A stretch of DNA of 64,000 nt from a virus. The stretch is taken from the UHGV virus genome UHGV-1366640. One strand, 5' to 3'. Below are positions 1 to 64,000 of the stretch, one piece after another. Under the pieces are notes generated by a model. It did no database searches. It saw only the letters and a list, made by a program, of their open reading frames with translations, and was not told the origin of the DNA. A program made the position numbers and the translations under genes. Positions within the stretch are counted from its first letter, which is position 1, and every line of letters starts with the position of its first letter.

Positions 1-46
1 ATTCTCTTCTACTTTCTTATCAAAAGAACCTTGAGACCTATTTATA

Positions 47-81
47 TAAGAGTTAAATGAATATTTTGAGCGTTTATATTT
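47..81 (+). promoter_or_regulatory. Bipartite phage promoter, copy 1. Box 1 TAAGAGTT at 47-54, a 16-nt spacer, then box 2 CGTTTATA at 71-78. Lies upstream of the DNA polymerase gene.
   Basis: The same two boxes with an invariant 16-nt spacer recur 12 times in the window. All copies are on the + strand and sit 25-60 nt upstream of an RBS and start codon. Confidence 0.5.
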
Positions 82-115
82 GTGTAAGGAAAATTTATAT
101 TTAAGGAGATTATGT

Positions 116-3100
116 ATGATTTGTAATAATCAGGACTGTTCAAAATTTAAAGAAAATTGTAATATCCTTTCTCCGACTGGAGCAGAATTTCCAGATTTTT
201 ATTTTGTAGGACATGGAATTTCACAGGAAGAGATTAATAGTGGGATATTGTTTAATCCAGAGTCTTCAGATGGAAATGCACTTCTAAAATCTATCTTATC
301 AAGTTACGGAATTTTTGATCGTTCACGATTTGGAAAATTGACAGGCTGTGTTACTGAATATCGTAAATTTACAACAGAAGAACTTGAATTCTGTGCAAAT
401 AGGCTGTTATATGAGGATATTGTTAGATCAAATCCGAAGGTTCTTGTTTTGTTTGGAGCAAAAGTAGCAGAAGTTATTCTTGGAGATAAATTCATTTCAT
501 TATCATCACAGGGTGGAAGACTTCTTTCTTGTAAAATTCTTGGGAAAGAATTCAAGGTGATTTTGACATATTCTCCAGATTATGTTATATCATCAGGTAA
601 TGAAGATTCTGATGAAGAGAATCTCATATATACAAAGTTTGTAAATGATCTTATGTATGCATTGAAAGTTGGAAATGATGAAGTAGCTGATTTATCAAGA
701 AAAGATCTTGTAACAGCTCTGAATTTCGATGAGTTTGATGAGTATTGTAAGAGTCATATTGATAATTCTTCTATTGTTGCATATGATATTGAGACAAATG
801 CACAGCCTGTTCATTCTGCACAATTTAGAATTATTGGTTTTTCACTGAGTTCAAGCGTGAATTCAGGAGTCTATGTTGTTAGAAATTCACTTGAATATGT
901 TATACCGAATGAAGATTGGAAGAAGATTGAAGAACGACTTCTTGGAATATTGAAATCCAAAGAAAAGATTATTGTACATAATTCAATGTACGAAGTTCCA
1001 GCAACTCAAAATGTTTGGAATTATGAAATACAGAATTATGAAGACACTCTTGTTATGTCCAGACTTCTTCTTGGAGGTCGCTCTGGTGCAGGATTGAAAC
1101 TTCAGTGTCAGATTAATCTTGGATATCCTGAATGGGAAGCGGATCTTAATGACTATAAGGACGCTATTGATACATTACGAGTTATTATGAAACCAACACC
1201 TTCCGGGAAATCAAGAGAATGGTTTGATAAATTAGTTGAATTTGGAAATCTTCAAATGCTTGAAGAATATTGTGAAAAAGCAATAGAAGATGAGAAGAAT
1301 AATTTGGATGTCACTAATCTTTTCGAATTTGAGATTAAGGAAAAGTATAAGGATATAGAAAATAACAAACATGGTAAATGCGTGAAGGCAATTGAGTCAA
1401 TTAAGGATATTCTAAGGAAGTATTATGAGGATTCAGAATTTAATAAGATGTTATTCTCAGTCGGACTCGAAGTTATTTCTCTTGTTGAGTCTGGTAATTT
1501 TGGATTTCTTCCTTACAGTTCTATTCCAATGAAACTTCTTTCAAAATATGGTGCTATTGATGCAGTTGGTACATTTGAATTATACGGAGTGTTATCCAAA
1601 AGACTCACAGAAGAATCAACAGTAGATGTTGATCTTTGGAAGGGTTATGAAATAATGAAATCGCAGTTTGATGTTGCGATTTCTATGGAAATGAACGGAC
1701 TTTATTGGAACGATAAGGTTGCCACAGAAGAAAATACTTGGTTTAGAAAAGAAGCAGTTCAGTCAATAAAGAATTTATTTCTCAGTGGATTTCTTGATAA
1801 TAAACTTTTCGATAATGGAAAAGAAGAATGGACACGATATCTTTTAGAAAATAGTCCGGATGATATCATCATGGCACTTGGAGAAAAATTTGTTCCCTCT
1901 AAAAATGGTATTAAAAGAGAATCCGGTGGGAGAGAGATTCGATTTAATAAACTTCCAGAGATTTTCTCTGATTCATATTGGGAAAAACATAGAGATGCTG
2001 TTATATTTAACATGAAGAGAATGATTTTGGCTGACACTAATAAGTTAGATCATCTTAAATGGACTTGTGTTTATAATCCAAATTCTCCGAAACAGGAAGA
2101 TTTTCTGACATCAATTCTTGTGACTCCCGAGATAAAAATTGCAGCGATAATGTATTCCATAAAAATGTTGATGGATGAGCCATCATTTAAGCTTGAAAAT
2201 TATGGATCTGATGATGTTGACTTATTTTCTACGATATTAGATGCAAAGTCAATGAATGCTGCAAGAGCTGAATATAATGAATCAGATGAAGGAAAAGAAA
2301 ATCCTCTTCCTAAAATTACAAATAGAGAGATCTTTGAATCTTTTGCAAAAGTCATATCTGAGCCACGAGGATTTGGTGAAGATGTTAAGGAGATTATAAA
2401 ATTTGGTTCCGGTTATAGATTGACTGATGGTAGAGACGGAAGTATTATTCATCTGTCAGAATTATATAATCTTGCAGGGTATGACCCTGATCTTCCTGAG
2501 GATACATGGTCACCAGAGTTTTTCTTTTTATATAATTACAGAATCTATAAGAAATGTTTCAAAATGATCAGCACTTATATTGTTGGATCGAAAGTTGGTC
2601 GAGGAGCTGTTTGGGAAGTAAGTAGAGAAGATATCGATTCTAATTCAAAACTTCCAAGGAGATTGAATATCTATACAGGTTCTAAATCTGATGATAGAGA
2701 ATATATTATGCAGCCTTCTTATGGAGTTTGCACTGCAGGGAGTTTTAGATGGAAATCCGGACAGCACACAATTCCAGCAACATCTACCGTTAAGAATATT
2801 TACACATCAAGGTATAAGGGTGGTATCATAATGATGCCTGACTTTTCACAGCAGGAGCTTCGAGCAATGGCTGGTCTTTCAAGATGTCAGGCTCTTATAG
2901 ATGCATTTAGAAGTGGAGCGGATATTCATAAGCTGAACGCAAGTAAGATGTTTAATAAACCACTTGATGAAGTCACATCTCTTGAAAGAAGATATGCAAA
3001 ACAGTTTTCATTCTCAATTCTTTATGGAGCTACACCTGAAGGTGCTGGTAAAGATTATTTGAATGGAGATGTCGAAAGAGCAAGGGAAATTTTTGATAGC

Positions 3101-3772
3101 TTCTATGCAGCATATCCTGAAGTTAAGGATTGGATAAAGAAGAAGCACAAAGAAATGTTGTCAACAGGTCGTGTTTCTTGTGAAAATACAGGCATGTTCA
3201 TAAAACTTTCTGTGGATGATGCTCATGGAGATGTAGAAAAAGCAAAGAGGGAAGCACAGAATATGCCTTGTCAGTCATCATCTTCCAATATTGCCGGATA
3301 TATTCTTTCAAAGGTCAATAGATATATCAAAGATCATAATATGTGGACGAAAACAATTTTATTCATACACGATTCACTTGAATTTGATGTTCATCCTTCT
3401 GAATTCTTAAGATTTTCTGAATATCTTGGAAATGCACTTATAACAATCCCAGAAGAAGAGTTTGGTCTTCCTTGTAAGGCAGATCTTGCACTTGGACCTT
3501 CATTGGGTGAAGAACTGGAAGCATCTGATTTGAATCTATCTGAAGATAAGAATTCAGGCGAATTGACAATCGAAGGAGACATTGAATACTTTGATAAGTT
3601 GATACATCAGTTCAGACAGACCTATAAATTGGTAGAATATGAAGATATCGAAAAACCTGAAAATGTATACCTTCCTAAGAAAAGTATCTTTATGCCAAAA
3701 ACAACAGTATCAAAAAGATTTGGTACAACAACACAGAATATCAAACGTAGGGTTAAGTTGATCTATGAATAA
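116..3772 (+). CDS. Family-A DNA polymerase with an N-terminal UDG-like domain and a 3'-5' exonuclease domain.
   Basis: The true start is ATG 116 (MICNN...), 7 nt after the RBS AAGGAGA. The ORF-track start at 80 is an upstream in-frame extension. There is a UDG-family-4-like segment (FYFVGHGISQEE...GILFNPESSDGNALL) and an Exo I motif (YDIETNA). PolA motif A is DFSQQELR, motif B is RRYAKQFSFSILYG and motif C is IHDSLEFD. Confidence 0.85.
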   Translation: MICNNQDCSKFKENCNILSPTGAEFPDFYFVGHGISQEEINSGILFNPESSDGNALLKSILSSYGIFDRSRFGKLTGCVTEYRKFTTEELEFCANRLLYEDIVRSNPKVLVLFGAKVAEVILGDKFISLSSQGGRLLSCKILGKEFKVILTYSPDYVISSGNEDSDEENLIYTKFVNDLMYALKVGNDEVADLSRKDLVTALNFDEFDEYCKSHIDNSSIVAYDIETNAQPVHSAQFRIIGFSLSSSVNSGVYVVRNSLEYVIPNEDWKKIEERLLGILKSKEKIIVHNSMYEVPATQNVWNYEIQNYEDTLVMSRLLLGGRSGAGLKLQCQINLGYPEWEADLNDYKDAIDTLRVIMKPTPSGKSREWFDKLVEFGNLQMLEEYCEKAIEDEKNNLDVTNLFEFEIKEKYKDIENNKHGKCVKAIESIKDILRKYYEDSEFNKMLFSVGLEVISLVESGNFGFLPYSSIPMKLLSKYGAIDAVGTFELYGVLSKRLTEESTVDVDLWKGYEIMKSQFDVAISMEMNGLYWNDKVATEENTWFRKEAVQSIKNLFLSGFLDNKLFDNGKEEWTRYLLENSPDDIIMALGEKFVPSKNGIKRESGGREIRFNKLPEIFSDSYWEKHRDAVIFNMKRMILADTNKLDHLKWTCVYNPNSPKQEDFLTSILVTPEIKIAAIMYSIKMLMDEPSFKLENYGSDDVDLFSTILDAKSMNAARAEYNESDEGKENPLPKITNREIFESFAKVISEPRGFGEDVKEIIKFGSGYRLTDGRDGSIIHLSELYNLAGYDPDLPEDTWSPEFFFLYNYRIYKKCFKMISTYIVGSKVGRGAVWEVSREDIDSNSKLPRRLNIYTGSKSDDREYIMQPSYGVCTAGSFRWKSGQHTIPATSTVKNIYTSRYKGGIIMMPDFSQQELRAMAGLSRCQALIDAFRSGADIHKLNASKMFNKPLDEVTSLERRYAKQFSFSILYGATPEGAGKDYLNGDVERAREIFDSFYAAYPEVKDWIKKKHKEMLSTGRVSCENTGMFIKLSVDDAHGDVEKAKREAQNMPCQSSSSNIAGYILSKVNRYIKDHNMWTKTILFIHDSLEFDVHPSEFLRFSEYLGNALITIPEEEFGLPCKADLALGPSLGEELEASDLNLSEDKNSGELTIEGDIEYFDKLIHQFRQTYKLVEYEDIEKPENVYLPKKSIFMPKTTVSKRFGTTTQNIKRRVKLIYE

Positions 3773-3810
3773 GGCTGAGGAGTGCTCAGAAGCCACCAGA
3801 TAAAAGAATG

Positions 3811-3850
3811 AGTCAGGGTAATATAGCTATACCCTGACTTTCTTTATTTA
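3811..3850 (+). terminator. Rho-independent terminator. Perfect 10-bp stem AGTCAGGGTA/TACCCTGACT with a 9-nt loop, followed by a T-run.
   Basis: The inverted repeat was read directly. It sits immediately after the polymerase stop. It belongs to a conserved repeat family with copies at about 18.5 kb, 42.3 kb and (degenerate) 28.2 and 28.6 kb. Confidence 0.6.
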
Positions 3851-3892
3851 ATTACAGACACTCTGAGAACTCTCTAAATTTTCTCTCAAATT

Positions 3893-3927
3893 TGAGAGTC
3901 TTTTGAATAAATTGAGCGTTTACATTT
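3893..3927 (+). promoter_or_regulatory. Bipartite phage promoter, copy 2. TGAGAGTC, a 16-nt spacer, then CGTTTACA.
   Basis: Motif family. The downstream leader and RBS (TTAATTGAAAAGGAGATACACAATTATGGAT) are nearly identical to those of copy 3. Confidence 0.5.
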
Positions 3928-3965
3928 ATGTAAGAAAATTTTAATTGAAAAGGAGATACACAATT

Positions 3966-4757
3966 ATGGATGAATATTTGAAAAAGAAATTCAAACAGCA
4001 GGAGAAAATCAAACAGGAGGATTATCATCTCAGAATTCTTCATGAATTGCATGATACATATTGTAAGAAGAATTCTGATTATGGAAATTCATTCTCAGAG
4101 CTCTATAAACAGTATGGCATCATTTCTCCAATGATAAAACTTGAAGATAAGATGTCAAGACTGAGATCTCTCATCCGTGATGAAAACAAGATACAGGTGA
4201 AAACTGAATCAATAGAAGATACTCTTATGGATCTTGCGAATTATGCAATTATGACAGTACAAGAACTTCGTGGAGATTATCTTGGAGACATTATGTTTGA
4301 TTTCGACTATTCGGTTCTTCCAAAGATTGTAGCTGTTGATTTTGATGGAACTTTGGTAAAAGGAGCAACATTCCCAGATATCGGAGATCTTAATCAGTTG
4401 CTCTATGAAGAGCTTACAAATGGAGAATATAAGGATTATAGGAAAATTCTTCTCACAAATAGGTCGGGTTCAACTCTTGCAGATGCAATTAATTGGTGTG
4501 AAGAACATAATCTTCATTTCGATGCTGTTAATGATAACATTGAAGAGGTGAAGGATGCTCTCTGTGGAGGTCCTATCATGAAGCCATGGTTTACAGTTTT
4601 GATTGATGACAAAGCAATGTCAATTGATGAATTCGAGGAAAAATATACTGGCAAGAAGATGTATAATGATATTGAGGATATAAGTTCTACAGAATCTAAG
4701 ATAGACTGGCATAATGGTGCTCCAATTCCTTGTAATAGAAATGAAGAAATCTCTTAA
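3966..4757 (+). CDS. HAD-superfamily hydrolase, a putative nucleotidase or phosphatase, with an N-terminal domain of unknown function.
   Basis: The real start is ATG 3966 (MDEYLKK), 8 nt after GGAGA. HAD motif I is VAVDFDGTLV and a C-terminal motif IV is LIDDKA. The ORF-track N-terminus MKRRYTIM is read-through of the conserved leader. Confidence 0.5.
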   Translation: MDEYLKKKFKQQEKIKQEDYHLRILHELHDTYCKKNSDYGNSFSELYKQYGIISPMIKLEDKMSRLRSLIRDENKIQVKTESIEDTLMDLANYAIMTVQELRGDYLGDIMFDFDYSVLPKIVAVDFDGTLVKGATFPDIGDLNQLLYEELTNGEYKDYRKILLTNRSGSTLADAINWCEEHNLHFDAVNDNIEEVKDALCGGPIMKPWFTVLIDDKAMSIDEFEEKYTGKKMYNDIEDISSTESKIDWHNGAPIPCNRNEEIS

Positions 4758-4760
4758 ATT

Positions 4761-4795
4761 TGAGAGTTTTTCTTCATCTAACAGCGTTTACACTT
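4761..4795 (+). promoter_or_regulatory. Bipartite phage promoter, copy 3. TGAGAGTT, a 16-nt spacer, then CGTTTACA.
   Basis: Motif family, with a leader nearly identical to that of copy 2. Confidence 0.5.
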
Positions 4796-4832
4796 ATGTA
4801 AGAAAATTTAATTGAAAAGGAGATACACAATT

Positions 4833-5702
4833 ATGGATTTTCAAATCATAAAAACCGCTCCAACCTTCAAAACAGATTGGGCGGTCGGCTGGTACAAGAA
4901 TGCCAATGATGCTTGGCAGAATCTGTATTATGGTCTTAATGTAGATGGAGATATTAGATCTCCGAGAGGATTGAAGGTCAAAGAAACTCTTGGATGTGAC
5001 ATCTACATAATGAATCCTATGGATAATTTGGTGTACAACAGTTTCTATCCAGCATCACCTTATTATATAGCTCAAGAATATGAGTGGTATCATTCATATA
5101 ATAATGATGTTGAGTCAATCGCAAAATTTGCTCCATTTTGGAGAAAAATTGCTAATCCTGATGGAACTGTTAATAGCAATTATGGTTGCTATATATTCAA
5201 ACTCTATGAAGATGGTACGAGTGAATGGACACGATTGGTTGATTTATTAAGAAAGGATCCTGATAGTCGACAAGCAATCCTCCAGATTCCTATTACACCA
5301 TTTAAGAATACAAAAGATCTAACTTGTACATCAAGCTTACAATTTTTTGTGAGAGATAATAAAGTGTTTATGACAACATACATGAGATCAAATGATCTTT
5401 GTAAGGGTTTTAGAAATGATATTCCATTTTTCACATCATTGCAGATTGATCTTGCAAAAGAACTTGATCTTGAAGTTGGTTGGTACCGTCATGTTGTGGG
5501 TAATCTTCATATCTATGAACCTGATTTTATTGAAAATAGAATAGGTGAATTTAGATTTGAATGTATATCAGAATATAAATATCCTGACTCTGTGAGAGAA
5601 TATGACATTAAGCATGATTTTAATATTCTTAGAAAAAGAAGTGTTGATGGAGTTCAGAATTCAATTTTGAAATATATGGCAGAAAATTTTAATAGAAAGT
5701 GA
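4833..5702 (+). CDS. Thymidylate-synthase-family enzyme, a putative deoxypyrimidine (dCMP-type) hydroxymethylase.
   Basis: The real start is ATG 4833 (MDFQII). It has a ThyA-like core: LRKDPDSRQAIL (compare ThyA LKNDPDSRRII), a Cys in LTCTSSLQFFV (ThyA APCHAFFQFYV), and YMRSND (ThyA YQRSCD). In GFRNDIPFF, aligned to ThyA GLPFNIASY, my alignment places an Asp at the ThyA Asn177 position, the dCMP-hydroxymethylase-type substitution. That alignment is uncertain by one residue. Confidence 0.55.
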   Translation: MDFQIIKTAPTFKTDWAVGWYKNANDAWQNLYYGLNVDGDIRSPRGLKVKETLGCDIYIMNPMDNLVYNSFYPASPYYIAQEYEWYHSYNNDVESIAKFAPFWRKIANPDGTVNSNYGCYIFKLYEDGTSEWTRLVDLLRKDPDSRQAILQIPITPFKNTKDLTCTSSLQFFVRDNKVFMTTYMRSNDLCKGFRNDIPFFTSLQIDLAKELDLEVGWYRHVVGNLHIYEPDFIENRIGEFRFECISEYKYPDSVREYDIKHDFNILRKRSVDGVQNSILKYMAENFNRK

Positions 5703-5717
5703 GGAAGGTTTTACACA

Positions 5718-7253
5718 ATGAAAGCTATAAGATCGCAATTACACATGACAGCGTTGTATGCTCTGAAAAACACATCTTGTAATAAGCTTGCAGTCGGTGC
5801 ATCATTTGTACCAAATGGACATTTTCCGACTGTTTATGCATGTAATCGTAACGATGATTATTCTTGTAAAGAGAATGATAATTGTTATAAGGCAAGTGTC
5901 ACTGGAATTTATGAGTCATCTGAGGAAACAAGGAAATATTGTAAATCGATTCATGCAGAAATCAATCTTATCAACAAATTAAAAGAGATGTATCCTCATA
6001 AGGAAAGAAATCTTCTTTCTGATGGAACAGTATATGTTACAAGATATCCTTGTCTTGAATGTGCAAGAAATCTTATTCTGTATGGTGCTAAGAAGGTTGT
6101 CTATTGTGGAAAACAGGAAATCTCAGAAGAAGTAAAATCACTTTTTTCTCTTGTTAAAGACCTTGAAGTCGTTTGGGATCCTGAACTTGATTATGAATTC
6201 ACAAATGAAGATGAATATCCATGGTGGACAGACAAGTTTTACAACGAAGCATATGAAATCGTAAAAGATCGTCAAGCTCCATTTACAATAATTTCATATA
6301 ATAATCCTACATTGACAACATTGAAGCAGCTTTCCTTTGATAAGATGACAAAAGAGAATGGATGGAAGGGCATTGTATTTGTCAGAGAATCTCAGAGAGA
6401 GATGTATGAAGAAGCAACAATACAATATCCGACAGTTGAAGTTGTGTCATTTCCTGATGAACTGATTTCAAACGCAGGAGCAACACGAAGAGCAACACAA
6501 AAATGGATGTATATTCATGGGTATAATATTGCATTTCAGGCGGATGACGATGTAGGCAATATGGGATATCTTGTAAAGGGAAAAACAGCAGATGGCAGAG
6601 AGAAATCTGATTATGTTTCCGGGATTAATGGGAATATCGGAAGAGTCCTTGCAATGTGGCAGATTGCTATGGAAAAGACAATATCGGTTAATCCTAAAGT
6701 TGTTCAGTCTTGTGCGTCTGTTCAAGGTCTTGCCTTTGGTCTTAAAGAATGTCAAAAGGACATGTCATTGATATTTGGTACAGGATCTCAGGTTCAGGTT
6801 ATTTGCATGAATGTGAAGACACTCGTAGAAAATGATCTTTTTTATGCAGATAATAAAGATTGTGGACTCGATGACCTTGATATGACAGCAAGATGTATAA
6901 AATCAGGATTTCAGATAGCAAGATTTTCTTGGTTAATTTATCATTGTCGTCCAATGGGTGTAAATAGCCAATATGTTTGGTCAGAAGAACTTCATAGAGT
7001 AATCCCAGGAGAGCAGTTGAGAGCAAGATTCCAAGACTCTCAGACAAAACTCAAAGCACGGCATGGAGATGTTCCTTGGATTGCTTTTGAAGAAAAGAGA
7101 GGACTTCCTCAAACATCTTTTAGACCAATGAGAATTCGTAAGTGGCAGAAAGAGCAAGGATTCTATGGAGATTATGATAACTACAAATTTGATATATGGA
7201 AAGACGGTGAATTACTGAATGAAGCAAAAACTGGATATTCAAAAGAAATATGA
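5718..7253 (+). CDS. dCMP/cytidine deaminase domain fused to a roughly 360-aa C-terminal domain of unknown function.
   Basis: The N-terminal zinc-deaminase signature is HAEINLI ... PCLECARNL. The C-terminal two-thirds, including QADDDVGN, carries no motif I recognise. The start follows an RBS, GAGGAAGG. Confidence 0.6.
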   Translation: MKAIRSQLHMTALYALKNTSCNKLAVGASFVPNGHFPTVYACNRNDDYSCKENDNCYKASVTGIYESSEETRKYCKSIHAEINLINKLKEMYPHKERNLLSDGTVYVTRYPCLECARNLILYGAKKVVYCGKQEISEEVKSLFSLVKDLEVVWDPELDYEFTNEDEYPWWTDKFYNEAYEIVKDRQAPFTIISYNNPTLTTLKQLSFDKMTKENGWKGIVFVRESQREMYEEATIQYPTVEVVSFPDELISNAGATRRATQKWMYIHGYNIAFQADDDVGNMGYLVKGKTADGREKSDYVSGINGNIGRVLAMWQIAMEKTISVNPKVVQSCASVQGLAFGLKECQKDMSLIFGTGSQVQVICMNVKTLVENDLFYADNKDCGLDDLDMTARCIKSGFQIARFSWLIYHCRPMGVNSQYVWSEELHRVIPGEQLRARFQDSQTKLKARHGDVPWIAFEEKRGLPQTSFRPMRIRKWQKEQGFYGDYDNYKFDIWKDGELLNEAKTGYSKEI

Positions 7254-8433
7254 TTACATTATTGTGGGAGCAGGTCTTGCTGGTGCGACTTGTGCAAGGC
7301 TCCTCGCAGATGAGGGAAAGACAATTTTGATCATTGATTCAAGAGATCATACTGGTGGAAATTGTTATTCTGAACGAATGGATGGGATTGAGGTTCATCG
7401 TTATGGACCTCACATCTTCCACACAGACTCTGAGAAGATTTGGAACTTTGTAAATCGATATACAGTGTTTAATGACTACATAAATTCTCCAATCGCAGAA
7501 TACAATGGGCGATATTACAATTTACCAATCAATATGAACACATTGATACAGATTTATCCTAATGTAGTACCATCTCCAGATGCTATGACAGCAGAAATTT
7601 TGAAAGATATTCCTGAAGAGTATTTGGAATTCAGGAACGGACACAAGAAAGCAACCAATTTAGAAGAACATATAATTTCACAAGTTGGTACGAAGATCTA
7701 TAACACATTTATCAAAGATTATACAGAAAAACAATGGGGAAAAAGCTGCTCAGAATTATCTCCAGAGATCATAAAGAGAATTCCTATTAGAATGACTTTT
7801 GATAACAATTATTTTTCAGATAGATTTCAGGGGATTCCAAAATATGGATATCAAGATCTTTTTAATAAAATGTTGATAGATAATAACATAGATATTATTC
7901 TTGAATACAATGTTCAAGAAGAGGATCTTTCATATTTATTAGAACGGACGAGACAGTTTATCATATATACAGGAGATCTTAATGAAATTGTCCCTGAAAA
8001 TCTTCAAAGAATTCCTTACAGAAGTCTTAGATTTGATTTCCAGACTTATGATGCTTCTACAGATAAGTCGTTACCAAAAACAGCTGTCATTAATCATACT
8101 GGAAGCAATTCAAGGTACACGAGATCTGTTGATTACAAATATTTTGACAAAAACTGTCATCAAAGAAATTCAGTAATTGTACATGAAAAATCTGTTGAGT
8201 GGTACAAAGGATGGTTAATTCCATATTATCCAATTTTATCAGAAGATGCTCATTCTAAATATATGGATGCAAGAGATTATTTAAGATCTAAGTATTCACG
8301 ATTAAGATTCTGTGGAAGAATTGCAACTTATCGATATCTTGATATGGATGATACAATTGATAATGCATTCACTTGCGTCAATAACCTGAAATATGATTAT
8401 GTGAGGTGTGAAGAGTCCAGTGAAACGATTTAA
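7219..8433 (+). CDS. glf: UDP-galactopyranose mutase (Glf-like).
   Basis: The whole N-terminal half matches the UGM pattern: YDYIIVGAGLAGATCA, LIIDSRDHTGGNCYSE, VHRYGPHIFHT, YNGRYYNLPINMNTL and EKQWG. The start overlaps the previous gene by 35 nt and has GGTGA 8 nt upstream. Confidence 0.8.
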   Translation: MKQKLDIQKKYDYIIVGAGLAGATCARLLADEGKTILIIDSRDHTGGNCYSERMDGIEVHRYGPHIFHTDSEKIWNFVNRYTVFNDYINSPIAEYNGRYYNLPINMNTLIQIYPNVVPSPDAMTAEILKDIPEEYLEFRNGHKKATNLEEHIISQVGTKIYNTFIKDYTEKQWGKSCSELSPEIIKRIPIRMTFDNNYFSDRFQGIPKYGYQDLFNKMLIDNNIDIILEYNVQEEDLSYLLERTRQFIIYTGDLNEIVPENLQRIPYRSLRFDFQTYDASTDKSLPKTAVINHTGSNSRYTRSVDYKYFDKNCHQRNSVIVHEKSVEWYKGWLIPYYPILSEDAHSKYMDARDYLRSKYSRLRFCGRIATYRYLDMDDTIDNAFTCVNNLKYDYVRCEESSETI

Positions 8434-9550
8434 TCTATTGTATGTTTCAATTTCGTCTTTTTGGAAAACAGCATGTATCAAACCTTATTTGCATCATGAT
8501 GTTATTTTCAAATATCTCAATAGGATGATGCCTATTGATATTCACATTGCTCTTCCAATGCCTGGAACAAATTATCTTTGTCAATACCTTGAAACAGGTC
8601 GAGATTCCAGGATAATGAAGAGTTGGAAATCATTGCCATTCCATGTATATCCAGATTTGTATACAGGAGAAGTTGATGGAATGGTTATAAATGGGAGTGG
8701 TACATCAAATGAGCATGTTTGTGCAGATGGTACTGTTTTGTCGAAAGATATTATCGCAGATTATATTGTGAATCGAGCACTTTACTGCATGATGAATAAT
8801 CTTCCGATAATCTTATTTGATCCTGATAATTTTGTTTGTTCGCTTGATGGAGATAGCTCCAAACATCGTTGGATCAAAGATAAAACAAATTACACAGCTC
8901 GTGTTTATGAGCTTTGTAAAGACTATGAAAAGTTCACACTTGCAAGTCCAATGGAGTCTGGTACAGATGTACATCATCCAAGTGAGATCTTTGTTCCATA
9001 TACATTGGATAAGGAAATCAATGTGCCGATAAAACCTCTTTCAGAGAGACAGTATTTTACAAAATATGTTGGAAGCAATTATTACAGAGATCATTTTGTA
9101 CAATACTTCAATGAATGTTCAAAGATTGGGAAAACCCTTGTTGCAGGAGCAGGATGGACTCAATATTATGAATCTTATCCAGATATTGAGTGGAAACATA
9201 AATTCCCTCTTACAGCAGAAAATATTTATGATTTCTATAGTGATTCACAGATTGGTCTTTATGGATCTCCTCCTGCACTTGCTGATCGTGGACATTATAC
9301 ATTAAGAGTAAGAGACTTCTATGACAGTGGTGTGTTTGTTGTTCCAGAAGCAAAAGAGCATTATATAGAATCTATTTGTATCTCAGAGTATTTTTATACA
9401 ATTGAACATCTTCTCAATGGAATAAAATTTGGAGAAGGTCTGTCCGATGATGATTATGAAAATATTGTTAGAAAACAGAGAGAAGTCCTGATTAAGAAAT
9501 TTGATGGAGAACAGTATGCAGAGATCTTTGCAGAAAAATTATCAAAATAA
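8408..9550 (+). CDS. Hypothetical protein whose start is uncertain (GTG 8408 or an internal ATG near 8528). A possible partner enzyme of the sugar pathway.
   Basis: Long open frame. Its position between the UGM and the GT-like genes is the only functional hint. I recognise no motif in it. Confidence 0.35.
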   Translation: MKSPVKRFNLLYVSISSFWKTACIKPYLHHDVIFKYLNRMMPIDIHIALPMPGTNYLCQYLETGRDSRIMKSWKSLPFHVYPDLYTGEVDGMVINGSGTSNEHVCADGTVLSKDIIADYIVNRALYCMMNNLPIILFDPDNFVCSLDGDSSKHRWIKDKTNYTARVYELCKDYEKFTLASPMESGTDVHHPSEIFVPYTLDKEINVPIKPLSERQYFTKYVGSNYYRDHFVQYFNECSKIGKTLVAGAGWTQYYESYPDIEWKHKFPLTAENIYDFYSDSQIGLYGSPPALADRGHYTLRVRDFYDSGVFVVPEAKEHYIESICISEYFYTIEHLLNGIKFGEGLSDDDYENIVRKQREVLIKKFDGEQYAEIFAEKLSK

Positions 9551-9566
9551 CGAAAGGAAATTGTTC

Positions 9567-10880
9567 ATGAATAACAGATATTCTAAATTGACATTTATTC
9601 GACAGTGTAATCCAATATATGAAGATTACTGTAAGAAATACTCAACTGTCAGATTCTATTCAGAGACAATTGTCTCTCTTGCAAAAAATCTTGAGATTCC
9701 AGAGATAGAGATTCTCTATTTTAATGAGACCTATCCGAGCGATACTCATAGCGGAAAGGAAACTGAAGCAAGAATTTGGTTTGAAAATCTGAAGAAGTCT
9801 GATGATTCTGTGAATGAAATAGATTATCCAACATTTTCAATGTATAAGTCTGCCAAAAGAAATGATATCAAATTAGATGTTAAAAACATTTCTTGCCATA
9901 CAGAGACAAATTTTGAAAATTCACTTGTTGTAATCTCATTTATGACAGATACACCAGCGATTCATAAAAAGTATTTTAACAAAACAATCATACCAATTGT
10001 AAATCAGTCAGCAGGATTTATTTATCTTGCATCTGACAATGAATATTCAGGTTATGCATATAGAAAAGATGAAATAGTGATAAATTGTTTGGAATTTATT
10101 GGTGATTATCTTCCTGAAGATTTCATAAGACAGATGAAATGCATTATCATGACAGAGTCTAACTGCCTTGGTCTTAGAAATTCCTTAATTCAAAAATTTC
10201 ATTGTCCTGTTTTCTACTGTCCGATGATAATAGATCCACAAAATCTAAGATTTAATACAAAAACATACAAACAATTCACTGAAGAGACCGAGAATAAGAT
10301 AGCAATGCTCAAAAATTTGAATACATTTATGATCTATCAAGATTTCTTTGAAACAATAAGAGATCATGGAGTTGTATTTGAATCAAGCATGCCAAATACT
10401 CGAAAGAAATATGCACCTTTCTGTGAAAAGTATGGTCTGCAGTACAAGAACGCAAGATTTTGGAAAATGGAAGAGTTTGAGCATAAAATCTCTCCATATA
10501 GAGTTTTCTTAGGGATGTCAACGATTGGCAGCAGCCGATTTACTTCAAAAATCTTAGAAGGAACAAATGCTGGATGTATTGTAATCAATCCCTACATAGA
10601 TCTCGAAGGCATTGGATTCTCTGCAGAGGAATATCCGATCTGTAATTCCACATTGCAAGATTCAGGGATCCTTGATGTTCTTACGATAGACAGATGGACT
10701 CAAGAAGAATGCTCGAAGTCTCTTGCTGATGCTGCAAATTCATTTCTTAATTATGATTATGATGAATATACGAATAGACTGCTTCATCAAGTAACATTCA
10801 TCAAAAAGTATTTTCTGGAGGATAGTCCATGTGTTCAAGAATGCTTACAAAAGATCATCCCTTTTCTTAAGGAAAATTAA
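9567..10880 (+). CDS. Hypothetical protein, possibly a GT-B-like glycosyltransferase.
   Basis: Start ATG 9567 (MNNRYSK) after GAAAGGAAA. The C-terminal segment VFLGMSTIGSSRFTSKILEGTNAGCIVIN resembles the GT-B C-terminal nucleotide-sugar-binding region. The evidence is weak. Confidence 0.3.
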   Translation: MNNRYSKLTFIRQCNPIYEDYCKKYSTVRFYSETIVSLAKNLEIPEIEILYFNETYPSDTHSGKETEARIWFENLKKSDDSVNEIDYPTFSMYKSAKRNDIKLDVKNISCHTETNFENSLVVISFMTDTPAIHKKYFNKTIIPIVNQSAGFIYLASDNEYSGYAYRKDEIVINCLEFIGDYLPEDFIRQMKCIIMTESNCLGLRNSLIQKFHCPVFYCPMIIDPQNLRFNTKTYKQFTEETENKIAMLKNLNTFMIYQDFFETIRDHGVVFESSMPNTRKKYAPFCEKYGLQYKNARFWKMEEFEHKISPYRVFLGMSTIGSSRFTSKILEGTNAGCIVINPYIDLEGIGFSAEEYPICNSTLQDSGILDVLTIDRWTQEECSKSLADAANSFLNYDYDEYTNRLLHQVTFIKKYFLEDSPCVQECLQKIIPFLKEN

Positions 10881-10910
10881 TTTGAATATTCTAATAAAAG
10901 GATAATTCCA

Positions 10911-10945
10911 AAGGAGTTATCCTTTTCTTTTTAGCGTTTATACTA
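10911..10945 (+). promoter_or_regulatory. Bipartite phage promoter, copy 4. AAGGAGTT, a 16-nt spacer, then CGTTTATA.
   Basis: Motif family. The downstream sequence TACTATTGTAAATACTATTTTTGAAAGGA is shared with copy 5. Confidence 0.45.
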
Positions 10946-11038
10946 TTGTAAATACTATTTTTGAAAGGAAACAGTCATTAACAACGACAAATAAAAATAG
11001 CCGAAAGGTATAAAGAAGTAAAGAAAGAGGTAATAAAA

Positions 11039-11170
11039 ATGAAAGATTATGCGCTTATTATAAAGACACCAGGAGGAAGTGTAAGTGATATATTGTATTT
11101 TGATACACACGAAGAAGCATACGAGGAAATGCAATTTTGCAAAAACATTCTACAGCGACAGGAACTTTGA
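11039..11170 (+). CDS. Small hypothetical protein of 43 aa.
   Basis: ATG 11039 follows AGAGG, immediately downstream of promoter copy 4. It is below the ORF-track cutoff. Its position and RBS are the only support. Confidence 0.25.
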   Translation: MKDYALIIKTPGGSVSDILYFDTHEEAYEEMQFCKNILQRQEL

Positions 11171-11203
11171 ATATGAATTGAAAAAGGAGTGTTAACAATC
11201 AAT

Positions 11204-11662
11204 ATGATTATTAGAAGACTGTATGAAATGTCAAGATCTCTTAAGGAGATCAAATTGGAATTATATAATCACTCTGAACAGATCAGAGAGAATCTAATGA
11301 AAATTTTCCTACTAAGAGATTGTTCAGCAAAACATCATTGGATTTCAGAACTCTTTGGAAATTGTCATGATGTTAAGAAATGTAATGGATCAAACAAATA
11401 TCCAAAAGAGTCTGTAATCTTACAGGAAATTTGGAAATCTTGGGAAGATAGTTATTCAGATAAACTTGAAAAATATATTGTTAATCTTCAAAATTCTGAG
11501 AAAGATGTTAAATTCCCAGATGAGTTCTCTTCAAAGAATCTCTATGATTTTATGAAAGATTATTGTAAATGGTTGTCCAAAATTCTATCAAAAGATGGTG
11601 TTGTTACATTTCCAGAAGTTGAGCGAGAAGTCAACCAACTTCTGCAGAAATATGAAATATGA
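11204..11662 (+). CDS. Hypothetical protein.
   Basis: Start ATG 11204 (MIIRRLYE), 9 nt after AAGGAG. Confidence 0.5.
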   Translation: MIIRRLYEMSRSLKEIKLELYNHSEQIRENLMKIFLLRDCSAKHHWISELFGNCHDVKKCNGSNKYPKESVILQEIWKSWEDSYSDKLEKYIVNLQNSEKDVKFPDEFSSKNLYDFMKDYCKWLSKILSKDGVVTFPEVEREVNQLLQKYEI

Positions 11663-11687
11663 ATTGTTAAGGGTAATTCTCTTCAAA

Positions 11688-11722
11688 AGAGAGTTATCCT
11701 TTTCTTTTTAGCGTTTATACTA
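11688..11722 (+). promoter_or_regulatory. Bipartite phage promoter, copy 5. AGAGAGTT, a 16-nt spacer, then CGTTTATA.
   Basis: Motif family. Confidence 0.5.
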
Positions 11723-11756
11723 TTGTAAATACTATTTTTGAAAGGAGATCATTAAG

Positions 11757-12800
11757 ATGTATAATTATTATGCAAATTATCTTAACAACGATCCTAATGT
11801 AATTAAATTCATTGATTGGGTTTCTACAAATTCTGTTGTAATTAATTCATGTAAGAATACTCAAGAGCTCAAAGAAGTCTTAGACAGGAGATCTTCAATA
11901 TTGAATATCCATACTGTAAATCTACTTTCTGGGAATGTAAATATTTCTGCTACTATTGAATTCAATAATGAAAGTCATACAGTATTGAAACTCTCAAAAT
12001 ACAATTCAGAAGATTCATTGTATAGAACATTTGATTCTGATGATCCTTTTCTCAGAAATCGATTGATTAAGAATTCACTGTATTCAGAAGATTTTGGTAT
12101 ATTGTATCATGGAGATCCCGAAATCGTGATTTCAATGTACGAACCAGGATTGAGTGTTCAAAAGGTTCTCAGTGTTTCTTCTGTAGAGAAAATTGAGGAG
12201 ATAAATGATAAATCAATATCTGCAATTTCAAAGTTTCATAAACTTCCAGTAAGAACACATTGTACAGATCTTATACAGCTCTTATGTATGTTCAAATCTG
12301 CACTATATCGAAGACCTGTCTATCAAAAAGAAGAAGATTTGATAAAGTTCATTAATTCTAAAATTTCAGAAATTGTAAAATTTGAATCTAAATTTGAAGA
12401 TAAAGATTTTGTATATTCACATTTGAACGCAAATCCTACAAAAATGATTTTTGGGAATGATCAAAAAGTAAGATTAATTGATTTTGAATTTGCTGGTGTT
12501 GGATTAAAATATTATGACTATGCAAATTATTATAATTTTCTAAATGAATGGCATCTTAAAGAATTTGATCTTGATGTTTTGTGGGAAATGAATCATCAAT
12601 TCATTAATTGTTGTGAATCTGAAATTGAAAATTTCGATTATAAAGATTTCAACAAATGTACTGATTACATGAAATTCGTTTGGGGAACATGGTATCTTCT
12701 TAGCGGAATTTGTAATGAAGATGAGACCTCCTTGAAATTTGGACTTGATTGGATGAATTATCCGTGTGAAAATGTAAATGATTACATCTATTGGAAATAG
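11757..12800 (+). CDS. Phosphotransferase with an APH/choline-kinase (protein-kinase-like) fold.
   Basis: Brenner/APH motif KVRLIDFEFAGVGLKYYDYANYY. Start ATG 11757 after AAAGGAGA. Confidence 0.45.
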   Translation: MYNYYANYLNNDPNVIKFIDWVSTNSVVINSCKNTQELKEVLDRRSSILNIHTVNLLSGNVNISATIEFNNESHTVLKLSKYNSEDSLYRTFDSDDPFLRNRLIKNSLYSEDFGILYHGDPEIVISMYEPGLSVQKVLSVSSVEKIEEINDKSISAISKFHKLPVRTHCTDLIQLLCMFKSALYRRPVYQKEEDLIKFINSKISEIVKFESKFEDKDFVYSHLNANPTKMIFGNDQKVRLIDFEFAGVGLKYYDYANYYNFLNEWHLKEFDLDVLWEMNHQFINCCESEIENFDYKDFNKCTDYMKFVWGTWYLLSGICNEDETSLKFGLDWMNYPCENVNDYIYWK

Positions 12801-13065
12801 ATAATTTCCTTCAAATACAAACATTACCTGATAATTATACTGAAGGGATTTGTGATACAGCAAGATATTCTGCAATCGGTAACGGATGGACAGTTGATGT
12901 AATTGCACACATAGTGAAAAATATAAAGTAATATTGAAAGGTGGTGATAAAATGACAAAGTTTGATTATTCAAAATTAAGGGTAAAATCAGAAAATCTGG
13001 AACACAAGAAGCTTTTTGCAAATGTACTCATGTAAGAAATATATTTTGGAAAGGATGAATTAAGC

Positions 13066-13524
13066 ATGGAACGCACGAATGAATATTTTACAACTCTTCA
13101 TGGATGTGATTCATTTTCGTATCACTATCTTTCAACAGCTGAGAGAGATGAAGCTGAAGATTATGAAAAACAGTTATTCACATTAGAAGATAAGATCTTC
13201 AATTTAAGAAAGAAGAATATCTGTAGAATGTATGAGATTAATGATGTCAATCCTGAAGAATATCTATACAGCGTTAGAATTTCAGGGAAACAATATTATG
13301 GAAAAATTTCTGTGAATATTGATAAACAGTCTCATTGTGCATACATTTCATTTCATTATTTCAGAGGATTACATCCTACAACTAAGAAACCTGTATTCTC
13401 ACAGACCTGTAAAAGAATATCTGAGGAAACGAAAGATCTTGTAACAGATCTTAAGCCAATAGAATACAAAGATATCCCAGGAAAGAGAATTCTTGACAGA
13501 AGGGAGATTTATAAGAAAAGATGA
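13066..13524 (+). CDS. Hypothetical protein.
   Basis: ORF with an RBS. Confidence 0.4.
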   Translation: MERTNEYFTTLHGCDSFSYHYLSTAERDEAEDYEKQLFTLEDKIFNLRKKNICRMYEINDVNPEEYLYSVRISGKQYYGKISVNIDKQSHCAYISFHYFRGLHPTTKKPVFSQTCKRISEETKDLVTDLKPIEYKDIPGKRILDRREIYKKR

Positions 13525-14645
13525 AAATTGGAATATATACAGATGCACATTTCAGTAAATCTTCTTCAGTATTGACTGGATCTTCTGATACATCAAAATA
13601 CTCAAAAAGACTTGATTCACTAATTCATTCTTTTGAATATATGTATGATATTTTTCATAAAGAAGATGTAAGGATGATTTTTAATCTTGGAGACACAGTA
13701 TCAGCTACAGATTTGGATGCAGATACAATAACAGCGTTATCAGAAGCATTATCAAAGAATGAAACAATCCCTGAATATTGGTTAATTGGTAATCATGAAA
13801 AGAAGACAAATGATGGTTCAATAACATCAATTGCTCTTGTTGATAACATTGACAATATTCAACTTTGTGATTCTGACTCGAAGATAATGAGTATTACCGA
13901 AAATGTGGATGTGATATTGTGTAATCATACAACAAAATCTTTTGAAGAAAGTGTAAAATCTCTATGTGATAGCATTGAGAAGGATCATAATTTTCTGCTT
14001 CTCACACATCAGTGTTATAAAGAAACATTACCCTTTGTAAATGAATCTGCATTTTCATATAATGAAATAACTTCAAATTACCCAAATCTCAAAAGAATAT
14101 TCAACGGGCATATTCATACAGCATTTGATGATTCAAAATATTGTCAGATTGGGTCTTTGATTGGAAACTCGTTTAATGATGACTATTCTGAATCTTTTCC
14201 AAGATTTGTAATATATGACACAGACACGGATAACTTGACTTTTTATGAAAATCCGTACTCTTATATTTTTGTGACAATAGATCTTCAAAACTCTATAGAC
14301 TTCGAATCGACTCTGAAAGATATGTTCTGTAAAAAGAATTATATTTCAAAATCTAAAAATTTTCTTAAAGACTACAGAACTCTTGTAAGATTTCGATTAC
14401 TTCTCAGCCAGAAATCCAATTTTGAAGAATTCATTGACAAAAATAATCTATATGAGTTATTCAATATTTATTCTTATCGAGTAATCTACCAAAACGATCT
14501 TGCTGTAAAATCTTTTGAGAATTCAACCGAAGTGCCAGAAACTGAAAATCTTAATGAGAAATTATTGACATTCATAGAATCTCAAGAAAATCTACCAGTA
14601 AGTAAATCAACAATGATTGAATTCATTAAAAAGAATATTCTATAG
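13521..14645 (+). CDS. SbcD/Mre11-like nuclease (calcineurin-like phosphoesterase).
   Basis: Phosphoesterase motifs YTDAHF, NLGDTV and LIGNHE. It is translationally coupled to the following SbcC-like gene. Confidence 0.7.
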   Translation: MKIGIYTDAHFSKSSSVLTGSSDTSKYSKRLDSLIHSFEYMYDIFHKEDVRMIFNLGDTVSATDLDADTITALSEALSKNETIPEYWLIGNHEKKTNDGSITSIALVDNIDNIQLCDSDSKIMSITENVDVILCNHTTKSFEESVKSLCDSIEKDHNFLLLTHQCYKETLPFVNESAFSYNEITSNYPNLKRIFNGHIHTAFDDSKYCQIGSLIGNSFNDDYSESFPRFVIYDTDTDNLTFYENPYSYIFVTIDLQNSIDFESTLKDMFCKKNYISKSKNFLKDYRTLVRFRLLLSQKSNFEEFIDKNNLYELFNIYSYRVIYQNDLAVKSFENSTEVPETENLNEKLLTFIESQENLPVSKSTMIEFIKKNIL

Positions 14646-14662
14646 AAAGGATCTATGTTAAC

Positions 14663-16375
14663 ATGAAATTAGACTTTGAAGGAATTGAAATAAGATCCTT
14701 TCTATCGATAGGATCAGCAGAACTCAATTTCAAAAACAGAGGATTTACAAGAGTTCAGGGAATTAATAATTATGAACCAAAATTGGATTCAAATGGAAGT
14801 GGTAAATCTGCAATATTTGAAGCAATTCTTTGGTGTCTATACGGACAAACATCTCGAGGGTTATCGAATGTTTCAAATGAAATTCTTAAAGAACCAGCAT
14901 CAGTTTCTCTGTCATTCAACCTTGACAATATTCATTATGCAGTGACGAGAAAAGCAAAACCAAGTTCATTAGTAATTGTTAAAAATGATGAAGACATTTC
15001 AGGTGCAACTTATACAAAATCTACACAAATTCTTTCAGAGATTTTTCAGTGGATGGATTATGATATGTTTGTATCTATGATCATCTTAAGTCAGGGACTT
15101 CCAGGAAAATTTTCAAGCCTAAAACCATCAGCAAGAAAATCAAGACTTGAACTTCTCAGTGGAATTGATGAACAATTACAAAAACTCCTTGATAAAGTTT
15201 CAAAACTCTATTCTGATATTACAACAACTCTTGGAACGATAAGACTTGAAACAGCTCAAAATACCAGTAAGATTACAACATTAGAAAGCATCAATAATCA
15301 GCTTCAATCAAAAATAGATGATCTTTCAAAAATGACTCCAAATATTGATGAAGATACATATTCCTTGTATAAAGCTCAAGTGACATCAATTTCTGAGATG
15401 ATTGAAAATGATTCTAAAGGAGCAAGAGATCTTTCTACAGAAATTAATTCTATCAAAATGAACTCTTTCAAAATTTCTTCTGAAATTTCATCAACTGAAA
15501 GATCTATCACTGATTTTTCAAAGAAGTTAGAATCTTATAGAAATTCAAGATGTCCTGAATGTGGATCTATCATTGATGCATCTGACAAGATAAAAGAAAT
15601 TTCAGAGAAAATCAATGAATATAAAAAACTGGTAGATGAACATAGAAAAACATTAACAAATCTTCTCTCAGAGCAAGAACTGAAATCTAAGAAATTTGAG
15701 GAATCAAATTCTTCACTGGAGTTGCTGAATTCTAAGAAATCACAACTTTCTTCAGAAATTTCAAAATATGAGATGTTCTCAGCATCAACCGAAGGATATG
15801 TTTCGCAGATTTTTCAGAATACAAAAACGATTACAGAACTAAATGACTCCTTGAACAGTTTATCAGAACAACAGAAATCTTTAGATGAGGATTCTTCAAT
15901 CCTTTCATATTGTAAAACTCATTTGAACAAGGAATTCAGAACCTATTTACTGGAATCCATGATTTCATACATGAATTCTGTCTTAGAAGAAACATCAAAA
16001 TATCTCTATGATTCACAAGGTGTAGTTCATATGGAGTCCGAAAAGAATAACATAAATATCTATCTTGGAGATAGATCTATCGAAGCCTTGTCAGGCGGAG
16101 AATTGAGACGAGTTGATCTTCTACTTCAGCTTGCACAGAAATCCCTGTGTGAGAAGCTCTCAGGATTTTCGTGTAACTTATTTGTTCTTGATGAAATCCT
16201 TGATTTTCTTGATGAATCAGGAGTTGAAAATGTTATCTCTTTGTTGGAATCAAGGTCTGTATTCGTTGATACGATAATGTTTGTAAGCCATAAGCCTGAT
16301 CTCTCTATCAACTATGACTCATCAATCCTCGTTGTCAAGGGTGAAGATCAAATCTCACAGGTATACCAATCCTAA
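14663..16375 (+). CDS. SbcC/Rad50-like ATPase.
   Basis: Walker A NGSGKSAIFEAI, long coiled coils, a zinc hook CPECG, the ABC signature LSGGELRR and Walker B LFVLDEI. Confidence 0.75.
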   Translation: MKLDFEGIEIRSFLSIGSAELNFKNRGFTRVQGINNYEPKLDSNGSGKSAIFEAILWCLYGQTSRGLSNVSNEILKEPASVSLSFNLDNIHYAVTRKAKPSSLVIVKNDEDISGATYTKSTQILSEIFQWMDYDMFVSMIILSQGLPGKFSSLKPSARKSRLELLSGIDEQLQKLLDKVSKLYSDITTTLGTIRLETAQNTSKITTLESINNQLQSKIDDLSKMTPNIDEDTYSLYKAQVTSISEMIENDSKGARDLSTEINSIKMNSFKISSEISSTERSITDFSKKLESYRNSRCPECGSIIDASDKIKEISEKINEYKKLVDEHRKTLTNLLSEQELKSKKFEESNSSLELLNSKKSQLSSEISKYEMFSASTEGYVSQIFQNTKTITELNDSLNSLSEQQKSLDEDSSILSYCKTHLNKEFRTYLLESMISYMNSVLEETSKYLYDSQGVVHMESEKNNINIYLGDRSIEALSGGELRRVDLLLQLAQKSLCEKLSGFSCNLFVLDEILDFLDESGVENVISLLESRSVFVDTIMFVSHKPDLSINYDSSILVVKGEDQISQVYQS

Positions 16376-16413
16376 AATTGAATATAATTATTTGTAAGGA
16401 TAATTCTTAAATT

Positions 16414-16448
16414 TAAGAGTTATCCTTTTTCTTTTAGCGTTTATACTG
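16414..16448 (+). promoter_or_regulatory. Bipartite phage promoter, copy 6. TAAGAGTT, a 16-nt spacer, then CGTTTATA.
   Basis: Motif family. Confidence 0.5.
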
Positions 16449-16484
16449 TTGTAAATAGTAAATTTAGAAAGGATCATAAAAATC

Positions 16485-18482
16485 ATGAAAACTCGTACTC
16501 TCGAAGAACTTGAAAATCTTATCGTAAAAGCAGCAACAGCTTATTATGAAGGTCATCCATTTATAAGTGATGAAGAGTTTGACAACTACACAGATGAATT
16601 AGCGAAAAGAAATCCTGGAAGTGAAATATTTGACAGACCCGGATGGGGCTATGTACCTGAAAATTCAGATCTTTCAAAAATTCATCATTTCTTTGTTACA
16701 ACACGAGGATTTCCCAAGATGAAGTTATCATCTGAAGATGTGGTCAAACCAATTACTCAGGTCATTACAGCATTTGAAGATTCCATAATTACTCCAAAGT
16801 ATGATGGAGCAAACTTGACACTCTATTATAACAAATTTGGTCTCCTTGAAAAAGCAATAACAAGAGGTGATGGCGCTAATGGTACAGATGTAACAAGAAC
16901 AGTTTCACAGATTGTGCCTATGCAGGTAAGTTCTGGAATCTACGCAATAACAGGAGAATGGATTCTGTCAAATGAAGACTTTGAAGAAAATTATGAAGTG
17001 AAATCTGACAGCCAGAGAAATATTGCTACTGGTGTATTGATGAGAAAAGTTCCTTCTCCGATTGAAGAACTTAAAAGGTTTTCGTTTGTTGCATATCGAA
17101 TTATCGCTGCAAGTGAAAAGTGGTTTAACAGTCATTCAGAAAAACAGTCAGAACATATCAGAATTCTCAGAGATCTTGGATTTGTAACTCCTCCATATTA
17201 TGTAGCTACAAGAAATGAAGTTCAGTTATCCTATGAAGATTTTCTTAAAACTTTTAGAAAAGATATTCATTCAAATGGCAAAACTTATTCTTATGACGGA
17301 ATTGTTGTTAACAATAATTTCACAATGCCAATCGAATATACTTTCACAAATGATAAAAATGATCACATTTTTGAAAAATCATATGTATATCAGTATGTGG
17401 CTGAAATTGCATTGAAAACAATAACCGAATCAGCAGATGTTATTGTCAGAGATATTTCTTGGAATTTAACAAGAACTTCAAGGCTTGTTCCTACTGTGAA
17501 ATTTGATCCTGTATTCATTTCAGGTGCATCAGTAAGCAGAGCAAGCGGATTCAATGCGAAATATATCAAAGATAACAGTATTGATGTGGGAGCTGAAATT
17601 GAAGTTGTTCGTTCCGGTGAAGTTATTCCTTATATTGTTGGAGTAAAGACACCAGTGATGACGAATATTCCGACACACTGTCCTTCTTGTTCTGCCGAAC
17701 TTGAGTGGTCAGGCACAGATCTTGTATGTGAAAATCCCAATTGTCCTTCCAGAGAAATAAATCGGCTCTATCATTTCTTAGACACAGTTGGTGGAGAAAA
17801 GGGAATTTCTTCACAGATAATCTATGCAATCATCGAAGTTTCGGGCGAAACTACAATTCCAGAATTTCTTTCTCTGAAAAATACATACACTGATATTGCA
17901 GACGAATTATGTACTTGCCTTGAAGGAAAAGAAAATATAGGAAGTGCAAAAATCTCACTTGCAAGAAATCTCCTTAATAGAATTTTCAAAGAGAAAATTG
18001 AATTTAGAAAATATGTTGTGGGATTATCACTTTCAAATATCGGATGGACGACTTCTGATAAAATTAAATCAGCTCTTTGGGAAGCTTGTATTTCAGAAGA
18101 TTATGATAGAGTCATTACGAATTCAGGTCTTACTCCTTCTATCAAAACAAGTCTTTTGAACAATGAAGATTTGATATTGAAAACATTTAATCAGCTTTCC
18201 GACAGGCTCATTGATCCCCGTGAAGAGGAAGAAGCCATCAATCATAGACAGGATTATAGATTTGGACTTTGTATAACAGGAAAGCTCACTTCTGGTACAA
18301 AACAATCTTTCTATCAGAGGTACTCAGGAATCTGTAAAGAATCAACTGTGAATAATTGTGAAATTCTTATTGCTAATTCCGAAGGAAGTGGAAAATGGAA
18401 AACAGCAAAGAAACTGAATAAGACAATTATGACAGAAGATGAATTTGAACAGAGATATGGTGGAGTTAATAGAAAATTCTAA
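16485..18482 (+). CDS. ligA: NAD-dependent DNA ligase (LigA-type).
   Basis: N-terminal Ia-domain pattern (AATAYYEGHPFISDEEFD), the adenylation lysine motif KYDGAN, and a Cys4 zinc finger CPSCSAELEWSG...CENPNCP. Confidence 0.75.
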   Translation: MKTRTLEELENLIVKAATAYYEGHPFISDEEFDNYTDELAKRNPGSEIFDRPGWGYVPENSDLSKIHHFFVTTRGFPKMKLSSEDVVKPITQVITAFEDSIITPKYDGANLTLYYNKFGLLEKAITRGDGANGTDVTRTVSQIVPMQVSSGIYAITGEWILSNEDFEENYEVKSDSQRNIATGVLMRKVPSPIEELKRFSFVAYRIIAASEKWFNSHSEKQSEHIRILRDLGFVTPPYYVATRNEVQLSYEDFLKTFRKDIHSNGKTYSYDGIVVNNNFTMPIEYTFTNDKNDHIFEKSYVYQYVAEIALKTITESADVIVRDISWNLTRTSRLVPTVKFDPVFISGASVSRASGFNAKYIKDNSIDVGAEIEVVRSGEVIPYIVGVKTPVMTNIPTHCPSCSAELEWSGTDLVCENPNCPSREINRLYHFLDTVGGEKGISSQIIYAIIEVSGETTIPEFLSLKNTYTDIADELCTCLEGKENIGSAKISLARNLLNRIFKEKIEFRKYVVGLSLSNIGWTTSDKIKSALWEACISEDYDRVITNSGLTPSIKTSLLNNEDLILKTFNQLSDRLIDPREEEEAINHRQDYRFGLCITGKLTSGTKQSFYQRYSGICKESTVNNCEILIANSEGSGKWKTAKKLNKTIMTEDEFEQRYGGVNRKF

Positions 18483-18511
18483 GAAGCTCTCAGAAGCCCT
18501 GTATTAAAAGA

Positions 18512-18562
18512 AAGTGAGTAAGGGTATAGTTATACTACCCTGACTCACTTCTTTAATTAGAG
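18512..18562 (+). terminator. Rho-independent terminator, member of the repeat family. Stem AGTGAGT.AGGGTA/TACCCTGACTCACT, followed by a T-run.
   Basis: Inverted repeat preceded by the family motif CTCAGAAGCC. Confidence 0.55.
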
Positions 18563-18631
18563 AAGCTGTGAGACATTTCAGATTAAGTGATCTACATTTC
18601 AATACCTATAAGTTTATTTGGAGGACTGAAA

Positions 18632-19075
18632 ATGATCAAATGTTTGGGAATACTTGACTTGAGAGAAGATCCAAAAGATGATATTGAGATCATAAATTGT
18701 GAGAAAATCAAGTATCTCACATTAGAAGACATCTCTTCTGTAAAAACAGAAGATGGTGTTTTAATCATTGAAAATAACTTTGAAAATGAATACAGAGACA
18801 GATTACGATTGTTTATCCCAGATTATGAAGTGAATACAGTATTTTTATCAAATCAATATGAAATTCAGCCTGAGGTTAAATATTCAATGAGATCTTTGAA
18901 AGTCACTTCATTGGCAGAGAATTCATCATATTATTCTGGGATCTGTTATATCAATCAAAAGATTGCAAGACAGATTTCTACACATCTTGAAGACTCAATG
19001 AGTGCATTTGATACAATACATAGTCTTGTTGAAGATCTAAGAGTTTTCGATTTAGATTTAAGGAGCACTATATGA
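18632..19075 (+). CDS. Hypothetical protein.
   Basis: Start ATG 18632 (MIKCLG) after GGAGGA. Confidence 0.45.
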   Translation: MIKCLGILDLREDPKDDIEIINCEKIKYLTLEDISSVKTEDGVLIIENNFENEYRDRLRLFIPDYEVNTVFLSNQYEIQPEVKYSMRSLKVTSLAENSSYYSGICYINQKIARQISTHLEDSMSAFDTIHSLVEDLRVFDLDLRSTI

Positions 19076-19479
19076 ACATTTGGAGCACAGGAAGTCATAG
19101 AGACAACATAGATATTCGTAGAGAAATTTCAAAGTTGTCAGACGATCAAGCAATATTTCAATTGGCAGGAATTCTTATGCAAGCATCTGAAAATGAAACT
19201 CTGTCAAAATTATTCATGTTTTTCAATTCAGATAGAGATTCTCTTTTTAGATTCTTGGAAATTTTTGGGGGAGAAAAACTCACTGTACCAATGTTAAATG
19301 ATTTAATTCACTCATTCAAGTTGATCAAATTAATCTATCTATACGATTTCAAAGATTGGAGTTTTTCAAGTGCATTACGGGAAGCTGGCTTTGAAGAGTC
19401 ACAGAGACAGCTTTTAATAAAACAAAGATCCGACTTGATAGAATCTTTGAGAAAGAGACAGACAAATGAAACAGATTGA
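19072..19479 (+). CDS. Hypothetical protein.
   Basis: ORF coupled to its neighbours. Confidence 0.4.
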   Translation: MNIWSTGSHRDNIDIRREISKLSDDQAIFQLAGILMQASENETLSKLFMFFNSDRDSLFRFLEIFGGEKLTVPMLNDLIHSFKLIKLIYLYDFKDWSFSSALREAGFEESQRQLLIKQRSDLIESLRKRQTNETD

Positions 19480-19741
19480 TCAAACGCTATACAGACTCAA
19501 CAGATTAATCAATCAAGCAGAAACAATTTCTAAAGAGAAGTATTCAATTGATATGTTATTACAAGAACGATTAATTCTGACATCAGAGATTCAGCAACAT
19601 TATCAACAAGCAATTGAGGATATGGAGAAGACACTTGGCACATCAGAATTTGAAATTGTGCTGAAGAAGTCTGATTTAATGATCTCATTTTTATCTAAAT
19701 TGAATAGATTAATAGTCTCCCCCAAAAAGATAAACCGTTAA
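19466..19741 (+). CDS. Hypothetical protein.
   Basis: ORF overlapping the upstream stop. Confidence 0.4.
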   Translation: MKQIDQTLYRLNRLINQAETISKEKYSIDMLLQERLILTSEIQQHYQQAIEDMEKTLGTSEFEIVLKKSDLMISFLSKLNRLIVSPKKINR

Positions 19742-19744
19742 ATT

Positions 19745-19779
19745 TAAGAGTTTTCATAGTTTTTGAAGCGTTTATATTC
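19745..19779 (+). promoter_or_regulatory. Bipartite phage promoter, copy 7, with the extended upstream 21-mer AAACCGTTAAATTTAAGAGTT.
   Basis: Motif family. The 21-mer is shared with copies 11 and 12. Confidence 0.5.
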
Positions 19780-19861
19780 GTAGAAATTATCTTCAAAAAT
19801 TAGTGATAAGGACACCATGAAGAAAATTTCATGGTGTCTTTTCTTTTACAAGGGTGATTTT

Positions 19862-20413
19862 ATGGAAAATATCAATGAAAATAACAAGGAATTAGAAAAT
19901 GTTCAGCAAGAACCTGAAGTATTGAGTGAACTTGATATGAATTTGAAAATTCCAAGTTCAAAATTCCTTGCACAATACTTAGAAAATAACACATTAGAAT
20001 CAGACACATCTACACTGATTGACCGAACTCCAACAGATCTTAAGTCTTATCTTTCTCTTTATGCAAGAGGTCAACTCAAAAGAATTGAAAAATTGACAGA
20101 ATATCTTGACAAAATGGAAGATAAACTTCTTAATGATATGGAAAGATATGAAGACAAGGAGTTCTTAAGAGCTATTCAATTAATACAGCAATCACTGTCA
20201 AGTTCTGTTGAATTGGTTAAGATGATTGGTACAGATGACAATTATCTTAACATCTTTTATCAGGAAAATCATATCAATGGAAATACAGAAAATCCAGCAA
20301 CTCCACAAAATCCTGTTGCCAATATTCTGTCAAAAGACTCGAGAGAAAAACTTCGTCAGCTTCTTAATAAAATAAAGATACAAGAAAACCAAAACAAGGA
20401 GGACACTAAATGA
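19862..20413 (+). CDS. Hypothetical protein.
   Basis: Start ATG 19862 (MENINEN) after AGGGTGA. The ORF-track start at 19817 lies inside a hairpin. Confidence 0.45.
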   Translation: MENINENNKELENVQQEPEVLSELDMNLKIPSSKFLAQYLENNTLESDTSTLIDRTPTDLKSYLSLYARGQLKRIEKLTEYLDKMEDKLLNDMERYEDKEFLRAIQLIQQSLSSSVELVKMIGTDDNYLNIFYQENHINGNTENPATPQNPVANILSKDSREKLRQLLNKIKIQENQNKEDTK

Positions 20414-20604
20414 TATTCATTATTGAGCTAATCAATGGAAATTATACAGGTTATGAAATCTATGATATTTATGATTTTGATTCTCTCAAAGAGGGAAAGT
20501 CATATAAAAATATGATAATTTCAAATATCAAAATTCAAGAACATGATGAATATGAGACAATTGTTTGTATTCTTGAGCTTTCACCAGAAAAGGAGGAACA
20601 CTAA
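20410..20604 (+). CDS. Hypothetical small protein.
   Basis: ORF coupled to its neighbours. Confidence 0.3.
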   Translation: MIFIIELINGNYTGYEIYDIYDFDSLKEGKSYKNMIISNIKIQEHDEYETIVCILELSPEKEEH

Positions 20605-20606
20605 TA

Positions 20607-20981
20607 ATGATCAATCTTAATGATCTCGATAAAACAATCGACAATGTAACACCAATGAACAATAATTGTATTATTAGATCAGTGGCAGATTCTGTAGAAG
20701 ATTTTCAAAGAGGAAAATTGTTAAAAGTTATGAGAAATTCTGCAAATTCATTAAGAGAAACTGGTCTTGGAGAAATCATCAATCTTCCGAAAGAGACTTA
20801 TGTGAGTTGTGGTTCTGAAAGACTCTCAGTTGAATTGAAACTTGGAGATGTTATCTCATATGATCTTCATTCAAGATTGTCAGAATTTTTCTTTGATAAT
20901 AAAACATATTATCTAATCAGAATTCCAGATATTATTGGAATTATGGAAGGAGTTGATCTTAATGAAAAGTCAAAAAATTAA
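20607..20981 (+). CDS. Hypothetical protein.
   Basis: ORF. Confidence 0.4.
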   Translation: MINLNDLDKTIDNVTPMNNNCIIRSVADSVEDFQRGKLLKVMRNSANSLRETGLGEIINLPKETYVSCGSERLSVELKLGDVISYDLHSRLSEFFFDNKTYYLIRIPDIIGIMEGVDLNEKSKN

Positions 20982-21171
20982 ATTTGGAGCAACAGTGCTG
21001 TATGATGGTCAAAAATACAAATTTATTTGCTACAATGATGACGGATCTCTAATGGTTCAGAGATTTGGCACAACAATGAATTTACGACCAATTGCTGTTC
21101 CTGCTTCTGAGATTCGGATTTTCATGCCAGAAGGAAAATCATCATATAAAGGAGAAATATTAAATGGATAA
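20962..21171 (+). CDS. Hypothetical small protein.
   Basis: ATG 20962 after GGAAGGAG. Confidence 0.3.
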   Translation: MKSQKIKFGATVLYDGQKYKFICYNDDGSLMVQRFGTTMNLRPIAVPASEIRIFMPEGKSSYKGEILNG

Positions 21172-21757
21172 TAAAATCAGTGATCTTTTTATAGAAGAAC
21201 TTTCAGCTATTCATAATGAAAATGTACGAAATCTTGTAATTTATATTTTAGACAACAAAGTTCCAAAATATTTTACAGAAAAGACAGCTCTTAGTTCTTC
21301 AAGTAAGAAATTTCATCCTCTTAACAAGGATGGAGAACCTGAAAATCTTGTAGAACATACAAAATCTGTCTTCAGAGTCTTATATCATCTTGTAAATCAT
21401 CCCTTGATTGCACCAACCATTGAAGATGTCGATGAACTTCTTGCTTCTGCAATTTTACATGATTCTGCAAAATATGGAATTTCTGATAAAATTGAACAGG
21501 ATCATACATTATCAGGTCATCCCTTATTCATTAAAGCATATTGTGATGATATGATTTTGAATAATCCCATATGGACAGTTAGTTTTGATAAAATCTGTAG
21601 ATTTGTATCATCTCATCATGGTCCATGGAATCGGTGTAAAGAATTGGATTTGGAATTACCACCAATTGAAACAATGTCACAATTCTATCTTCATCTTGCA
21701 GATTTTATTGCATCAAGGACTGATATACGAGTTGATTATGACGAAAAGTTGATATGA
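21164..21757 (+). CDS. HD-domain phosphohydrolase.
   Basis: HD signature SAILHDSAKYG, with SSHHGPW downstream. Confidence 0.55.
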   Translation: MDNKISDLFIEELSAIHNENVRNLVIYILDNKVPKYFTEKTALSSSSKKFHPLNKDGEPENLVEHTKSVFRVLYHLVNHPLIAPTIEDVDELLASAILHDSAKYGISDKIEQDHTLSGHPLFIKAYCDDMILNNPIWTVSFDKICRFVSSHHGPWNRCKELDLELPPIETMSQFYLHLADFIASRTDIRVDYDEKLI

Positions 21758-22050
21758 GATTAATGTTTTACTTCAAAATTTATCGAGGAAAACTCACTTA
21801 TAAGAAAAACAAAGAAATTCAAAGATTGAAAAGAATCATTATTCTATCAAGATATTATAATTTTACATTTTTAGAAAAAATTAGACTTATCTTTCATAGA
21901 TCTAAAATAGTGATCAAACCAAAAGATTCTCTTGAATACATGGTTGCTGCATTTACGCTTGGAAATCTGCAAACACTGTATTTCAAGACAGGGAAAGAAT
22001 TAAAGCTGCATTCACAAAATTTACAAATCATTGAGGAGAATAATTTATAA
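21754..22050 (+). CDS. Hypothetical protein.
   Basis: ORF. Confidence 0.3.
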   Translation: MRLMFYFKIYRGKLTYKKNKEIQRLKRIIILSRYYNFTFLEKIRLIFHRSKIVIKPKDSLEYMVAAFTLGNLQTLYFKTGKELKLHSQNLQIIEENNL

Positions 22051-22673
22051 TGGCAAAAAATAATTCAATAACACTTTATGGAAAAGTCACAACTGAACCA
22101 ACTTACAGATCTACTGATAAAAATGGGTCTGACCTCTACACATTTCTTATTACAACAGAAAATAAAACAATCAAAAGTGGGACTGTCAAAGTTGTAGGAG
22201 AAAGTGTTCTCTGCTGTGTGTATGAGAAGACAAATGAATTTAATGTTAAAAATGGAGATCTTGTTAAAATCACAGGAACTGTTCTTCAAGATCACATTGA
22301 TAATTATTCCAGTCTGTGTGCATTTGTTGAAGATATTGATTTCGTTAAAAACATCAAACTTGAAGATATCAACACACTTCAAGTACTTGGAACAATATAC
22401 AAAAATCCTCCGCTTCTTAGAGAGCTTAAGAATGGTTCAGAAAGAGTGACATTCTTAATTGAAAATAAAATTTCACCTGAGGATAAATTTTCGATGAAGT
22501 TATACACTCTTGCTTGGAATAATCTTGCTCATAAGATACAGGAACTCAATTTTGAAGTAGGAGATACAGTTGCAATTGAAGGAACTCTTATTTCACACAA
22601 AGTTACTGATCCCAACACAGGAAATTCTTACAATCTTGGAGAAATTCTTGCAAGACGAGTTGAAAGAGCGTAA
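22050..22673 (+). CDS. Putative single-stranded DNA-binding protein with tandem OB folds.
   Basis: SSB-like N-terminus NSITLYGKVTTEPTYRSTDKNGSDLYTFLITTEN, and a second similar OB-like half. Confidence 0.4.
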   Translation: MAKNNSITLYGKVTTEPTYRSTDKNGSDLYTFLITTENKTIKSGTVKVVGESVLCCVYEKTNEFNVKNGDLVKITGTVLQDHIDNYSSLCAFVEDIDFVKNIKLEDINTLQVLGTIYKNPPLLRELKNGSERVTFLIENKISPEDKFSMKLYTLAWNNLAHKIQELNFEVGDTVAIEGTLISHKVTDPNTGNSYNLGEILARRVERA

Positions 22674-22685
22674 GGAGAATACAGT

Positions 22686-23585
22686 ATGAGAGATCAAACT
22701 TTAGGAGATGAAATTCTCAATGAGATTGATCATCTTACACCCGAAGAATTAAAATATTTGAAATCAGCGATTTCAGATGAAGACAAAATGAATAATCTAT
22801 GGTATTCAGATTACGAAGAAATTCCGGTTGACATAGAAACCTTTATGACAGAACCAGAATATCTTGGAAAATCTCTAATCAATGATGAAGGAAAAAATCT
22901 TATCTATCCATTTTGGCATAAGGAACTTCAAAAAGTATGGGCGCCAAACTCTGGAATTTGGGAGCTTGCACTCTCAGGATCAATTGGATCAGGTAAGTCT
23001 ACGCAAGCTGTTATCTGTATGGCTTATATATTATACAGGCTTCTATGCCTACGAGATCCTACGAAATACTATAATTTAACAAAAGGATCCAAGATAGCAA
23101 TTGCTTTCTTCAATCTAAATTTAGATCAAGCTTATGGTGTTGGTTGGACAAAACTTCAAGGATATCTTAAAAATTCTCCATGGTTTTTAAGGCATGGATC
23201 TCTTGTCGGAAGAGGAGATAATCTAACATATTATCCTGGAAAAGATATTAATATTGTAGTTGGCTCTCAACTCTCACATTTCATCGGACTGGATATTTTC
23301 TGTTTGACAGGAGACACAGTCATAGAAACAGAAAACGGCTGTGCTACAATTGAATCCTTGCAAGATCATTCAGTAAGAGTTTTGAACTCAAATGGAGAAT
23401 TGTCAAATCAGCCAGTTTATTCTTGTCTTATGGGATTTACAAAAGATCTTATAGAAATTCAATTAGAAGATGATACAATTATAAGATGTACGCCAAATCA
23501 CAAATTTCTGTTAAAAGACGGATCTTGGAAGCAGGCAATGGATTTTACAGAAGATGATGAATTAATGGAGATCTCTAAAATTTAA
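22686..23585 (+). CDS. terL: Terminase large subunit N-terminal fragment (N-extein, 205 aa, with Walker A) fused to the N-half of a split intein (IntN, 94 aa).
   Basis: Walker A is LSGSIGSGKST. At codon 206 the sequence switches to intein block A, CLTGDTVIETENG, and later block B, RCTPNHKFLL. The ORF stops about 27 aa after block B. Confidence 0.7.
   Translation: MRDQTLGDEILNEIDHLTPEELKYLKSAISDEDKMNNLWYSDYEEIPVDIETFMTEPEYLGKSLINDEGKNLIYPFWHKELQKVWAPNSGIWELALSGSIGSGKSTQAVICMAYILYRLLCLRDPTKYYNLTKGSKIAIAFFNLNLDQAYGVGWTKLQGYLKNSPWFLRHGSLVGRGDNLTYYPGKDINIVVGSQLSHFIGLDIFCLTGDTVIETENGCATIESLQDHSVRVLNSNGELSNQPVYSCLMGFTKDLIEIQLEDDTIIRCTPNHKFLLKDGSWKQAMDFTEDDELMEISKI
23301..23582 (+). mobile_element. 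Split intein, N-terminal half (IntN, 94 aa), inside the terminase N-fragment.
   Basis: Hint-domain blocks A (CLTGDTVIET) and B (TPNH). Confidence 0.65.
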
Positions 23586-23714
23586 GAGTTATTTGATTGA
23601 ATAGACATCTTCTTTATCTATGGAATAATGAAAATAACTCAGGCAAAGAAGTGGATGAAGATCTTAAAATGCCAGACTATACTAAACTAAAATAATGTGA
23701 TTTTCCTTAAAATT

Positions 23715-23749
23715 TTAGAGTTTTTCTTAAGGTGTAACCGTTTATACTT
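23715..23749 (+). promoter_or_regulatory. Bipartite phage promoter, copy 8 (TTAGAGTT, a 16-nt spacer, then CGTTTATA), upstream of the tRNA pair.
   Basis: Motif family. Confidence 0.45.
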
Positions 23750-23840
23750 ATGTGAAAAGTTAAAATCCCTCTTTTCACGGGAAACCACCTTCTTTTTAAA
23801 TGGAGAACAGTTTTCTTGACTTTCTGTTCTCCGCTCTTTT

Positions 23841-23914
23841 CAGGGTGTGGCTCAATTTGGTAGAGCACAGCATTTGGGATGCTGGGGTTGTGGGTTCAAA
23901 TCCCATCACTCTGA
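23841..23914 (+). tRNA. tRNA-Pro (anticodon TGG).
   Basis: Cloverleaf folded by hand. Acceptor stem CAGGGTG/CACTCTG, D stem GCTC/GAGC, anticodon stem CAGCA/TGCTG with loop TTTGGGA, T arm GTGGG-TTCAAAT-CCCAT. CCA is not encoded. Confidence 0.75.
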
Positions 23915-23921
23915 TTTTCAT

Positions 23922-23994
23922 AGGGATGTAGCCAAGCGGTGAAGGCACAGGACTTTGACTCCTGCACTCGCAAGTTCAAATCTTGCCATCCCTG
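23922..23994 (+). tRNA. tRNA-Gln (anticodon TTG).
   Basis: Acceptor stem AGGGATG/CATCCCT, anticodon stem CAGGA/TCCTG with loop CTTTGAC, T arm GCAAG-TTCAAAT-CTTGC. Confidence 0.75.
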
Positions 23995-24026
23995 TTAAAT
24001 TTTATTATGAGGAGAATGATCAATTC

Positions 24027-24341
24027 ATGGGAACAGAAATTGATACTAAAAGATTGCTAAAGACTTTCTTGGAGAATATACCATTTCCAACAAGAAAGAA
24101 AATTGCTCCATATTGTCATCTTGAAATTTTTGATGAAGATGATTTATATTTCTATTTCAAAATTTATATAGATGAAACAATTCCCACATTCACAAAATAT
24201 ATGGAAAAATCACTTCTTACAGCAATGTCTCTTTCAAAATTTTGGGTAGATTCAATTGAATATGATAAGAAAAATATGAAAGAATTTACAATATCAATTG
24301 AATCAAGAATAAAGAAGCAGGATGATGTGAATGAAGATTAA
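24027..24341 (+). CDS. Hypothetical protein (105 aa) encoded between the two intein halves.
   Basis: ATG 24027 (MGTEIDT) after GAGGAGAA. The ORF-track start at 23955 would overlap tRNA-Gln. It overlaps the IntC ORF start by 11 nt. Confidence 0.45.
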   Translation: MGTEIDTKRLLKTFLENIPFPTRKKIAPYCHLEIFDEDDLYFYFKIYIDETIPTFTKYMEKSLLTAMSLSKFWVDSIEYDKKNMKEFTISIESRIKKQDDVNED

Positions 24342-24456
24342 ATCTATTAAAAGAATTTCTTTAGAAAAACCTGTTCCTGTATATGACATTATTGATTCAC
24401 TACCAACTCATGATTTTCAAATAAGAACACACTCCTCAAATATTGTCTCCCATAAT
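24331..24456 (+). mobile_element. Split intein, C-terminal half (IntC, 42 aa).
   Basis: Block F/G motifs, with terminal HN followed by Cys. Confidence 0.65.
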
Positions 24457-25725
24457 TGTGCAATGCTCGATGAAGTTGATTATGCAAAAGGGTCTTCAAT
24501 TGATGATCAATCAAAAATGATGAAAATGTATTCAACAATCAAAAGGCGCATGGAGTCAAGATATATGAAGATGGGCACAATTCCTGGGATGTTGATACTT
24601 GTCTCTTCAAAGAATACAGAAGATAACTTTCTTGAACAGTATATCAACGAAAATCGTGGAAAAGAATATCTTTATATTGTAGATGAACCTCTTTGGAAAG
24701 TCAAATCAGGATTAGGACTATATTCCGGCAAGACCTTCAAACTTGCTGTTGGAAATAAATATCGTCCATCTCACATTCTTTCTCCAGATGAAGATCCAAA
24801 TATTTACGAATCACAAGGGCAAAATGTTATCGATGTTCCAATTGAACATAAAGAAGCTTTTGAACAATCAATGAATCAAGCTCTTACTGATATCGCTGGT
24901 ATTGCAATTAGCAGTCATAGTAAATATTTATCTTACAATAAGATTTCTAAAATTTATAGATCTTATCTCAGAAATCCATTCTCTTCAGAAATCATTGAAC
25001 TTGGTTTTGATGATAATTCTTCTTTACTCGACTTCTTTGATGAAAAACGATTTCCAAAACTCAACAAAGAAAAACCTCATTTTATTCATTGGGATGCATC
25101 TGTTACAGGCGACTGTACTGGTCTTGCAATGACAACAATTCTTTCAAATAAGAAAGTCAAGAGAATTTCAAAATCTACAGGTTTTATTGTAGAGACAGAT
25201 GATATTGTACACAAAATCGTCTTTGGAATAAAAATAAGAGCAAAAACAGGAGAAGAAATTCCATTCTATAAGATAAGAAATTTCATCTATTATCTTAGAG
25301 ATAAATTGGGATTGAACATTTCAATTGTATCACAAGATAGTTTTCAATCAGTTGACTCGTTGCAACAGATGAAATTGAGTGGATTCAATACAGAACTTCT
25401 TTCTGTAGACCGAAAAAGAGATCCATATGAGACATTGAAAAACGCAATAAATGAAGAACGAGTCATTAGTCCAAAAATCAATGAACTCGAAAGAGAATTT
25501 CTTTGTCTGGAAGATGATAGAAAACGAAATAAGATTGATCATTTTGGTAAAGATTCATCAAAAGATTTAGCTGACTGTATAGCAGCTTGTATCTATCATG
25601 CTGCTACTTCAATTTCTCAGGAATTAGAAGCTCGTCAAAAATCAAAAATGCTTGAAACAACTATTGATATCAATACTCATCCTTCGGATATTGATTCGGA
25701 TCTTAACATTAACAACTGGAGATGA
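24331..25725 (+). CDS. terL: C-half of the split intein (IntC, 42 aa) fused to the terminase large subunit C-terminal fragment (C-extein, 423 aa, Walker B plus nuclease).
   Basis: Intein blocks F and G are VYDIIDSLPTHDFQIRTHSSNIVSHN, followed by +1 Cys and Walker B (CAMLDEVDY). The terminase nuclease-domain motif is FIHWDASVTGD. Confidence 0.7.
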   Translation: MKIKSIKRISLEKPVPVYDIIDSLPTHDFQIRTHSSNIVSHNCAMLDEVDYAKGSSIDDQSKMMKMYSTIKRRMESRYMKMGTIPGMLILVSSKNTEDNFLEQYINENRGKEYLYIVDEPLWKVKSGLGLYSGKTFKLAVGNKYRPSHILSPDEDPNIYESQGQNVIDVPIEHKEAFEQSMNQALTDIAGIAISSHSKYLSYNKISKIYRSYLRNPFSSEIIELGFDDNSSLLDFFDEKRFPKLNKEKPHFIHWDASVTGDCTGLAMTTILSNKKVKRISKSTGFIVETDDIVHKIVFGIKIRAKTGEEIPFYKIRNFIYYLRDKLGLNISIVSQDSFQSVDSLQQMKLSGFNTELLSVDRKRDPYETLKNAINEERVISPKINELEREFLCLEDDRKRNKIDHFGKDSSKDLADCIAACIYHAATSISQELEARQKSKMLETTIDINTHPSDIDSDLNINNWR

Positions 25726-25729
25726 TGAT

Positions 25730-25993
25730 ATGAGAATAAATTGTATTGTTGGAAAATTCAAACAGAAAGGTGACAAATTTCAGACAAATCACCTGATTTC
25801 AATTCCGAATAATGTAGATATTAAAAAGAATGATCATGTGACTCTTACAGTAAAAGGATCACAGGAGAATATCTGTATCAAGGCTGTTACTCAAAACTTT
25901 CTTCTCGATTGTGAAGAGAAGCCAGCAGAACTTATTGAAACAATGTATTGTATATCTCAGATAGGAGGATATGAAGATGATAAAAATTTGTGA
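25730..25993 (+). CDS. Hypothetical protein.
   Basis: ATG 25730 (MRINC), 7 nt after GGAGA. Confidence 0.4.
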   Translation: MRINCIVGKFKQKGDKFQTNHLISIPNNVDIKKNDHVTLTVKGSQENICIKAVTQNFLLDCEEKPAELIETMYCISQIGGYEDDKNL

Positions 25994-26207
25994 AGAGCAA
26001 TTGGAAAATCCGGGAATACTTGAAGTTCCGGAAAATAAATCTATTGATCAACTTCCTGTTTCTCATTTCAAAAAGTTGATTGATAAAAATGGAAGAAAAG
26101 AAGTCATTACAGCATTAACAAATCTTGAAAGATGGAATAAGAATCAAAATCCAAAATTATCAAAATGGGCTACAAAAATGAAATCTCAATTAAAAGATTA
26201 TGAATAG
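25971..26207 (+). CDS. Hypothetical protein.
   Basis: ORF. Confidence 0.35.
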   Translation: MKMIKICEEQLENPGILEVPENKSIDQLPVSHFKKLIDKNGRKEVITALTNLERWNKNQNPKLSKWATKMKSQLKDYE

Positions 26208-26242
26208 AATTAAGTGAATAATAGTAAATTTAGATGGCGCTC

Positions 26243-26277
26243 AAAGAGTTATTTGAGTGCCATTAGCGTTTATACTT
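26243..26277 (+). promoter_or_regulatory. Bipartite phage promoter, copy 9. AAAGAGTT, a 16-nt spacer, then CGTTTATA.
   Basis: Motif family. Confidence 0.45.
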
Positions 26278-26493
26278 ATGTAAGAAAGTTATTGAAGGGA
26301 GTGATGTCTGTTGATAAAATAAGAATTCAGGTCTAACAAACCAATATTATGAAAGGAGAATTTACGATTTAGCACTTGAAGAGCTTTTAAGATATCAAGG
26401 CTCAATACGAAATTCTAAGAACAAAATTATTTTGAAGGGATCTACACTATGAAACAATTATCAAAAATTGAATTTAACAAATTATAGAAAAAT

Positions 26494-26844
26494 ATGATAG
26501 AGACTTATGATTTCAAAATCACTGATGAGTGTGATAATGATCTAAAACCGTATTTCATTAGGAATACAGAAGATCAAAATGAATATCATGACATCTATGT
26601 TGAAGATATTGATCCTTACGATCTCAAAAAGCTCTTAGAATTCATTTCTGAAATTTATAAGATACCATCCTTCACTCTGAAATATTGTGAAATACAGGAC
26701 GACAGTATTTCTTCTGAATATGGAGATGTGTATCTCTTGTTAGACCAAAAGAAGTTAAGACAATACGCAGAAGCTCTTGAAGATCTCGAAATCTATAGAG
26801 ACATGTCTATTGACGAAATACTTTGTACTGAAGTCTCTTTATGA
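26494..26844 (+). CDS. Hypothetical acidic protein.
   Basis: ORF. Confidence 0.4.
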   Translation: MIETYDFKITDECDNDLKPYFIRNTEDQNEYHDIYVEDIDPYDLKKLLEFISEIYKIPSFTLKYCEIQDDSISSEYGDVYLLLDQKKLRQYAEALEDLEIYRDMSIDEILCTEVSL

Positions 26845-26853
26845 AATGAAAGG

Positions 26854-27324
26854 ATGAATTTTAATATGAAAAAGAAAATAATAACAATTATAACACTGAT
26901 TTTACTGATTACATCTATCACAACAAGTGTATTCGCAGAAACAAACGAAGAATGTTTAGCCAAACTCCTTTGGGGTGAAGCAAGAGGAATCCCCTCAATG
27001 ACTGAAAAAGCTGCTGTTGTTTGGGTTGTTATGAATCGAGTTGATGATCCAAGATTCCCCGGAAATATTCAGGCAGTCGTAAAAGCACCGAATCAATTCG
27101 TTGGCTACAATTATTACAATCCTGTTGATCCTACTCTTGCAATGATAGCAAGAGATGTAATGTGGAGATGGACTATTGAAAAACAGGGAAGAACAGATTC
27201 AGGGAGAGTTATACCAAGAAATTTCTATTACTTCACAGGAAGTGGTGGTAAAAACTGGTTCAGACAAGAATATTGGTCATCTTGGTATTGGAACTGGACT
27301 CTCAAAACACCTTATGCAAGTTAG
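26854..27324 (+). CDS. Secreted cell-wall hydrolase of the SleB family.
   Basis: Signal peptide MNFNMKKKIITIITLILLITSITTSVFA. SleB/Hydrolase_2 core WGEARGIPSMTEKAAVVWVVMNRVDDPRFPGNIQAVVKAPNQFVG. Confidence 0.65.
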   Translation: MNFNMKKKIITIITLILLITSITTSVFAETNEECLAKLLWGEARGIPSMTEKAAVVWVVMNRVDDPRFPGNIQAVVKAPNQFVGYNYYNPVDPTLAMIARDVMWRWTIEKQGRTDSGRVIPRNFYYFTGSGGKNWFRQEYWSSWYWNWTLKTPYAS

Positions 27325-27336
27325 GAGATAATTGAA

Positions 27337-28086
27337 ATGACATTTGAAGATAGAGAATCCTTATACAAGAAAAATGAAGGACTTGTATATCACATATATA
27401 AGAAACATTTTCAACACAGAGATTATGGGCGAGTGCTTACCCCAGAAGATGTTATTCAAGTAGGAAAACTCGGGTTATGGGTCAGCTGTAAATTCTTTGA
27501 TCCAAATGTTGCAAAATTTTCTACATACGCATATCCAACAATCTACGGATATATGAATAAAGCTTTCAGAAGTTCAAGAGACTTCAAATTGCCAAGATGG
27601 CACCATGATGTTTTTGTTCTACTTAATCGTTATCCTGAAGCTGAGAATTTTTCAGATGAAGAACTCTCAAAAATAACCTCTCTCACAAAAGAACAGATTG
27701 AAGAAGCTCTCAGTTACAAGGATGGAATACGATTTGAAGACAAATTTACAGTAGAAAAATCTCACGATGAAATTGAATCAATCCTTGATGTACTTGATAA
27801 ACAATCTCTCTCGGAAAACAACGAAAATGAGTTTTCCCAGATGAGCAAGAAATTCATAATTGATTCAATATTTTTAAACATTCTTACTGTAAATAAAGAT
27901 ACAAAATATTACAAAGTACTCAATCTCTTTCTTCGAAATGTCTTATACAATCTTGGATTATCTCAAGAAGATATCGGTAAAATGAGTGGATGTTCTCAAC
28001 CTCAAACTTGCAGATATATCAAACGAGGAAAAGATGCCCTCAAAGAACATGAAACAGAAGTCAGAGAACTTTTGTTAAATTATTAA
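27337..28086 (+). CDS. Phage-encoded sigma-70-family sigma factor.
   Basis: Region 2 is EGLVYHIYKKH...VIQVGKLGLWVSCKFFDPNVAKFSTYAYPTIYGYM. The region 4 helix-turn-helix is LGLSQEDIGKMSGCSQPQTCRYIKRGKDALKEH. Confidence 0.7.
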   Translation: MTFEDRESLYKKNEGLVYHIYKKHFQHRDYGRVLTPEDVIQVGKLGLWVSCKFFDPNVAKFSTYAYPTIYGYMNKAFRSSRDFKLPRWHHDVFVLLNRYPEAENFSDEELSKITSLTKEQIEEALSYKDGIRFEDKFTVEKSHDEIESILDVLDKQSLSENNENEFSQMSKKFIIDSIFLNILTVNKDTKYYKVLNLFLRNVLYNLGLSQEDIGKMSGCSQPQTCRYIKRGKDALKEHETEVRELLLNY

Positions 28087-28128
28087 TCAAATTTCATATC
28101 TACTAAACACTCTTCAGATCACAAACTT

Positions 28129-28163
28129 GAGGAGTGTTTTCTTTTTATACAGCGTTTATATTT
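28129..28163 (+). promoter_or_regulatory. Bipartite phage promoter, copy 10, with a variant box 1. GAGGAGTG, a 16-nt spacer, then CGTTTATA.
   Basis: Motif family. Confidence 0.4.
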
Positions 28164-28210
28164 TTGTAAAACTTGTCAAAATCTTAAAAATTGACGAAAC
28201 GCTCAGAAGC

Positions 28211-28352
28211 TCTCTAATTAAACGAAAACTCGTTAGGGGTATACGGTTACTATATAGGTCAAGTTTCTTTAATACAGAGCCGTTCAAGCGTCTTAGAAAC
28301 GGTTCTGTGAGTTCACTAACTTTTAATTATTCGTAGAAAGGAGGAAAATCAC
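28211..28352 (+). repeat. Conserved leader element, copy A. A degenerate terminator-family hairpin followed by AAGTTTCTTTAATACAGAG...CTTAGAAACGGTT...AAGGAGGAAAATCACATG.
   Basis: A near-identical roughly 130-nt block recurs at 28592-28723 ahead of the next gene. Confidence 0.5.
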
Positions 28353-28544
28353 ATGATTCCAACTGAAAAATCAGTCCTTAGTATTTGGCACAATTTTGAC
28401 AGAGGAAATATGTTTGTACATGACTTCGATTACATCATCTTTGCCACCTCATTAGACGATGCAATTGAAGCAACAGATCGTTTATATACAAAAGAACACG
28501 GATCTTCAATGGGAATGCGAGGATTATTTCAAAGAATTGATTGA
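28353..28544 (+). CDS. Hypothetical small protein.
   Basis: ATG after AGGAGG, with the conserved leader upstream. Confidence 0.4.
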   Translation: MIPTEKSVLSIWHNFDRGNMFVHDFDYIIFATSLDDAIEATDRLYTKEHGSSMGMRGLFQRID

Positions 28545-28560
28545 TCAATTTTTATCAAAA

Positions 28561-28590
28561 AGCTCTCAGAAGCTCTCAGAAGCTCTCAGA
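28561..28590 (+). repeat. Perfect tandem repeat, 3 copies of AGCTCTCAGA.
   Basis: Read directly. The unit overlaps the CTCAGAAGC motif of the terminator family. Confidence 0.8.
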
Positions 28591-28591
28591 T

Positions 28592-28723
28592 AAAAGAAAA
28601 TCCTCAAAAGGTAACCGTACCCTACCTAACCTAAGTTTCTTTAATACAGAGTCTCTCAGACCTCTTAGAAACGGTTTTGGTAATTCCTAACCGTTTACTT
28701 TTTATCGTAAAGGAGTAAATCAC
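28592..28723 (+). repeat. Conserved leader element, copy B.
   Basis: Paralogous to 28211-28352. Confidence 0.5.
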
Positions 28724-29182
28724 ATGATTTTCCGTAAAAACAAGCACAATAAACTCAAAATTCGTATCAAGTATTTCGATGATCAGCTCGTACGAATCAA
28801 AAAGATCCACATCGGTGATTGGATAGATCTCAGAGCTGCCAAAACAATCTCTCTCAAGAAAGGAGATTTTTATGAAATTCCTCTTGGTGTTGCGATGGAA
28901 CTCCCAAAAGGATATGAAGCATGGCTTACTTCAAGGTCATCTATGGCAAAGAAATTTCATATTCAACATTGTGACGATCTCGGTGTGATTGATAACGCAT
29001 ATTGCGGTGACAATGACGAGTGGAAACTTCCTGTCATTGCTCTAAAGAATACAGTGATCAGCTTCAACGATCGTATCTGCCAATTCAGAATCCATGAATC
29101 CATGCCAGAAGTTGAAATTGAAGAAGTTGAAACTCTTGGAAATCCTGACAGAGGAGGATTGGGATCCACAGGAAAGAATTGA
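28724..29182 (+). CDS. dut: dUTPase / dCTP-deaminase-family protein.
   Basis: dUTPase motif 3 GVIDNAYCGDNDEW. Length and overall pattern typical of trimeric dUTPases. Confidence 0.6.
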   Translation: MIFRKNKHNKLKIRIKYFDDQLVRIKKIHIGDWIDLRAAKTISLKKGDFYEIPLGVAMELPKGYEAWLTSRSSMAKKFHIQHCDDLGVIDNAYCGDNDEWKLPVIALKNTVISFNDRICQFRIHESMPEVEIEEVETLGNPDRGGLGSTGKN

Positions 29183-29943
29183 ACGAATCCCTACAGTAAG
29201 TAATTAATCGCGCGTGCATGCGCACACGCACGCATGTATGAAAGAAGAGAAGATGAAAGATCTTCCTGCCAGAAAAGAGAAATGAAGAAACAGCGAAGAT
29301 CTCAATTTTCCTCAAAATCTCCTCATTTCTCAGAAATCTCTCAAAATCTTGTCAAATCTCATTAAACAGCGTGAAACCCTTTTGAGAGAAGAGATATTAT
29401 ACGAAGTATAATATCGAATCTCTTTTTAGGAAGTATATATTCAATAAAGAGAATTATGAAGAATTGAGTGAGATGTATACGAAGTATACATCGAACGAAA
29501 TGATGAATAATTCTTACATTGAGATCTCGTTAGAGATCTCTCTTCTTCTCTCTTCTTCTCTTGTTGTTGTGTAGAAGAGAGAAGATGTATAGAGGATCTC
29601 TTCATAGAGATCATTCATACATCTCTTGTTGTTAATATTATATAATAACAAGAGATGTTTCAAAAAGAAGAGATAAATCTCTTCTCAAAAGTTTTAAGAA
29701 GATCTCCTTGTCAGGAACGATCTGGGAAAGATGAAGAGAAGATCTGGTAGAGATCTGAGAAGAAAGAAGAGATGCAGGAAGAGGAAAGATCTTAGAAGAT
29801 TCTGTGAGATTGAGGATTAGAAGAGGGATCTTGGAGAGGAAATTTGGGATTTGAAAAATAAACCGTTAAATTTAAGAGTTTTTCGAAACGATAGACCGTT
29901 TATACTTGTGAAAATAATTTTAGAAAGTGAGATTGTGTGAGTC
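29183..29943. promoter_or_regulatory. Repeat-rich, ORF-free intergenic region (a candidate origin or regulatory hub). It contains promoter copy 11 at its 3' end.
   Basis: A 32-nt GC-rich alternating purine/pyrimidine tract (29209-29240). Dozens of AGATCT/GAGATCTC units. Inverted-repeat sites ATTATAC-GAA-GTATAAT (29396-29412) and ATGTATAC-GAA-GTATACAT (29473-29491). An 11-bp-stem hairpin (29620-29657). No ORF. Confidence 0.4.
29873..29907 (+). promoter_or_regulatory. Bipartite phage promoter, copy 11, with the AAACCGTTAAATTTAAGAGTT 21-mer.
   Basis: Motif family. Confidence 0.5.
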
Positions 29944-30585
29944 ATGGCAATCAAAATTCAAGAAAAGTCAATAGATCGAAATTCTCTGATTGGAGAGTTT
30001 GAGAAGGAGTACGGAAGATTTGGAATTCATCTGTCAGATGAACCTCTTGGTTCGATTGGGTACACCATCACATTCAGCGGATCTCTCTTTCAGAATCTCA
30101 CAGAGAAGGAATTGTCACTCTTAATTCCCAGATTCAAAGATGTTCTGTCAGATCTCAAAAAGATCAACAAATCAAAAGATCTCACAGAATCTTCAAACAG
30201 AATTCTGTACAAGGAGATCTCCAAGAAAGATAAGAACTTGTACACAATCTGGGATGAAGATAAGATCAAAAAGACATTCAATTTCGGTCACGGAACAATG
30301 AAAGATTTTAAGAATTATATGGATAACAACAGAAAATTCGCAGATTTTGAAAATCTTATGGAAAAGACGAATTCTCCTGATGAAGATCTCACAAAGATTC
30401 TCAAGAAGCTTCCTGCAAAAGTTCAGGCAGTAGTCATGGATCTCATCGCAGAGATTGGTGATCATCCAAAATTCAAAGATGAAGCATATTTCCAAGATCT
30501 TGCTTACAACAAGATGTCAGATAGAGGATTTTCTAAAAAGGACATCTCCCTTGCCACAGATTCTCTTGTAAAGTACTACAGATGA
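29944..30585 (+). CDS. Hypothetical protein.
   Basis: ORF after GAAAGTGAG. The first gene downstream of the repeat region. Confidence 0.45.
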   Translation: MAIKIQEKSIDRNSLIGEFEKEYGRFGIHLSDEPLGSIGYTITFSGSLFQNLTEKELSLLIPRFKDVLSDLKKINKSKDLTESSNRILYKEISKKDKNLYTIWDEDKIKKTFNFGHGTMKDFKNYMDNNRKFADFENLMEKTNSPDEDLTKILKKLPAKVQAVVMDLIAEIGDHPKFKDEAYFQDLAYNKMSDRGFSKKDISLATDSLVKYYR

Positions 30586-30962
30586 TCATCCAAGATTCTC
30601 ACAGAAAACTCAATGAAATTTCTTCTGGTGATGTAAGAATTACGAAAGCTGTGATTCTCCTTCCAGGATATCTTCCAAGAAATCGAATAGACTTCTGCAG
30701 AGACTTTTCACATGGTGTTCATGCGTTGTATAACACATATGCATGGAATACTCGTACAGATTCTCTTTCCAGTGGAGAAATTTTATCTCATTCAGAGATT
30801 GCTTACAGAAATCATGTCGATCCCAAGAAGATCATTGGGTATCTTGTCAAGGAAGGAAATCAGCCAGTTGAATGTGATCTTCTACCAGATGCATATTCTT
30901 CTCTCCAAAAGAGAGATGTTGATCTTCTTGTCAAAGAGCTCAAAAATGAGAAATGGAGTTGA
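30582..30962 (+). CDS. Hypothetical protein, paralog 1 of a tandem pair.
   Basis: ISSGDVRITKAVILLPGYLP...HGVHALYN...KIIGYLVKEG is paralogous to the next ORF. Confidence 0.45.
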   Translation: MIIQDSHRKLNEISSGDVRITKAVILLPGYLPRNRIDFCRDFSHGVHALYNTYAWNTRTDSLSSGEILSHSEIAYRNHVDPKKIIGYLVKEGNQPVECDLLPDAYSSLQKRDVDLLVKELKNEKWS

Positions 30963-30968
30963 ATTTGG

Positions 30969-31346
30969 ATGATCTTCTCAACAAGTAGAAAATTGAGCGA
31001 AGCATCTGCTGGTGACAGGAGAATCACAAAAGCGGTTGTGCTTGCTCCTGGATATATTCCAGACAGATTGGTTGATAATATTGAGGAATTCTCATTCAAT
31101 GTTCATGCAGTCTATTGCAATTCTGTCGTGAATCTCTTGACAAGAGAGATTACAGGAAATTGCAAAACTCATGCAGAAATTGAATTAAAGAATCATCTTG
31201 ATAGTGAGAAAATCATTGGTTATGTCACAAAAGATACAGATGATAGGGTTGCTGATGTTTCACTCAAGTCAGTTGCTTCAGAGCTTCTCGGAGGATCTGG
31301 TAATAAGGTAACTCTTGAAAAAGAATTGAAAAATGCTTGGAAATAA
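30969..31346 (+). CDS. Hypothetical protein, paralog 2 of a tandem pair.
   Basis: ASAGDRRITKAVVLAPGYIP...NVHAVYC...KIIGYVTKDT. Confidence 0.45.
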   Translation: MIFSTSRKLSEASAGDRRITKAVVLAPGYIPDRLVDNIEEFSFNVHAVYCNSVVNLLTREITGNCKTHAEIELKNHLDSEKIIGYVTKDTDDRVADVSLKSVASELLGGSGNKVTLEKELKNAWK

Positions 31347-31424
31347 GAAAGGATGTCTGAAAATGATTATCAATGAATTCGTAAATGAGAAGAAGATCTT
31401 TCGACTATTACTTATCATGAGCTG

Positions 31425-31649
31425 ATGAATAAGCTCGCTGCAATTAATAGAAAGTTCAATTTCGCAGAAATAGTCCTTTCAAAACTTCCCACAAGGAATA
31501 TCATACCTGAATTTGCAGTGAACTGGAAATCAAGTCCTGGAGCTGTCAGTGTGAAGACTGTTCAGGATTGTATCAAGGAACTAAATGTTGTTGTAAAAGA
31601 AGTTGAAAATCTTAATAAAAAGTATACAGGAAAATATTTTGAAGATTGA
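31425..31649 (+). CDS. Hypothetical small protein.
   Basis: ORF. Confidence 0.3.
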   Translation: MNKLAAINRKFNFAEIVLSKLPTRNIIPEFAVNWKSSPGAVSVKTVQDCIKELNVVVKEVENLNKKYTGKYFED

Positions 31650-31668
31650 TTAAAGAGGAGTTGAGAAT

Positions 31669-31965
31669 ATGATTAGAGTGATTAAAGAATCTAATAATCT
31701 TAGTAGGAATGACTTAATCGATGAAATTGATAAATATTATAACAAGCCAGGCTATATAGGTGATTTATTTCAAAATTATAAAGGACCTAATATGAAATGG
31801 TATAAATTTGTAGAAAAAGAAATAAAGAAGATAACTGGAGAATTTGTAAATACCCTTCCGGATGATGATCCAGATGAAGGTTTTTATAGCAATTTAAGTA
31901 CATCTGAATTAAAGGCTGTGTTAGATGATATTAATGCTACCATAGCCAAAGCAACAAAAAGATGA
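31669..31965 (+). CDS. Hypothetical protein.
   Basis: ORF after GGAGTTGAGAATATG. Confidence 0.4.
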   Translation: MIRVIKESNNLSRNDLIDEIDKYYNKPGYIGDLFQNYKGPNMKWYKFVEKEIKKITGEFVNTLPDDDPDEGFYSNLSTSELKAVLDDINATIAKATKR

Positions 31966-32211
31966 TAAAATAACTGTTGAATTGACAGGTCAGCAACTGA
32001 ATTTAATCAAAGATGCAATGAAAATGTGGTCAAATCCCAGTTTTTCGAAATCTCGTGAAGAGTCAGATATTGCAAAAGATATTTTGAAGAAACTAAAGTA
32101 AGAAACATTAAGACCGAACTTGCTTGAAAATCTTCAGATATTGAACGAATCTCAGACAGATGGGAAGACAAATAAATATGTATGATTAGGAAAGGGGTAT
32201 TAATTGGTAAA

Positions 32212-32742
32212 ATGATTATAAATGAATCTAAAAAACTTAATGAAGGTAATGGAGTAAGCAGTAAGATCCCTGCAATACTTGATAATTTCCTTCAGGATGT
32301 AGCTCAGATGACAGGTCAGATTTCTTATAAGGATATTGTTGAGTTAGGGAAGGATAAGAAATTATCAGTTAAGCTTGATAAGATTAAGAAGTTAAAGAAC
32401 TCTTGGGAAGATGTTGCAGATGATTATGATGATGATGCTATGATGGATGTAGGTAGGAAAATCAAAAGGATCATCAATGAATCTGCACAGGATAGTTTGT
32501 ATTTTGATAACACTGTTAAGTATGACAATGATGATATCGCTGCACAGATTTCAATCAATTATGAAGGTGAATCTAATGCAATCACTGGTTATTACAAGTT
32601 GCTTCCATTTCTCAAATCTGTTGGTGATCAAGGAGCGATCGATCAAATCGTAGAAATAATCAGTGATGAAAAGAATCATCAGCAGATACTCAAAGATCTC
32701 TCTATGAAGTATGATGGCGGAATTCCTGTTGCCAAAGATTAA
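32212..32742 (+). CDS. Hypothetical protein.
   Basis: ATG 32212 (MIINESK) after AAAGGGG. Confidence 0.4.
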   Translation: MIINESKKLNEGNGVSSKIPAILDNFLQDVAQMTGQISYKDIVELGKDKKLSVKLDKIKKLKNSWEDVADDYDDDAMMDVGRKIKRIINESAQDSLYFDNTVKYDNDDIAAQISINYEGESNAITGYYKLLPFLKSVGDQGAIDQIVEIISDEKNHQQILKDLSMKYDGGIPVAKD

Positions 32743-32951
32743 TAAATAAAATGATCGGAGTCGTATGATATGAAAACACCATGTGTGTACTGTAACAAAA
32801 GAAGTGCTGGTTGTCATTCATCTTGTGATCTTTATAAAGAATTCAAAGATGTTCTTACGAAGATTGCGAAGATGAAAGAAGATTATTATGCTTCTTTTCC
32901 AACAGCTGGTTTGAAGAATTTCCCGCAAAGATAAGAGAGGAATTTTGAAAG

Positions 32952-33218
32952 ATGATAATTCATAGATTGAATGAAGGAACTAACAATGAATATCAGACAT
33001 TTCATGTCTACAGAAGTAACTGGGAAGAAACTGGTCAGGCAATCAAATTTGCTTATGAGCGAGATGATGGTGTGAGAATGCCAAATATGATCGCTATTCC
33101 AAAATCTCAATTGATTCAGGGTGAAACGAATCCTGTTACTGGCATAACAAGATTCCGTATCAAGAAATGGATTCTTAAAAAGAACATAAGTGATGGATTT
33201 AGAATAATTGAGTGGTAG
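32952..33218 (+). CDS. Hypothetical protein.
   Basis: ORF. Confidence 0.35.
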   Translation: MIIHRLNEGTNNEYQTFHVYRSNWEETGQAIKFAYERDDGVRMPNMIAIPKSQLIQGETNPVTGITRFRIKKWILKKNISDGFRIIEW

Positions 33219-33231
33219 ATTGTGAGGTTAG

Positions 33232-33516
33232 TTGTATAATGATATTATATTGCGAGAAAGAGTTGCTGATTCTCGGGTGATTCCAATCACTCAATTGAAA
33301 GTTGGGGATTACTTCAAAATGAGCGAAAATGGTTCTATAAAGGGACCATCATATAAGGTTGTTAGTATTGACAGAAATTCAAAGGGAAGTCAAGATACTT
33401 ACATCACTTACAAAAATCGGCAAGGAGAGCAGTATGCTTTTAGTTATGATACAACTGAACCAGATGGTGGTAGATATGTAACTTGGGTAAAGTTGGTAGA
33501 TGATAGAATTCGTTGA
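33232..33516 (+). CDS. Hypothetical protein with an uncertain start.
   Basis: ORF. Confidence 0.3.
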   Translation: MYNDIILRERVADSRVIPITQLKVGDYFKMSENGSIKGPSYKVVSIDRNSKGSQDTYITYKNRQGEQYAFSYDTTEPDGGRYVTWVKLVDDRIR

Positions 33517-33549
33517 TAAACAAATGTATTTTATTGAGGAGAATGAAAG

Positions 33550-33777
33550 ATGATACTAAATGAGTCAATTCAAACAATCTCAATTGATGAAGATAAATTA
33601 GAAAAACAGATGAGAAAGCATCGTTATGATGATGATGCTTTCTTTGAATTTATACAGGATCGTTATGGTCTTACAGATGGACATGATTATCAGCTTGGAA
33701 ACGATGGTTTGACCTTCACATTCTATAATCATGCTCCAAAGTCAAAGATTCAAAGATTCAGAAGTGAGCTTGCATAG
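33550..33777 (+). CDS. Hypothetical protein.
   Basis: ORF after GGAGAATGAAAGATG. Confidence 0.35.
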   Translation: MILNESIQTISIDEDKLEKQMRKHRYDDDAFFEFIQDRYGLTDGHDYQLGNDGLTFTFYNHAPKSKIQRFRSELA

Positions 33778-33792
33778 AGAGGGGAGCTTGTT

Positions 33793-34488
33793 ATGTTAGA
33801 TAAGATCTATAAGACTCTCAAGCTCTTGAGTGAGCTTATAATCGTATGTACCCCACTGATTGCTGCTACATATTATACAGTTCTTAAGAAGTGGAAAAAG
33901 AGATCTCAAGAAATGAAAAACATTGATCTTGAAAAGAAAGGTCAGGAATTTAGATCTTTCAAGCATCAGCAGACAATCGAATCTATGAATACTCTCAAAT
34001 ATATTGTAAATATGTTTAGAGATAAGTCTTGCGCAGAGCTTGTTTGTTTTTGTCAATTAGAAAACGGAACTCTGGCAGACTCTCAGCTGAGTAATATGTA
34101 TATGACCTGTCTTGTTGAGTCTAACAGATATTCTGAGATTCCTTCAATCTCAGATAAGATACAGAGACTTCCTGTCCAAAAGATATTATCTCTTCTCACT
34201 ACAATGAATTCTCTTTCTTCAGCAATATCTGTTCAGTTGCCTCTTGAAATTCAGAAAGATGCTTCTCGTATTTGTGAAGACAGTAGTCCTTGGGCATTTC
34301 ATGTTGTTAAAAACTCTCATGGCTATATTATTGGATATATAATTTTTCGATATAATGATCTGGAAGGAATGGATGATAAAATCTTTGATGAAATAGCTCT
34401 TCATGCAGAATGTTCTGCTGCAGTTGAAGCTGAGCTTTTTAGATTTGAGAAGATGATCAGTCATAAGAGATTTGAATTGAAAATTTGA
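33793..34488 (+). CDS. Hypothetical protein with an N-terminal transmembrane segment.
   Basis: Hydrophobic N-terminus LLSELIIVCTPLIAATYYTVL. Confidence 0.4.
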   Translation: MLDKIYKTLKLLSELIIVCTPLIAATYYTVLKKWKKRSQEMKNIDLEKKGQEFRSFKHQQTIESMNTLKYIVNMFRDKSCAELVCFCQLENGTLADSQLSNMYMTCLVESNRYSEIPSISDKIQRLPVQKILSLLTTMNSLSSAISVQLPLEIQKDASRICEDSSPWAFHVVKNSHGYIIGYIIFRYNDLEGMDDKIFDEIALHAECSAAVEAELFRFEKMISHKRFELKI

Positions 34489-34545
34489 ATTTCTTTGTCT
34501 TTTGAAAGATCTTAAATATTTGTATGAAGGGAGAGAAGGATCAAT

Positions 34546-36489
34546 ATGAATTTTCATAATAGAATTCCAAGTCCGGGAAATACAGTTTCTGTCGATTTTG
34601 AATATGAGAAACCTGTAAGTTCAAGTGATCTTAATGAGATTCAGTCGATTCAGTCTTCTGAAGATAAGATAGATATTCGTGGTAAATATACAATGAGATC
34701 TGATAATGGTTTTATTATGCATGCTGAGATCACTGATATTGTCATCCCATCATACAATGGTGTGAGATATAATATCAATATACATCTCACAACTCCATGG
34801 ATTGTGGAATCTGTAGCAGACGATTCAGACACTGCTTTTCATAAATATTTGTATTGCTATGTAAGAACTCGTCAAGTAGACTCTAATTCTACTTTGTATA
34901 AGAATGGACTTCGTAGTCCTGTACTAATTAATGGCTCTTCCGTAGAAGAGACACTTCCAAATATTATTATGGATCCTCTTCTTGCAGAGGAGATCAGCGC
35001 TCGTACAATTTCAGAGATCGCATTTACTCTTGGAGAACAGCCAAATTTTCCATGGACAGATGCTGTCAAGATTGATGTTTCTCGGTATTATATGAAGTTG
35101 GGTTATGGTCTTATGAATGATACAACAACTCCATATCTTTCAACAGATAGTGCGTTTCTCCCATCTCAGACAGAGTTCAATCAGATGGCTTTTCGTTTAG
35201 GAGAACCAGTCCTCCTGCATAGAGATCCATTGATTGAGATGGATATAGTGACAGGAGCAAATGGAACTTCTGGGTCTTATGTGACAGCTCGCCGACTTTC
35301 AAAAATGAAATTTGTTGCATTCAATCGTTGTATTGAATTAGATGATATCTACCTTTCAAAGAATCTTGATATCTCAAATAACACAAGAGCTGTAATTGTA
35401 TATGCTTATCTTTCTCCAGATAGATCATCAGGACTTCAAATAATGGTGAGTGGTTCATTAATTAAGACTCTTGAGTATGATCTTCCGTTAACAATCATGA
35501 TTGAGACTATCAAGACTCCTGGAGATGTAAATGCGAATCTTCGTATGGGTTATGAAGTTTTGTATGCAGGAGTTGAAGCAACACCATTGGGTTCTGAAAA
35601 TACTACAAATTATGGATCTTCTTGCTTGATTGTAGTAGATCCGTCACTTTCTGCGTCAGAATCAGACTTCACAGATCATTCAGGTATTTCAGCATCTTAT
35701 CTTTGGTCCTCTGAAGGCTTGAATCTTCTTGTTAATTCTGATATTGCAATGATCAATAATGATATGTCACTTTTTGTTGGAAGAGAACAGACAGCTGTTG
35801 GTGGTTTGAATTCAATTTCTTGTAAGAAGATCTATACTGAGCCATTGTTGCTTCTTATGAGTGCAATGAATATGATTTTTTCATCAACCTCCACTATTTC
35901 CTGTGATATCTATAATTCATTCTCTTGTGATTATGGATTCAATTATTGGGGATCATCTTCTGTGATTTTCGATTTTCATGGAAATACAGTTGATTGTAAT
36001 TATCTCTTTTCAAGTCTTGCTCTTAATAGATCTCCTGTTATAAAGAATTTGAATCTTACAGGATATCTCCTTCAAAAAGCTGCTTCATCTACTGCTATTT
36101 ATACAGCTATTCAAGTAGATGATTCTTCTTTCAAGTTTGGTTGTAGCAATACAACTAATCCTTGGAAGATAAGAATGAAATGCAAGAACTGTAAGATAAC
36201 AGTTGATTCAATCAGTAATCATGTTGGTACAGCAAGTACTGATCATGGTATCTGGTTTATCAATAACATATTCTATCTTCCAGATGGGACAAATGACTGT
36301 ATAGTACCATATGGAGTTGCAAGTGATAATATTCGTAATTGGATGGGAAATATAGCAGTGAAAATTGGTGGTAGTGCAGCAGCTAATAAGCTGTATATTT
36401 ATAATGCAGATTTTAGTGCTACGATTGACATTTCTGTAGATGATTATGGTAACAGAATTGTTGATAATAAGATTTATTCTACTGTATAG
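34546..36489 (+). CDS. Large virion structural protein, putatively a tail fibre or baseplate protein.
   Basis: 647-aa Ser/Thr/Asn/Gly-rich ORF at the start of a block of very large ORFs. The call is by composition and position only. Confidence 0.35.
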   Translation: MNFHNRIPSPGNTVSVDFEYEKPVSSSDLNEIQSIQSSEDKIDIRGKYTMRSDNGFIMHAEITDIVIPSYNGVRYNINIHLTTPWIVESVADDSDTAFHKYLYCYVRTRQVDSNSTLYKNGLRSPVLINGSSVEETLPNIIMDPLLAEEISARTISEIAFTLGEQPNFPWTDAVKIDVSRYYMKLGYGLMNDTTTPYLSTDSAFLPSQTEFNQMAFRLGEPVLLHRDPLIEMDIVTGANGTSGSYVTARRLSKMKFVAFNRCIELDDIYLSKNLDISNNTRAVIVYAYLSPDRSSGLQIMVSGSLIKTLEYDLPLTIMIETIKTPGDVNANLRMGYEVLYAGVEATPLGSENTTNYGSSCLIVVDPSLSASESDFTDHSGISASYLWSSEGLNLLVNSDIAMINNDMSLFVGREQTAVGGLNSISCKKIYTEPLLLLMSAMNMIFSSTSTISCDIYNSFSCDYGFNYWGSSSVIFDFHGNTVDCNYLFSSLALNRSPVIKNLNLTGYLLQKAASSTAIYTAIQVDDSSFKFGCSNTTNPWKIRMKCKNCKITVDSISNHVGTASTDHGIWFINNIFYLPDGTNDCIVPYGVASDNIRNWMGNIAVKIGGSAAANKLYIYNADFSATIDISVDDYGNRIVDNKIYSTV

Positions 36490-36502
36490 GAGTGATGTAT
36501 AG

Positions 36503-36919
36503 ATGAAAAATATCGTTAAGATGATTTTTGTTAAGTCTGACGAAGATCAATCATTTGGAATCTATACAAGTTCAGTAGATTTGGGGAGAGTGGGAGATTC
36601 AAATGCATCTCAACTCTCTTTTCCAAATGTTGTTTCTGAGATCTATGAAAATGGATATAATCTTACATTAACATTTCTTCCTGTTGGTGTTGTCAATGCT
36701 AATCCTCTCACATATACATTCCTCAATGCAGATAATAAGACAGTATTTGATATTCCTTCTGAATTGACAAAATACCAATCTTATGATTGTCAGGCAAGAA
36801 TTTCAGATTCATCTGGTCAGGTTTGTCTTTCAAATAAGATCAGGTTCTATCTCACGCAATCTCTCATAACAAAATCTATCACAGATACTCCAGGATCTCC
36901 TGGAGATCTTCTTATATAA
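36503..36919 (+). CDS. Hypothetical structural protein.
   Basis: ORF. Confidence 0.35.
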   Translation: MKNIVKMIFVKSDEDQSFGIYTSSVDLGRVGDSNASQLSFPNVVSEIYENGYNLTLTFLPVGVVNANPLTYTFLNADNKTVFDIPSELTKYQSYDCQARISDSSGQVCLSNKIRFYLTQSLITKSITDTPGSPGDLLI

Positions 36920-36933
36920 GGAGTTGGTATAAT

Positions 36934-39279
36934 TTGGAGATATTGAGTCTCACTGTTATTAAGGATCAAATACGATTGAATAGATCTCTCGTTGGTACAA
37001 CTCCAGAATTGTATACAGGAAATACATCGTATACATTGAGTGTTTCTTTTTCTGAGGATTGGGTATCAAGGACAGTCCTTGCTGTTTTCATAAAAGGGTC
37101 AACTGCATATCAAGTTGATGTTGGTACTGTGGCTGATGCTGGAGAAGTCATTAGAAATGTTCTTATACCGTCAGAAGTTCTTACAGATGCTGATAACACG
37201 ATCTCTTTCGGATTCTATTCAGTCATGGAGGGGACTTCTCGATTAAGTACAGAACTTGGAACATTCTCTGTAGTTGATGGTGCATACCGAGATGGAACAA
37301 CACCGACTCCTCCTGCTCCTGACATCTGGGAGCAACTTGTTCAGAAAGCAGTTCCAATGATTGATCCAACAACCACAAATTGGATGATCTGGGACATGAA
37401 TCTTGGAAAGTATGTTGATACTGGATTTCCTTCAAGAAGTGAGAAGGGAGATAGTGGTGTTGGTTTTACAAATCTCATAGAGCAGGGGACAAATTATAAG
37501 ATTTGTGATCCATCAAGCACAGTTCTTCAATCTGCAGAATATTCAGTCACATTGGGGCATAATTGTACTGTTCTTACATTCTCTTGTTTTGCTTCTGGTG
37601 ATGGATGTGTTGCAGGTAAGAGAGCTTTTAAGATTACAGCGATGCCTTCTACTACATCTTTTACGCTTGATTCAGTTGATGGATTAGCTGTTGGGGATGT
37701 TGTTTCATATTCTAATATTTTCTCAGGTTCAGGTACAGCTTCTGCTGTTTGGAGAGAGAGCCAAGATCTTTCAAAGATTACCGCAATCTCTAATACAACA
37801 ATAACATTGGATTCTGATATTTATTCACTTACTCCTACAGATGTTAATAATTTTCAATCAAGTACAGATCGTATTGCTTGCCGACTTTGGGTAAATGCAA
37901 AACCTGAAATTGGTACATATGATTTATCTACTAAAGCAAATGCAAGAGGTAGAGGGTGTAAAGCTCTTGGAGATGGGTCTGATGTTGGTGGAAAAGATAA
38001 TGTTGTAACTTCTCCATATGGTGCTGCTGTTAATTCAAGTAATAGAGTTGATGCAGAGAGTGGTTTTGGTTTTGGTTCAGGTAATACTCTTGGTTGGAAA
38101 GCTGCAAGATCTGCTGTTGGTGGAAATAAATGTGTGAATAATTCGTATGCTTCTCTTATTGGTGGTAATGGTTCAGAGTCTCCAGCAGGAATTCGTCAGG
38201 TTTTTGGTTGGGGAGAGCATCTTGAATTTTCAAACGATAGTGAAGCTGCTGTGGGAGCATATAATAAGACAAAATCTAACCTTAGATTTTCTGTTGGTAA
38301 TGGTTCAGATGAATCTCATCGTTCAAATGCCCTTGAAGTCTATAAAGACGGTACAGTCATTATTCCAAAGAGTTTCCAGCAGGTCGCATATGTCAATTCT
38401 CCTCAGAATACAAGTGGCTGGTATAAATTTGCTCATTATAATTTTTCAACTTATAAATCTGGATCTCTTCTCCTCGATGTTTGTCAGGGATATGCTGGTG
38501 ATAAATTCAACTCATTATTTGAGTTGGAAATAACAACAGATGATACGGGATTTCATCCACAGGATGGTTTCGTTTTTAGACAGATTGCTGGTCAAGACAT
38601 TACAGATCGAATTTGTTATTATATAGATACAGCAACTCATGATGTAGATTTCTATATAAGGAAAACTCGGTATGATTATATCTTCTTTACAAAACTTGCA
38701 GATACTTTTGGAGATCTTATAACCTATTTTACAAATGTTGGTCCTGAGACTCTTGATAGTAGCATTACAAGTGTTAATCCAGGAAATGATTTTCTTGTAA
38801 CGAAGAGTTTTGTAAATTCTTCATTGAATAATTATTATAACAAGACTGCTGTCGATTCCTTATTGTCTTCAAAATCTGATAAAACTGCTATTGTTTTCAT
38901 ACAGAATGCTTCTTCTATTTCATTTGAATTAGGAAGTAACAGTGACAATAAGGAATTCAGAATTGTTGATAATGTGTCATCTCCAACTGTTCTTTCACAG
39001 ATTGGAACTGCTACGATCAATGTTTCTATTATGAATGGAAGTTTCAATAATGATTATATCACAGGATTGACATTCAGAACAGCTGCTACTGGAACGATTA
39101 CGATGTCTTATACTGGTACAGGAATTCTCCAATGGGTTGGAACTGATTGTGATGTACAAGATGGTTACAGTGTTTTCACTCCACAGAATAGCATGACTTA
39201 TGATATTGTGTTCTATTTCAATGGTGCAAGATTTGTTGGACTTGTTAATGGTTATGAAGAACTGAATGTTGAAAAATAA
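36934..39279 (+). CDS. Large tail fibre-like protein with a TTG start.
   Basis: TTG 36934, 9 nt after TAAGGAG. A 781-aa Gly/Ser-rich sequence with repeated GxG stretches. Confidence 0.35.
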   Translation: MEILSLTVIKDQIRLNRSLVGTTPELYTGNTSYTLSVSFSEDWVSRTVLAVFIKGSTAYQVDVGTVADAGEVIRNVLIPSEVLTDADNTISFGFYSVMEGTSRLSTELGTFSVVDGAYRDGTTPTPPAPDIWEQLVQKAVPMIDPTTTNWMIWDMNLGKYVDTGFPSRSEKGDSGVGFTNLIEQGTNYKICDPSSTVLQSAEYSVTLGHNCTVLTFSCFASGDGCVAGKRAFKITAMPSTTSFTLDSVDGLAVGDVVSYSNIFSGSGTASAVWRESQDLSKITAISNTTITLDSDIYSLTPTDVNNFQSSTDRIACRLWVNAKPEIGTYDLSTKANARGRGCKALGDGSDVGGKDNVVTSPYGAAVNSSNRVDAESGFGFGSGNTLGWKAARSAVGGNKCVNNSYASLIGGNGSESPAGIRQVFGWGEHLEFSNDSEAAVGAYNKTKSNLRFSVGNGSDESHRSNALEVYKDGTVIIPKSFQQVAYVNSPQNTSGWYKFAHYNFSTYKSGSLLLDVCQGYAGDKFNSLFELEITTDDTGFHPQDGFVFRQIAGQDITDRICYYIDTATHDVDFYIRKTRYDYIFFTKLADTFGDLITYFTNVGPETLDSSITSVNPGNDFLVTKSFVNSSLNNYYNKTAVDSLLSSKSDKTAIVFIQNASSISFELGSNSDNKEFRIVDNVSSPTVLSQIGTATINVSIMNGSFNNDYITGLTFRTAATGTITMSYTGTGILQWVGTDCDVQDGYSVFTPQNSMTYDIVFYFNGARFVGLVNGYEELNVEK

Positions 39280-39297
39280 TTGTTAGGAGGAGATTTC

Positions 39298-39573
39298 ATG
39301 TTATACAAATATATTGGTGAACATTGTGTTGAGAAGTTTAATGGAGATTTTGTTGTGGTGGATAATGTGGTTTATACAAATCCTCAGGAAGAACATCTTA
39401 AAATGGCTGGTTATAAAGAATTAAAATCAGCAGAAATCCCAGAATATAATCCTGAGTCACAGTATGTAGAGATGACTTACAAAGATGGTAAGAATTCTAT
39501 AACAGAGATATGTGAAATAAAAGATTTTCCAGATTTATTCATCACAGAAGAGGATCAGTCAAAGGAGGAGTAG
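39298..39573 (+). CDS. Hypothetical small protein.
   Basis: ATG 39298 after AGGAGGAG. Confidence 0.35.
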   Translation: MLYKYIGEHCVEKFNGDFVVVDNVVYTNPQEEHLKMAGYKELKSAEIPEYNPESQYVEMTYKDGKNSITEICEIKDFPDLFITEEDQSKEE

Positions 39574-39574
39574 T

Positions 39575-41572
39575 ATGAACTACCTCGAAAAGAAGAAAAG
39601 AGCAATAATGGCTGTACTTCAGAGGGTTTATTCAGTAATTGGAGTCCCTCCAATAACCTTGCTGAAGTCTCTTGGGAAAAGTCTTAAAGATTATCTCATT
39701 TATGGCAATACTTCTCAGAATGGGACTCCCTCTCCTGCTTCTCCTGTCGAAATTGAAAGTGTCGGCACAAAAACAAATAATCTTTGGGATAAAGGAAATA
39801 CGATAATTTCTGATAATGAAACTCGTTCTTGTTATTTTGGTTTTGATGCATCTTCATATGATTGGATTCAGCCAAATAGAGTGTATTATGTGAGTGAAGA
39901 ACTTGTTCTCTACGAAGATGATACTCGAATTATTCATGGTCAGACAACACCAACAACAAGATTGACTATTCAGATTCTTTATGAGGATGGTACAAATGAT
40001 ATAACTGGTTCTGCAGTTGTATTCAATGATGGTTTGTTTCATAAGGTGTCAGTTTCAATTACTGCTAAAGATAAGCCAATTACGAGAATTGCTATTAGAC
40101 TTGCAGATTACAGCTCAAATTCAGGCGGTGTTTTTCATGGAGAAGCAAGGAATGTTATGCTTACAGCATTTAACTCTGCTGGTCTCTCAATCACACAGAA
40201 ATCCATAAATAATGCAACTGTTATTTCTGATGAAAATAATGTGTATCATGTAAAAGGAAATGACGGACTTAGTGCTTCAGCGTTTTCTGCAGGACAAGTT
40301 AATGTTGGTTTTTCACCTATTTTAACCAAAAACAGACAATTCAATGTAAGCTTCTATGCAACTCGTGTTAGTGATGGAGTTTGGACGAACAGTAGTAGTT
40401 TAGTCTGCCAGCTATTTGTTCAAGATACTAACTATTTTACACAAAATTTCTATGAGTACTCAAAATTTCCTATTGGAGAAAGAGTGCTTATATCATCTAA
40501 GGTGTTTTCAATCACAGAAAGTACTGAGATTTCAAAAGTTGTATTTAGATTAAATGCGATGGAGTGGAAAATTGAAACAGATTCTTTCAGAATAAATTAT
40601 ATCGACGAAAATGACTTGGAATATAAACCTTATGGCTATGAAATCCCAGTTTTATCACACTATCAAGAGAACCTGATTCCATATCCATATGTCACAGCTG
40701 ATCGGGTGATTTCAGGAGTTAAGATCCAGACAACAGGAAATAACTGTATTCATCTTAAAGGAACAGCAACAGGAAATGTGACTTTTGTATTAGCGAATCC
40801 AATCTTGCTAACAGCAGGAGATTATATTTTCTATGTTAGACGTACATCTCAAGATTTTCTTATTGACAGATTTAAATGTGGTGTCTTTCTGAGACAGGTT
40901 GGCACTGCTGTGTATTATAACGCAGTCATAGAAGATCAGTCTATTACTTTGACATCAAGTGACAATTGGTATGTTTACATTACTGTTGCAAGTGGTGTGA
41001 CAGTTGATACAATTTTGAATGTCTATCTTGAGAGAGGAACCAAATTTCCCGAGACAACAAATATCTATCTCAACGAACCATTGAGAAAGATTGGTGATTT
41101 CGTTGATTATATTGATTTTAAGAATCAAAAAGTTGTCAGGAAGATTAAGCGACTTGACTCTGCTAATATAGATTTGAGTCTTTGGAAAGACGATAGTCCA
41201 TTGTCTGGTGGTTCTGAGAATTCCATGAAGTGGGTAAATATTTCTGAAGCTGCGTTTGATGATCTGGATGCTGTTTCTTGTATATGTAACAAGTTTGAAG
41301 GGTTTTCCGACACAGGTTTATCATATGGAGCAATCGGGATGTCAGTTTATCAACATCGTTTAAGGATCTATTATCCTGGAGTAACTGATGACACTCTTGA
41401 TAATTGGAAAACATGGGTTACAGATAATCCTTTCACTCTTAATTATGTTTTAGAAACTCCAACAGAACAGTCAGTTTTTCTCCCTGAAGTCTTAACTGTA
41501 AAAGGCACTTGTGTTTTAGATACAAGAGGGATGTATCCATCAAATATGAATGTAAAATATCTTGGAAAATAG
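39575..41572 (+). CDS. Large tail fibre-like or receptor-binding-like protein.
   Basis: 665-aa ORF in the tail-fibre block. Confidence 0.35.
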   Translation: MNYLEKKKRAIMAVLQRVYSVIGVPPITLLKSLGKSLKDYLIYGNTSQNGTPSPASPVEIESVGTKTNNLWDKGNTIISDNETRSCYFGFDASSYDWIQPNRVYYVSEELVLYEDDTRIIHGQTTPTTRLTIQILYEDGTNDITGSAVVFNDGLFHKVSVSITAKDKPITRIAIRLADYSSNSGGVFHGEARNVMLTAFNSAGLSITQKSINNATVISDENNVYHVKGNDGLSASAFSAGQVNVGFSPILTKNRQFNVSFYATRVSDGVWTNSSSLVCQLFVQDTNYFTQNFYEYSKFPIGERVLISSKVFSITESTEISKVVFRLNAMEWKIETDSFRINYIDENDLEYKPYGYEIPVLSHYQENLIPYPYVTADRVISGVKIQTTGNNCIHLKGTATGNVTFVLANPILLTAGDYIFYVRRTSQDFLIDRFKCGVFLRQVGTAVYYNAVIEDQSITLTSSDNWYVYITVASGVTVDTILNVYLERGTKFPETTNIYLNEPLRKIGDFVDYIDFKNQKVVRKIKRLDSANIDLSLWKDDSPLSGGSENSMKWVNISEAAFDDLDAVSCICNKFEGFSDTGLSYGAIGMSVYQHRLRIYYPGVTDDTLDNWKTWVTDNPFTLNYVLETPTEQSVFLPEVLTVKGTCVLDTRGMYPSNMNVKYLGK

Positions 41573-41590
41573 AAAAGGAGGAATTCATAA

Positions 41591-42226
41591 ATGGCATACG
41601 ATAAAACAGTCTATTCTTTGAATGATGTTCATGTTCAGGTAATTCTTCCAAAAGATTTTAAAATCATTTGTGTTGATTCAAGGAAAAGATCTTTACAATA
41701 TCAAAATTATGCGAATGCTGGTTATTTTGCACTTCTCAAAGATGGGTCAACTCTTCCAACCGGAAATCTTGTTATCAATGGAGATGTTGTCACTTCTGCA
41801 GATTCTCAACCAAATTGGCTCAATACATATAAACATATTCTTTCAACGATTGTTATAGATCACCATGACACTCCAAAGTTCGTTCAAACTTCTAAGATAG
41901 AAAAAGATGAATTCAAGTATGCAATAAGTGGTATTCCAATTATTCATAATGGATATCGTGTTTCCATGGATTCAATCAGACAAGAAGGATATTTCGGAAA
42001 TGAGTGTTATCAAACATGGCACAGCTTCCTTGGTATTCGTGGAAAGAAGCTTGTATATGTTGCTGCTAACATTGGTTTCAATCAAATGGTCTATCTCCTT
42101 GAAGTCCTTGGTATCGAAAATGGTATTAAGTTAGATGGCGGTGGAAGTTTTATCTGTAAGAGTGGAAAAGACTGGCAGATTGCTACATCTGAGAACCGTA
42201 GAATAAATAATATAATAACTTGGTAA
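41591..42226 (+). CDS. Phosphodiester-glycosidase (NAGPA-like) family hydrolase, a putative cell-wall-polymer depolymerase or lysin component.
   Basis: C-terminal KLVYVAANIGFNQMVYLLEVLGIENGIKLDGGGSFICKSG resembles the NAGPA family ...LDGGGS... motif. It is followed by a terminator and a holin candidate. Confidence 0.45.
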   Translation: MAYDKTVYSLNDVHVQVILPKDFKIICVDSRKRSLQYQNYANAGYFALLKDGSTLPTGNLVINGDVVTSADSQPNWLNTYKHILSTIVIDHHDTPKFVQTSKIEKDEFKYAISGIPIIHNGYRVSMDSIRQEGYFGNECYQTWHSFLGIRGKKLVYVAANIGFNQMVYLLEVLGIENGIKLDGGGSFICKSGKDWQIATSENRRINNIITW

Positions 42227-42270
42227 TGAATTACCCTCTGAGAAGCCTTCAGAGCTTCTCAGATTAAAGA

Positions 42271-42315
42271 AGTGAGTCAGGGTAGTATAACTATACCCCT
42301 ACTCACTTTCTTTCA
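42271..42315 (+). terminator. Rho-independent terminator, member of the repeat family. Stem AGTGAGTCAGGGTA.../...TACCCCTACTCACT, followed by a T-run.
   Basis: Inverted repeat preceded by the CTCAGA motif. Confidence 0.55.
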
Positions 42316-42356
42316 ATACAAAGCCTTGTAGATAATCCTATGAAAGGAGAATGTTT

Positions 42357-42749
42357 ATGAATGATGTGATTATTGCCTTTGTAGATCATCTTCTTGTTCC
42401 GATTATTATCACAGTGATTGTTCCTTTTCTTATCTCTCTTATCAGACAGAGAGTTGCTAAACTTGAGAATGATGAAGCAAGATCATTATTTGATGGTGCA
42501 CTATATGAACTTCAGGGTGCTGTTTCAACAGCTGTATCTGCTGTGTCACAGACATATGTTGATGCTCTTAAGAAAGAGAAAAAGTTTTCTACAGAATCTC
42601 AGAAAGAAGCATTCAGGCAGGCATATCAAAAGTCAATCAGTTTACTTTCAACTGAGACTTTGAATTATCTTAAGACAAAATTCTCTGATGAAGACTTTGA
42701 AGAACTCATTGGGAGTTATATAGAATCAATAATTTACAAAAACAAATAA
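42357..42749 (+). CDS. Putative holin or membrane protein.
   Basis: ATG 42357, 6 nt after AAAGGAGA. A single strong N-terminal transmembrane helix, IIAFVDHLLVPIIITVIVPFLISLI, followed by a charged C-terminus. Confidence 0.4.
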   Translation: MNDVIIAFVDHLLVPIIITVIVPFLISLIRQRVAKLENDEARSLFDGALYELQGAVSTAVSAVSQTYVDALKKEKKFSTESQKEAFRQAYQKSISLLSTETLNYLKTKFSDEDFEELIGSYIESIIYKNK

Positions 42750-42766
42750 AAATAAACCGTTAAATT

Positions 42767-42801
42767 TAAGAGTTTTCTATATGTATACACCGTTTATAGT
42801 A
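42767..42801 (+). promoter_or_regulatory. Bipartite phage promoter, copy 12, with the AAACCGTTAAATTTAAGAGTT 21-mer. Lies upstream of the head module.
   Basis: Motif family. Confidence 0.5.
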
Positions 42802-42843
42802 GTATAAAATTATATAGATGCTTAAATGGATTGGAGAATCTAC

Positions 42844-44481
42844 ATGGCTTTGTTTAAGAGAAAAATGAATAATCCTGGAGAAATCAATTCTCCAAGTCAT
42901 GCTAAGACTGTTGAAGTCAGTGACTATTCTATCTGGCAATTGATCAGTGAGATTAGAAATCTGGCAACTTCAATAAATTATGTATATGCTGAATACGATC
43001 TCATGGCAGAAGATACAATAATTGGTGCTGCCTTGAATTTGTATGCAGATAATGCAATTCAGCAGGATAACTCATCAGATTCTATTATAGAAATTACATC
43101 AGACAATCCCGCTCTATCTTCAGATCTTAGAGCAGTTCTTTCTCGACTTGATATTGAATCTCGTCTTTGGAATGTTGCATACAATACTGCAAAGTATGGT
43201 AATAAATATTGGAAGGTTATTCTCAATCACAGTGGTAATGATATTGCTGGTCTTGAAGAGATTGATGATCCCTCCTGTGTCCTTGATCTGTATCTCACGG
43301 GTGAGCCAAAATGGTTTGCTTTCACAGAATCAGATCTTCAAATTCAGAAGACACAAGATTATGAATTGTATGACCGTGAAGCATTTATTCATTTCTATAT
43401 TCAATCTGGTAAGTTGAATGATACAATTGATCTCATTGATAATCAGCAGACTGACGAGAATGGAGATCCTCTAACTCTTAAATATCAGATTAAGAGAGGA
43501 GAATCAATGATAGAAGGAGTTCGTCTTATCTATCGTGTTCTTAAAGCTCTTGAGGATTCTCTCTTAGCAGCTCGAATTGCTAAATCTGAATATACGAAGA
43601 TTTACAATGTTGAAGTTGGTGACTCAAATGAGATTGATGCCAAGAAGATGGTTGATAAGGTTAAGAGATTGTTTGACAGCCGAATGGCAATGAATACAAA
43701 AGAGGGTCAACAATCTGCGAAGTCTTATAATCAACCTCGTCCTTTTATGGATCCTGTATTTAATTCAGTCAATAATGGTAAAGGTGCTATTTCAATTGAA
43801 ACAAGTGGTGGAGAATTCGAAGTATCAAATATTGCGGATATAGATTATTTCAATAAATTGAAATTTTCTGGTCTTCATATTACTCCGTCAATGCTTGCTT
43901 TTGAAGAGAATATTCCAGGAGGTCTCAGCGGAGAAGGATCTACAATGATCCAACAGGATATTCGATTTGCAATGTATGTAAAGAAATTGATTGTTGCCAT
44001 CCTTGATGGTATTACCGATCTTCTTAATCTCTGGTTACATCTCAAGGGAAGAGATTCTGAAATTGGTAAATTCCGATTAAAGATGGCTGTACCAAGTATC
44101 GCTGAAGATCTGGCTTCTCTTCAGGAATTGATTTCTCGTCTTGAATCAATTGATCAAATGACTGATATCATTGCAAAGAACTCTCCTGGAGTAAATACAG
44201 CGAAACTCACAAAGATTCTTCTCAATGAGTATATTCCAAATAAGGTTCTTCTCAGTAAGATAAATGATCTTATTGATGAATCTGCTGAAATTGCTGATAA
44301 GGAATCTCAAATCGCTATGGAAGAAGCAAATACAACTCTTCGTCAGTTGAAAGATGATGAGGTTCCTGCAGATGATATCATTAAATCAATGGAAGATGAT
44401 AGAGATCGTTCAACAGAGCGTGGATATGATGTTAATTATACCAGTCCATCTGATGTTGTTAAGATGATGACTGGTGATTGA
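42844..44481 (+). CDS. Putative portal protein.
   Basis: ATG 42844 (MALFKRK), 8 nt after GGAG. A roughly 545-aa protein that opens the head-gene block (X, then protease/scaffold, then capsid). The call is by size and position only. Confidence 0.4.
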   Translation: MALFKRKMNNPGEINSPSHAKTVEVSDYSIWQLISEIRNLATSINYVYAEYDLMAEDTIIGAALNLYADNAIQQDNSSDSIIEITSDNPALSSDLRAVLSRLDIESRLWNVAYNTAKYGNKYWKVILNHSGNDIAGLEEIDDPSCVLDLYLTGEPKWFAFTESDLQIQKTQDYELYDREAFIHFYIQSGKLNDTIDLIDNQQTDENGDPLTLKYQIKRGESMIEGVRLIYRVLKALEDSLLAARIAKSEYTKIYNVEVGDSNEIDAKKMVDKVKRLFDSRMAMNTKEGQQSAKSYNQPRPFMDPVFNSVNNGKGAISIETSGGEFEVSNIADIDYFNKLKFSGLHITPSMLAFEENIPGGLSGEGSTMIQQDIRFAMYVKKLIVAILDGITDLLNLWLHLKGRDSEIGKFRLKMAVPSIAEDLASLQELISRLESIDQMTDIIAKNSPGVNTAKLTKILLNEYIPNKVLLSKINDLIDESAEIADKESQIAMEEANTTLRQLKDDEVPADDIIKSMEDDRDRSTERGYDVNYTSPSDVVKMMTGD

Positions 44482-44513
44482 TAGAGAAAGCTAAATGTTA
44501 TGGAAGGAGATTT

Positions 44514-44984
44514 ATGATGACTGATAATATTCGTCAAAATAATATCTTATTGCTTGTAGATCTCATGGGAAAATCTCCAAATGATTCTTCTCTGAGAGAT
44601 GTATATGATAGATATTTGTGTGGATCAATCACAGATGATCAATTAATGTCAGAAATCATTTCTACAAGCTGCTATGAGGAAATGAAGAATTGGTATAATG
44701 TTATCAAGTGTAAACCAATCTGGAGAACTCTCAAGACAATTATGTCAAATATTGAGTCCCTATCAGATATAGAATTACTCAAAGCGATGAGTTCATTGGT
44801 AACGCAGTTGCTCATTCGCAAGGGTATCAATGATACAATGAATCTTGATCTTTTTGGGTATTCAAAACTCTTGTCAGAACTTTTGAATTATCCTGTCTAT
44901 GGTAAGATCAACCGTGATCTTGTCAAGGATATCGTCTCAAATTATCGGTTAGATAAATTCAAAGAACAAAGAGGTGAAGAATAA
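44514..44984 (+). CDS. Hypothetical head-module protein.
   Basis: ATG 44514 after GGAAGGAGA. Confidence 0.35.
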   Translation: MMTDNIRQNNILLLVDLMGKSPNDSSLRDVYDRYLCGSITDDQLMSEIISTSCYEEMKNWYNVIKCKPIWRTLKTIMSNIESLSDIELLKAMSSLVTQLLIRKGINDTMNLDLFGYSKLLSELLNYPVYGKINRDLVKDIVSNYRLDKFKEQRGEE

Positions 44985-46588
44985 TGTCAGATGTTGCTAC
45001 AGTTCCAAAAATTGAAGATCTCAATGATGTTTGGTCAAACAATCTTACAGTAGTTGATCAGCTCAATGAAGTTCCGTCTGGAGATTATGATCCTTCTGTT
45101 GTTCTTTGTACATTAGAAGGGATTCTTTCAGATTATGGTCGTCAAAATAGAAATGGTTATTGGTATTCTGAAGAACTCTGGGATGGTGTAATTAATTCCC
45201 CTGATTTCCAAGAGCTTGTTAAAACAAAGACTCTTTTTGGTGAATCTGATCATCCTATGGAAGTTGAAGATCGTGTTGATGTTCATTATGACTATGTTTC
45301 TCATTGTGTAAGAGATGTTAGAATAGATCGACAAGCTCAACATGTCATTGGAAAGATAGATGTACTTGATACTCCTGCTGGTCGTATTATCTTTACTTTT
45401 GTAAAGTATGGTTCAACTCTTGGTGTTTCTTCTCGTGGTGCAGGAGATGTTATCAATATAGATGGTAAACCTCAGGTTGATCCTAAGACATATCAATTCT
45501 ATGCTTGGGATATTGTTCATCGTCCTTCGAATATAAAGGCTCGAGTTCATCGTACAGAGTCTGTTGATTCCAATTCTCGTATGCTTCGTCTTGTTGAATC
45601 AGCAAAATCTGATAAAAAATCACTTACATGGATCAAGTCATTGGTTGAATCTACAGAAATTCAAGATAAGGAGTCTGTTAGAAAGAAGATCAATGAGTAC
45701 ATGGGTGAATTTCCTGTTGATGATTGTTGTCCTCCTTCCATCTCTGCAGGAGAGCGAGCTGCTTACGAAGCAACGATTTGTAAGTTAAAGAGTGATATTC
45801 AAGCTCTCAGTGAAACTCTTCTGAATTCAAATACTGAAAGAATTCAGAGTGATATGTGTAACAATAATGGATCTAATGATACTTTCATTGATCCTTATAA
45901 TAAATTAGAAAAAGAGATCAATGTTCTTACAGAAGCTGTCAAGATGAATACTGATACTCAATCTCTTGATGATGGTTCTAAGGACGAAATACTCGATCGA
46001 GTTGATGAAGTCTATGCTTCTCTTGTTAAACCAATATCTCAACTTGGTTCACTCAATACAGGTCTTAAGAATCAACTCTCTAAGATATCCACTCAACTTG
46101 ATAATCTCAATTCTGTACAATCACAGCTTTCTGCTGATCTTGTTGCTTCAGTACAGAAGTCATTATCTTCTGCTAAAGATCTCAATGACCTCGAGCAGAA
46201 ATTATCCGATTCAGATAAAGATAATGATGATCTTAAAATTCAGATAAATGATCTTAATGATCAAATTTCTGAGATGAAACAGCAGAGGATCACAGATTCC
46301 CGTAAATATCTTAAATTAAGATGTTCTATGCTTGGTCTTAATGAATCAGTCATCCGTCGTAGATTTAGAAATCTTTCTGAATGTACTTTTGATGATATTG
46401 ATTCTGAATTGGAATCTGCATATTCATCTTCAAGTTCTGTAATTGATACAGATAATTATCAAGACTCTCTCAAAGAGTCCTCTTCACCTGTTGCTGTAAC
46501 TCGTGTAAAGAGGTTGAATGAAAGTGCTGATCATCAGTCTTCTGGTGACAGTGTAGATCTTCTAAGTCTCATTAAAAATAACATCTAA
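44984..46588 (+). CDS. Putative prohead protease / scaffold-like protein.
   Basis: The N-terminal roughly 200 aa form a globular domain (GESDHPMEV...LGVSSRGAGDV). The C-terminal roughly 300 aa are Ser/Asp/Leu-rich and coiled-coil-like. The gene lies between the portal and capsid genes. Confidence 0.3.
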   Translation: MSDVATVPKIEDLNDVWSNNLTVVDQLNEVPSGDYDPSVVLCTLEGILSDYGRQNRNGYWYSEELWDGVINSPDFQELVKTKTLFGESDHPMEVEDRVDVHYDYVSHCVRDVRIDRQAQHVIGKIDVLDTPAGRIIFTFVKYGSTLGVSSRGAGDVINIDGKPQVDPKTYQFYAWDIVHRPSNIKARVHRTESVDSNSRMLRLVESAKSDKKSLTWIKSLVESTEIQDKESVRKKINEYMGEFPVDDCCPPSISAGERAAYEATICKLKSDIQALSETLLNSNTERIQSDMCNNNGSNDTFIDPYNKLEKEINVLTEAVKMNTDTQSLDDGSKDEILDRVDEVYASLVKPISQLGSLNTGLKNQLSKISTQLDNLNSVQSQLSADLVASVQKSLSSAKDLNDLEQKLSDSDKDNDDLKIQINDLNDQISEMKQQRITDSRKYLKLRCSMLGLNESVIRRRFRNLSECTFDDIDSELESAYSSSSSVIDTDNYQDSLKESSSPVAVTRVKRLNESADHQSSGDSVDLLSLIKNNI

Positions 46589-46782
46589 AATGAAATTATG
46601 AAGATTTCTTTTGTATGTTGATGAGAACTCCCTTTTCAAGGATTTTGTTCAAATTGAATCAATTTATCAAGTTGAATGAATTTTATGAATATTTTGGGTA
46701 GATAATCATAGCATGCAATCTTTGATCAGGGTGTTCTTTATTCATTCATTCAAAAGGATAAATAAAGAAAGGATTGATAATT

Positions 46783-48105
46783 ATGGCAAGAACTCTTGCT
46801 GAATCTTATAATGGTGCTTCTGCTAAATTTGGTATAGGCACTTCTGCAAATGCACTTCTTAACAAATGGAACAAGGAAGTTTCGATCATCAATGAAGCTT
46901 TTAATGGAAAAGCAAATCCGGATAAAGTTCTTGGTACTGCTATTCTTCTTGAAAATACTGAAAGACACATTAGAAACTGTGCTACAAGAAATGCAATGTT
47001 CAGTGGTGTCCTCAATGAAGGTACGACTACAGCTGATGTTTCTTACTTCAAACAGTTTGCGTTCAACAACTTGATTGCAGTATATCCGAACCTGATTGCC
47101 CCTGAACTTGTTTCTTCTCAGCCGATGCTGTCAAGAGCTGGTTCTATCAGATACATTCGTGCTATCTATGGTAGCAATAAGGGTGGTATCAAGAAGGGTG
47201 ATACAATGTTTGGTCAGTATTCGCTTGGTGATCATCCTGCAGATGCTACATATTCCAGTGGCAGTGTTGAGGGTGAACTTCTTGGTACTGATGCTGCGAC
47301 TACGAATTTCAATCTCTCCTGGACTCCTGTAATTCCTGGAACTGTTGAAATCTTGTCGGGTGATGGTACTCTCACATATCGTGATGATTCCATTGGTGGT
47401 ATCGTATCTACAGCAGGTGCTGCTTCTGGTAGTATTGATTATGCAACTGGTAAGATCACATTCACTGCTGCTCCTGCTGCTGGATTCACTGCAAACTATG
47501 AATATGACAATGTTGATACTCTCCCGATTCAGGCTCCTGAGATTCAGGTTAAGATAGTTGAGACTCCTGTCTATGCAAAATCCAGAAAACTCAAAACTCT
47601 CTTCAGCTTTGATAGTGATGCTGACCTCTCGAATGATTTTGGTATTTCTCTTTCTGCAGAAATCCTTTCGATGAGTTCTGCACAGCTTAAGAGAGAAATC
47701 GATGATGAGATAATTATAGATCTTAGCACCAAGGGCACAGCTCCCGGGACTTCGTTTGATGCTACAGTTCCTGATGGTGTATCACTTGTTGATCACTATG
47801 CTGGTTTCCCAGCAGCTGTTGCAGTTGCATCGAATAACATCTGGAATGCTACTCAGGTTGGTAATGCATCGTGGATCATCGTTGGTCAGGATGCTGCTAA
47901 CATTGTTGAAGCTATTCCGAGATTCAAATCTTTGGGTGTAGTGAATCCGAAGGGATCTCATCTTGCTGGTTATCTTGGTAATCTTCCTGTGTATAAGTCT
48001 ACTGCTGTTGCAGCTGATGCATGGGTAGTTGGTTATAAAGGTGACAGTTTGTTTGAAGCTGGCTATATTTGGGCTCCCTATCTTCCTATTGAAAAACAAG
48101 TAGCT
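46783..48105 (+). CDS. Major capsid protein, exon 1. Proposed to splice to exon 2 at 49431-49529.
   Basis: ATG 46783 after AAAGGATTGATAATT. A 441-aa capsid-like protein at the capsid position. Its stop codon TAA (48106-48108) is the first triplet of the putative group I intron. Confidence 0.55.
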
Positions 48106-49430
48106 TAATTCACAATGAATTAAGAATCCCTCAGTGAACTCAGGGAAACTCCTAAAGCTCAATCTACCAAAGTCATACAGTGATGTGTGACTGGATGATC
48201 TAATCAATCATGTATGGTAACAAGGGTTGAGATGTTACAATGGACAATCCTGATCCAAGTCACTCTTTTGTCAGAGTGAAAGGAGCAACGACTATTAAGT
48301 AGAGCCAAATGGTACGGCAGTCTTGGAGAGCGTAAGTCCGTTTAATTCGAAGTGCTGATAATCATATGATATAGTCTGGTCTATCCAATACTTAATTGGT
48401 ACTGTTAGAGTTGTCAGTAGTCGAAAGACATAGATTGAATTAGTGAATTCTTATTTCCCAACATCCTCACATTGAAGGAGGTGAATGTAGTGTTAAAATA
48501 TCAGTGTCAACTGTGTGACAGATCTACTTTTAAGAACTGGAGAGATTTTGTTACACATTTACGACGACACAAGATCCGTAAGAAAGAGTATTTTGAGAGA
48601 TTTCCGTATATCTATCCAGAACCAGTTGGTGTTTATGGAGTTGACTATGTGACTTGTCCGATTTGTAATGATAATCGTGAATTTCAAAGTTTGACTCAAC
48701 ATTTGATAAATAAACATAAGATCTTAACTGAAGAGTTCTTAGTCAAGTTTCCAGGAAAGAAACTTTTCACAGAAAAGTATTCTAAGATGCGAGCTGATTT
48801 TTGTAGAAAAGGCTTGACAAAGAATTGGGCGGATCCTGAATATCGTAAAAAGAGATCAGAATACTGTTCAGAATTTTTCAGTAAAATTAATTCTGGCAGT
48901 AAGAGACCTGTTCAATCTGAAACAATGAAGAAGACTTTGAAACGATTGTGGAAAGATGAAGAATATTGTAAGAAGCAATCTGAACGAATGAAAGAAAGAC
49001 ACAAATCTGGGGAGCTTGAAAGACAAGTTCTTAATGGTTTCGGGAAGAAATGGATCAAGCATGAAACTTGGTATGGAAAGATAGCAACTCTTAAAAGTTC
49101 TTACGAAGTCTATGTTGCTAAATTTCTTGATGAAAATAAGATCATGTATGAATACGAAAAGATGTATGAGTATCATGACTCTTATTCAGACAGGGATAGA
49201 AAATATTATGCAGATTTCTATCTTCCAGATTATAATATTGTATTAGAAGTCAAAGCTTCTTGGGCAATAGATCGTTATCAAGTTCTAAGAGATAAGATGC
49301 TTGCAGTTTTAGAAACTGGTACACGATATAAATATGTCACTGAACGAGATTTGGGAAAACTCGTCAGCTTGAAAGAATTCGAAATGCTAATTCAGAGTAA
49401 CAATAACGAATGAGTACACAACTTCTTATG
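48106..49430 (+). mobile_element. Putative group I intron (about 1.3 kb) in the major capsid gene, carrying a homing-endonuclease ORF in a 3' peripheral region.
   Basis: A structured, relatively GC-rich, ORF-free 360 nt runs from 48110 to 48470. It contains an S/P7-like element, GATATAGTC (48368-48376), and an R-like element, CGACTATTAAGT (about 48289-48300), giving a P7 pairing GACTA/TAGTC. The last exon-1 nucleotide is T (48105). The intron ends with G (49430). The downstream 99 nt are open in the frame needed to extend the capsid protein. Confidence 0.5.
48490..49413 (+). CDS. Intron-encoded putative homing endonuclease (C2H2 zinc fingers plus a PD-(D/E)xK-like nuclease domain).
   Basis: GTG 48490, 9 nt after GAAGGAGG. 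Zinc fingers CQLCD...HLRRH and CPICND...HLINKH. A basic repeat region. The C-terminal ADFYLPDYNIVLEVK has a D...(D/E)xK pattern. Confidence 0.45.
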   Translation: MLKYQCQLCDRSTFKNWRDFVTHLRRHKIRKKEYFERFPYIYPEPVGVYGVDYVTCPICNDNREFQSLTQHLINKHKILTEEFLVKFPGKKLFTEKYSKMRADFCRKGLTKNWADPEYRKKRSEYCSEFFSKINSGSKRPVQSETMKKTLKRLWKDEEYCKKQSERMKERHKSGELERQVLNGFGKKWIKHETWYGKIATLKSSYEVYVAKFLDENKIMYEYEKMYEYHDSYSDRDRKYYADFYLPDYNIVLEVKASWAIDRYQVLRDKMLAVLETGTRYKYVTERDLGKLVSLKEFEMLIQSNNNE

Positions 49431-49529
49431 GACGAAACCTTCACAGGTCGTCAAGGTTATTCGACCAGCTATGCAAAGAAGATGACAGCGTCAGACTTCT
49501 ATGCAACCAATACTATTACACATTCCTAA
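49431..49529 (+). CDS. Major capsid protein, putative exon 2 (32 codons, DETFTGRQGYSTSYAKKMTASDFYATNTITHS).
   Basis: An open frame with no start codon or RBS, beginning right after a G. It is in the frame that continues exon 1 if 48106-49430 is removed. Confidence 0.35.
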   Translation, partial: DETFTGRQGYSTSYAKKMTASDFYATNTITHS

Positions 49530-49740
49530 TTTTTGATTAGAGATTCTTTGAGATTCATGGAAGAGAGTTCTTATGTGTGATCATTTACCTCTCCGAAAAA
49601 GGTTTTGCTTTGTTTTCATGTGTAATTCTCTCCTTTGAATATATTTGTTAATACATTGTTTGCTACCTCCAAAATATAATATTACATTCACACAAGAAGC
49701 TTTCCATGGATCTCTTAGTGATCTCTCTGAAAGGATTGAT

Positions 49741-50325
49741 ATGATTTTGTTTAGATTAAGATATCTTGGTAATTCGCATATTTCTACGAAGATTCTTAGA
49801 AAGAATCCTAAAAGATGGTCAGAAGTCAAACTTACAGCTGATCATGATTATATATTTGATCCAGATACTGATGTTTTGTCAGAAGCAACTCTTGCATATT
49901 ATAGATCGTTAAAAAGACTGAGAATTCTTCTTGTAGATGATTCCTGTGCGGATGTCGAAGAGATGACGATCTCTCAGATTCAGGAACCAATCAATGAAGA
50001 AATTCCTGCTCAATCAGTAGATATTAACGAAGAAGAAGCTCCCCTTTATGAGGAAGACACAATTAATGATTTTGTAGAAGAAACTCCTGTAGCTGATGAA
50101 GAATCTGTTAGTGAAGAAATTCCTGAAGAGACTGCTCAAGCCAATGAGATCAGCGATGAAGAACTCTCTGAATTCATTGATGCTTCCTGTGAGGATATCA
50201 ATGCTCTTAAGAAGTTTGCGGAAGATCTCAATGTTGAAATTTCTCCAAGAGTTAAATCTGCAGAAAAGATTATTGCTAAGATCATCTCAGAAAAGAGAGA
50301 TGAAGTTGTTAGTATGATGAAATGA
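49741..50325 (+). CDS. Hypothetical acidic protein. The start is uncertain; the ORF track begins at 49645 without an RBS.
   Basis: ATG 49741 after GAAAGGATTG. The C-terminal half is strongly acidic (E/D-rich). Confidence 0.35.
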   Translation: MILFRLRYLGNSHISTKILRKNPKRWSEVKLTADHDYIFDPDTDVLSEATLAYYRSLKRLRILLVDDSCADVEEMTISQIQEPINEEIPAQSVDINEEEAPLYEEDTINDFVEETPVADEESVSEEIPEETAQANEISDEELSEFIDASCEDINALKKFAEDLNVEISPRVKSAEKIIAKIISEKRDEVVSMMK

Positions 50326-50359
50326 ATTTGAATATTCTAAGAAATGGAGGTGAGATAAT

Positions 50360-51145
50360 TTGACGAATCTTGAGTTAGGTGAATGGATCAAAAGACAGTT
50401 AGGATATCCAACTCGGAATGTTGAGTTGACTCAGGCACAATTGGAAGATTGTGTCAAATTTGCTCTTAAGGAAGTTCAGCCATGGTTCACATCATACTAT
50501 TATCTCACTCTTGATCTTAATGGTCGTACCACTGTTGATCTTTCACAGGAGAATGTTTTTGAGGTTACAGATGTTATCAAAATCCCGAATAATCTATCTA
50601 TGACAGGAAGTACATCTACTGTCGATGATCCATTTTCATACCCATATGGAACAGGAGTTGTTGGTGGATATGGTCTATCAATGTCAACTGTCTATTATAG
50701 TAGATTGACGAATCATGATATACATCATGTAATGAGTGCATATGCTCAACAATATAATCAATCATTTTATACGAAGCTTGCACAAGTTCTTGCTCAACGA
50801 ACTATGGGGAGTCTTGCTCCTTCTTTGAATTTTCAATTCAATCGTGACAGCAAGATGCTATTCATAGATCCAGGATATCCTGCTGCAAATACAGTGACTC
50901 TCGAGTACATTCCATATCTCTCAGATGTATCACAAATTATTGATGAGAGATATCAAAGATGTGCAGAGGATTTGGCTCTTGGACAGGCTCTTATCGTTCT
51001 TTCTCGTGTTGTTGGTAAATATGATGTTTCGAATGCTCCATCAAGGATCAATTTTGAAAATTATCGTACAGATTCAGAGAGTCTGTTACAAAGAGCAAGA
51101 GATGAGTTGAAACGAATAAGCCGTACGACCTATATAACTGATTAA
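50360..51145 (+). CDS. Hypothetical virion protein with a TTG start.
   Basis: TTG 50360 after GGAGGTGA. Confidence 0.35.
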   Translation: MTNLELGEWIKRQLGYPTRNVELTQAQLEDCVKFALKEVQPWFTSYYYLTLDLNGRTTVDLSQENVFEVTDVIKIPNNLSMTGSTSTVDDPFSYPYGTGVVGGYGLSMSTVYYSRLTNHDIHHVMSAYAQQYNQSFYTKLAQVLAQRTMGSLAPSLNFQFNRDSKMLFIDPGYPAANTVTLEYIPYLSDVSQIIDERYQRCAEDLALGQALIVLSRVVGKYDVSNAPSRINFENYRTDSESLLQRARDELKRISRTTYITD

Positions 51146-51208
51146 GTGATCTATCCTAATAAGGATAGATCTTTAATAAAATATTTTCTAAATTAGGAGG
51201 AAATCTAT

Positions 51209-52870
51209 ATGTCGTTTTATAATGACCCTATGAAGAGAACATTGAATCGTATCAATGAGTCGATCATGGAAATGCCGACGGAAATCGAACCAACGATTGG
51301 TGTCGATACTCCTGCAGAAATCAAACAGTGCCCTTCTTGCAAATGCACATATAAAGGTGCGCCCGTTGCATGCCCTGTTTGTGGTATGGAGTTCTCCCTC
51401 AAGGAGTCTCGTCGTCTTAAGAAAAGATCTCGTAGATTTGAAGCAGATGGAGATATGAAAGATCCCTATAATCAGGAAACTGCTATCATGGATGATGATG
51501 TAACAATTGATCCTGATGCAACTGATATCATTCTTAATGAAGAAGATGAAGATCTTCCAGCTGATATTGAAGTCAAGGTTGAAGAAGCACTTGATTGTCT
51601 CTCTGATGGAGAAACAAAGAAGTTCAATGAGTCTTTTGGTAAATTTTCTAAGCTTACTCGCAATGGCAGACTCAACCTCGTTCTTGAATCCAAGAGAACT
51701 GGAAGAATGTATTCTGTTGTAAGAAGAATCAATTCCGTACAGAAGGCAAACTTCAAACTCAGTGAATCTGCAAGAATGTCCACTCCTACTGCTCGCAGAA
51801 AGGCTCTTTCGAAGAGACTTGAAGCTGTAAGAACTGCTCGTATGAAGGCAATCACTCTTAACGAAATGAGAGCCATCAAAGTTGCAGCTCTTCGTCTCAT
51901 GGAGAGACAGGGAGTTCATTTCAACTTTAAGAAGATGAACGAAGCAATTGATCAGGAGATTGCAAATAGAGCAGACGATGTTAAACTCAAAATCGAGGAA
52001 GCTGAAGCAGATCAGGAGATCGGTGCAGCTACTATTGCAGATGCTACTCCTGAGGAAATTGGTGCAGTTGTAACAACTGCTCTTAATGATGTCGGTCTTC
52101 AGACTGTAACAAATACAGTTGAATCTGGTGAAACCGAAGATTCAGCGACTGTTCAGGTTCGTGTTCAGGATGATCCCGCTATTGAAGTTCCTCTCGAGAA
52201 TGTTGCAGATACAGTGGCTGACATAGTTGATGCTCCTGTAGCTATTGTTGGTCCAAGCAAACCTGAAGGTGATTCCACTCTTGCAGATCTCACAGTCCTC
52301 ATTAATCCTGAAGATGTTGAAGATGCAAAAGAAACGGCTGTTGCTCTCAGTGAATCTCTCAGAAAGAAAGTTCGTAAATCTCGTCGTAGATTTGAGTGTG
52401 ATACAACTTCTCTTGATACAGACAAGAAAATCCTTGATGAGGATGAAGTTGAAGATGAAGAGAAGGAAGAAATCAAACTTGATATTCCGAAACTCTCTGA
52501 GCGTCGTCGCACCAATGAGAGAAGAAAACTTCGCAAGGAATCTGTTGATATAGACATCAAAGACAGAGAACTTGATGAAGATGATGAGACCATCGAAGTT
52601 GAAGATAAGGAAATCGTTGATGAATCTGTGAAGGTTGGTAAGGGTGACTATTATGCACTTGTTATCATCTCTTCGAAAGAAACAACTGATCCTAAATTCA
52701 TCGGAAATGATGGTAATCTTGTAAGTGGCTCTGAGGAGAAATCTGAAGAAAGAATTCATCTCTTCCCGACAGCTGACTCTGCAAGAGGATATGCAGACAT
52801 TAATGGTATCACAGATGTTGATGCTGTAAGTGTTGTTATCGAAGGTGAAGGCTCTGTTGAACTGGATTAA
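51209..52870 (+). CDS. Acidic zinc-ribbon protein with internal repeats, putatively an internal virion or scaffold-like protein.
   Basis: Zinc ribbon CPSCKC...CPVCG. Two copies of a basic patch (RRLKKRSRRFEADGD and KKVRKSRRRFECD). Long acidic stretches. Confidence 0.35.
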   Translation: MSFYNDPMKRTLNRINESIMEMPTEIEPTIGVDTPAEIKQCPSCKCTYKGAPVACPVCGMEFSLKESRRLKKRSRRFEADGDMKDPYNQETAIMDDDVTIDPDATDIILNEEDEDLPADIEVKVEEALDCLSDGETKKFNESFGKFSKLTRNGRLNLVLESKRTGRMYSVVRRINSVQKANFKLSESARMSTPTARRKALSKRLEAVRTARMKAITLNEMRAIKVAALRLMERQGVHFNFKKMNEAIDQEIANRADDVKLKIEEAEADQEIGAATIADATPEEIGAVVTTALNDVGLQTVTNTVESGETEDSATVQVRVQDDPAIEVPLENVADTVADIVDAPVAIVGPSKPEGDSTLADLTVLINPEDVEDAKETAVALSESLRKKVRKSRRRFECDTTSLDTDKKILDEDEVEDEEKEEIKLDIPKLSERRRTNERRKLRKESVDIDIKDRELDEDDETIEVEDKEIVDESVKVGKGDYYALVIISSKETTDPKFIGNDGNLVSGSEEKSEERIHLFPTADSARGYADINGITDVDAVSVVIEGEGSVELD

Positions 52871-52923
52871 AAATGATGCTTAAATTTTATCATATCATGA
52901 ATCTAAAGAGAGGAGAGATGTAA

Positions 52924-53934
52924 ATGTTATACAAAGATCCGCTGAGTAGATTGGTAAGATCTCTCAATGAGTCTGCTGGTTATAATCCCGGAAATTTGCT
53001 TATTGGTCAAACAGTGAATGTTAAAATCACTGATCTTGCTGGCAAAGAATTCTATCGTGATTTCACAGTTGAACTCATTTACGGAGATGGATCAGTCATA
53101 CTCAGAGATGTTAAGAGTGATGCAATTCATCAATTGACTTATGAAAACACTGGCAATTATCTTCATTATTTTGCAGAAGAAGCTGGTGTGAAATATGAGT
53201 TGTTGATTGATCGTGATCTTGAGTCTAACTCTTCAGTAAAGCTTCCTCTTAAAGAATCTGTTAGACGAAGACAGTCTCTTAGAGAATCTTCTGATGCTTC
53301 TTTTGTCATTGATGATCCTGACAAGTTTGTTATGTGGTTGCGTGATGTGTCAAAGAATAAAAGGTTGACAGAAGATGCAGATGATCTTCTTGCATATCTC
53401 AGAAAGCAAAAGTACATGCCTGAAGAGGAAGAGGAAGGAATCACAGAGATTCCAAGATCCATGAGTACCTCTACGATGTCAGAGCTCGGAAAGAAATTTT
53501 TTACAAAGAGCCCATTCGCCACAGGAATTCTTCTTGGTGAGTTAATTGACAGAGTTCTTCTTAAGGGTAAGGGAAAAGATATTGGTATTTCCCGTTCTCG
53601 CAGATCTGAGAGTAGAAGGTCTTACCGTAGAATGAATGAAGCTGCTAATTTAAGAACTCCTACAAGTGACGAAAAGAGAATTTATGACTTGAATGGAACT
53701 GATAAGGTTGCTGTTGGTTCAAGCAGATGGCTTGTTGTCATTAGTCATGTGTTCATGGATGGTCCTGGAATAGAAGTTTATGATGGAGATGGAAAAGCAG
53801 TTGCTGCCTTTTCATATTTTGATTCTTTCAAAGATGCTGAGAAATTTGCTCAATCAAAACTTCTCCCAGCGATTGATAGCAGTAAGCCAGAGTCAAAGAT
53901 AAAATCTCTTGTTTCTGGAGAACATGGACTGTAA
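52924..53934 (+). CDS. Hypothetical virion protein.
   Basis: ORF after AGAGGAGAGATG. Confidence 0.35.
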   Translation: MLYKDPLSRLVRSLNESAGYNPGNLLIGQTVNVKITDLAGKEFYRDFTVELIYGDGSVILRDVKSDAIHQLTYENTGNYLHYFAEEAGVKYELLIDRDLESNSSVKLPLKESVRRRQSLRESSDASFVIDDPDKFVMWLRDVSKNKRLTEDADDLLAYLRKQKYMPEEEEEGITEIPRSMSTSTMSELGKKFFTKSPFATGILLGELIDRVLLKGKGKDIGISRSRRSESRRSYRRMNEAANLRTPTSDEKRIYDLNGTDKVAVGSSRWLVVISHVFMDGPGIEVYDGDGKAVAAFSYFDSFKDAEKFAQSKLLPAIDSSKPESKIKSLVSGEHGL

Positions 53935-53957
53935 TAATTAAGATTGGAGAACTTGCA

Positions 53958-54539
53958 ATGATTATTCTTAATGAAGTTAGGAGTTCAACGATAGTCAAAA
54001 GATCAAAAGAAAAAACTCCATTGAGCAGATACTCTCGTCGTTTGACTGTCGGAGATGTATCAATTGATCGTATTGGTGTTGCTGAAATTCTTAACTTCGG
54101 TCAAAAAGATTTGACCCTCTATTTTGAAGTTCATGGTCATCAAGTCTCTCTTCGACTTCTTAACTTTCTTTCAAGGCTTCGTTCTCTGTATAAGAGCCAG
54201 TACTCAAAAATTGCTTCTGAAGGTGGTGCTGGAAGATCATCAACTTTTAGAAAGTTGGCTGGTCTTGTACTTGACTCACTTTTGAAGAATGGTGATATTG
54301 AGGTTGATTGTGATTGTGGTGATTGGGAGTACCGATTTGCCTATGTAGCAACTATGAGGGGATATAAAATGGGTACTCCACAAGACATTCCTGCAGAAAT
54401 CCGTAATCCAAGAAATCAAGGTGGTGCTTGTAAACATATTTTAAGAGTACTGACATCTCCGTCTTCTTGGAAAGAGAAAGCTCTCACTGGGATAGTTTCA
54501 ATCATTAGATCTAATCCTCATAAAATCCTTGATCAGTAA
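53958..54539 (+). CDS. Hypothetical virion protein.
   Basis: ORF. Confidence 0.35.
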   Translation: MIILNEVRSSTIVKRSKEKTPLSRYSRRLTVGDVSIDRIGVAEILNFGQKDLTLYFEVHGHQVSLRLLNFLSRLRSLYKSQYSKIASEGGAGRSSTFRKLAGLVLDSLLKNGDIEVDCDCGDWEYRFAYVATMRGYKMGTPQDIPAEIRNPRNQGGACKHILRVLTSPSSWKEKALTGIVSIIRSNPHKILDQ

Positions 54540-54554
54540 GGAGGAATTTTGTTT

Positions 54555-55151
54555 ATGAGTAGTGTTAGAAAATCCATTCTTCCTCAATTGAATGATATGG
54601 TTACTCAGTCAATTCTTTTAGAGGAAAGTTATGTGATGAGTGGTACTCCTGCAAGATTGGAGTTAGCAACTTTTGATATCCCTGACATTGGATATCAACA
54701 TGAGGTCTCTTATGATCCTCAACCACTTGATACATATCTTCTCATACAAGATCCTCCACAACCGAAACTTCTGAAACAACTTGGTTGGAATATTGAATCA
54801 GACGAGGGTACAACAAAACCGATGTTAGCAACAATTCCCAGATATTTTTCTGTTAAATATGACGATGGTATCAAGCCAACAGAATATTACGAATTGTTCA
54901 TCAATCGGTACACAAAAGTGACTCTTGACTATGATTATGAAAAGCCAGATAAAGTTTTTATTGTTACAGATGTTTCTTCAAACATGTTCAATCCTGTTTT
55001 CTACTTTCTCAAGCTTGCTCCATATCGTCAACAGGTTACAGTTGATCCTTCACCTGACAATGATCCAAATCTTGCTCAGCTGAATAAGAAGGGTCAATTC
55101 AAATATCTGACAATGACTCCAAGAGAGCCAACAACAGAGGTTGAATATTAG
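54555..55151 (+). CDS. Hypothetical virion protein.
   Basis: ATG 54555 after AAGGAGGAA. Confidence 0.35.
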   Translation: MSSVRKSILPQLNDMVTQSILLEESYVMSGTPARLELATFDIPDIGYQHEVSYDPQPLDTYLLIQDPPQPKLLKQLGWNIESDEGTTKPMLATIPRYFSVKYDDGIKPTEYYELFINRYTKVTLDYDYEKPDKVFIVTDVSSNMFNPVFYFLKLAPYRQQVTVDPSPDNDPNLAQLNKKGQFKYLTMTPREPTTEVEY

Positions 55152-55199
55152 AGATCAAGTAAGAAATCAAATAAACAAATAGAAAGGATGATTTGATTT

Positions 55200-56129
55200 A
55201 TGTATGGACAGTGGATAAGACCTGATAGATTTATCAACTTCCAGGAACTCAAACCCATATATCTTTCTCCTCTTAAAGCATGGGCGTACACTCTGCAGGA
55301 TGTTTTTAATGGTAAGGTTGAAAGATTCTGGGATTCTGATATTCATGGTTATATCATAGAAGCTCCAACTGCTAAGGAGATCCAGGATTACTTTACTGCA
55401 ACTGCTTGCCATAAAGCACAGTTCAAATATACTTTGGCTGCTACTGGGACACTTGCTGCAAATATAGTTGCTGGCTCTGTTCTTATGAGGACAGGAAACA
55501 GCAAATATGCATTCATTGCAGATGATGGTCATGGATCTCTCAGAGAGATTGATGGATCGGTTGTTGGTACAATCAACTATACGACTGGTGCATATACTCT
55601 GACAATTCCTGCTACTGAAATTGCTAAATTTGATGCTCCTGTAGTTGGATATTCGGTTGTTGGTACAAATGCAACATTTGAAGCTTATGCAGGAAGTGCT
55701 ACAACAACTGCTACAATTAAAGTAATTAAGACTGCACAGATCCCCTATGCTCAGGTTGGCTTCACAGGATATGTTGTTACAGCAGAAGAGTCAAACAGAT
55801 TCTTTGTTGGCTTTGAAGTGTCTGGTACAGATGCTCAGCAGAAGATTATCGACGAAATTGTTAAGAACATTGCTCCCGTTTCTGCACTTACGGTTGATCC
55901 TACAACACTGACTTTTGCGCATACGAAAGGTACAACAGGAACAGCAACGATTTCTGGTGGTGTTGCTCCATACACAGCAACAAGTTCCGACTCTGATAAA
56001 TTGACAGCATCTGTTACAGGAACAACTCTTACGCTGACAACGACAGGAACGGCAACAGCTGGTGCTTACACAGTTGATATTAAGGACACAAAGAATAAGA
56101 AAGTGACACTTAATGTAACTCTTTCGTAA
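55200..56129 (+). CDS. Structural protein with a C-terminal Ig-like (Big_2-type) domain.
   Basis: C-terminal LTVDPTTLTFAHTKGTTGTATISGGVAPYTATSSDSDKLTASVTGTTLTL resembles Big_2. Confidence 0.4.
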   Translation: MYGQWIRPDRFINFQELKPIYLSPLKAWAYTLQDVFNGKVERFWDSDIHGYIIEAPTAKEIQDYFTATACHKAQFKYTLAATGTLAANIVAGSVLMRTGNSKYAFIADDGHGSLREIDGSVVGTINYTTGAYTLTIPATEIAKFDAPVVGYSVVGTNATFEAYAGSATTTATIKVIKTAQIPYAQVGFTGYVVTAEESNRFFVGFEVSGTDAQQKIIDEIVKNIAPVSALTVDPTTLTFAHTKGTTGTATISGGVAPYTATSSDSDKLTASVTGTTLTLTTTGTATAGAYTVDIKDTKNKKVTLNVTLS

Positions 56130-56151
56130 GAATCTTTCAAGTGAGGGATAA

Positions 56152-56751
56152 TTGATGATTAATCATATAGAAATCAGAGTTAATGCTTTAAACAATAACA
56201 AAACAGGAGATCAGTATTCATACTCTCCAAGAGGTTTCATTGAAGATGTCATCAATTATCCTTGGCTTGCAAAACTGACTGATGATGAGAAGGAGAAACT
56301 TCTTAGTGGTTTTGCACGATATATTGCGTTTATTATGAGACGAATGCTTAAAGATTCAATACGAGATCAACGATATAAAGGGTATTGGACTCCACTTGAT
56401 TCAAAGTATCTTCAATTTAAGAAGGATCATGGTCTCTCTCCGAATATTTGGGAGTCAACTGGATTTCTTCTTAATAACATCTCAGCGTATCGTCAAGGAA
56501 GTGATTATATTGTTGGATTTCGTCCGTTTGTTTGCTATCCTGGAACAAATGTGAAAGTTCTTTATGTTGCTCAATGCCTTGAGTTCGGTACAAAGCATAT
56601 GCCAGCTCGTCCATTATTTGGACCTGTTACTCGTCATATTCGTAGATATATCCGTCGATATTGGTTGCTATATCTTATGCATCCAAAGAAGTATATAGGA
56701 GATCGTTTAACAAATAAGATCTGGAGAGAGCGAGGTTATAGTTTCTTATGA
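56152..56751 (+). CDS. Hypothetical virion / connector-region protein.
   Basis: ORF. Confidence 0.35.
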   Translation: MMINHIEIRVNALNNNKTGDQYSYSPRGFIEDVINYPWLAKLTDDEKEKLLSGFARYIAFIMRRMLKDSIRDQRYKGYWTPLDSKYLQFKKDHGLSPNIWESTGFLLNNISAYRQGSDYIVGFRPFVCYPGTNVKVLYVAQCLEFGTKHMPARPLFGPVTRHIRRYIRRYWLLYLMHPKKYIGDRLTNKIWRERGYSFL

Positions 56752-57350
56752 TGTATCTTTATGATAAGGCAATTGAGAATAAACTCAAAAAGTTGTTTCC
56801 CAGAGTAGTTTATGCTCCAGTAGATACTTTCTATGAAAGATATCTTGAATCAAATGGAAATCAACAAGTAGAGCTTCCTGCTCTATCATTCTTTCGTCTT
56901 CCGAATCTTGACTTTGATATTGGAAGTGCAAGATCACACATGAATACTCCATCACTTCGTAAGAGACGACTTACTGAAGGGGAGATTCGTCAAATCTATT
57001 CAATGAAGATGCCATTGGATTATCAGTTAGATATCTGGGCATCCTCGGATATAGATCGTGATGATCTTTTCACAGAGTTAATGTATGCCTTGACTCTCTA
57101 CCCTAACATTTCAATTACATACGAAGAACATCAAATTGCGTTTGCAATCGAGTTAGCAGCTTCTAACGATCTTACAGAGATTTCTCAGTTTGATTCAACT
57201 GGTGATCTTTATAGAGTGTCGATTCCGTTTAGAATTCCTGAAGCTCGCTTGTTCTTCTATAAGGATGTTAAAGAGTGTAGATTCATTTCTGCAGATCTTT
57301 TTGTTGACAATACCCTTGATTCACAAATCCAAATAAACGGTGGTGATTAA
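56748..57350 (+). CDS. Hypothetical virion protein.
   Basis: ORF coupled to its neighbours. Confidence 0.35.
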   Translation: MMYLYDKAIENKLKKLFPRVVYAPVDTFYERYLESNGNQQVELPALSFFRLPNLDFDIGSARSHMNTPSLRKRRLTEGEIRQIYSMKMPLDYQLDIWASSDIDRDDLFTELMYALTLYPNISITYEEHQIAFAIELAASNDLTEISQFDSTGDLYRVSIPFRIPEARLFFYKDVKECRFISADLFVDNTLDSQIQINGGD

Positions 57351-57352
57351 GC

Positions 57353-57631
57353 ATGTTGTATCTTGTAAAGTCAAATCGACAGACTTACTTGGCTGTTCAA
57401 ATCGTTGATTCTCACGGAGTTCTCCAAGATCAATATCTTGCACCAGCTGAGAAAGTCAAATCATATTCATATACAGAATCAATGAGAAAACTGAGAGATA
57501 TTCGTGCAATATCTGTTCAGGTAATCAATGATTCTCAAAAGGATGAAAAGTCAGAATCTGCAACAGTTGAAACTGGTGTTGTTTCTGATGAGATTTCTGT
57601 AACAAAGAAATCCAATAAAAGATCAAAATAA
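57353..57631 (+). CDS. Hypothetical small protein.
   Basis: ORF. Confidence 0.3.
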   Translation: MLYLVKSNRQTYLAVQIVDSHGVLQDQYLAPAEKVKSYSYTESMRKLRDIRAISVQVINDSQKDEKSESATVETGVVSDEISVTKKSNKRSK

Positions 57632-57653
57632 TTAATAGGAGGTTGATATTGAT

Positions 57654-59150
57654 ATGGCAAGTCCTTATGCTCGTCTTAATGAAGTGGATCAAAGCCAATA
57701 TACTCCACTTGCGAATGCTGTAACGAATCCGATTGGTATTGTTGGTGCTGCTCAGTTCGGTCCAGTCAATGTAGCAACACCTCTTACAAGCGTTCGTCAA
57801 TTTGAAGCAATATTTGGTACACCGATTGATATTGCTGGTCTTACTGCTGTTAGGGTTCTCCGAGCTGGTGGAAGTGTTCTTTATGGTAGATTTTTCACTG
57901 GTACAGAAGCAGATTCAAAGTTGACAGCAAATCTCTATACCGCAACAGAGAATACACTTGACCTTGAAGCGAATTATGCTGGTACAATTGTATCAGGTGC
58001 TGCTTCTGCTAAGATCAATATTAAGAATGTTGTTCAGGGTCTTAAGACATTCGTTCTCACTGTTGATATTTACAATGCTGCAGGAGATCTCATCAGTGCA
58101 ATAGTTCCTGCTGTGACTCTTTCGTGGGATCCCAATTCGTCAAATTATTTTGAAAAGTGGAATAATACTTATTTCAAAATGACTATGACTGGGACAGTTG
58201 ATTTTACACAGTTTACTGGTGCAACTGATAAGGATTTCACAAATTGGAGTTCTGTAACAAATGGTGTGGATTCGACTCTTAAGAACAATGCTGCTTCTGT
58301 GATCAATACATTGAACGCTTGCTTTGCTGACCCTGAAGCAAACTCGCTTTTCTATTTGTCTGCTCCTCTGTACTCCACAATTACAGAATCTGCAACAAAT
58401 GTACAGAAGACAATGATTGATATTGGAGAAACAAGAAAAGATTGTGTGGTTCAGCTTGATCATACTCCAGGTCTTACTGCTCAGGGTATTGTTGATGCAT
58501 TCCCGATTGCTACGATCAATTCAAGCAGAGTTGCTGTTTGGGGTTCTCCTCAAGGCTATGTGATAGATACATATAGTAACAATGCCAAAGTTTCTGCTCC
58601 TGCATCAGCTTATATTCTTCCTGCACTTGCAGCTGAATATTCGAATTCTCCTGTATGGACTGCTCCTGCTGGCGCTTCAAGGTTCCTGCTCACTTATCTT
58701 GATAGTCTTGATTCTCAGTGGACAGTTGCTGACCGTGATCTCTTATATGACAATGGTATCAATCCTGTTTGTAACTATAAGGGTCTCGGATATACATCTC
58801 TTGGTCAGAAGACAATGCAGTATGGAACATCTGCGCTTGATCGTTTGAATGTTCGTCAGCTTGTAAACTATATCAAGCAGAATATTGAACAGATTTCTGT
58901 CGGATATATGTTTGCTCCGATTGATGATGTGACATTTTCTAATTGGAGTTACGATGTTGCAAATTTCTTAACTCAAATAAAGACACAGCGTGGTCTTTAT
59001 GAATACACAGTTAAGATGGACTGGGAAACTGTTACTCCTCAAGATGTTGAGAATAATCGTCTTCCTGGAATTGTTCAAATTAAGCCAACGAAGGTTGCTG
59101 AATATATAGATATCGATCTTGTAATCAAGAACTATAGTGATACACTTTAA
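57654..59150 (+). CDS. Putative tail sheath / major tail protein.
   Basis: A 498-aa protein immediately upstream of a tube-like gene, a chaperone pair and the tape measure. The call is by position and size only. Confidence 0.35.
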   Translation: MASPYARLNEVDQSQYTPLANAVTNPIGIVGAAQFGPVNVATPLTSVRQFEAIFGTPIDIAGLTAVRVLRAGGSVLYGRFFTGTEADSKLTANLYTATENTLDLEANYAGTIVSGAASAKINIKNVVQGLKTFVLTVDIYNAAGDLISAIVPAVTLSWDPNSSNYFEKWNNTYFKMTMTGTVDFTQFTGATDKDFTNWSSVTNGVDSTLKNNAASVINTLNACFADPEANSLFYLSAPLYSTITESATNVQKTMIDIGETRKDCVVQLDHTPGLTAQGIVDAFPIATINSSRVAVWGSPQGYVIDTYSNNAKVSAPASAYILPALAAEYSNSPVWTAPAGASRFLLTYLDSLDSQWTVADRDLLYDNGINPVCNYKGLGYTSLGQKTMQYGTSALDRLNVRQLVNYIKQNIEQISVGYMFAPIDDVTFSNWSYDVANFLTQIKTQRGLYEYTVKMDWETVTPQDVENNRLPGIVQIKPTKVAEYIDIDLVIKNYSDTL

Positions 59151-59174
59151 TCTTTGAAAGGAGGAAGATAATTT

Positions 59175-59945
59175 ATGGCAATCAAAAGAACTTATGCTCT
59201 TAATCCTATTATTGAGGGTGTTCATAAGAGTACTCTGTATCAGCCACAAATGGCAAACCATTTTGAATTGAATCTTAAATTGAATGATTACATTGTTGGC
59301 AATGAAGGTATACCAGATTCTAATGGAAAAGCATTGACACGGAAGTATATCAATCTGGCAACTACAAGTTTCAGTCTTCCGACGATCTCTACAGAAACTC
59401 TCGATATTCCATATGGTAATACAACGATCCATATTGCTGGTAGAACTCAGTTTGGTGGTGCTGATTCAATAACCTGTATTGACTATATTGGTGCGGATAT
59501 TGAAGGCATCCTTTATAACTGGCAGATGATGGTTACGAATCCAGAGACAGGTCAACAGGGTTGGGCTTATAACTACAAGACTGATGGTACTGTTATTGAA
59601 TATGCTCCAGATGGTTCTTGCTTATCTTCTTGGGTTCTCCGCGGATTGTTCCCGACATCAATTGCATATGGTGATTCTCTGTCGAAGGGTGACAGCTCTC
59701 TTAAGCAAATCACTGTTTCATTGAGCTATGACCTCGCATATAAGAAGTTTGATTCAGAAACTGGCAGAGGACAGGATGCTGCACAGAAAGCAGCTGATGT
59801 TTCTGGTAAGAATATGAAATGGAAAGAACAATATAAATATGCAAAATACTCTCCGACAAAAACAGGTACTGCAGACTATAAGTCCAATTCTGGTCCTCTC
59901 AGTCTTAATGGCGCTGACTTCTCACTCGATGATGAAAGTCTGTAA
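59175..59945 (+). CDS. Putative tail tube protein.
   Basis: Position between the sheath-like and chaperone-like genes. Confidence 0.3.
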   Translation: MAIKRTYALNPIIEGVHKSTLYQPQMANHFELNLKLNDYIVGNEGIPDSNGKALTRKYINLATTSFSLPTISTETLDIPYGNTTIHIAGRTQFGGADSITCIDYIGADIEGILYNWQMMVTNPETGQQGWAYNYKTDGTVIEYAPDGSCLSSWVLRGLFPTSIAYGDSLSKGDSSLKQITVSLSYDLAYKKFDSETGRGQDAAQKAADVSGKNMKWKEQYKYAKYSPTKTGTADYKSNSGPLSLNGADFSLDDESL

Positions 59946-60061
59946 TTAATCACAATAAAATTTGATGGGAGAGGGTCACTCCTCTCCTGTCTTAATATTG
60001 AACATATTTCAAAGACACATGAAAACAAATAAATCTATAAAGATAAAAGGAGAAATGAATT

Positions 60062-60787
60062 ATGAGATTATCTGAAAAAGTAAAACTTCCCTCGAATGGT
60101 GTTCTTTATGGAAAGAATATTCCTACAGAAGTGACAGTTAAAGAAATGTTGGCAGATGAAGAAGCTTGCCTTTATGGTAGCAGCAGCGATAAGGCAATAA
60201 CCGAAATTCTTAATTCTGTTATTGAAGAAGATTTTGATGTTGATCAGCTCATTATCCCTGATAAACATTTTCTTCTTGTTAGAGCAAGAATGTTGACATA
60301 TGGTACAAATTATCCTCTTGAGATCAATTGTAGTCGTTGTGGAAATTTCCAGTATGACTTTGATCTCAATGATCTTACTGTTAATGAGCTTGATCCCGCT
60401 TTTGAAGCAGAAAGAGAGATTGAACTTCCAAGATCTAAGAGAAAGATCACTCTCAGAATTCCTACAGGTGCAGATCTTAATAATATCGAAAAAGAGATCA
60501 AGAGAAAAGTAATGAAGTTCAATCTTAATGAAGATAAGGTTCGTTATGTTGCTGGTCTCGTTTCAAGCATCTCTAAGATTGACGGAGAAGATGTATTTTT
60601 TGATGAAGCATACCAGATTGTTTCGGATCTTTCTGGTTATGATATTTCTTATCTTAAGAGAGAAATCAATAAAGTTGATGTTGGTTATGATACAATGATT
60701 ACAGTAGAATGCCCGAAATGCGGACAGGAAATCACACTGAGGTTGCCTATGACAGCAGATTTCTTTCGTGCCGAGTTCAAAGACTGA
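60062..60787 (+). CDS. Putative tail assembly chaperone, upstream frame.
   Basis: Position immediately before the tape measure. It overlaps the next ORF, which is in the +1 frame. Confidence 0.3.
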   Translation: MRLSEKVKLPSNGVLYGKNIPTEVTVKEMLADEEACLYGSSSDKAITEILNSVIEEDFDVDQLIIPDKHFLLVRARMLTYGTNYPLEINCSRCGNFQYDFDLNDLTVNELDPAFEAEREIELPRSKRKITLRIPTGADLNNIEKEIKRKVMKFNLNEDKVRYVAGLVSSISKIDGEDVFFDEAYQIVSDLSGYDISYLKREINKVDVGYDTMITVECPKCGQEITLRLPMTADFFRAEFKD

Positions 60788-61067
60788 GCAGGGTATTGAA
60801 TATAGATCAGCCAGATTACGACAGATTAAGATGAAACAATTTGACCTTGTATACTATGGTCATTTCTCTTGGTCTGATACAATACGAATGTCATCTTCTG
60901 AGCTAAACTGGAATCATACTCGACTCTTGGAAGTTAAGAATGAGGAAAGGGAAGCTCAGGAGAAAGCATTCAATGAAGCTCAGTCACAGAGAGAAGCAGC
61001 TTCTGTTCAAAACAAAATTAAGAATCAGTTGAATTCACATCGAAGTCACTCTCGACGAAGGAGGTAG
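60768..61067 (+). CDS. Putative tail assembly chaperone C-terminal extension, or a separate small gene.
   Basis: The +1 frame is open from 60753 and overlaps the upstream stop. Confidence 0.25.
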   Translation: MPSSKTEQGIEYRSARLRQIKMKQFDLVYYGHFSWSDTIRMSSSELNWNHTRLLEVKNEEREAQEKAFNEAQSQREAASVQNKIKNQLNSHRSHSRRRR

Positions 61068-61074
61068 ATAGAAG

Positions 61075-64000
61075 TTGGCAGTCCTTGATCAACTTGAAAT
61101 GTTAAACGATCAATATGCAAAAGCATATAGTCAACTTAAGAGCTCCGCAAGAGAAAATTCTATGGCTCGTGGAAAGAATGTGTTGGGATCTTCTGAAGCA
61201 TTACCGATGTACACTTCTGATGTGAATCTATCTTCCCTTCCAAAGTCTATTTCAAATATCTATGCATTCATGAGAACAGAGACCAAATCCTTCTATACAG
61301 CAATGGCTGCTAAGATAGATGTGACAAATGGTCTCTTGACCATGATTGGTAAGGCTCAATCCGAATTCTGGGGAGATGGTCATGGTGACAATTTCCGTGA
61401 TTATCTTGATGAATCAAATCAAATTCTTGCAGATATCATTAATAAGGATAATACAGAATATTACAATACCATGAAGGATCTCGTTGATTCTGGTGTTTCT
61501 GACATGAGAGATGCAATCCAAGATCTCACAAAGAGCACACAGAAAATCAGGGATCAGGTCAAAGAGAATGCTAAAGAAGTAAAAGAAAAGAAAGATAAAG
61601 ATAATGCTAAAGACTCTACTTCTTGGTTGAAGAGCCTTCTTAGGGGGATTGGGAAGGGAGCTCTTGCTGCAGGTGGAGCTGCTGTTGATCTTGGAGTCAA
61701 ATATGGTGTCTCAGGAAAATACACATCACAGATTCTTCCAAAGTCGACACAGAAGTCAATTGAATCTGCTGTCAACAAACTCAATAATTTTGCTTCCAGT
61801 GGAATTGAATGGTTGAATTCAAATACAATCAAATCATCTGCTCTTTCAAAATTCAATACAGGAATGAATGAAGCTCTTAAAGTTGTAACAAAATATGGTA
61901 CAACTCAGCTTGATCGAATGGACGATCTTTATGAGAAGCAAGATGATATGGTTGATAACCTGATGAAGAACTATGGATTATCGGTCAGTCAAGCTCGTGC
62001 AGAAGCAGCTCGTGTGATGACTCGTCAGGGTGTCGCTCCTTATCGTAAGTACACGAAAGAGGAGCAATGGGAGAGAACATTCGGTGCAAGAGAATCTGCA
62101 ATTAATATCGGATTTTCCACTCCTCAGCAGATCAGTGTTGCAGCAGCTCAGATTAGAGAGATGGATGAAATCATGCCAAATCTCAATTTCCAGTCAAGTG
62201 AATTGTATCAAACATTAATTCGTGGTTATGAAGAGACAGGTCAAATGTCTCAACAGTTCTTTGATGATATACGATCTGCTACGAAGAATCTTATGGTTGA
62301 TCCGACAAGTCTTGTTTCCGTTGGAAATCAATTTACAAAATATTATAAGATCGTATCAAAAGGATCTTCTGATTTCTACAAAAACATGAGTAATGTAATG
62401 CGTGTTACTGCAAAATTGGAAGATCAATTTGTTGATTCTTCAAAAGCATTCGATGAGATGCTTGGTCTTGGTTTCAGCACAATTGATGAATTATCTGATG
62501 AGACAATTCAAAAGAACATGATTTTGTCACAGTATATGGATCCAAGCATTGGTGGTTTCGTTGGTTTGCAGAAATTGGCAAGAACTGATACAGCTGCTGC
62601 AGTTGAAGCTCAGCAGAAGGCACTTGGATCATATCTTCGTGATATGGGAATCAATAAAGCAGAAGACATCACAACAAAAGATCTCTATCTTCTTAAGAAT
62701 ATTGGTGTTACTGGTTTTGATCAAATCTCTGAAGCTCTTAATGCTGGATTTGCCGATCTTAATGAAAGTGAGCAGAAGCTTCAACGGAATCAAGGTGTTG
62801 ATGATTACACTGCAATTGAATCTGGGAAACAGCAACTCTATTATTTGAAAGCAAATAATGAGATGTTTGGCGGATTCAAACAGGAATGGGAAAAGTGGCA
62901 AGAGAGTATTGACTTTGAATTGCTTAATAATCAAAACTTGCGAAACTTTTATGATAATATTCAAAATGCCACATATGGCACGAAAGGTCTTTCATGGATT
63001 TCGAATAGTATTGAAGCAGGTCTTGTTGGTGGTGCTCTTTTTACAAAAGTGTCAGACATTTATGATCTCCTTGCTAAGAAATTTAAACTTCCTTCAATTT
63101 TCGCAAAAGGTGGAAAAGGAGCTGCTGGTGCTGGAGCAGGTGAAGTTGCTAAGAAAGGTCTTGGTACAGTTGGTAGAATCGGTTATGGACTTGCTGGTAC
63201 TGCTGCAATTGCATATGGTGGATATGAAGGATATCAAGCTTATAAGACCTTGAAAGATCCAACAGCTTCATCAGCTGCTGTTGGTGCTGAAAAGGGTCGA
63301 ATGGCTGGTGCTGGTCTTGCAGTGGCTGGTGGTGCTACTTCCCTCATTGGTGGTGCTTTCATGGGATCTGCTATAGCTGGTCCAATCGGTTTAGCAATTG
63401 CTGGCGTTGGTGCTGGTGCTATTTTGTTCAGTAAACATCTGAAGGAAATCAATGATTCTTCTGAGAAACTTGGAGAAGAACTTACAACATATAGTCAAAA
63501 ATTCTCAGATCAATATGATGTTCAAATTGATACTTACAAGAATACAGCAGATTATTTGAGTAATGTTGGGGGAGTTTCCAGTACTGTTGCAGATCAGTTG
63601 AAACTCTATGACGAACAACTTCAGAATGGAACAATAAGTTCTGGAGATTTTGATACTAAAATCAGAGAACTTGCCAATAGTGATGAGACTGGTACTCTTC
63701 AAGCGTTGATTACTGCAACAAATAATGGTTCTGGAGATCTTAAAGAAGCAATTGGAAAACTTGTTTCAGAAGATGGACAGACTGGTGCTCTGATAGATTA
63801 TTATACAGAACTCGGCAAATTGACAGAAGCAACGAAAGCACAAACAGAAGCTGTCGATAAGAATATTACTGCTGTATTGAAAGATGATCGTAATCGAGAA
63901 CTTAAATTAGCAACAGAGGGTCTCTATGAGGGGATAATCAAGTCAGATGCTTTTAAGAAAAAGAAATGGGGTAGCATTGCAGCAGATCTTATATCAGCTG
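61075..64000 (+). CDS. Tape-measure protein, partial; it continues past the window end.
   Basis: I translated this frame by hand and found it open, with no stop, from TTG 61075 (11 nt after AGGAGG) to position 64000, more than 970 codons. It is alpha-helical and Gln/Glu/Lys-rich, with a Gly/Ala-rich hydrophobic block (GGKGAAGAGAGEVAKKGLGTVGRIGYGLAGTAAIAYGG...) typical of tape-measure proteins. It is absent from the ORF track because it is incomplete. Confidence 0.55.
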   Translation, partial: MAVLDQLEMLNDQYAKAYSQLKSSARENSMARGKNVLGSSEALPMYTSDVNLSSLPKSISNIYAFMRTETKSFYTAMAAKIDVTNGLLTMIGKAQSEFWGDGHGDNFRDYLDESNQILADIINKDNTEYYNTMKDLVDSGVSDMRDAIQDLTKSTQKIRDQVKENAKEVKEKKDKDNAKDSTSWLKSLLRGIGKGALAAGGAAVDLGVKYGVSGKYTSQILPKSTQKSIESAVNKLNNFASSGIEWLNSNTIKSSALSKFNTGMNEALKVVTKYGTTQLDRMDDLYEKQDDMVDNLMKNYGLSVSQARAEAARVMTRQGVAPYRKYTKEEQWERTFGARESAINIGFSTPQQISVAAAQIREMDEIMPNLNFQSSELYQTLIRGYEETGQMSQQFFDDIRSATKNLMVDPTSLVSVGNQFTKYYKIVSKGSSDFYKNMSNVMRVTAKLEDQFVDSSKAFDEMLGLGFSTIDELSDETIQKNMILSQYMDPSIGGFVGLQKLARTDTAAAVEAQQKALGSYLRDMGINKAEDITTKDLYLLKNIGVTGFDQISEALNAGFADLNESEQKLQRNQGVDDYTAIESGKQQLYYLKANNEMFGGFKQEWEKWQESIDFELLNNQNLRNFYDNIQNATYGTKGLSWISNSIEAGLVGGALFTKVSDIYDLLAKKFKLPSIFAKGGKGAAGAGAGEVAKKGLGTVGRIGYGLAGTAAIAYGGYEGYQAYKTLKDPTASSAAVGAEKGRMAGAGLAVAGGATSLIGGAFMGSAIAGPIGLAIAGVGAGAILFSKHLKEINDSSEKLGEELTTYSQKFSDQYDVQIDTYKNTADYLSNVGGVSSTVADQLKLYDEQLQNGTISSGDFDTKIRELANSDETGTLQALITATNNGSGDLKEAIGKLVSEDGQTGALIDYYTELGKLTEATKAQTEAVDKNITAVLKDDRNRELKLATEGLYEGIIKSDAFKKKKWGSIAADLISA

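Follow-up and report, generated by a model that had tools for sequence, protein, structure and literature searches.

What does a short, two-part repeat do in front of gene after gene of a phage and, if it is a promoter, which protein reads it? The question is raised by the virus genome UHGV-1366640, of which a stretch of 64,000 nucleotides (hereafter, the window) was analysed; a further 34 kb of the source genome lies outside it. An initial annotation had counted twelve copies of the repeat, taken them for a phage-specific class of promoters, and named as their likely reader the sigma factor that the window itself encodes.

The motif, RGAGTK-N16-CGTTTAYA, occurs exactly 12 times in the window, as had been counted. 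AGAGTT-N16-CGTTTAYA finds nine exact matches, all on the + strand (none in 100 shuffles), and a tolerance of up to two mismatches adds three further genuine copies, at 3895 (AGAGTC), 10913 (GGAGTT) and 28131 (GGAGTG). The AGAGTT given earlier for box 1 thus describes nine copies well, but as an invariant it gives way to the consensus RGAGTK. With a PWM 48 nt wide, scored on both strands, the 12 sites reach 43–58 bits (28–52 bits in leave-one-out), and the best non-site reaches 1.3 bits on the + strand and 1.9 bits on the − strand. The 12 are all on the coding (+) strand, in the intergenic gaps that make up 9.9% of the window, and all have the 16-nt spacer. The boxes are real, but they belong to a longer conserved block, ttaaATttaAGAGTTtT...AG CGTTTATAcTtnTGTAAa. 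A 21-mer, AAACCGTTAAATTTAAGAGTT, is common to the copies at 19747, 29875 and 42769, as noted before. No copies occur in the 21 kb of structural genes 3' of the last of these.

The copies are numbered here in order, and each range, all on the + strand, begins at the first letter of box 1. Copy 1 (49..78; AGAGTT-16-CGTTTATA) lies 5' of the UDG-PolA DNA polymerase, with 37 nt between box 2 and the ATG at 116. Copies 2 (3895..3924; AGAGTC-16-CGTTTACA) and 3 (4763..4792; AGAGTT-16-CGTTTACA) have identical 5' leaders and precede, respectively, a DUF1599 nucleotide-modification protein (3945-4757, formerly called a HAD hydrolase) and a thymidylate-synthase-like hydroxymethylase operon (4812-10880). 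Box 1 of copy 2 is overlapped by a weak palindrome, CTCTCAAATTTGAGAG, and that of copy 3 forms part of a significant hairpin (z -3.0), on its 3' arm. Copy 4 (10913..10942; GGAGTT-16-CGTTTATA) duplicates the copy 5 cassette almost exactly. On its 3' side come a 43-aa ORF (11039-11170) and then a 157-aa ORF. Copies 5 (11690..11719) and 6 (16416..16445) precede a kinase-like gene (11757-12800) and the NAD-dependent DNA ligase (16485-18482). Box 1 of each of these three lies within the 3' arm of a terminator hairpin, at 10896-10926 (followed by a T-run), 11669-11701 (z -4.5) and 16396-16427 (z -4.5). Copy 7 (19747..19776), with the 21-mer upstream and no significant hairpin on analysis, heads the operon 19817-23585 (GroES-like, HD, SSB and TerL N-half); copy 8 (23717..23746) stands 5' of tRNA-Pro and tRNA-Gln (23840-23995) and the TerL C-half. 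Both are kept in L119, a relative of 91% nucleotide identity in which substitutions spare both boxes. Copy 9 (26245..26274) has its box 1 in the loop of a 13-bp hairpin (z -4.5) and precedes the cassette 26494-28086, which consists of a 116-aa ORF, a SleB-like hydrolase and the sigma gene. Copy 10 (28131..28160; GGAGTG-16-CGTTTATA) lies immediately 3' of that gene, with box 1 within the 3' arm of a terminator hairpin (z -4.2) followed by a T-run; the next ORF begins at 28353. Copies 11 (29875..29904) and 12 (42769..42798, the last) both carry the 21-mer and precede, respectively, the gene block 29944-34488 and the T4-type portal gene.

In eight of the 12 copies the start codon follows 37–45 nt past box 2. 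Longer leaders, of 93 nt (the tRNAs), 192 nt and 219 nt (copy 9, the sigma operon), also occur, so that the placement '25–60 nt upstream of an RBS' proposed for all holds for the eight and not for the others, nor for copy 4, where only the 43-aa ORF follows. Six copies overlap a hairpin of the upstream gene, four of these hairpins resembling intrinsic terminators, and at the other six no significant hairpin is present. Wherever box 1 falls, be it the 3' arm, the loop or clear of the hairpin, box 2 is always 16 nt away. Cassettes have been duplicated together with their flanks (3895/4763 and 10913/11690/16416), and one indel of a cassette plus its gene separates the window from L119. About half of the 12 sites are fused to an upstream hairpin or terminator, in what would be compact terminator-promoter cassettes.

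The annotation had also held that the motif is unlike the sigma-A consensus, and this is borne out. Matches to the sigma-70 consensus occur at chance (98 against 99.5 expected and, in a second count, 26 against 25.9), no TTGACA lies at a workable spacing to the motif, and two L119 copies have C at the would-be T-7 position. From sequence, then, the 12 sites appear to be promoter-like elements of a phage-specific class, distinct from that of host sigma-A. ECF-type promoters characteristically have a 'CGT' in the -10 box and a rigid spacer of 16 nt. Here the rigid bipartite layout and the 'CGT' of the -10-like box fit a sigma-type reader; the architecture points to one that is phage-encoded, and in this general form the earlier idea stands.

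The motif extends well beyond this phage. Every relative examined, over portal identities of 30–67% and GC contents of 28–42%, retains box 2 (CGTTTATA), a spacer of 16 nt and, downstream, yTnnTGTAAg: NODE_140 (10 sites in 40 kb), L169, L122, L124/L016, a 142-kb IMG/VR contig (at least 12 sites), L171, and the cultured phages SP-15 (B. subtilis), LIS04 (Listeria) and HSE3 (B. cereus). Its orientation tracks that of the genes, including the leftward genes of SP-15 and LIS04. In every genome, CGTTTATA is over-represented 3–10x on the coding strand and is at or below expectation on the non-coding strand. Box 1 varies by clade (AGAGTT, GGAGTT, GGAGYA, GGCGAA/AGCGTT, GGATTA, GGCTC). Judged by this distribution, the motif is far older than the window's phage, and it is a previously undescribed, putative two-box promoter common to a whole group of phages that infect Gram-positive bacteria, SP-15 included.

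Which protein, then, is the reader? The window does encode a sigma-70-family protein, as annotated: a diverged SigB/F/G-like protein of 249 aa (27337..28086, +), with region 2 and the region 4.2 helix-turn-helix both intact and a confident helical model. No other sigma gene was found in the 64 kb. It is group-3-like, not ECF, and its 60 bits fall far below the SigB/F/G cutoffs (234 bits). Its nearest traceable homologues are in unrelated phages without box 2; orthologues of intermediate similarity are absent among 1.84 billion cluster representatives (next best match 65 bits), orthologues are absent from the relatives' protein sets, and the Listeria-phage records contain no match, hence none in LIS04. 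The gene itself lies behind copy 9, adjoining the SleB-like hydrolase, in a non-syntenic, cargo-like cassette of three genes with promoter copies on both flanks. Were this SigF-like protein the reader, it would bind host core RNAP, use region 4.2 to read AGAGTT and region 2 to read CGTTTATA, and drive all 12 units, its own operon included, in positive feedback, the lineage having swapped out the ECF-like sigma of its cultured relatives. We consider this doubtful. The AGAGTT form of box 1 does co-occur with this sigma, in the window and L119, and a phage-directed role is plausible because sigmas that have diverged so far affect the sporulation genes of the host only a little (PMC9429907). A weak sigma-A-like site in the long leader (TTGAAG-17-TGaTAAAAT, 26292-26320) could provide seed transcription, but it is at chance level. 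L016/L124 and the 142-kb contig, moreover, have an RGAGTW box 1 and yet no window-type sigma in their sampled parts, and phages without this sigma, whose own sigma belongs to a different sigma-70 group, have an identical box 2, so that one octamer would have to have been arrived at independently by two unrelated sigma-2 domains. Since the motif is conserved far beyond the lineage that carries it, the window's sigma is probably a lineage-restricted passenger rather than the reader. SP10 and SPO1 can do without their diverged SigF-like sigmas (PMC9429907), and HSE3 too carries sporulation-type cargo (gp017, SpoIIID) behind the same promoter. The cultured relatives offer another candidate. SP-15, LIS04 and HSE3, from three host genera, have both boxes together with a conserved sigma and its paralogue (39–51% identity), a protein that is ECF-like by annotation and in sequence also (SP15_078 is sigma-like only marginally by Pfam, E = 0.003). 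In these phages a copy of the motif stands before each sigma gene too, and HSE3 gp001 showed no promoter of host type upstream; a reader that is host-encoded or borne in the virion could account for this.

Such a pre-made reader (a host alternative sigma, host RNAP with a host activator, or a phage protein carried in the virion) would render the promoters active from the onset of infection, and strikes us as rather unlikely. It would suit the presence of the motif before essentially every non-late unit of SP-15, LIS04 and HSE3, among them small early-looking gene arrays, leftward blocks and the sigma genes just mentioned. Box 2, moreover, contains a TATAnT hexamer and resembles the -10 of Bacillus ECF sigma promoters such as that of sigma-W (TGAAAC-N16-CGTATA in B. 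subtilis). Against it, one box 2 is found in phages of three host genera and in genomes of 28–42% GC whose hosts are probably anaerobic and more distant (NrdD/NrdG in NODE_140); the motif fits none of the known Firmicute sigma consensus sequences, the -35 box being without 'AAC' and TTGACA; and the switching of box 1 between close phage clades is easier to reconcile with a phage protein that co-evolved with it than with host factors. The hairpins, duplicated flanks and cassette indel described above could also suggest that the repeats are not promoters at all, but terminator or recombination cassettes, or binding sites of a replication or packaging protein. This is very improbable: half of the copies have no significant hairpin, the box spacing is constant wherever box 1 falls relative to one, orientation strictly follows the genes, leftward ones included, the SD and start codon follow at a constant distance, and a tRNA pair lies behind one copy.

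The reading that we favour, with a confidence somewhat short of even, is that these are phage-specific promoters of an ancestral class, read by the clade-conserved, ECF-like sigma of the SP15_078 family. The class would go back to the ancestor of a deep clade of myoviruses of Firmicutes, characterised by T4-like heads, thymidine-hypermodification genes and a family-A DNA polymerase, to which Thornevirus SP-15 and LIS04, HSE3 and many uncultured relatives belong. A sigma-type factor with two DNA-reading domains would direct RNA polymerase to the sites; one domain would read the frozen, -10-like octamer CGTTTATA, and the other the -35-like hexamer fixed exactly 16 nt upstream, the sequence of which has switched between clades. 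Transcription would start about 9 nt past CGTTTATA, within the conserved TGTAAG. The reader is most likely a sigma that the phages encode and the clade conserves, namely that of the SP15_078 family found in the cultured members; its gene in the window's phage would then lie outside the window, and the SigF-like sigma would be lineage-restricted cargo expressed from one such promoter. In the cultured phages the ECF-like gene lies ~20 kb upstream of PolA, ahead of helicase/primase genes; the window contains no helicase/primase genes and begins at PolA, so that the equivalent region falls outside it. Neither the window nor ~165 kb sampled from uncultured relatives yielded an SP15_078-type protein; the sample covered 20–33% of each genome, so that the chance of missing a universal gene was ~0.3. 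That the family of the window's phage possesses one we infer only from synteny.

The arrangement recalls the gp28 (middle) and gp33/gp34 (late) systems of SPO1 and relatives of it such as SP10, likewise lytic Firmicute myoviruses with modified thymine, in which phage-specific bipartite promoters unlike TTGACA/TATAAT are repeated before replication and nucleotide-metabolism genes. SPO1-type phages carry two dedicated sigmas and a third, sporulation-like one that is dispensable (PMC9429907). HSE3 matches this pattern, with two dedicated sigmas plus a sporulation-like third. SPO1 middle promoters are AGGAGA-N17/18-TTTNTTT, and late ones CGTTAGA-N18/19-GATATT, whereas the consensus here is RGAGTK-N16-CGTTTATA. 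The window's phage family, with its T4-type portal and capsid, is unrelated to Herelleviridae; its candidate sigmas are ECF-like or SigF-like, with no established homology to gp28/gp34; and the sigma genes lie behind the motif themselves, whereas SPO1 gene 28 is transcribed from a host-type early promoter. ECF (group 4) promoters such as sigma-W's share the rigid 16-nt spacer, the need for both boxes and a -10 box that starts CGT and continues TA, and the conserved sigma of the cultured relatives is itself ECF-like. They differ in that the -35 box here lacks the hallmark AAC (it is GAGTT, GGCTC or GGCGAA, by clade), the -10 element is a longer, invariant octamer, and the window's own sigma is of another group. 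The ECF-like phage sigma gp36 of phiEco32 has its own middle/late promoter class, and there, too, a single diverged phage sigma redirects host RNAP to a phage motif repeated genome-wide; that motif, however, is a lone -10-like element with no fixed -35 box, in an unrelated phage of a Gram-negative host.

The cassettes also resemble the promoter-early stem-loop (PeSL) cassettes that Arbiol et al. reportedly described in T4-type phages in 2010 (Genome Biol Evol): both are repeated intergenic modules of hairpin plus promoter, duplicated with their leaders and associated with gain and loss of small genes. PeSLs, however, are host sigma-70 early promoters, which the window's copies are not, and only half of the latter have a hairpin. 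Gene loss or gain of this kind is seen at 23585..23612 (+), where an orphan box 1 without box 2, AATTTAAGAGTTATTTGATTGAATAGAC, is what remains of a promoter still complete in L119 (at 5046), where an extra 131-aa gene, absent from the window, follows it. A possible weak or decayed copy (34487..34516, +; PWM -5), GAATTT-16-ATCTTAAA followed by TATTTGTATGAAGG, lies 5' of a 647-aa ORF.

The 12 plus-strand copies of the motif described in the initial annotation, each with a fixed 16-nt spacer between box 1 and box 2, are recovered both by pattern search and by a matrix scan of the two strands, and the observation is confirmed and extended. The pattern AGAGTT-N16-CGTTTAYA occurs nine times in the window, always on the plus strand, and not once in 100 dinucleotide-preserving shuffles. 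With up to two mismatches allowed, three further sites appear that have the same extended context, at 3895 (AGAGTC), 10913 (GGAGTT) and 28131 (GGAGTG; copies are named by the start of box 1). On a 48-nt position matrix derived from the full set of 12, the sites score 43–58 bits (28–52 bits in leave-one-out), and because the best non-member position in the 64 kb reaches 1.3 bits on the plus strand and 1.9 bits on the minus strand, there are exactly 12 copies and no weaker tail. Both boxes, the -35-like box 1 (RGAGTK) and the -10-like octamer box 2 (CGTTTAYA), are real; the conserved block, however, extends further than the two boxes first described (ttaaATttaAGAGTTtT...AG CGTTTATAcTtnTGTAAa). 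The 16-nt spacer is kept in all 12 copies and in nearly all sites in relatives, a 1-nt register shift between the boxes occurring only in the clade of the uncultured relative NODE_140. Gaps between genes make up 9.9% of the window and contain every copy, in sense orientation (the long ORFs are on the plus strand throughout); equal frequency inside genes or on the minus strand, which would have spoken against promoters, is not what is found.

In eight copies the start codon follows box 2 by 37–45 nt, which agrees with the original placement 25–60 nt upstream of a ribosome-binding site. That placement does not hold for the tRNA pair (leader of 93 nt), the sigma operon (219 nt), copy 28131 (192 nt) or copy 10913, which is followed by a 43-aa ORF in a cassette that is a near-exact duplicate of the one at 11690. 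Transcription from sigma-70-family promoters starts ~6–9 nt downstream of the -10 box, and the copies carry a conserved TGTAAG where the predicted start would lie. Six of the 12 overlap a hairpin whose stability far exceeds that of shuffled controls (z -3.0 to -4.5), and the other six have no significant hairpin. At 10913, 11690, 16416 and 28131 a T-run follows the stem, as in intrinsic terminators, and box 1 occupies the 3' arm; at 26245 box 1 lies within the hairpin loop. Since its position relative to the hairpin varies, and half of the copies have none, box 1 keeps register with box 2 rather than with the hairpin, and is therefore no by-product of terminators. In the PeSL cassettes of T4-type phages a stem-loop directly precedes, or overlaps, a repeated promoter, an association seen here in half of the copies; the PeSL promoter is a host sigma-70 early promoter, and the window motif is not of this type. 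Some copies belong to repeated segments: 3895 and 4763 have leaders identical as far as the ATG, 10913, 11690 and 16416 form a second set of cassettes duplicated with their flanks, and 19747, 29875 and 42769 have an upstream 21-mer in common.

The window belongs to a phage of a low-GC Gram-positive host. Its genes include those for a UDG–PolA fusion, a DUF1599 protein, a thymidylate-synthase-like hydroxymethylase, a dUTPase, a dCMP-deaminase-like protein, SbcCD, an NAD-dependent ligase, a UDP-galactopyranose-mutase-like protein, a kinase-like protein, a T4-type portal, a prohead protease, a gp23-like capsid protein, a holin and two tRNAs. No close DNA relative was found among deposited phages; of the cultured phages, Bacillus SP-15, Listeria LIS04 and Bacillus HSE3 come closest, with 30–35% identity in PolA and portal. 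An uncultured 11-kb contig, L119, matches positions 18.5–28.7 kb at ~91% DNA identity and encodes an 81% homologue of the window's sigma factor. It has five copies of the motif, four at orthologous positions and one ahead of an extra 131-aa gene; the window counterpart of the latter is an orphan box 1 at 23585. Where the two sequences differ by substitution, the changes spare both boxes and concentrate immediately 3' of box 2.

A portal search brought to light a large family of relatives at 37–67% identity, which were sampled through portal-centred look-ups, an IMG/VR profile scan, a walk along one contig and use of the promoter as a search anchor (20–33% of each genome; ~165 kb in total). In every relative sampled, CGTTTATA recurs between genes on the coding strand, with yTTgTG(t)aa after it and, at a constant distance of 16 nt before it, a hexamer specific to the clade. 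Box 1 reads (A/T)AGAGTT in the window and L119; TAGAGTT, CGGAGTT or CGGAGTG in the clade with 46% portal identity (L016, L124); (A/C)GGAG(C/T)AAAT in the 37–38% clade (a 142-kb IMG/VR contig with at least 12 sites, and L171); AGCGTT(A/G/T) or GGCGAAA in the 66–67% clade (NODE_140, with 10 sites in 40 kb, and L169); and (A/T)GGATTA in the 62% clade (L122). The contigs of the relatives include NODE_140 of ENA ERZ15610154 (119.5 kb), scaffold_162 of ERZ28618981 (107.6 kb), NODE_8 of ERZ18707854 (107.5 kb) and the 142-kb IMGVR_UViG_3300010283_000005. The motif was not found in two MAG-binned phage contigs with 26–29% portal identity. A 14-base version scanned against IMG/VR gave, among the matches listed, single chance ones only; a 20-base version found one contig, unrelated, in a metagenome collection; and single-protein searches of IMG/VR found no relatives of PolA or of the window's sigma. 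NODE_140 encodes NrdD, NrdG and a block of several tRNA genes (positions 689–5208 and 5700–8700 of its locus L230), the Nrd and tRNA sets each being preceded by promoter copies; the anaerobic ribonucleotide reductase points to an anaerobic host for this clade.

The three cultured phages carry (A/T)GGCTC(T/G)-16-CGT(T/C)TATA-cTTgTGtaa genome-wide, ahead of small-gene arrays and of genes for replication and nucleotide metabolism, and on the minus strand for the leftward genes of SP-15 and LIS04. Their capsid, neck and sheath operons lack it, and the window likewise has no copy 3' of the portal promoter. In each genome the coding strand has 3–10 times as many exact octamers as expected, and the opposite strand has no more than expected; 90 kb of HSE3 contain 27 on the plus strand and 2 on the minus, with ~3 expected per strand. 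We found no description of the motif in the searchable literature. Judged by its sequence and placement, it is a real, previously undescribed class of predicted promoter that spans the whole phage clade; that the sites are something other than promoters is highly improbable.

The motif has the generic layout of sigma-70-family promoters: two boxes, a fixed spacer in the range of ~16–18 nt, and a sense, non-coding location upstream of genes. Its dissimilarity to the sigma-A consensus, noted at the outset, holds up, and two of the L119 copies even have C at the would-be T-7 of the TATAyT hexamer. Host sigma-A is an unlikely reader because sigma-70 consensus matches in the window are at chance level, the TATAnT within box 2 has no TTGACA-like hexamer at 16–18 nt (the distance to AGAGTT is 20 nt), the motif has no TGn extension, and the conserved unit is an octamer starting CG, not a TATAAT hexamer. 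Rigid two-box layouts with a ‘CGT’ -10 element are the signature of alternative, ECF-like sigma promoters. The CGT of box 2 is invariant across all clades and, together with the 16-nt spacer, fits the ECF type (CGT, 16–17 nt); the AAC of ECF-type -35 boxes is absent from AGAGTT, GGAGTA, GGCTC, GGCGAA and GGATTA. Phage SPO1 uses AGGAGA-N17–18-TTTNTTT (gp28, middle) and CGTTAGA-N18–19-GATATT (gp34, late), and the window consensus matches neither. A Bacteroidetes-type promoter (TAnnTTTG) is rejected in view of strong Shine–Dalgarno sites, Firmicute gene content and a poor fit in most copies. A phage-encoded RNA polymerase is an unlikely reader, no catalytic DFDGD-type motif being present in any frame; ORFs of 647, 781 and 665 aa have no Pfam or PHROG match, and no PHROG match among the small ORFs identifies a T4 gp55-like or other regulator.

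The window's own sigma gene (27337–28086) encodes a true sigma-70-family protein (Pfam Sigma70_r2, 1e-9; PHROG 351, 3e-33; 64 bits against the NCBIfam generic sigma-70 model, cutoff 43), with a recognisable region 2 and region 4.2 helix–turn–helix and a reasonable predicted helical structure (pLDDT 77). Matches to TIGR02980 (SigBFG, 2.9e-16) and TIGR02885 (SigF, 6e-12) fall far under the curated cutoffs; the protein is closest to SigB/F/G-type sigmas, yet at 60 bits against a cutoff of 234. Its best PDB match is sigma-F (1L0O), and its best matches are SigF-type phage and bacterial sigmas, as befits a sporulation-like auxiliary sigma. The gene is the third of a cassette (116-aa ORF, SleB-like hydrolase, sigma) flanked by promoter copy 26245 ahead and the terminator–promoter at 28131 behind. 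Inside the operon's unusually long leader, at 26292–26320, there is a sigma-A-like extended -10 candidate (TTGAAG-17-TGaTAAAAT), partly conserved in L119 and statistically at chance level. In unrelated phages, the closest homologues of this sigma adjoin a Spo0A_C-domain protein and LuxS (L224, 728–1890) or a second sigma gene (L228, 1871–3537), neighbourhoods consistent with such sigmas often residing in host-manipulation modules.

A phage-specific promoter class with a sigma-type reader, as the initial annotation proposed, is the best explanation of these data; its assignment of that role to the protein of 27337–28086 is doubtful. The protein is structurally complete, and phmmer, HMM and hhalign searches found no protein of the SP15_078 type (the ECF-like sigma of the cultured phages) in the window to compete with it. 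Its distribution, however, appears patchy, comprising the window and L119 without intermediate orthologues. Among 1.84 billion representatives searched exhaustively with HMMER, a set rich in portal relatives, its own cluster was recovered and then nothing above 65 bits (27–39% identity), and among the ~165 kb of relatives the sigma HMM matched L119 only, an absence that is weak taken alone because each genome was sampled to 20–33%. Of the 31 sigma loci located with a narrower alignment, not one belongs to a relative's contig or carries box 2. The best matches (P0054, P0057, P0059 and P0062) all come from unrelated phages, as does P0060, rejected as a gene of a relative, and every near homologue whose context was retrieved belongs to an unrelated phage in which box 2 is missing. 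The protein has no match in any Listeria-phage record and no detectable similarity to the SP15_078 family. HSE3 likewise places sporulation-type cargo (gp017 ‘sigma-E’, SpoIIID) behind the motif, and in SP10 and SPO1 other sigmas run the transcription programmes and the SigF-like ones are dispensable (PMC9429907).

We tentatively favour, instead, a phage sigma that is conserved across the clade and whose gene lies outside the window. SP-15, LIS04 and HSE3, which have the same box 2, share a different, ECF-like sigma (SP15_078, LIS04_95 and gp103; 39–51% identity), of which paralogues occur (e.g. HSE3 gp001). The gene for this sigma heads the topoisomerase/helicase/primase module, ~20 kb upstream of PolA. 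The window starts at PolA, without helicase or primase, and covers all but 34 kb of its 98-kb source contig; since synteny would place the sigma gene upstream of PolA, an orthologue outside the window is plausible. A frozen -10 with clade-specific -35 boxes would be the product expected of co-evolution with a two-domain, phage-encoded sigma. A factor that is host-encoded or delivered with the virion is, we think, an unlikely reader; it keeps some weight because in SP-15, LIS04 and HSE3 a motif copy stands ahead of each sigma gene, and the search for a host-type seed promoter ahead of these genes gave only chance-level matches.

These elements could be combined in a bolder reading, to which we give little credence. 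Nearly all non-structural transcription in a deep clade of Firmicute myoviruses, the sigma genes included, would proceed from one non-host promoter whose -10 octamer is frozen and whose -35 box has changed across whole genomes on at least five occasions (GGCTC, AGAGTT/GGAGTT, GGAGYA, GGCGAA/AGCGTT, GGATTA); in the window's lineage a group-3, SigF-like sigma, reading the same octamer, would have functionally replaced the ancestral ECF-like sigma. If true, the clade would in effect contain a natural set of orthogonal sigma/promoter pairs. More generally, the motif defines a transcription signal for a poorly studied, widespread group with hypermodified thymine (Thornevirus, HSE3 and many gut and bioreactor relatives), and therefore permits operon maps and gene-timing predictions in genomes that are mostly ‘hypothetical’. 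A frozen -10 and clade-specific -35 boxes at rigid spacing offer a clean natural system for co-evolution of sigma region 4 with its DNA target, and possibly orthogonal promoter/sigma parts for Gram-positive synthetic biology. The reader's identity is directly testable, because SP-15, which grows on B. subtilis, has the same signal. For annotation, the caution is that a sigma gene close to a phage-specific motif need not be its reader.

Several other features of the window deserve mention. The region 3945–12800 is a gene cluster of the thymidine-hypermodification type (DUF1599, thymidylate-synthase-like hydroxymethylase, dCMP-deaminase-like protein, UDP-galactopyranose-mutase-like flavoenzyme, two unknown ORFs and a choline/aminoglycoside-kinase-like protein). 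Its gene content suggests that the DNA, like that of SP-15, contains sugar-decorated hydroxymethyl-uracil, which could be relevant to the unusual nature of the promoter. Just beyond it, at 12801–12920, an apparent reading frame ends, in translation, with ...SAIGNGWTVDVIAHIVKNIK*, similar to the motif at the C terminus of C5 cytosine methyltransferases, and may be what is left of a gene. The large terminase (TerL) is apparently split into ORFs of 299 aa (22686–23585) and 464 aa (24331–25725), which align end to end with single genes of 777 aa in L122 and 633 aa in L171, both with Pfam MJ0330_N. The 299-aa half has weak matches to terminase (PHROG) and intein-splicing (Pfam) families, and HSE3 has an ‘intein splicing region protein’ annotated just ahead of its terminase. 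The gap between the halves (23586–24330) holds the orphan box 1, promoter copy 23717 and the two tRNAs; in L119 it also holds the additional promoter and the 131-aa gene. An apparently continuous, tape-measure-like frame rich in Ala/Gly/Ser repeats (61068–64000) is absent from the ORF listing because it runs past the window end. Directly 3' of the major capsid gene lies a 363-nt non-coding region of mixed composition (48109–48471), for which Rfam gave no match; NODE_140 and L169 have a promoter copy at the equivalent position. In the 700-nt non-coding stretch at 29183–29874, inverted repeats centred on AGATCT are numerous (GAGATCTC, GAAGATCTTC, etc.), alongside a GC-rich alternating purine–pyrimidine run (CGCGCGTGCATGCGCACACGCACGCATG) and CT-rich runs; the stretch could be an origin of replication or other cis-acting region. 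A second repeat family (18483–18586, 28545–28600 and 42227–42350, also ~3860 and ~28190) consists of long hairpins (AAGAAAGTGAGTAAGGGTA...TACCCTGACTCACTTCTTT, with the opposite arrangement at 42227) that have copies of the word GCTCTCAGAAGC on their flanks; these hairpins occupy gaps without the promoter motif.

Follow-up and report, generated by a model that had tools for sequence, protein, structure and literature searches.

The question raised by this locus is why a phage would carry a UDP-galactopyranose mutase (UGM) downstream of its DNA polymerase gene and among genes of nucleotide metabolism. The locus lies in a stretch of 64,000 nucleotides of the virus genome UHGV-1366640, that of an uncultured phage; this stretch was analysed as a whole and is referred to here as the window. 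An earlier note had listed the genes following the polymerase as a candidate DNA hypermodification island. All the listed genes were found on the + strand at or close to their proposed positions, with gene-level matches far beyond chance, and a 152-aa ORF at 11204-11662, which the note did not mention, was added. The features of the region are as follows.

80-3772, + strand: family A DNA polymerase (PolA) with an N-terminal UDG-like domain, context as a marker of the replication module (Pfam)
3883-3898, + strand: terminator-like hairpin 3' of the polymerase gene
3916-3933, + strand: phage promoter-like motif GCGTTTAYAYTWTKGTAA, upstream of the DUF1599-HAD gene
3966-4757, + strand: DUF1599 fused to a HAD phosphatase (Pfam, PHROG, PDB, NCBIfam)
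4784-4801, + strand: promoter-like motif heading the five-gene operon
4833-5702, + strand: ThyA-superfamily enzyme, predicted dCMP 5-hydroxymethylase (PDB matches, active-site signature)
5718-6194, + strand: zinc deaminase domain of the dCMP deaminase type, N-terminal part of a fusion (Pfam)
6195-7253, + strand: TAGT (TET-associated glycosyltransferase) domain, C-terminal part of the fusion (Pfam, homologs)
7219-8433, + strand: UDP-galactopyranose mutase, Glf (Pfam, NCBIfam, PDB, residues)
8420-9550, + strand: predicted GT-B glycosyltransferase (ORF 8408/8420-9550), new sequence family with 11 clusters known
9567-10880, + strand: second predicted GT-B glycosyltransferase, new sequence family with 15 clusters known
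10896-10926, + strand: terminator-like hairpin closing the operon, 14-bp stem followed by a T run
10934-10951, + strand: promoter-like motif
11204-11662, + strand: 152-aa protein with no function assigned, candidate member of the system only
11669-11701, + strand: terminator-like hairpin
11711-11728, + strand: promoter-like motif 5' of the kinase-like gene
11757-12800, + strand: choline-kinase/APH-like protein with a degenerate catalytic loop (Pfam, below cut-off)
28724-29182, + strand: dUTPase-family protein, possible pool-clearing enzyme of the pathway (Pfam, NCBIfam, synteny in the related locus L010)

In tblastn the polymerase (Pfam DNA_pol_A 3e-44, UDG 3.9e-5) shared 32% identity with its counterparts in SPO1-like phages and Bacillus phage SP-15. 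The motif GCGTTTAYAYTWTKGTAA occurs eight times in the window against 0.04 expected, always on the + strand, intergenic and upstream of genes, and it is common to the operon, the DNA polymerase gene and the ligase gene. The genes for the ThyA homolog, the deaminase::TAGT fusion, UGM and the two GT-B proteins constitute one unit with spacings of 15, -35, -14 and 16 nt, a promoter-like motif at the 5' side and a terminator-like hairpin at the 3' side, and UGM is located inside this unit. The first three of these genes occur in the same order in relatives that are only 39-55% identical (L005 and L009). The 152-aa protein showed no family matches and no homolog in the related loci.

The ThyA-family enzyme, earlier taken as a hydroxymethylase candidate, gave MilA CMP hydroxymethylase (2e-25) and T4 dCMP hydroxymethylase (2e-18) as top PDB matches. 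At E. coli positions 143/146/169/177 it has D/C/D/D, identical to T4 gp42, with Cys146 and D169 kept and the changes L143D and N177D; the diagnostic worth of these positions has been described (PMC13326640). Because of this T4 gp42 active-site signature the enzyme looks like a dCMP hydroxymethylase, and the candidacy holds for the cytosine type specifically, as a predicted dCMP 5-hydroxymethylase. Two other roles were considered for this enzyme and rejected: that of a 5-hydroxycytosine (5hoC) synthase is ruled out by D169, which is N169 in the 5hoC synthase RB69 gp48, and that of a dUMP enzyme by D177, which is N177 in the SP10 dUMP hydroxymethylase.

The protein encoded upstream of the operon had been described as a HAD nucleotidase-like protein. 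The HAD phosphatase was confirmed in its C-terminal part (DxDGT motif; PDB 2obb, 1.6e-8), whereas the single-domain view did not stand, as the N-terminus contains DUF1599, the nucleotide modification associated domain 1 (Pfam 7e-10). The protein also matched phrog_1238, the family of RB69 gp51 (8e-16), and NCBIfam BT0820 HAD (2e-15, under cut-off), and its gene adjoins the ThyA homolog in L009, L010 and L013 also. It is probably a pool enzyme for nucleotide or sugar phosphates. The dUTPase-family protein (Pfam dUTPase 3.9e-9; NCBIfam dut 1e-14, under cut-off) has a homolog in L010 that is flanked immediately by the ThyA homolog and the deaminase, and we tentatively suggest that it clears the pool for this pathway. 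Pfam searches of the ORFs up to ~31 kb and of ten larger downstream ORFs found neither a dNMP kinase for 5hmdCMP nor a clear dCTPase; ~34 kb of the contig continues beyond the 64-kb window.

The proposed dCMP-deaminase fusion at 5718-7253 was borne out. Its deaminase domain (Pfam dCMP_cyt_deam_1 1.4e-11) has intact HAE (residue 79) and PCxxC (residue 111) motifs, and its C-terminal domain, which had been marked for a glycosyltransferase search, falls in the TAGT family, whose members are annotated as DNA-base glycosyltransferases. The window domain itself scored just under the Pfam TAGT cut-off (3.2e-5, 24.4 bits against 27.5), and of the 52 homologs retrieved by an exhaustive HMMER search 49 matched the family (best 1.5e-15). 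The DxD motif is invariant among homologs, with DDD at residues 276-278, and so is D386. In L010 the deaminase and TAGT are two adjacent, unfused genes. The domain is thus predicted from sequence to be a DNA-base glycosyltransferase. In T6-like phages, a TAGT homolog has been assigned, on the basis of synteny, the addition of the second glucose to glucosyl-5hmC DNA (PMC13390438).

The fusion also brings in the possibility that the island is the same and the base is 5-hydroxymethyluracil (5hmU). The deaminase would then convert 5hmdCMP into 5hmdUMP, and 5hmU would replace T and be glycosylated, giving a Galf-bearing phage analogue of base J. The deaminase is joined to a DNA glycosyltransferase and always lies beside the ThyA homolog. 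The HAD phosphatase and the dUTPase-family enzyme would suit the dTMP/dTTP exclusion known of SPO1-type hmU phages, and the phages with the closest polymerases, SPO1-like and SP-15, modify thymine. Furthermore, in L009 and L010 a stand-alone protein with HMUDK_hel, a domain named after 5-hydroxymethyluracil DNA kinase, adjoins the same cytosine-type ThyA homolog; the matches are strong (3e-45 and 1e-52) and the genes lie between DUF1599-HAD and the D177 homolog, a hint that 5hmdCMP may be passed on to 5hmdUMP by the deaminase. However, the HMUDK_hel gene is absent from the window, and T4 is a cytosine modifier although it too has a dCMP deaminase. SP10, the hmU phage used for comparison, has the N177-type enzyme whereas the clade members are all D177, and the literature links found for TAGT enzymes are to 5hmC-derived DNA and not to 5hmU. 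Taken together, we regard a 5hmU base as unlikely.

The identification of UGM at 7219-8433 was upheld. The protein matched Pfam GLF (2.5e-50) and passed the NCBIfam TIGR00031 equivalog cut-off (309.8 bits against 303.75), and E. coli UGM 1i8t was its best PDB match (1e-82). Every substrate-binding residue checked was conserved, namely Y155, W160, R174, Y185, N270, R280, Y314, R343, Y349 and D351 of the K. pneumoniae enzyme. Because L010, in which TAGT and the second GT-B are present, shows no UGM within 10 kb, the mutase is not obligatory for the core system.

The mutase homolog might instead feed another furanose donor, such as UDP-arabinofuranose or UDP-GalfNAc, in which case the furanose of the DNA glycan would not be Galf. 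The second-best PDB match was the Campylobacter jejuni enzyme 4mo2 (2.5e-79), which we take to be a bifunctional UDP-Gal/UDP-GalNAc mutase; RB69 and DLP3 have arabinofuranose on their DNA, and the HAD domain shares its PHROG with the sugar-phosphate phosphatase RB69 gp51. Against this, it is the E. coli UGM that matched best and the UDP-galactopyranose mutase equivalog cut-off that was passed, and the window UGM has His and Lys, like the E. coli enzyme, where C. jejuni UGM has Arg59 and Arg168, presumably its specificity determinants. Neither an arabinose-5-phosphate isomerase nor a nucleotidyltransferase was detected and the kinase is degenerate, and a donor other than UDP-Galf is judged improbable.

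The proteins at 8408/8420-9550 and 9567-10880, which had been flagged as possible glycosyltransferases, matched no sequence families. Confident AlphaFold models (pTM 0.85 and 0.89, respectively) predicted a GT-B fold for both, and in structure the first matched T4 DNA alpha-glucosyltransferase best. The APH-fold kinase of the earlier reading fared differently. It scored below the Pfam Choline_kinase cut-off (1.1e-5, 25.3 bits against 29), and its Brenner motif HxDxxxxN reads HLNANPTK in the window and its two closest relatives, whereas seven others have HLDTDPVN. Because the catalytic Asp and Asn are gone, the protein is probably no enzyme here. The window lacks the partner genes of the kinase-like gene (one for a BCCT transporter, and two more), and the protein is probably a pseudokinase, a dead remnant of an accessory module that sister phages have kept intact.

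That accessory module bears on the alternative, raised earlier, that the mutase serves surface glycans. The glycans served by the mutase and the GT-B enzymes would then be those of the host or the virion (cell-wall polysaccharide, teichoic acid or glycosylated capsid protein), with only the ThyA homolog and the deaminase being nucleotide-related. The sister phages' BCCT transporter and choline-kinase-like gene recall phosphocholine on teichoic acids, UGM normally works in cell-envelope glycan synthesis and GT4-type GT-B enzymes mostly use lipids and polysaccharides. Other phage UGMs have been so annotated (PMC6630229), and glf lies at the very end of the record in several Streptococcus suis prophage records. 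However, UGM here sits between glycosyltransferase genes in one promoter-to-terminator unit that opens with a hydroxymethylase, its TAGT neighbour is fused to a nucleotide deaminase, and the promoter-like motif is shared with replication genes; the ThyA homolog and TAGT have no known role in glycan synthesis. Nothing in the scanned proteins pointed to a membrane segment, a lipid-carrier enzyme, a flippase or a polymerase, and the same trio stands beside a T4-type beta-glucosyltransferase in phage ATCCB. The surface-glycan alternative is therefore disfavoured, and we consider it very improbable.

The gene calls, the glycosyltransferase folds and the operon structure therefore give good support to a DNA glycosylation or hypermodification island. 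Galactofuranose on 5hmC DNA is the best, albeit unproven, reading, and we hold it moderately probable that cytosine is hypermodified in two stages, as in T4, with a furanose donor that the phage supplies itself. The operon probably makes hydroxymethyl-cytosine and then adds sugars in DNA, one of them likely a five-membered-ring galactose; as read from sequence, the ring form of the sugar, its place in the glycan, the sugar order and the acceptor base (5hmC or 5hmU) are tentative. In the first stage, in the nucleotide pool, the active-site signature suggests that the ThyA homolog would convert dCMP into 5-hydroxymethyl-dCMP, which, once phosphorylated, would be used by the phage polymerase instead of dC. 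The pyrimidine pool would be shaped by DUF1599-HAD, the dUTPase-family protein and the deaminase domain, the last supplying dUMP for thymidylate synthesis like T4 Cd. In the second stage, on DNA, folds and families suggest that three glycosyltransferases, the TAGT domain fused to the deaminase and the two GT-B enzymes, would attach a glycan of one to three sugars to the hydroxymethyl group. UGM, encoded between them, would convert host UDP-galactopyranose into UDP-galactofuranose, and therefore at least one sugar of the glycan would be Galf. By analogy with T4, RB69 and DLP3, the glycan would shield the phage DNA from restriction and CRISPR nucleases, and sugar diversity would help to evade defences tuned to glucosyl-5hmC.

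While the hypermodification proposed earlier is supported, its novelty as a pathway is more limited, since UGM-fed cytosine glycosylation has already been proposed for Rhizobium phage RL38J1, where a phage UGM would supply the UDP-Galf for a glycan that begins with galactose and is carried by 5-hydroxycytosine (Lee et al., NAR 2026; PMC13326640; bioRxiv 10.1101/2025.06.16.659550). A galactofuranosyltransferase-like enzyme acting on enterococcal phage DNA had also been speculated upon (Duerkop et al. 2016; PMC4999554). Like the window, RL38J1 and the Pootjesviridae have a ThyA homolog together with three predicted DNA glycosyltransferases and a UGM of their own (35% identical), and their cytosine glycan starts with galactose (PMC13326640). 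RL38J1 differs in D169N and an ether-linked sugar on 5-hydroxycytosine, whereas the window keeps D169 and predicts 5hmC; its UGM (gene 084) is far from its ThyA homolog (gene 216) rather than in one operon, and it has no deaminase::TAGT fusion.

Lactobacillus phage ATCCB (Tybeckvirinae), for which no published chemistry was found, is an independent recurrence of the combination: it has in a row a D/C/D/D ThyA homolog, a DNA glycosyltransferase and a UGM, with 38-39% identity to the window proteins and a DUF1599 homolog nearby. It has a single T4-type beta-glucosyltransferase (Pfam T4-Gluco-transf 9e-22) where the window has TAGT and two GT-B enzymes, and it lacks the deaminase fusion. RB69, DLP3 and HY126 (Afh pathway) have a furanose on cytosine, as predicted for the window, and share with it a phage-own donor supply encoded next to a ThyA homolog and to several GT-B transferases, as well as an APH-fold kinase-like protein and a HAD phosphatase of phrog_1238. 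The window differs from them in having a mutase and not a de novo pentose pathway, with neither the isomerase nor the nucleotidyltransferase found, in its degenerate kinase motif and in D169 against N169.

With T4 and T6, the window shares the gp42 signature, a phage-encoded dCMP deaminase, a predicted post-replicative glycosylation by GT-B (the first being structurally closest to T4 alpha-GT) and TAGT enzymes, and the location of these genes among those for replication and early functions. T4 draws on host UDP-glucose and has no sugar-nucleotide enzyme, whereas the window has UGM in its operon and joins deaminase and TAGT in one polypeptide; its two GT-B proteins have no detectable sequence similarity to the T4 enzymes, and the phage itself, which has a family A polymerase, is distantly related. 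The operon would represent a new version of a known anti-restriction strategy.

The window lies within a 98-kb metagenomic contig (ENA ERZ27229772 k119_285387), and a near-identical 98-kb contig was found in a second sample. The phage is of the myovirus type, and its structural genes encode a T4-like portal, a prohead protease, a gp23-type capsid protein and a tail sheath. Its polymerase (gene 80-3772) is of family A and shares ~32% identity with the enzymes of Bacillus phage SP-15 and SPO1-like phages; at its N-terminus, residues 38-174 form a domain resembling uracil-DNA glycosylase (Pfam UDG 3.9e-5, slightly under the cut-off). The G+C content is 30-39%, every gene between 80 and ~34,000 is on the + strand, and megablast against 50,697 phage records returned no nucleotide-level relative of the 9-kb region. 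A sigma-70 region-2 protein (27337-28086) and a SleB-type cell-wall hydrolase (26854-27324) in the window, together with an SLH-domain protein of the related locus L010 (L010:19038-19982), hint at a Firmicutes host (Clostridia or Negativicutes), and for this uncultured lineage the sample labels and low G+C suggest human-associated Firmicutes as hosts. In addition, members of the clade seem to differ in intein content: a 299-aa ORF of the window (22686-23585) has a weak intein-splicing match (7e-5), and its neighbourhood counterpart in L010 (L010:15223-17556) encodes an MJ0330_N protein of 777 aa that carries an intein signal.

All the genes that the earlier note had placed downstream of the polymerase gene were found there, and the features of the region are as follows.

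3966-4757, + strand: DUF1599-HAD protein, its N-terminal half being DUF1599, "nucleotide modification associated domain 1" (7e-10)
4833-5702, + strand: ThyA homolog; among proteins of solved structure, closest to MilA CMP hydroxymethylase and T4 dCMP hydroxymethylase
5718-7253, + strand: deaminase::TAGT fusion; N-terminal zinc deaminase with intact HAE and PCxxC motifs
7219-8433, + strand: UDP-galactopyranose mutase (UGM, Glf; Pfam PF03275, NCBIfam TIGR00031); Pfam GLF 2.5e-50, 171.5 bits against a cut-off of 26.3
8420-9550, + strand: first GT-B protein
9567-10880, + strand: second GT-B protein
11757-12800, + strand: kinase-like protein, choline-kinase/APH-like below threshold only (Pfam 25.3 bits against 29)
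70, 3916, 4784, 10934, 11711, 16437, 26266 and 28152, + strand: copies of GCGTTTAYAYTWTKGTAA, from a motif search of the window

The window has 8 copies of the 18-nt motif GCGTTTAYAYTWTKGTAA, where chance predicts 0.04; all are on the + strand, closely upstream of replication or modification genes, and the motif probably serves as an early or middle promoter specific to the phage. The copy at 70 precedes the polymerase gene, and those at 3916, 4784, 11711 and 16437 precede the genes for DUF1599-HAD, the ThyA homolog, the kinase-like protein and a ligase, respectively. DUF1599-HAD and ThyA have almost the same 46 nt before their start codons, ribosome-binding site included. The copy at 4784 is followed by ThyA, deaminase::TAGT, UGM and the two GT-B genes at spacings of 15, -35, -14 and 16 nt, and this five-gene unit closes at a 14-bp terminator-like hairpin (10896-10926). 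Because of the motif, the tight spacings and the hairpin, the mutase appears to be co-transcribed with the hydroxymethylase and three glycosyltransferases. The ThyA signature, TAGT family, GT-B folds and UGM being together in one operon, the DNA glycosylation island proposed in the earlier note is well supported.

The window ThyA homolog and its clade relatives were aligned with E. coli ThyA, T4 gp42, RB69 gp48 and the SP10 dUMP hydroxymethylase. The positions corresponding to 143/146/169/177 of E. coli ThyA read D/C/D/D in the window protein and in every clade relative, identical to T4 gp42, with Cys146 as the catalytic residue. It has been reported that N177D confers cytosine specificity, L143D/E admits water and gives a hydroxymethyl rather than a methyl product, and D169N marks the hydroxylases (Lee et al. 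2026, PMC13326640). Given these published roles, the D/C/D/D signature predicts 5-hydroxymethyl-dCMP as the product. The 5-hydroxycytosine route of the RB69 and RL38J1 type was rejected because D169 is kept in the window protein and its clade relatives, the 5-hydroxycytosine synthase RB69 gp48 having N169. The Asn of a dUMP hydroxymethylase of the SPO1/SP10 type was likewise not found, D177 of the window standing against N177 of SP10.

The C-terminal half of the DUF1599-HAD protein is a HAD phosphatase (motif VAVDFDGTLV) that matches PDB 2obb (1.6e-8) and phrog_1238 (8e-16), a family including RB69 gp51, which corresponds to the sugar-bisphosphate phosphatase AfhF. A MazG-like dCTPase identity of DUF1599 gained no support, as the best PDB match of a 4-sequence profile was AF_0060 at a non-significant E of 0.24. 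A hypothetical protein of Lactobacillus phage ATCCB (ATCCB_0052, L001:13306-13662) is 46% identical to the window DUF1599 domain and sits 2 kb downstream of a trio of ThyA, beta-glucosyltransferase and UGM genes, so this domain accompanies such clusters in an unrelated phage too.

The C-terminal half of the fusion protein (~350 residues, TAGT domain 6195-7253), in which the earlier note proposed to look for a glycosyltransferase fold, turned out to be TAGT, a predicted DNA-base glycosyltransferase: its own score against Pfam TAGT (PF20691; 24.4 bits, E 3.2e-5) is below the gathering cut-off of 27.5, but 49 of the 52 homologs aligned match the family, the best at 1.5e-15. These 52 were taken from 78 representative homologs recovered by an exhaustive HMMER search with the window domain (E down to 1e-92). 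The DDD motif, D276 and D277 included, is invariant in the homologs, as is D386; five homologs also carry a deaminase and one an amino-acid:DNA transferase domain, and L010 encodes its deaminase and its TAGT in two adjoining genes. A PDB phmmer search with the C-terminal domain gave only noise, and the 52-sequence profile found no solved structure in the PDB. No TET/5mYOX dioxygenase or cytosine methyltransferase domain was present among the window ORFs scanned; by analogy with T6-like phages, the 5hmC for TAGT would come via ThyA.

For the two downstream proteins the expectation of glycosyltransferases stood as to fold and not as to family. Confident AlphaFold models predicted in both a two-Rossmann GT-B fold like that of the T4 DNA glucosyltransferases (alpha-GT, beta-GT), and searches of Pfam, PHROG and NCBIfam, as well as tblastn against the 50,697 phage records, gave no match; PDB phmmer searches returned only noise. 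The two sequence families comprise 11 and 15 known clusters and are previously unseen.

The mutase passed the TIGR00031 equivalog threshold narrowly (309.8 bits against 303.75) and aligned with the E. coli UGM at 1e-82. The FAD-binding GxGxxG is present, the N-terminus reading IVGAGLAG, and in a HMMER alignment to 2bi7 all of K. pneumoniae Y155, W160, R174, Y185, N270, R280, Y314, R343, Y349 and D351 (numbering counted by hand) are kept; we take these, from the UGM structural literature, to be the substrate-binding residues. Arg59 and Arg168 of the C. jejuni enzyme are presumably specificity residues, for which a literature check found no supporting paper. It seems distinctly improbable that the homolog supplies a furanose donor other than UDP-Galf. 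The mutase and GT-B proteins might instead remodel host glycans, which is very improbable; the promoter-like motif of the mutase unit is the same as that of the replication genes. Both alternatives are less likely. A UGM homolog of 30% identity was also found in Aeromonas phage Aes012 (NC_020879; L015:7013-10287), directly after motA in the early region and followed by two unannotated ~350-aa proteins with no Pfam match; in T4-like Aeromonas phages these three may form another UGM-plus-transferase set.

With domain identities, active-site signatures, operon layout and conserved synteny established from sequence or structure, the pathway would run as follows. dCMP would be converted to 5hmdCMP and incorporated in place of dC, and the hydroxymethyl group would then be glycosylated on DNA by TAGT and the two GT-B enzymes. 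From host UDP-Galp, UGM would make UDP-Galf, and at least one of the sugars attached would then be galactofuranose; the deaminase would supply dUMP as T4 Cd does. Galf on 5hmC is a plausible but hypothetical reading.

Homologous loci of relatives were compared with the window as follows.

L013, identity 73-97% to window proteins: layout as in the window
L005, identity 32-56%: ThyA, deaminase::TAGT and UGM in order, both GT-B genes and an additional GT4-like gene
L009, identity 38-58%: ThyA, deaminase::TAGT and UGM in order; of the GT-B genes, only the second
L010, identity 43-59%: ThyA, a dUTPase-family gene, deaminase, TAGT and the second GT-B; UGM absent within 10 kb

From this gene content, the clade core is hydroxymethylase, deaminase, TAGT and one GT-B, and UGM and the other glycosyltransferases are variable. 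A stand-alone HMUDK_hel protein is encoded in L009 (L009:1259-2269, 3e-45) and L010 (L010:5991-6968, 1e-52), with no P-loop seen by eye, between DUF1599-HAD and the cytosine-type (D177) ThyA homolog, an unexpected pairing with a dCMP-type hydroxymethylase. This helical domain is named for the 5-hmdU DNA kinase, a hallmark of thymidine hypermodification, and the deaminase might for this reason route 5hmdCMP to 5hmdUMP, making hmU the modified base. The window has no HMUDK_hel homolog by tblastn, and we regard hmU as unlikely.

The APH-fold kinase of the earlier note is probably not an active enzyme. In place of the Brenner motif HxDxxxxN, the window protein and its two closest relatives have HLNANPTK, and seven more distant homologs have HLDTDPVN; the catalytic Asp and metal-binding Asn are thus lost and the downstream DFE motif is kept, so the protein is probably dead. 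A role as AfhE-like sugar kinase was rejected and the protein excluded from the mechanism because BLASTP showed no similarity to RB69 gp52 and the catalytic motif is broken. In sister phages with the intact HLDTDPVN gene, three further genes adjoin it (L005:11295-15918, L009:11306-15828, L011:3249-7791): a transporter of the BCCT family (Pfam PF02028), a protein of 283-287 aa whose N-terminal GAGxGSR looks, by eye only, like that of a nucleotidyltransferase, and an alkaline-phosphatase-like protein of 383-426 aa with TGDHGF and a weak Pfam Metalloenzyme match (0.004). Pfam and PDB profile searches with the latter two were non-significant, their assignments being based on the short motifs only. 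The set resembles a Lic-type choline uptake and activation module adjoining DNA glycosyltransferases. The broken-motif kinase alone remains of it in the window and L013, and L010 and L014 have no kinase. To judge from the gain, decay and loss of this module in sister phages, diversification of the glycan seems to be ongoing. A far-reaching scheme, to which we give little credence, is that the fused deaminase turns 5hmdCMP from the cytosine-type hydroxymethylase into 5hmdUMP, that hmU replaces thymine and bears a galactofuranose glycan, a bacterial-virus counterpart of base J with a furanose, and that in sister phages the intact choline-kinase-like enzyme, BCCT transporter and two partner proteins cap this glycan with a choline-derived phospho-group, giving a teichoic-acid-like zwitterionic DNA decoration.

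Outside the clade, phage ATCCB has an adjoining ThyA homolog (D/C/D/D), T4-type beta-glucosyltransferase (Pfam 9e-22) and UGM, and in Pootjesviridae UGM is found alongside a 5hoC synthase and three glycosyltransferases. Counting the window locus, UGM has entered gene sets for pyrimidine glycosylation on at least three occasions, which makes it a useful marker for such systems in metagenomes.

A sugar coat protects phage DNA from restriction enzymes and CRISPR nucleases and in turn makes it a target of type IV systems that recognise particular sugars; Galf is, to our knowledge, absent from mammals. If Galf on 5hmC is true, it would be the first 5hmC glycan with a hexofuranose, and the locus would be a source of three candidate DNA glycosyltransferases, two GT-B proteins from small families and one natural deaminase-glycosyltransferase fusion. 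The novelty claimed earlier for a galactofuranosyl DNA modification was overstated, as the idea is not new: the UGM of phage RL38J1 was proposed to supply the UDP-Galf for a 5hoC glycan that begins with galactose (PMC13326640), and a galactofuranosyltransferase-like enzyme was speculated to modify enterococcal phage DNA (Duerkop et al. 2016, PMC4999554). The texts consulted do not say that the RL38J1 galactose had its ring form determined, and they gave no chemical proof of Galf in phage DNA. The locus is new in that one operon joins UGM to a synthase of the 5hmC type, in its fusion of deaminase and TAGT, in the two GT-B families and in the lineage.

Among the known systems, the Afh pathway of RB69, DLP3 and HY126 relies on an arabinose-5-phosphate isomerase, on AfhE as kinase-uridylyltransferase and on AfhF as HAD phosphatase, of which only the HAD has a window counterpart; pairwise BLASTP of this HAD with RB69 gp51 gave 2e-4 over 19 residues, and no isomerase or nucleotidyltransferase was found. 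The window system would work like the glucosyl-5hmC pathway of T4 and T6 and, as in the arabinofuranosyl-5hoC clusters of RB69 and DLP3, add a phage-encoded sugar-donor step.

Follow-up and report, generated by a model that had tools for sequence, protein, structure and literature searches.

The phage group I introns of subgroup IA2 (T4 td, nrdB and nrdD/sunY, Staphylococcus phage Twort, and the ribozyme of bacterial IStrons) share a common core order, P1-P2-P3-P4/P5/P6-P7-P7.1-P7.2-P3'-(P8)-P7'-P9.0/P9, and an extended P9. They lie in phage protein-coding genes and keep their ORF out of the catalytic core, toward the 3' end, as in nrdD/sunY, and the intron endonucleases of T4, Twort and SPO1 belong to the GIY-YIG or HNH classes. 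In IStrons, the IS is placed outside the core near the 3' end in the same way (PMC4227781). One feature of IA2 is a pair of hairpins in domain 7 (PMC4227781); the subgroup makes up over half of viral group I introns (PMC11835236). The major capsid subunit gene is intron-interrupted in mycobacteriophage LittleE and lactococcal phage Tuc2009; the LittleE intron carries an endonuclease gene, and its splicing was shown by RT-PCR and N-terminal sequencing (PMC3706429). In the gut jumbo 'Jug' phages, group I introns and endonuclease genes, some of the latter of PD-(D/E)XK type, break up terL, nrdD and DNA polymerase genes, and metatranscriptomes confirmed splicing for about half (PMC12880540).

We analyzed a stretch of 64,000 nucleotides of viral DNA (the window), for which an earlier note had proposed that a group I intron with a homing-endonuclease-type ORF interrupts the major capsid gene. 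A match to the Rfam model RF00028, an alignment of homologues and covariation all bear this out, and we assign a probability of about 90% to a mobile, IA2-like group I intron interrupting the major capsid gene (Gp23 family) of a T4-like phage. Phage capsid-gene introns being already known, this intron is another such case and leaves the general picture of phage introns unchanged. Like the phage IA2 introns, it sits in a phage protein-coding gene and has its ORF outside the core near the 3' end. It differs from them in its host gene, in the absence of P8 from the window copy, and in an endonuclease that is neither GIY-YIG nor HNH. The LittleE and Tuc2009 capsids are of the siphovirus HK97 type, whereas the capsid here is of the Gp23 family, and we saw no sequence relatedness between them; the LittleE intron has an HNH endonuclease gene that runs on the opposite strand, whereas the enzyme described here is PD-(D/E)XK and, like all features below, lies on the + strand. 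Like the 'Jug' phages, the relatives of the window are metagenomic and have essential genes split by introns, some with two to three introns in one capsid gene, but the 'Jug' introns average ~206 nt against 1319 nt with an internal ORF here, and their genomes span 360-400 kb against ~98 kb, T4-like, here.

Exons, junctions and the predicted capsid protein

Capsid exon 1 (46783-48089) starts at ATG 46783, comprises 435 codons plus the first two nucleotides of the Ile436 codon, ends with U48089, and matches Pfam Gp23 (PF07068) at 7.6e-44. We set the splice sites by homologue alignment and by the intron-less allele L028. Across the intron site, uninterrupted capsid homologues read ...APYLPIMSTQLLMDETFTGRQGF... 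/ APYLPIMSTQLLMDETFTG. In the window, APYLP-I falls at 48088 and MSTQLLMDETFTG... begins at 49410, and the downstream capsid frame is open from 49407, encoding RMSTQLLMDETFTG.... Because the homologues read through APYLP-I into the downstream-encoded sequence, exon 1 ends at APYLP-I, at 48089, and the intron occupies 48090-49408 (1319 nt; first base U48090, last base omega-G 49408). At the level of sequence, this comparison shows both the interruption of the gene and its exact junctions: the insertion point falls between bases 2 and 3 of an Ile codon in the conserved motif PYLP-I-MSTQLL, and 48089|48090 with 49408|49409 is the only junction that restores the Ile and also provides an exon-terminal U and an intron-terminal G. 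The in-frame TAA at 48106-48108, correctly given earlier as the stop of the capsid ORF, sits 16 nt within the intron, and the EKQVA and stop codon that follow exon 1 are intron read-through rather than capsid sequence. Exon 2 (49409-49529) codes to 49526 and closes with TAA 49527-29; its first base, A49409, completes Ile436 and is followed by MSTQLLMDETFTGRQGYSTSYAKKMTASDFYATNTITHS. Beyond this base it contributes 39 codons; with the Ile it brings back a conserved C-terminus of 40 residues, and the residues conserved in the homologue alignment are retained. The predicted spliced RNA reads ...CUUCCUAU|AAUGAGUACA... (also ...GCUCCCUAUCUUCCUAU|AAUGAGUACACAACUU...) at 48089/49409 and would encode a 475-aa capsid protein with the junction-spanning peptide GYIWAPYLPIMSTQLLMDETFTGR.

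These junctions replace the ones first proposed. The 5' boundary had provisionally been drawn at 48105|48106 and the 3' boundary at 49430|49431; the homologues place them 16 nt and 22 nt upstream, respectively. The supposed 32-residue extension becomes 40 residues counting the split Ile, the 473-aa product becomes 475 aa, and, since the splice sites were misplaced, the junction peptide ...IEKQVA|DETF... was wrong (the true one being ...APYLP-I-MSTQLLMDETF...). The original pair of sites also satisfies the exon-U/intron-G rule, but it is scarcely credible: joining 48105 to 49431 inserts EKQVA and deletes MSTQLLM relative to every homologue, the site at 48105 has no U.G pair in a P1 (the hairpin at 48104-48124 contains Watson-Crick pairs only and acts as P2), and the covariation of P9.0 indicates G49408 instead.

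Joining exon 2 raises the Gp23 (PF07068) score from 151.1 bits for the unspliced product to 170.3 bits (cutoff 24.4) and extends the profile coverage from 327 to 356 of 376 positions. The neighbors of the capsid gene (Portal_T4, Peptidase_S77 and a gp13-like gene) form a T4-type head-gene neighborhood, and the PDB matches of the protein are T4 gp23 structures. By Pfam threshold and gene neighborhood, the capsid protein is a member of the Gp23 family. Scans for promoters and terminators around the gene stayed at chance level.

Gene callers list three separate genes here (441, 307 and 39 aa), in keeping with a capsid gene that ends at 48105 and is followed by an intergenic, free-standing endonuclease gene with a structured RNA, the 39-codon ORF being a gene of its own. 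We regard this as very improbable. Homologues of 468-478 aa run unbroken through PYLPIMSTQLLMDETFTGRQGF, both parts are contiguous in the DNA of the intron-less allele, the unspliced product is short of the last 49 Gp23 profile positions, and the covarying helices P1 and P9.0 fall precisely on the junctions derived from the protein alignment. The comparison of homologue C-termini that the earlier note had suggested agrees with one interrupted gene: the homologues do not stop at the end of exon 1 but continue with sequence encoded past the endonuclease ORF. Current annotation miscalls one predicted 475-aa capsid protein as three 'hypothetical' genes. Its metagenomic phage relatives are mis-annotated in the same way as a whole group, and in some of them the capsid gene has two or three introns.

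Fold and covariation of the ribozyme

The RF00028 match covers the full model, spans 48078-48398 and scores 35.6 bits (E 5.7e-7 locally, 2e-5 over the window); it is the sole intron match in the 64 kb. The covariance-model check proposed beforehand therefore returns a match, albeit below the Rfam gathering threshold of 50 bits, in part because P8 is deleted; at that threshold Rfam reports two tRNAs only over the window, and the intron appears under E-value thresholds alone. The homologous copies score 52.8 bits (L023) or 40.6-48.1 bits (the others), with the closest relative, L002, at 45.6 bits. As described before, an ORF-free stretch follows the capsid stop; we find it to cover ~380 nt to the endonuclease start. 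Its description as locally GC-rich holds relative to the endonuclease ORF (38-40% in the ribozyme part against 33-35%) but fails relative to the capsid exon (41-45%). The folding z-score of -2.3 is a modest thermodynamic signal; the real structural support is covariation, not thermodynamics.

We assessed covariation in ten divergent metagenomic copies, checking helices by scripted complementarity in five to seven of them; exon 2 of L021 and L022 was located by direct reading, L021, L022 and L023 being divergent there. Compensatory changes support the predicted P1, P2, P3, P4-P6, P7.1/P7.2, branched P9 and P9.0. In P1 (48086-48103), CUAU|U at 48086-90 pairs with AGUAG at 48099-103 around the loop GAAAAACA, which puts the U48089.G48100 wobble at the 5' splice site. 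No convincing P1/IGS pairing had been found earlier; at the corrected site it is present (C48086-U48090 / A48099-G48103) and covaries, with four exon-end/guide combinations among eight copies: CUAU/GUAG (window, L025, L026, L027), CCAU/GUGG (L002), CUGU/GCAG (L022) and CCGU/GCGG (L003, L021). The P1 register proposed by Rfam (U48087) contains three mismatches and was rejected; the U48089.G48100 register fits the protein junction and covaries. The P2 hairpin (48104-48124; CUUAAUUC / GAAUUAAG) was identified by the complementarity check, and different complementary sequences take its place in L002, L022, L021, L003 and L004.

P3 pairs UCAGUG (48131-48136) with UGCUGA (48353-48358). Over the 10 copies, 93.3% of its cells are paired, with both sides changed in four of the six pairs; none of 500 shuffles equaled the observed pairing, and slid registers reached 28-45%. 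Given this strong covariation, we rejected a P3 3' strand just after the P7 5' strand (UUAAGU with GCUUAAU 48103-09), and the hairpins in between are P7.1 and P7.2. The P4-P6 domain (48140-48284) consists of P4 (48140-45/48248-53), P5 (48150-52/48242-44) with a P5a-d extension, P6 (48254-56/48282-84) and P6a (48261-66/48273-78). RNAalifold predicted this domain independently from nine copies, with 44 pairs, 29 of them compensatory, and a covariation term of -11.5 kcal/mol. The S element GATATAGTC (48368-48376) and the R-like element CGACTATTAAGT (48289-48300), which the earlier note had proposed as the two sides of P7, do contain its strands: GACUAU (48290-48295) and AUAGUC (48371-48376) form 6 bp that fit the Rfam consensus GACUA...GAUAUAGUC. 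P7 is complementary yet invariant in all copies and therefore provides no covariation evidence. Between the P7 5' strand and the P3 3' strand lie P7.1 (48304-13, GCC-AAAU-GGU) and P7.2 (ACGG 48314-17 / CCGU 48338-41), the latter covarying as ACGG/CCGU, GUGG/CCAC and CUGG/CCAG.

The P9 domain (48379-48450) is branched, with P9 (CUAU 48381-84 / AUAG 48430-33), P9a (48385-99), P9b (48400-19), P9c (GUC-GAAA-GAC, 48420-29) and P9.1 (48437-50). P9 varies in concert on both strands (CUAU/AUAG, CUGC/GCAG, CCGU/ACGG, CUAG/CUAG, CACU/AGUG). MAFFT with RNAalifold recovered P9c alone in this domain, because length variation misaligned the input; P9, P9a and P9b accordingly rest on the scripted complementarity check. 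P9.0 pairs GU 48379-80 with AC 49406-07, adjoins omega-G 49408 and would position the 3' splice site. It covaries among eight copies as GU/AC (window, L002, L025, L027), AU/AU (L022, L026), UU/AA (L003) and CU/AG (L021). Inspection by eye of the P1 loop against the first bases of exon 2 gave no convincing P10 pairing. The core helices that characterize group I introns (P3, P4, P5, P6 and P7, including the P3/P7 pseudoknot) are all in place, and the helix layout, with two domain-7 hairpins (P7.1 and P7.2) and an extended P9 with P9.0, is IA2-like.

From the established group I pathway, we infer how this RNA would splice. The late capsid transcript would fold into the ribozyme, and an external guanosine bound in P7 would attack after U48089, which the U.G wobble would keep in P1. 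The freed exon 1 would then attack after omega-G 49408, a site that the 2-bp P9.0 would bring in from a distance of ~1 kb, and ligation would yield the mRNA for the 475-aa capsid protein. On unspliced RNA, translation would end at TAA 48106.

A ribozyme copy without P8

The window copy lacks the core helix expected between the P3 3' strand and J8/7. The interval, 48359-48370, is 12 nt long (UAAUCAUAUGAU) and has no foldable hairpin (MFE 0.0 kcal/mol, RNAfold), whereas in each of the nine other copies this stretch spans 22-62 nt and forms a hairpin (-1.1 to -14.6 kcal/mol). P8 is likewise deleted for the window in the Rfam alignment. A 4-bp P8 (AUCA/UGAU) is impossible, as its loop would be 2 nt, and RNAfold gives 0.0 kcal/mol. 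Our literature search for group I introns without P8 found none, its matches being unrelated papers on 'p8'.

Because P8 is missing, splicing of this particular copy is especially tentative. One explanation is that the intron is real but the copy is crippled, such that loss of P8 abolishes or severely cuts self-splicing and leaves the capsid gene either non-functional, in a defective variant with helpers or a dead-end genome, or dependent on a protein cofactor. The 12 unstructured nucleotides, and a score ~10 bits under that of L002, speak for it. We nevertheless consider it unlikely, since all other helices, the U.G wobble, P7, P9.0, omega-G, the endonuclease ORF and exon 2 with its conserved residues are intact, and P8 length is highly variable in the family (5 to >12 bp in the nine relatives). 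In addition, the capsid protein is recorded on three contigs of 50-200 kb (JGI, ENA), and of these L001 (98 kb, ENA), the one examined, has an intron core identical to that of the window, which argues for a replicating phage.

Alternatively, the real phage could have a normal P8 hairpin that was deleted in assembly or sequencing. The window is the sole P8-less copy of the ten, and the gap resembles a clean excision of the hairpin when compared with L025 (AAUCU[...]UAGAUAAUGAU against AAUC-AUAUGAU). Yet the identical intron core occurs in L001, an independently named ENA contig (with shared reads possible), and inverted repeats of 7-13 bp are far below assembly k-mer length, which makes such an artifact improbable.

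The P8-less ribozyme may still splice enough in vivo to supply the phage's most abundant structural protein, unaided or with help from its endonuclease. Together with the assignment of that endonuclease to an uncharacterized homing-endonuclease family, we hold this view tentatively, at slightly short of even odds. By analogy, the intron's own junction-resolvase-like, zinc-finger endonuclease might act as the splicing cofactor; the resolvase-derived Mrs1 of the yeast bI3 intron is a precedent for such a role (PMC2813881). If the P8-less copy does splice, it would be a natural minimal variant of the ribozyme. Across the ten divergent copies, peripheral and even core helices are lost and gained in a modular fashion: P8 is missing here, and P7.2 and P5b-d are missing from L024.

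The intron-encoded nuclease and the distribution of the intron

The 307-codon ORF reported in the earlier note is present at 48490-49413, from GTG 48490, preceded by AAGGAGG at a distance of 8 nt, to TGA 49411-13, so that its stop codon reaches 5 nt inside exon 2. The protein consists of two C2H2/Ros-type zinc-finger motifs, a helical middle of ~90 residues and a T7-endonuclease-I-like PD-(D/E)XK domain. A profile of the family matches T7 endonuclease I (PDB 3cae, 1m0d, 1fzr, 2pfj) at E 2e-6 to 4e-5 (3cae, 1.9e-6) and the Ros zinc finger 2jsp at E 0.011. E206, D242, E253 and K255 align with the conserved E20, D55, E65 and K67 of T7 endonuclease I, so that the catalytic motif is intact; among the aligned family members, E206, D242 and K255 never vary and E253 hardly does (at least 90%). 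The AlphaFold model has a mean pLDDT of 86, and Foldseek with the full-length model returned weak PD-(D/E)XK matches only (TnsA, PvuRts1I and Vsr; E >= 0.02). The window endonuclease alone has no phmmer match in the PDB, reaches no Pfam threshold and does not match PF05367 (T7 endonuclease I-like). Of 15 members of its family, five do match PF05367 at E <= 0.01, the best of them at 1.1e-6.

T7 endonuclease I (gp3) is a structure-specific Holliday-junction resolvase, not a site-specific homing enzyme; in the intron, the related domain is fused to the two zinc-finger motifs and the helical region. I-Ssp6803I is a characterized PD-(D/E)XK intron homing endonuclease, and a single-protein sequence search of the PDB detected no similarity to it. 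The 307-aa protein is nevertheless most likely a homing endonuclease, judging from a nuclease ORF inside an intron that is present in some homologous alleles and absent from others. The combination of zinc fingers with a T7-endonuclease-I-like domain would be a homing-endonuclease family for which our literature search found no characterized member.

The intron and the endonuclease family occur at the identical capsid site in L002, L022, L025, L026 and L027, and the intron is absent from the closest full-length homologues (P0002-P0008) and from L028. In L028 the DNA is contiguous (...CCAATC ATGTCAACTCAG...); joined without the intron, the insertion site would read GGCTATATTTGGGCTCCCTATCTTCCTATAATGAGTACACAACTTCTTATGGACGAAACC. 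Compared as sequences, these alleles show that the intron is present in some of the related capsid genes and absent from others. In a mixed infection, we infer, the endonuclease would cleave capsid alleles that lack the intron, close to its insertion site, and repair would copy the intron in. Between the window and L002, nucleotide identity is 82.6% in the ribozyme, 73.7% in the endonuclease, 72.7% in exon 1 and 62.7% in exon 2. Intron and exons being similarly conserved, these values do not discriminate vertical descent from homing and do not demonstrate recent horizontal transfer. A blastn ('distant') search with 46786-49529 among 50,697 phage records returned no hit, and hence no annotated close relative. 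At a distance of 10 nt from this capsid site there is a sister intron whose nuclease shares the fold but is shorter; with it, the zinc-finger and T7-endonuclease-I-like nuclease recurring at one site forms a natural series for target-site choice.

Exon boundaries of the capsid gene

The capsid ORF runs on the plus strand from an ATG at 46783 to a TAA at 48106-08 and its product belongs to the Gp23 family of major capsid proteins, with matches to Pfam PF07068 (7.6e-44) and to PHROG 138 ('major head protein'). Its neighbors are a gene for a T4-type portal, one for a prohead protease of the Peptidase_S77 family and one that is gp13-like, and the nearest solved structures to its product are those of T4 gp23, which together point to a T4-like phage that is so far known from metagenomes only. 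The capsid protein is recorded on three contigs of 50-200 kb (one of them, the ENA contig L001, of 98,224 bp), and 50,697 deposited phage genomes yielded zero nucleotide matches to the capsid/intron region. The sequence GATAAATA at 46757-46764, 18 nt 5' of the ATG, agrees by eye at 7 of 8 positions with the T4 late-promoter consensus, TATAAATA; a scan for sigma-70-type promoters around the capsid start gave nothing beyond chance.

Read without splicing, the ORF aligns with the Pfam profile (376 positions) from position 14 to 327 only, and thus its C-terminus is missing. Its stop is followed by an ORF-free stretch of about 380 nt and then by a 307-codon ORF (GTG 48490 to TGA 49413) with AAGGAGG ahead of it, past which the capsid frame reopens from 49407 to 49526. 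With a hypothetical spliced capsid protein as query we retrieved 775 relatives, seven of which (63-69% identity; 468-478 aa) are free of the interruption; they align as ...GYIYAPYLPIMSTQLLMDETFTGRQGF.TSYGKKMT.SDFY... and run on to their C-termini through the sequence encoded downstream in the window. The end of exon 1 encodes ...GYIWAPYLPI, followed by EKQVA and a stop; past the 307-codon ORF, the reopened frame gives R-MSTQLLMDETFTGRQGYSTSYAKKMTASDFYATNTITHS up to its stop. Set against the homologues, EKQVA is predicted to be intron read-through, and exon 2 starts seven codons earlier than the earlier note had it. Three junctions restore the frame, yet only 48089|48090 joined with 49408|49409 combines the isoleucine (AU + A) with an exon-final U and an intron-final G. 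This shifts the intron from the provisional 48106-49430 of the earlier note to 48090-49408 (1319 nt), flanked by exon 1 at 46783-48089 and exon 2 at 49409-49526, all on the plus strand. The predicted spliced product has 475 aa. Adding exon 2 raises the Pfam Gp23 score from 151.1 to 170.3 bits and carries coverage to profile position 356, and in the intron-less relative L028 both capsid parts adjoin in the DNA (...CCAATC ATGTCAACTCAG...).

Ribozyme structure and the missing P8

The Rfam group I model RF00028 matches over its full length at 48078-48398 (35.6 bits; E = 5.7e-7 when 1.8 kb are scanned, 2e-5 for the full 64 kb), the sole intron match in the window, but the score falls short of the curated threshold of 50 bits. 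We therefore sought independent evidence. Contigs L002 and L003 were reached through the truncated capsid homologues P0024 and P0039; the capsid genes on these two contigs hold a similar RNA and endonuclease ORF, either at the identical place or 10 nt upstream. L004 and L019-L024 came from pattern scans and nhmmer, and L025-L027 were added as contigs encoding endonuclease homologues, giving a comparison set of ten distinct intron copies. Scores of the homologous introns with RF00028 range from 40.6 to 52.8 bits, one of them above threshold. These homologues, the Rfam match and the covariation described below uphold the original identification of a group I intron with an endonuclease ORF in the capsid gene. 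The only other Rfam matches in the window are two neighboring tRNA genes (23841-23914 and 23922-23994, plus strand; 65.5 and 67.5 bits).

We derived the secondary structure by comparing intron copies, and a scripted check on 5-7 of them found each proposed helix complementary and correctly ordered. RNAalifold independently predicted the P4-P6 domain (44 pairs, of which 29 carry compensatory double changes). P3 (48131-36 / 48353-58) is 93.3% paired in ten copies, with four of six pairs changed on both sides; none of 500 shuffles reached this pairing, and slid controls gave 28-45%. In P1, the last exon bases pair with the guide sequence, which puts a U.G wobble at precisely the splice site deduced from the protein alignment, and exon end and guide covary (CUAU/GUAG, CCAU/GUGG, CUGU/GCAG, CCGU/GCGG). 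P9.0 joins the dinucleotide immediately ahead of P9's 5' strand to the one preceding the terminal G, about 1 kb away, and its covariation (GU/AC, AU/AU, UU/AA, CU/AG) provides independent comparative confirmation of the predicted 3' splice site. P7 (GACUAU/AUAGUC), already recognized in the earlier note, agrees with the family consensus; being invariant across copies, it is uninformative for covariation. Two hairpins, P7.1 and P7.2, lie between the P7 5' and P3 3' strands, and P9 forms a branched domain with a conserved GAAA-capped hairpin. Because two domain 7 hairpins and an extended P9 with P9.0 are hallmarks of IA2 (PMC4227781), the dominant group I subgroup among viruses (PMC11835236), the intron would be classed as IA2-like.

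Between the end of P3 3' (48358) and the start of P7 3' (48371) the window holds only 12 nt, UAAUCAUAUGAU, for which no helix is possible (MFE 0.0 kcal/mol), whereas the nine other copies have 22-62 nt there, with a P8 hairpin that ranges from 5 bp to over 12 bp. P8 is also deleted in the Rfam alignment, which partly explains the low score. Compared with L025, the gap resembles the clean excision of a hairpin. We consider it very improbable that the deletion arose in assembly; L001 is identical to the window throughout the intron core. That the window carries a crippled copy also seems unlikely to us: both exons, the endonuclease ORF and all other parts for catalysis and splice-site choice are intact. 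Because these parts are intact and the capsid protein is indispensable, splicing in vivo is likely. A literature search found no report of natural P8-less group I introns, and we know of none. A minimal relative in L024 (ADGC01007061.1, 314-771, minus strand) displays the opposite pattern, lacking P7.2 and the P5b-d extension and keeping P8.

The intron-encoded nuclease

Besides an identical database entry, the 307-aa protein has 15 relatives (26-74% identity). Their family profile matches the T7 endonuclease I structures 3cae, 1m0d, 1fzr and 2pfj (E 1.9e-6 to 3.8e-5), aligning catalytic E20, D55, E65 and K67 with E206, D242, E253 and K255, and the Ros zinc-finger structure 2jsp (E 0.011). Pfam matches among the family are ROS_MUCR (11/15), DUF7487 (9/15), Phage_endo_I (5/15) and C2H2 fingers. 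The AlphaFold model (mean pLDDT 86.3) shows a pair of small units resembling fingers, helices across residues 95-183 and a nuclease domain of the alpha/beta type; as a whole it gives weak Foldseek matches, the best to the PD-(D/E)XK nucleases PvuRts1I, TnsA, AbaSI and Vsr. The intron ORF product is thus predicted to be a zinc-finger protein with a T7-endonuclease-I-like PD-(D/E)XK nuclease, which, as its ORF sits inside a mobile intron, is most plausibly a homing endonuclease. A literature search found no paper on this architecture as a homing enzyme.

The nuclease's stop lies in exon 2, a 5-nt overlap past the 3' splice site (49409-49413); in L002 and L022 the stop (TAA) likewise falls in exon 2, and in L025 it precedes the splice site by 2 nt. 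A weak hairpin at 48461-48484 (about -7 kcal/mol, local fold) could pair CAUCCUC with the Shine-Dalgarno GAGG, reminiscent of the translational sequestration known from the intron endonucleases of T4; the folds of L002 and L025 do not preserve the hairpin.

Distribution among phage genes

Group I introns have long been known in phage genes. Capsid-gene introns with demonstrated splicing occur in LittleE and Tuc2009 (PMC3706429), and earlier work has described metagenomic gut phages with many introns and PD-(D/E)XK endonucleases (PMC12880540). Our intron therefore adds to a known kind; the missing P8 and the uncharacterized zinc-finger/endonuclease-I-like nuclease merit mention as side points.

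The intron with this endonuclease family occupies the identical capsid codon position in the window, in L002 and L025-L027, and also in the L022 group, which is more divergent. The capsid genes sharing this site differ substantially from each other, and the closest full-length capsid homologues have no intron, a patchy distribution of the kind that homing usually leaves. Identity between the window and L002, its closest relative, is 82.6% in the ribozyme, 73.7% in the endonuclease, 72.7% in exon 1 and 62.7% in exon 2, values that do not prove recent transfer. In L003, L020 and L021 the same ribozyme family is represented by a sister intron that splits the Tyr codon 10 nt upstream, behind its first base (4943-6102 in L003; GCUCCGU|...G|AUAUGCC), so one conserved capsid motif appears to hold two neighboring homing sites. 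The sister nuclease, shorter (235 aa in L003) and of the same PD-(D/E)XK fold, aligns with the window protein over residues 54-288 only, leaving the first zinc finger unaligned or absent.

The window capsid gene has one intron only; several relatives have two or three. Additional group I introns and endonuclease ORFs lie in L002 (1055-1616), L003 (2735-2849, 8076-8180), L021 (5333-5455, 6454-6803), L023 (2043-2181) and L026 (659-1525). They too sit in the capsid gene (up to three pieces), with one or more in another gene; some score well over the Rfam threshold (64.6 and 79.4 bits). More distant introns on the IMG/VR contigs L005-L018 have the P4-P6 sequence TCAGGGAAANTCCTAAAGC in common. At least three of these (L006, L011 and L012) split an ORF whose translation includes ...DGDEMNMH..., the catalytic motif found in beta-prime-like subunits of multisubunit RNA polymerases, and the ribozyme lineage thus seems spread across different viral genes.
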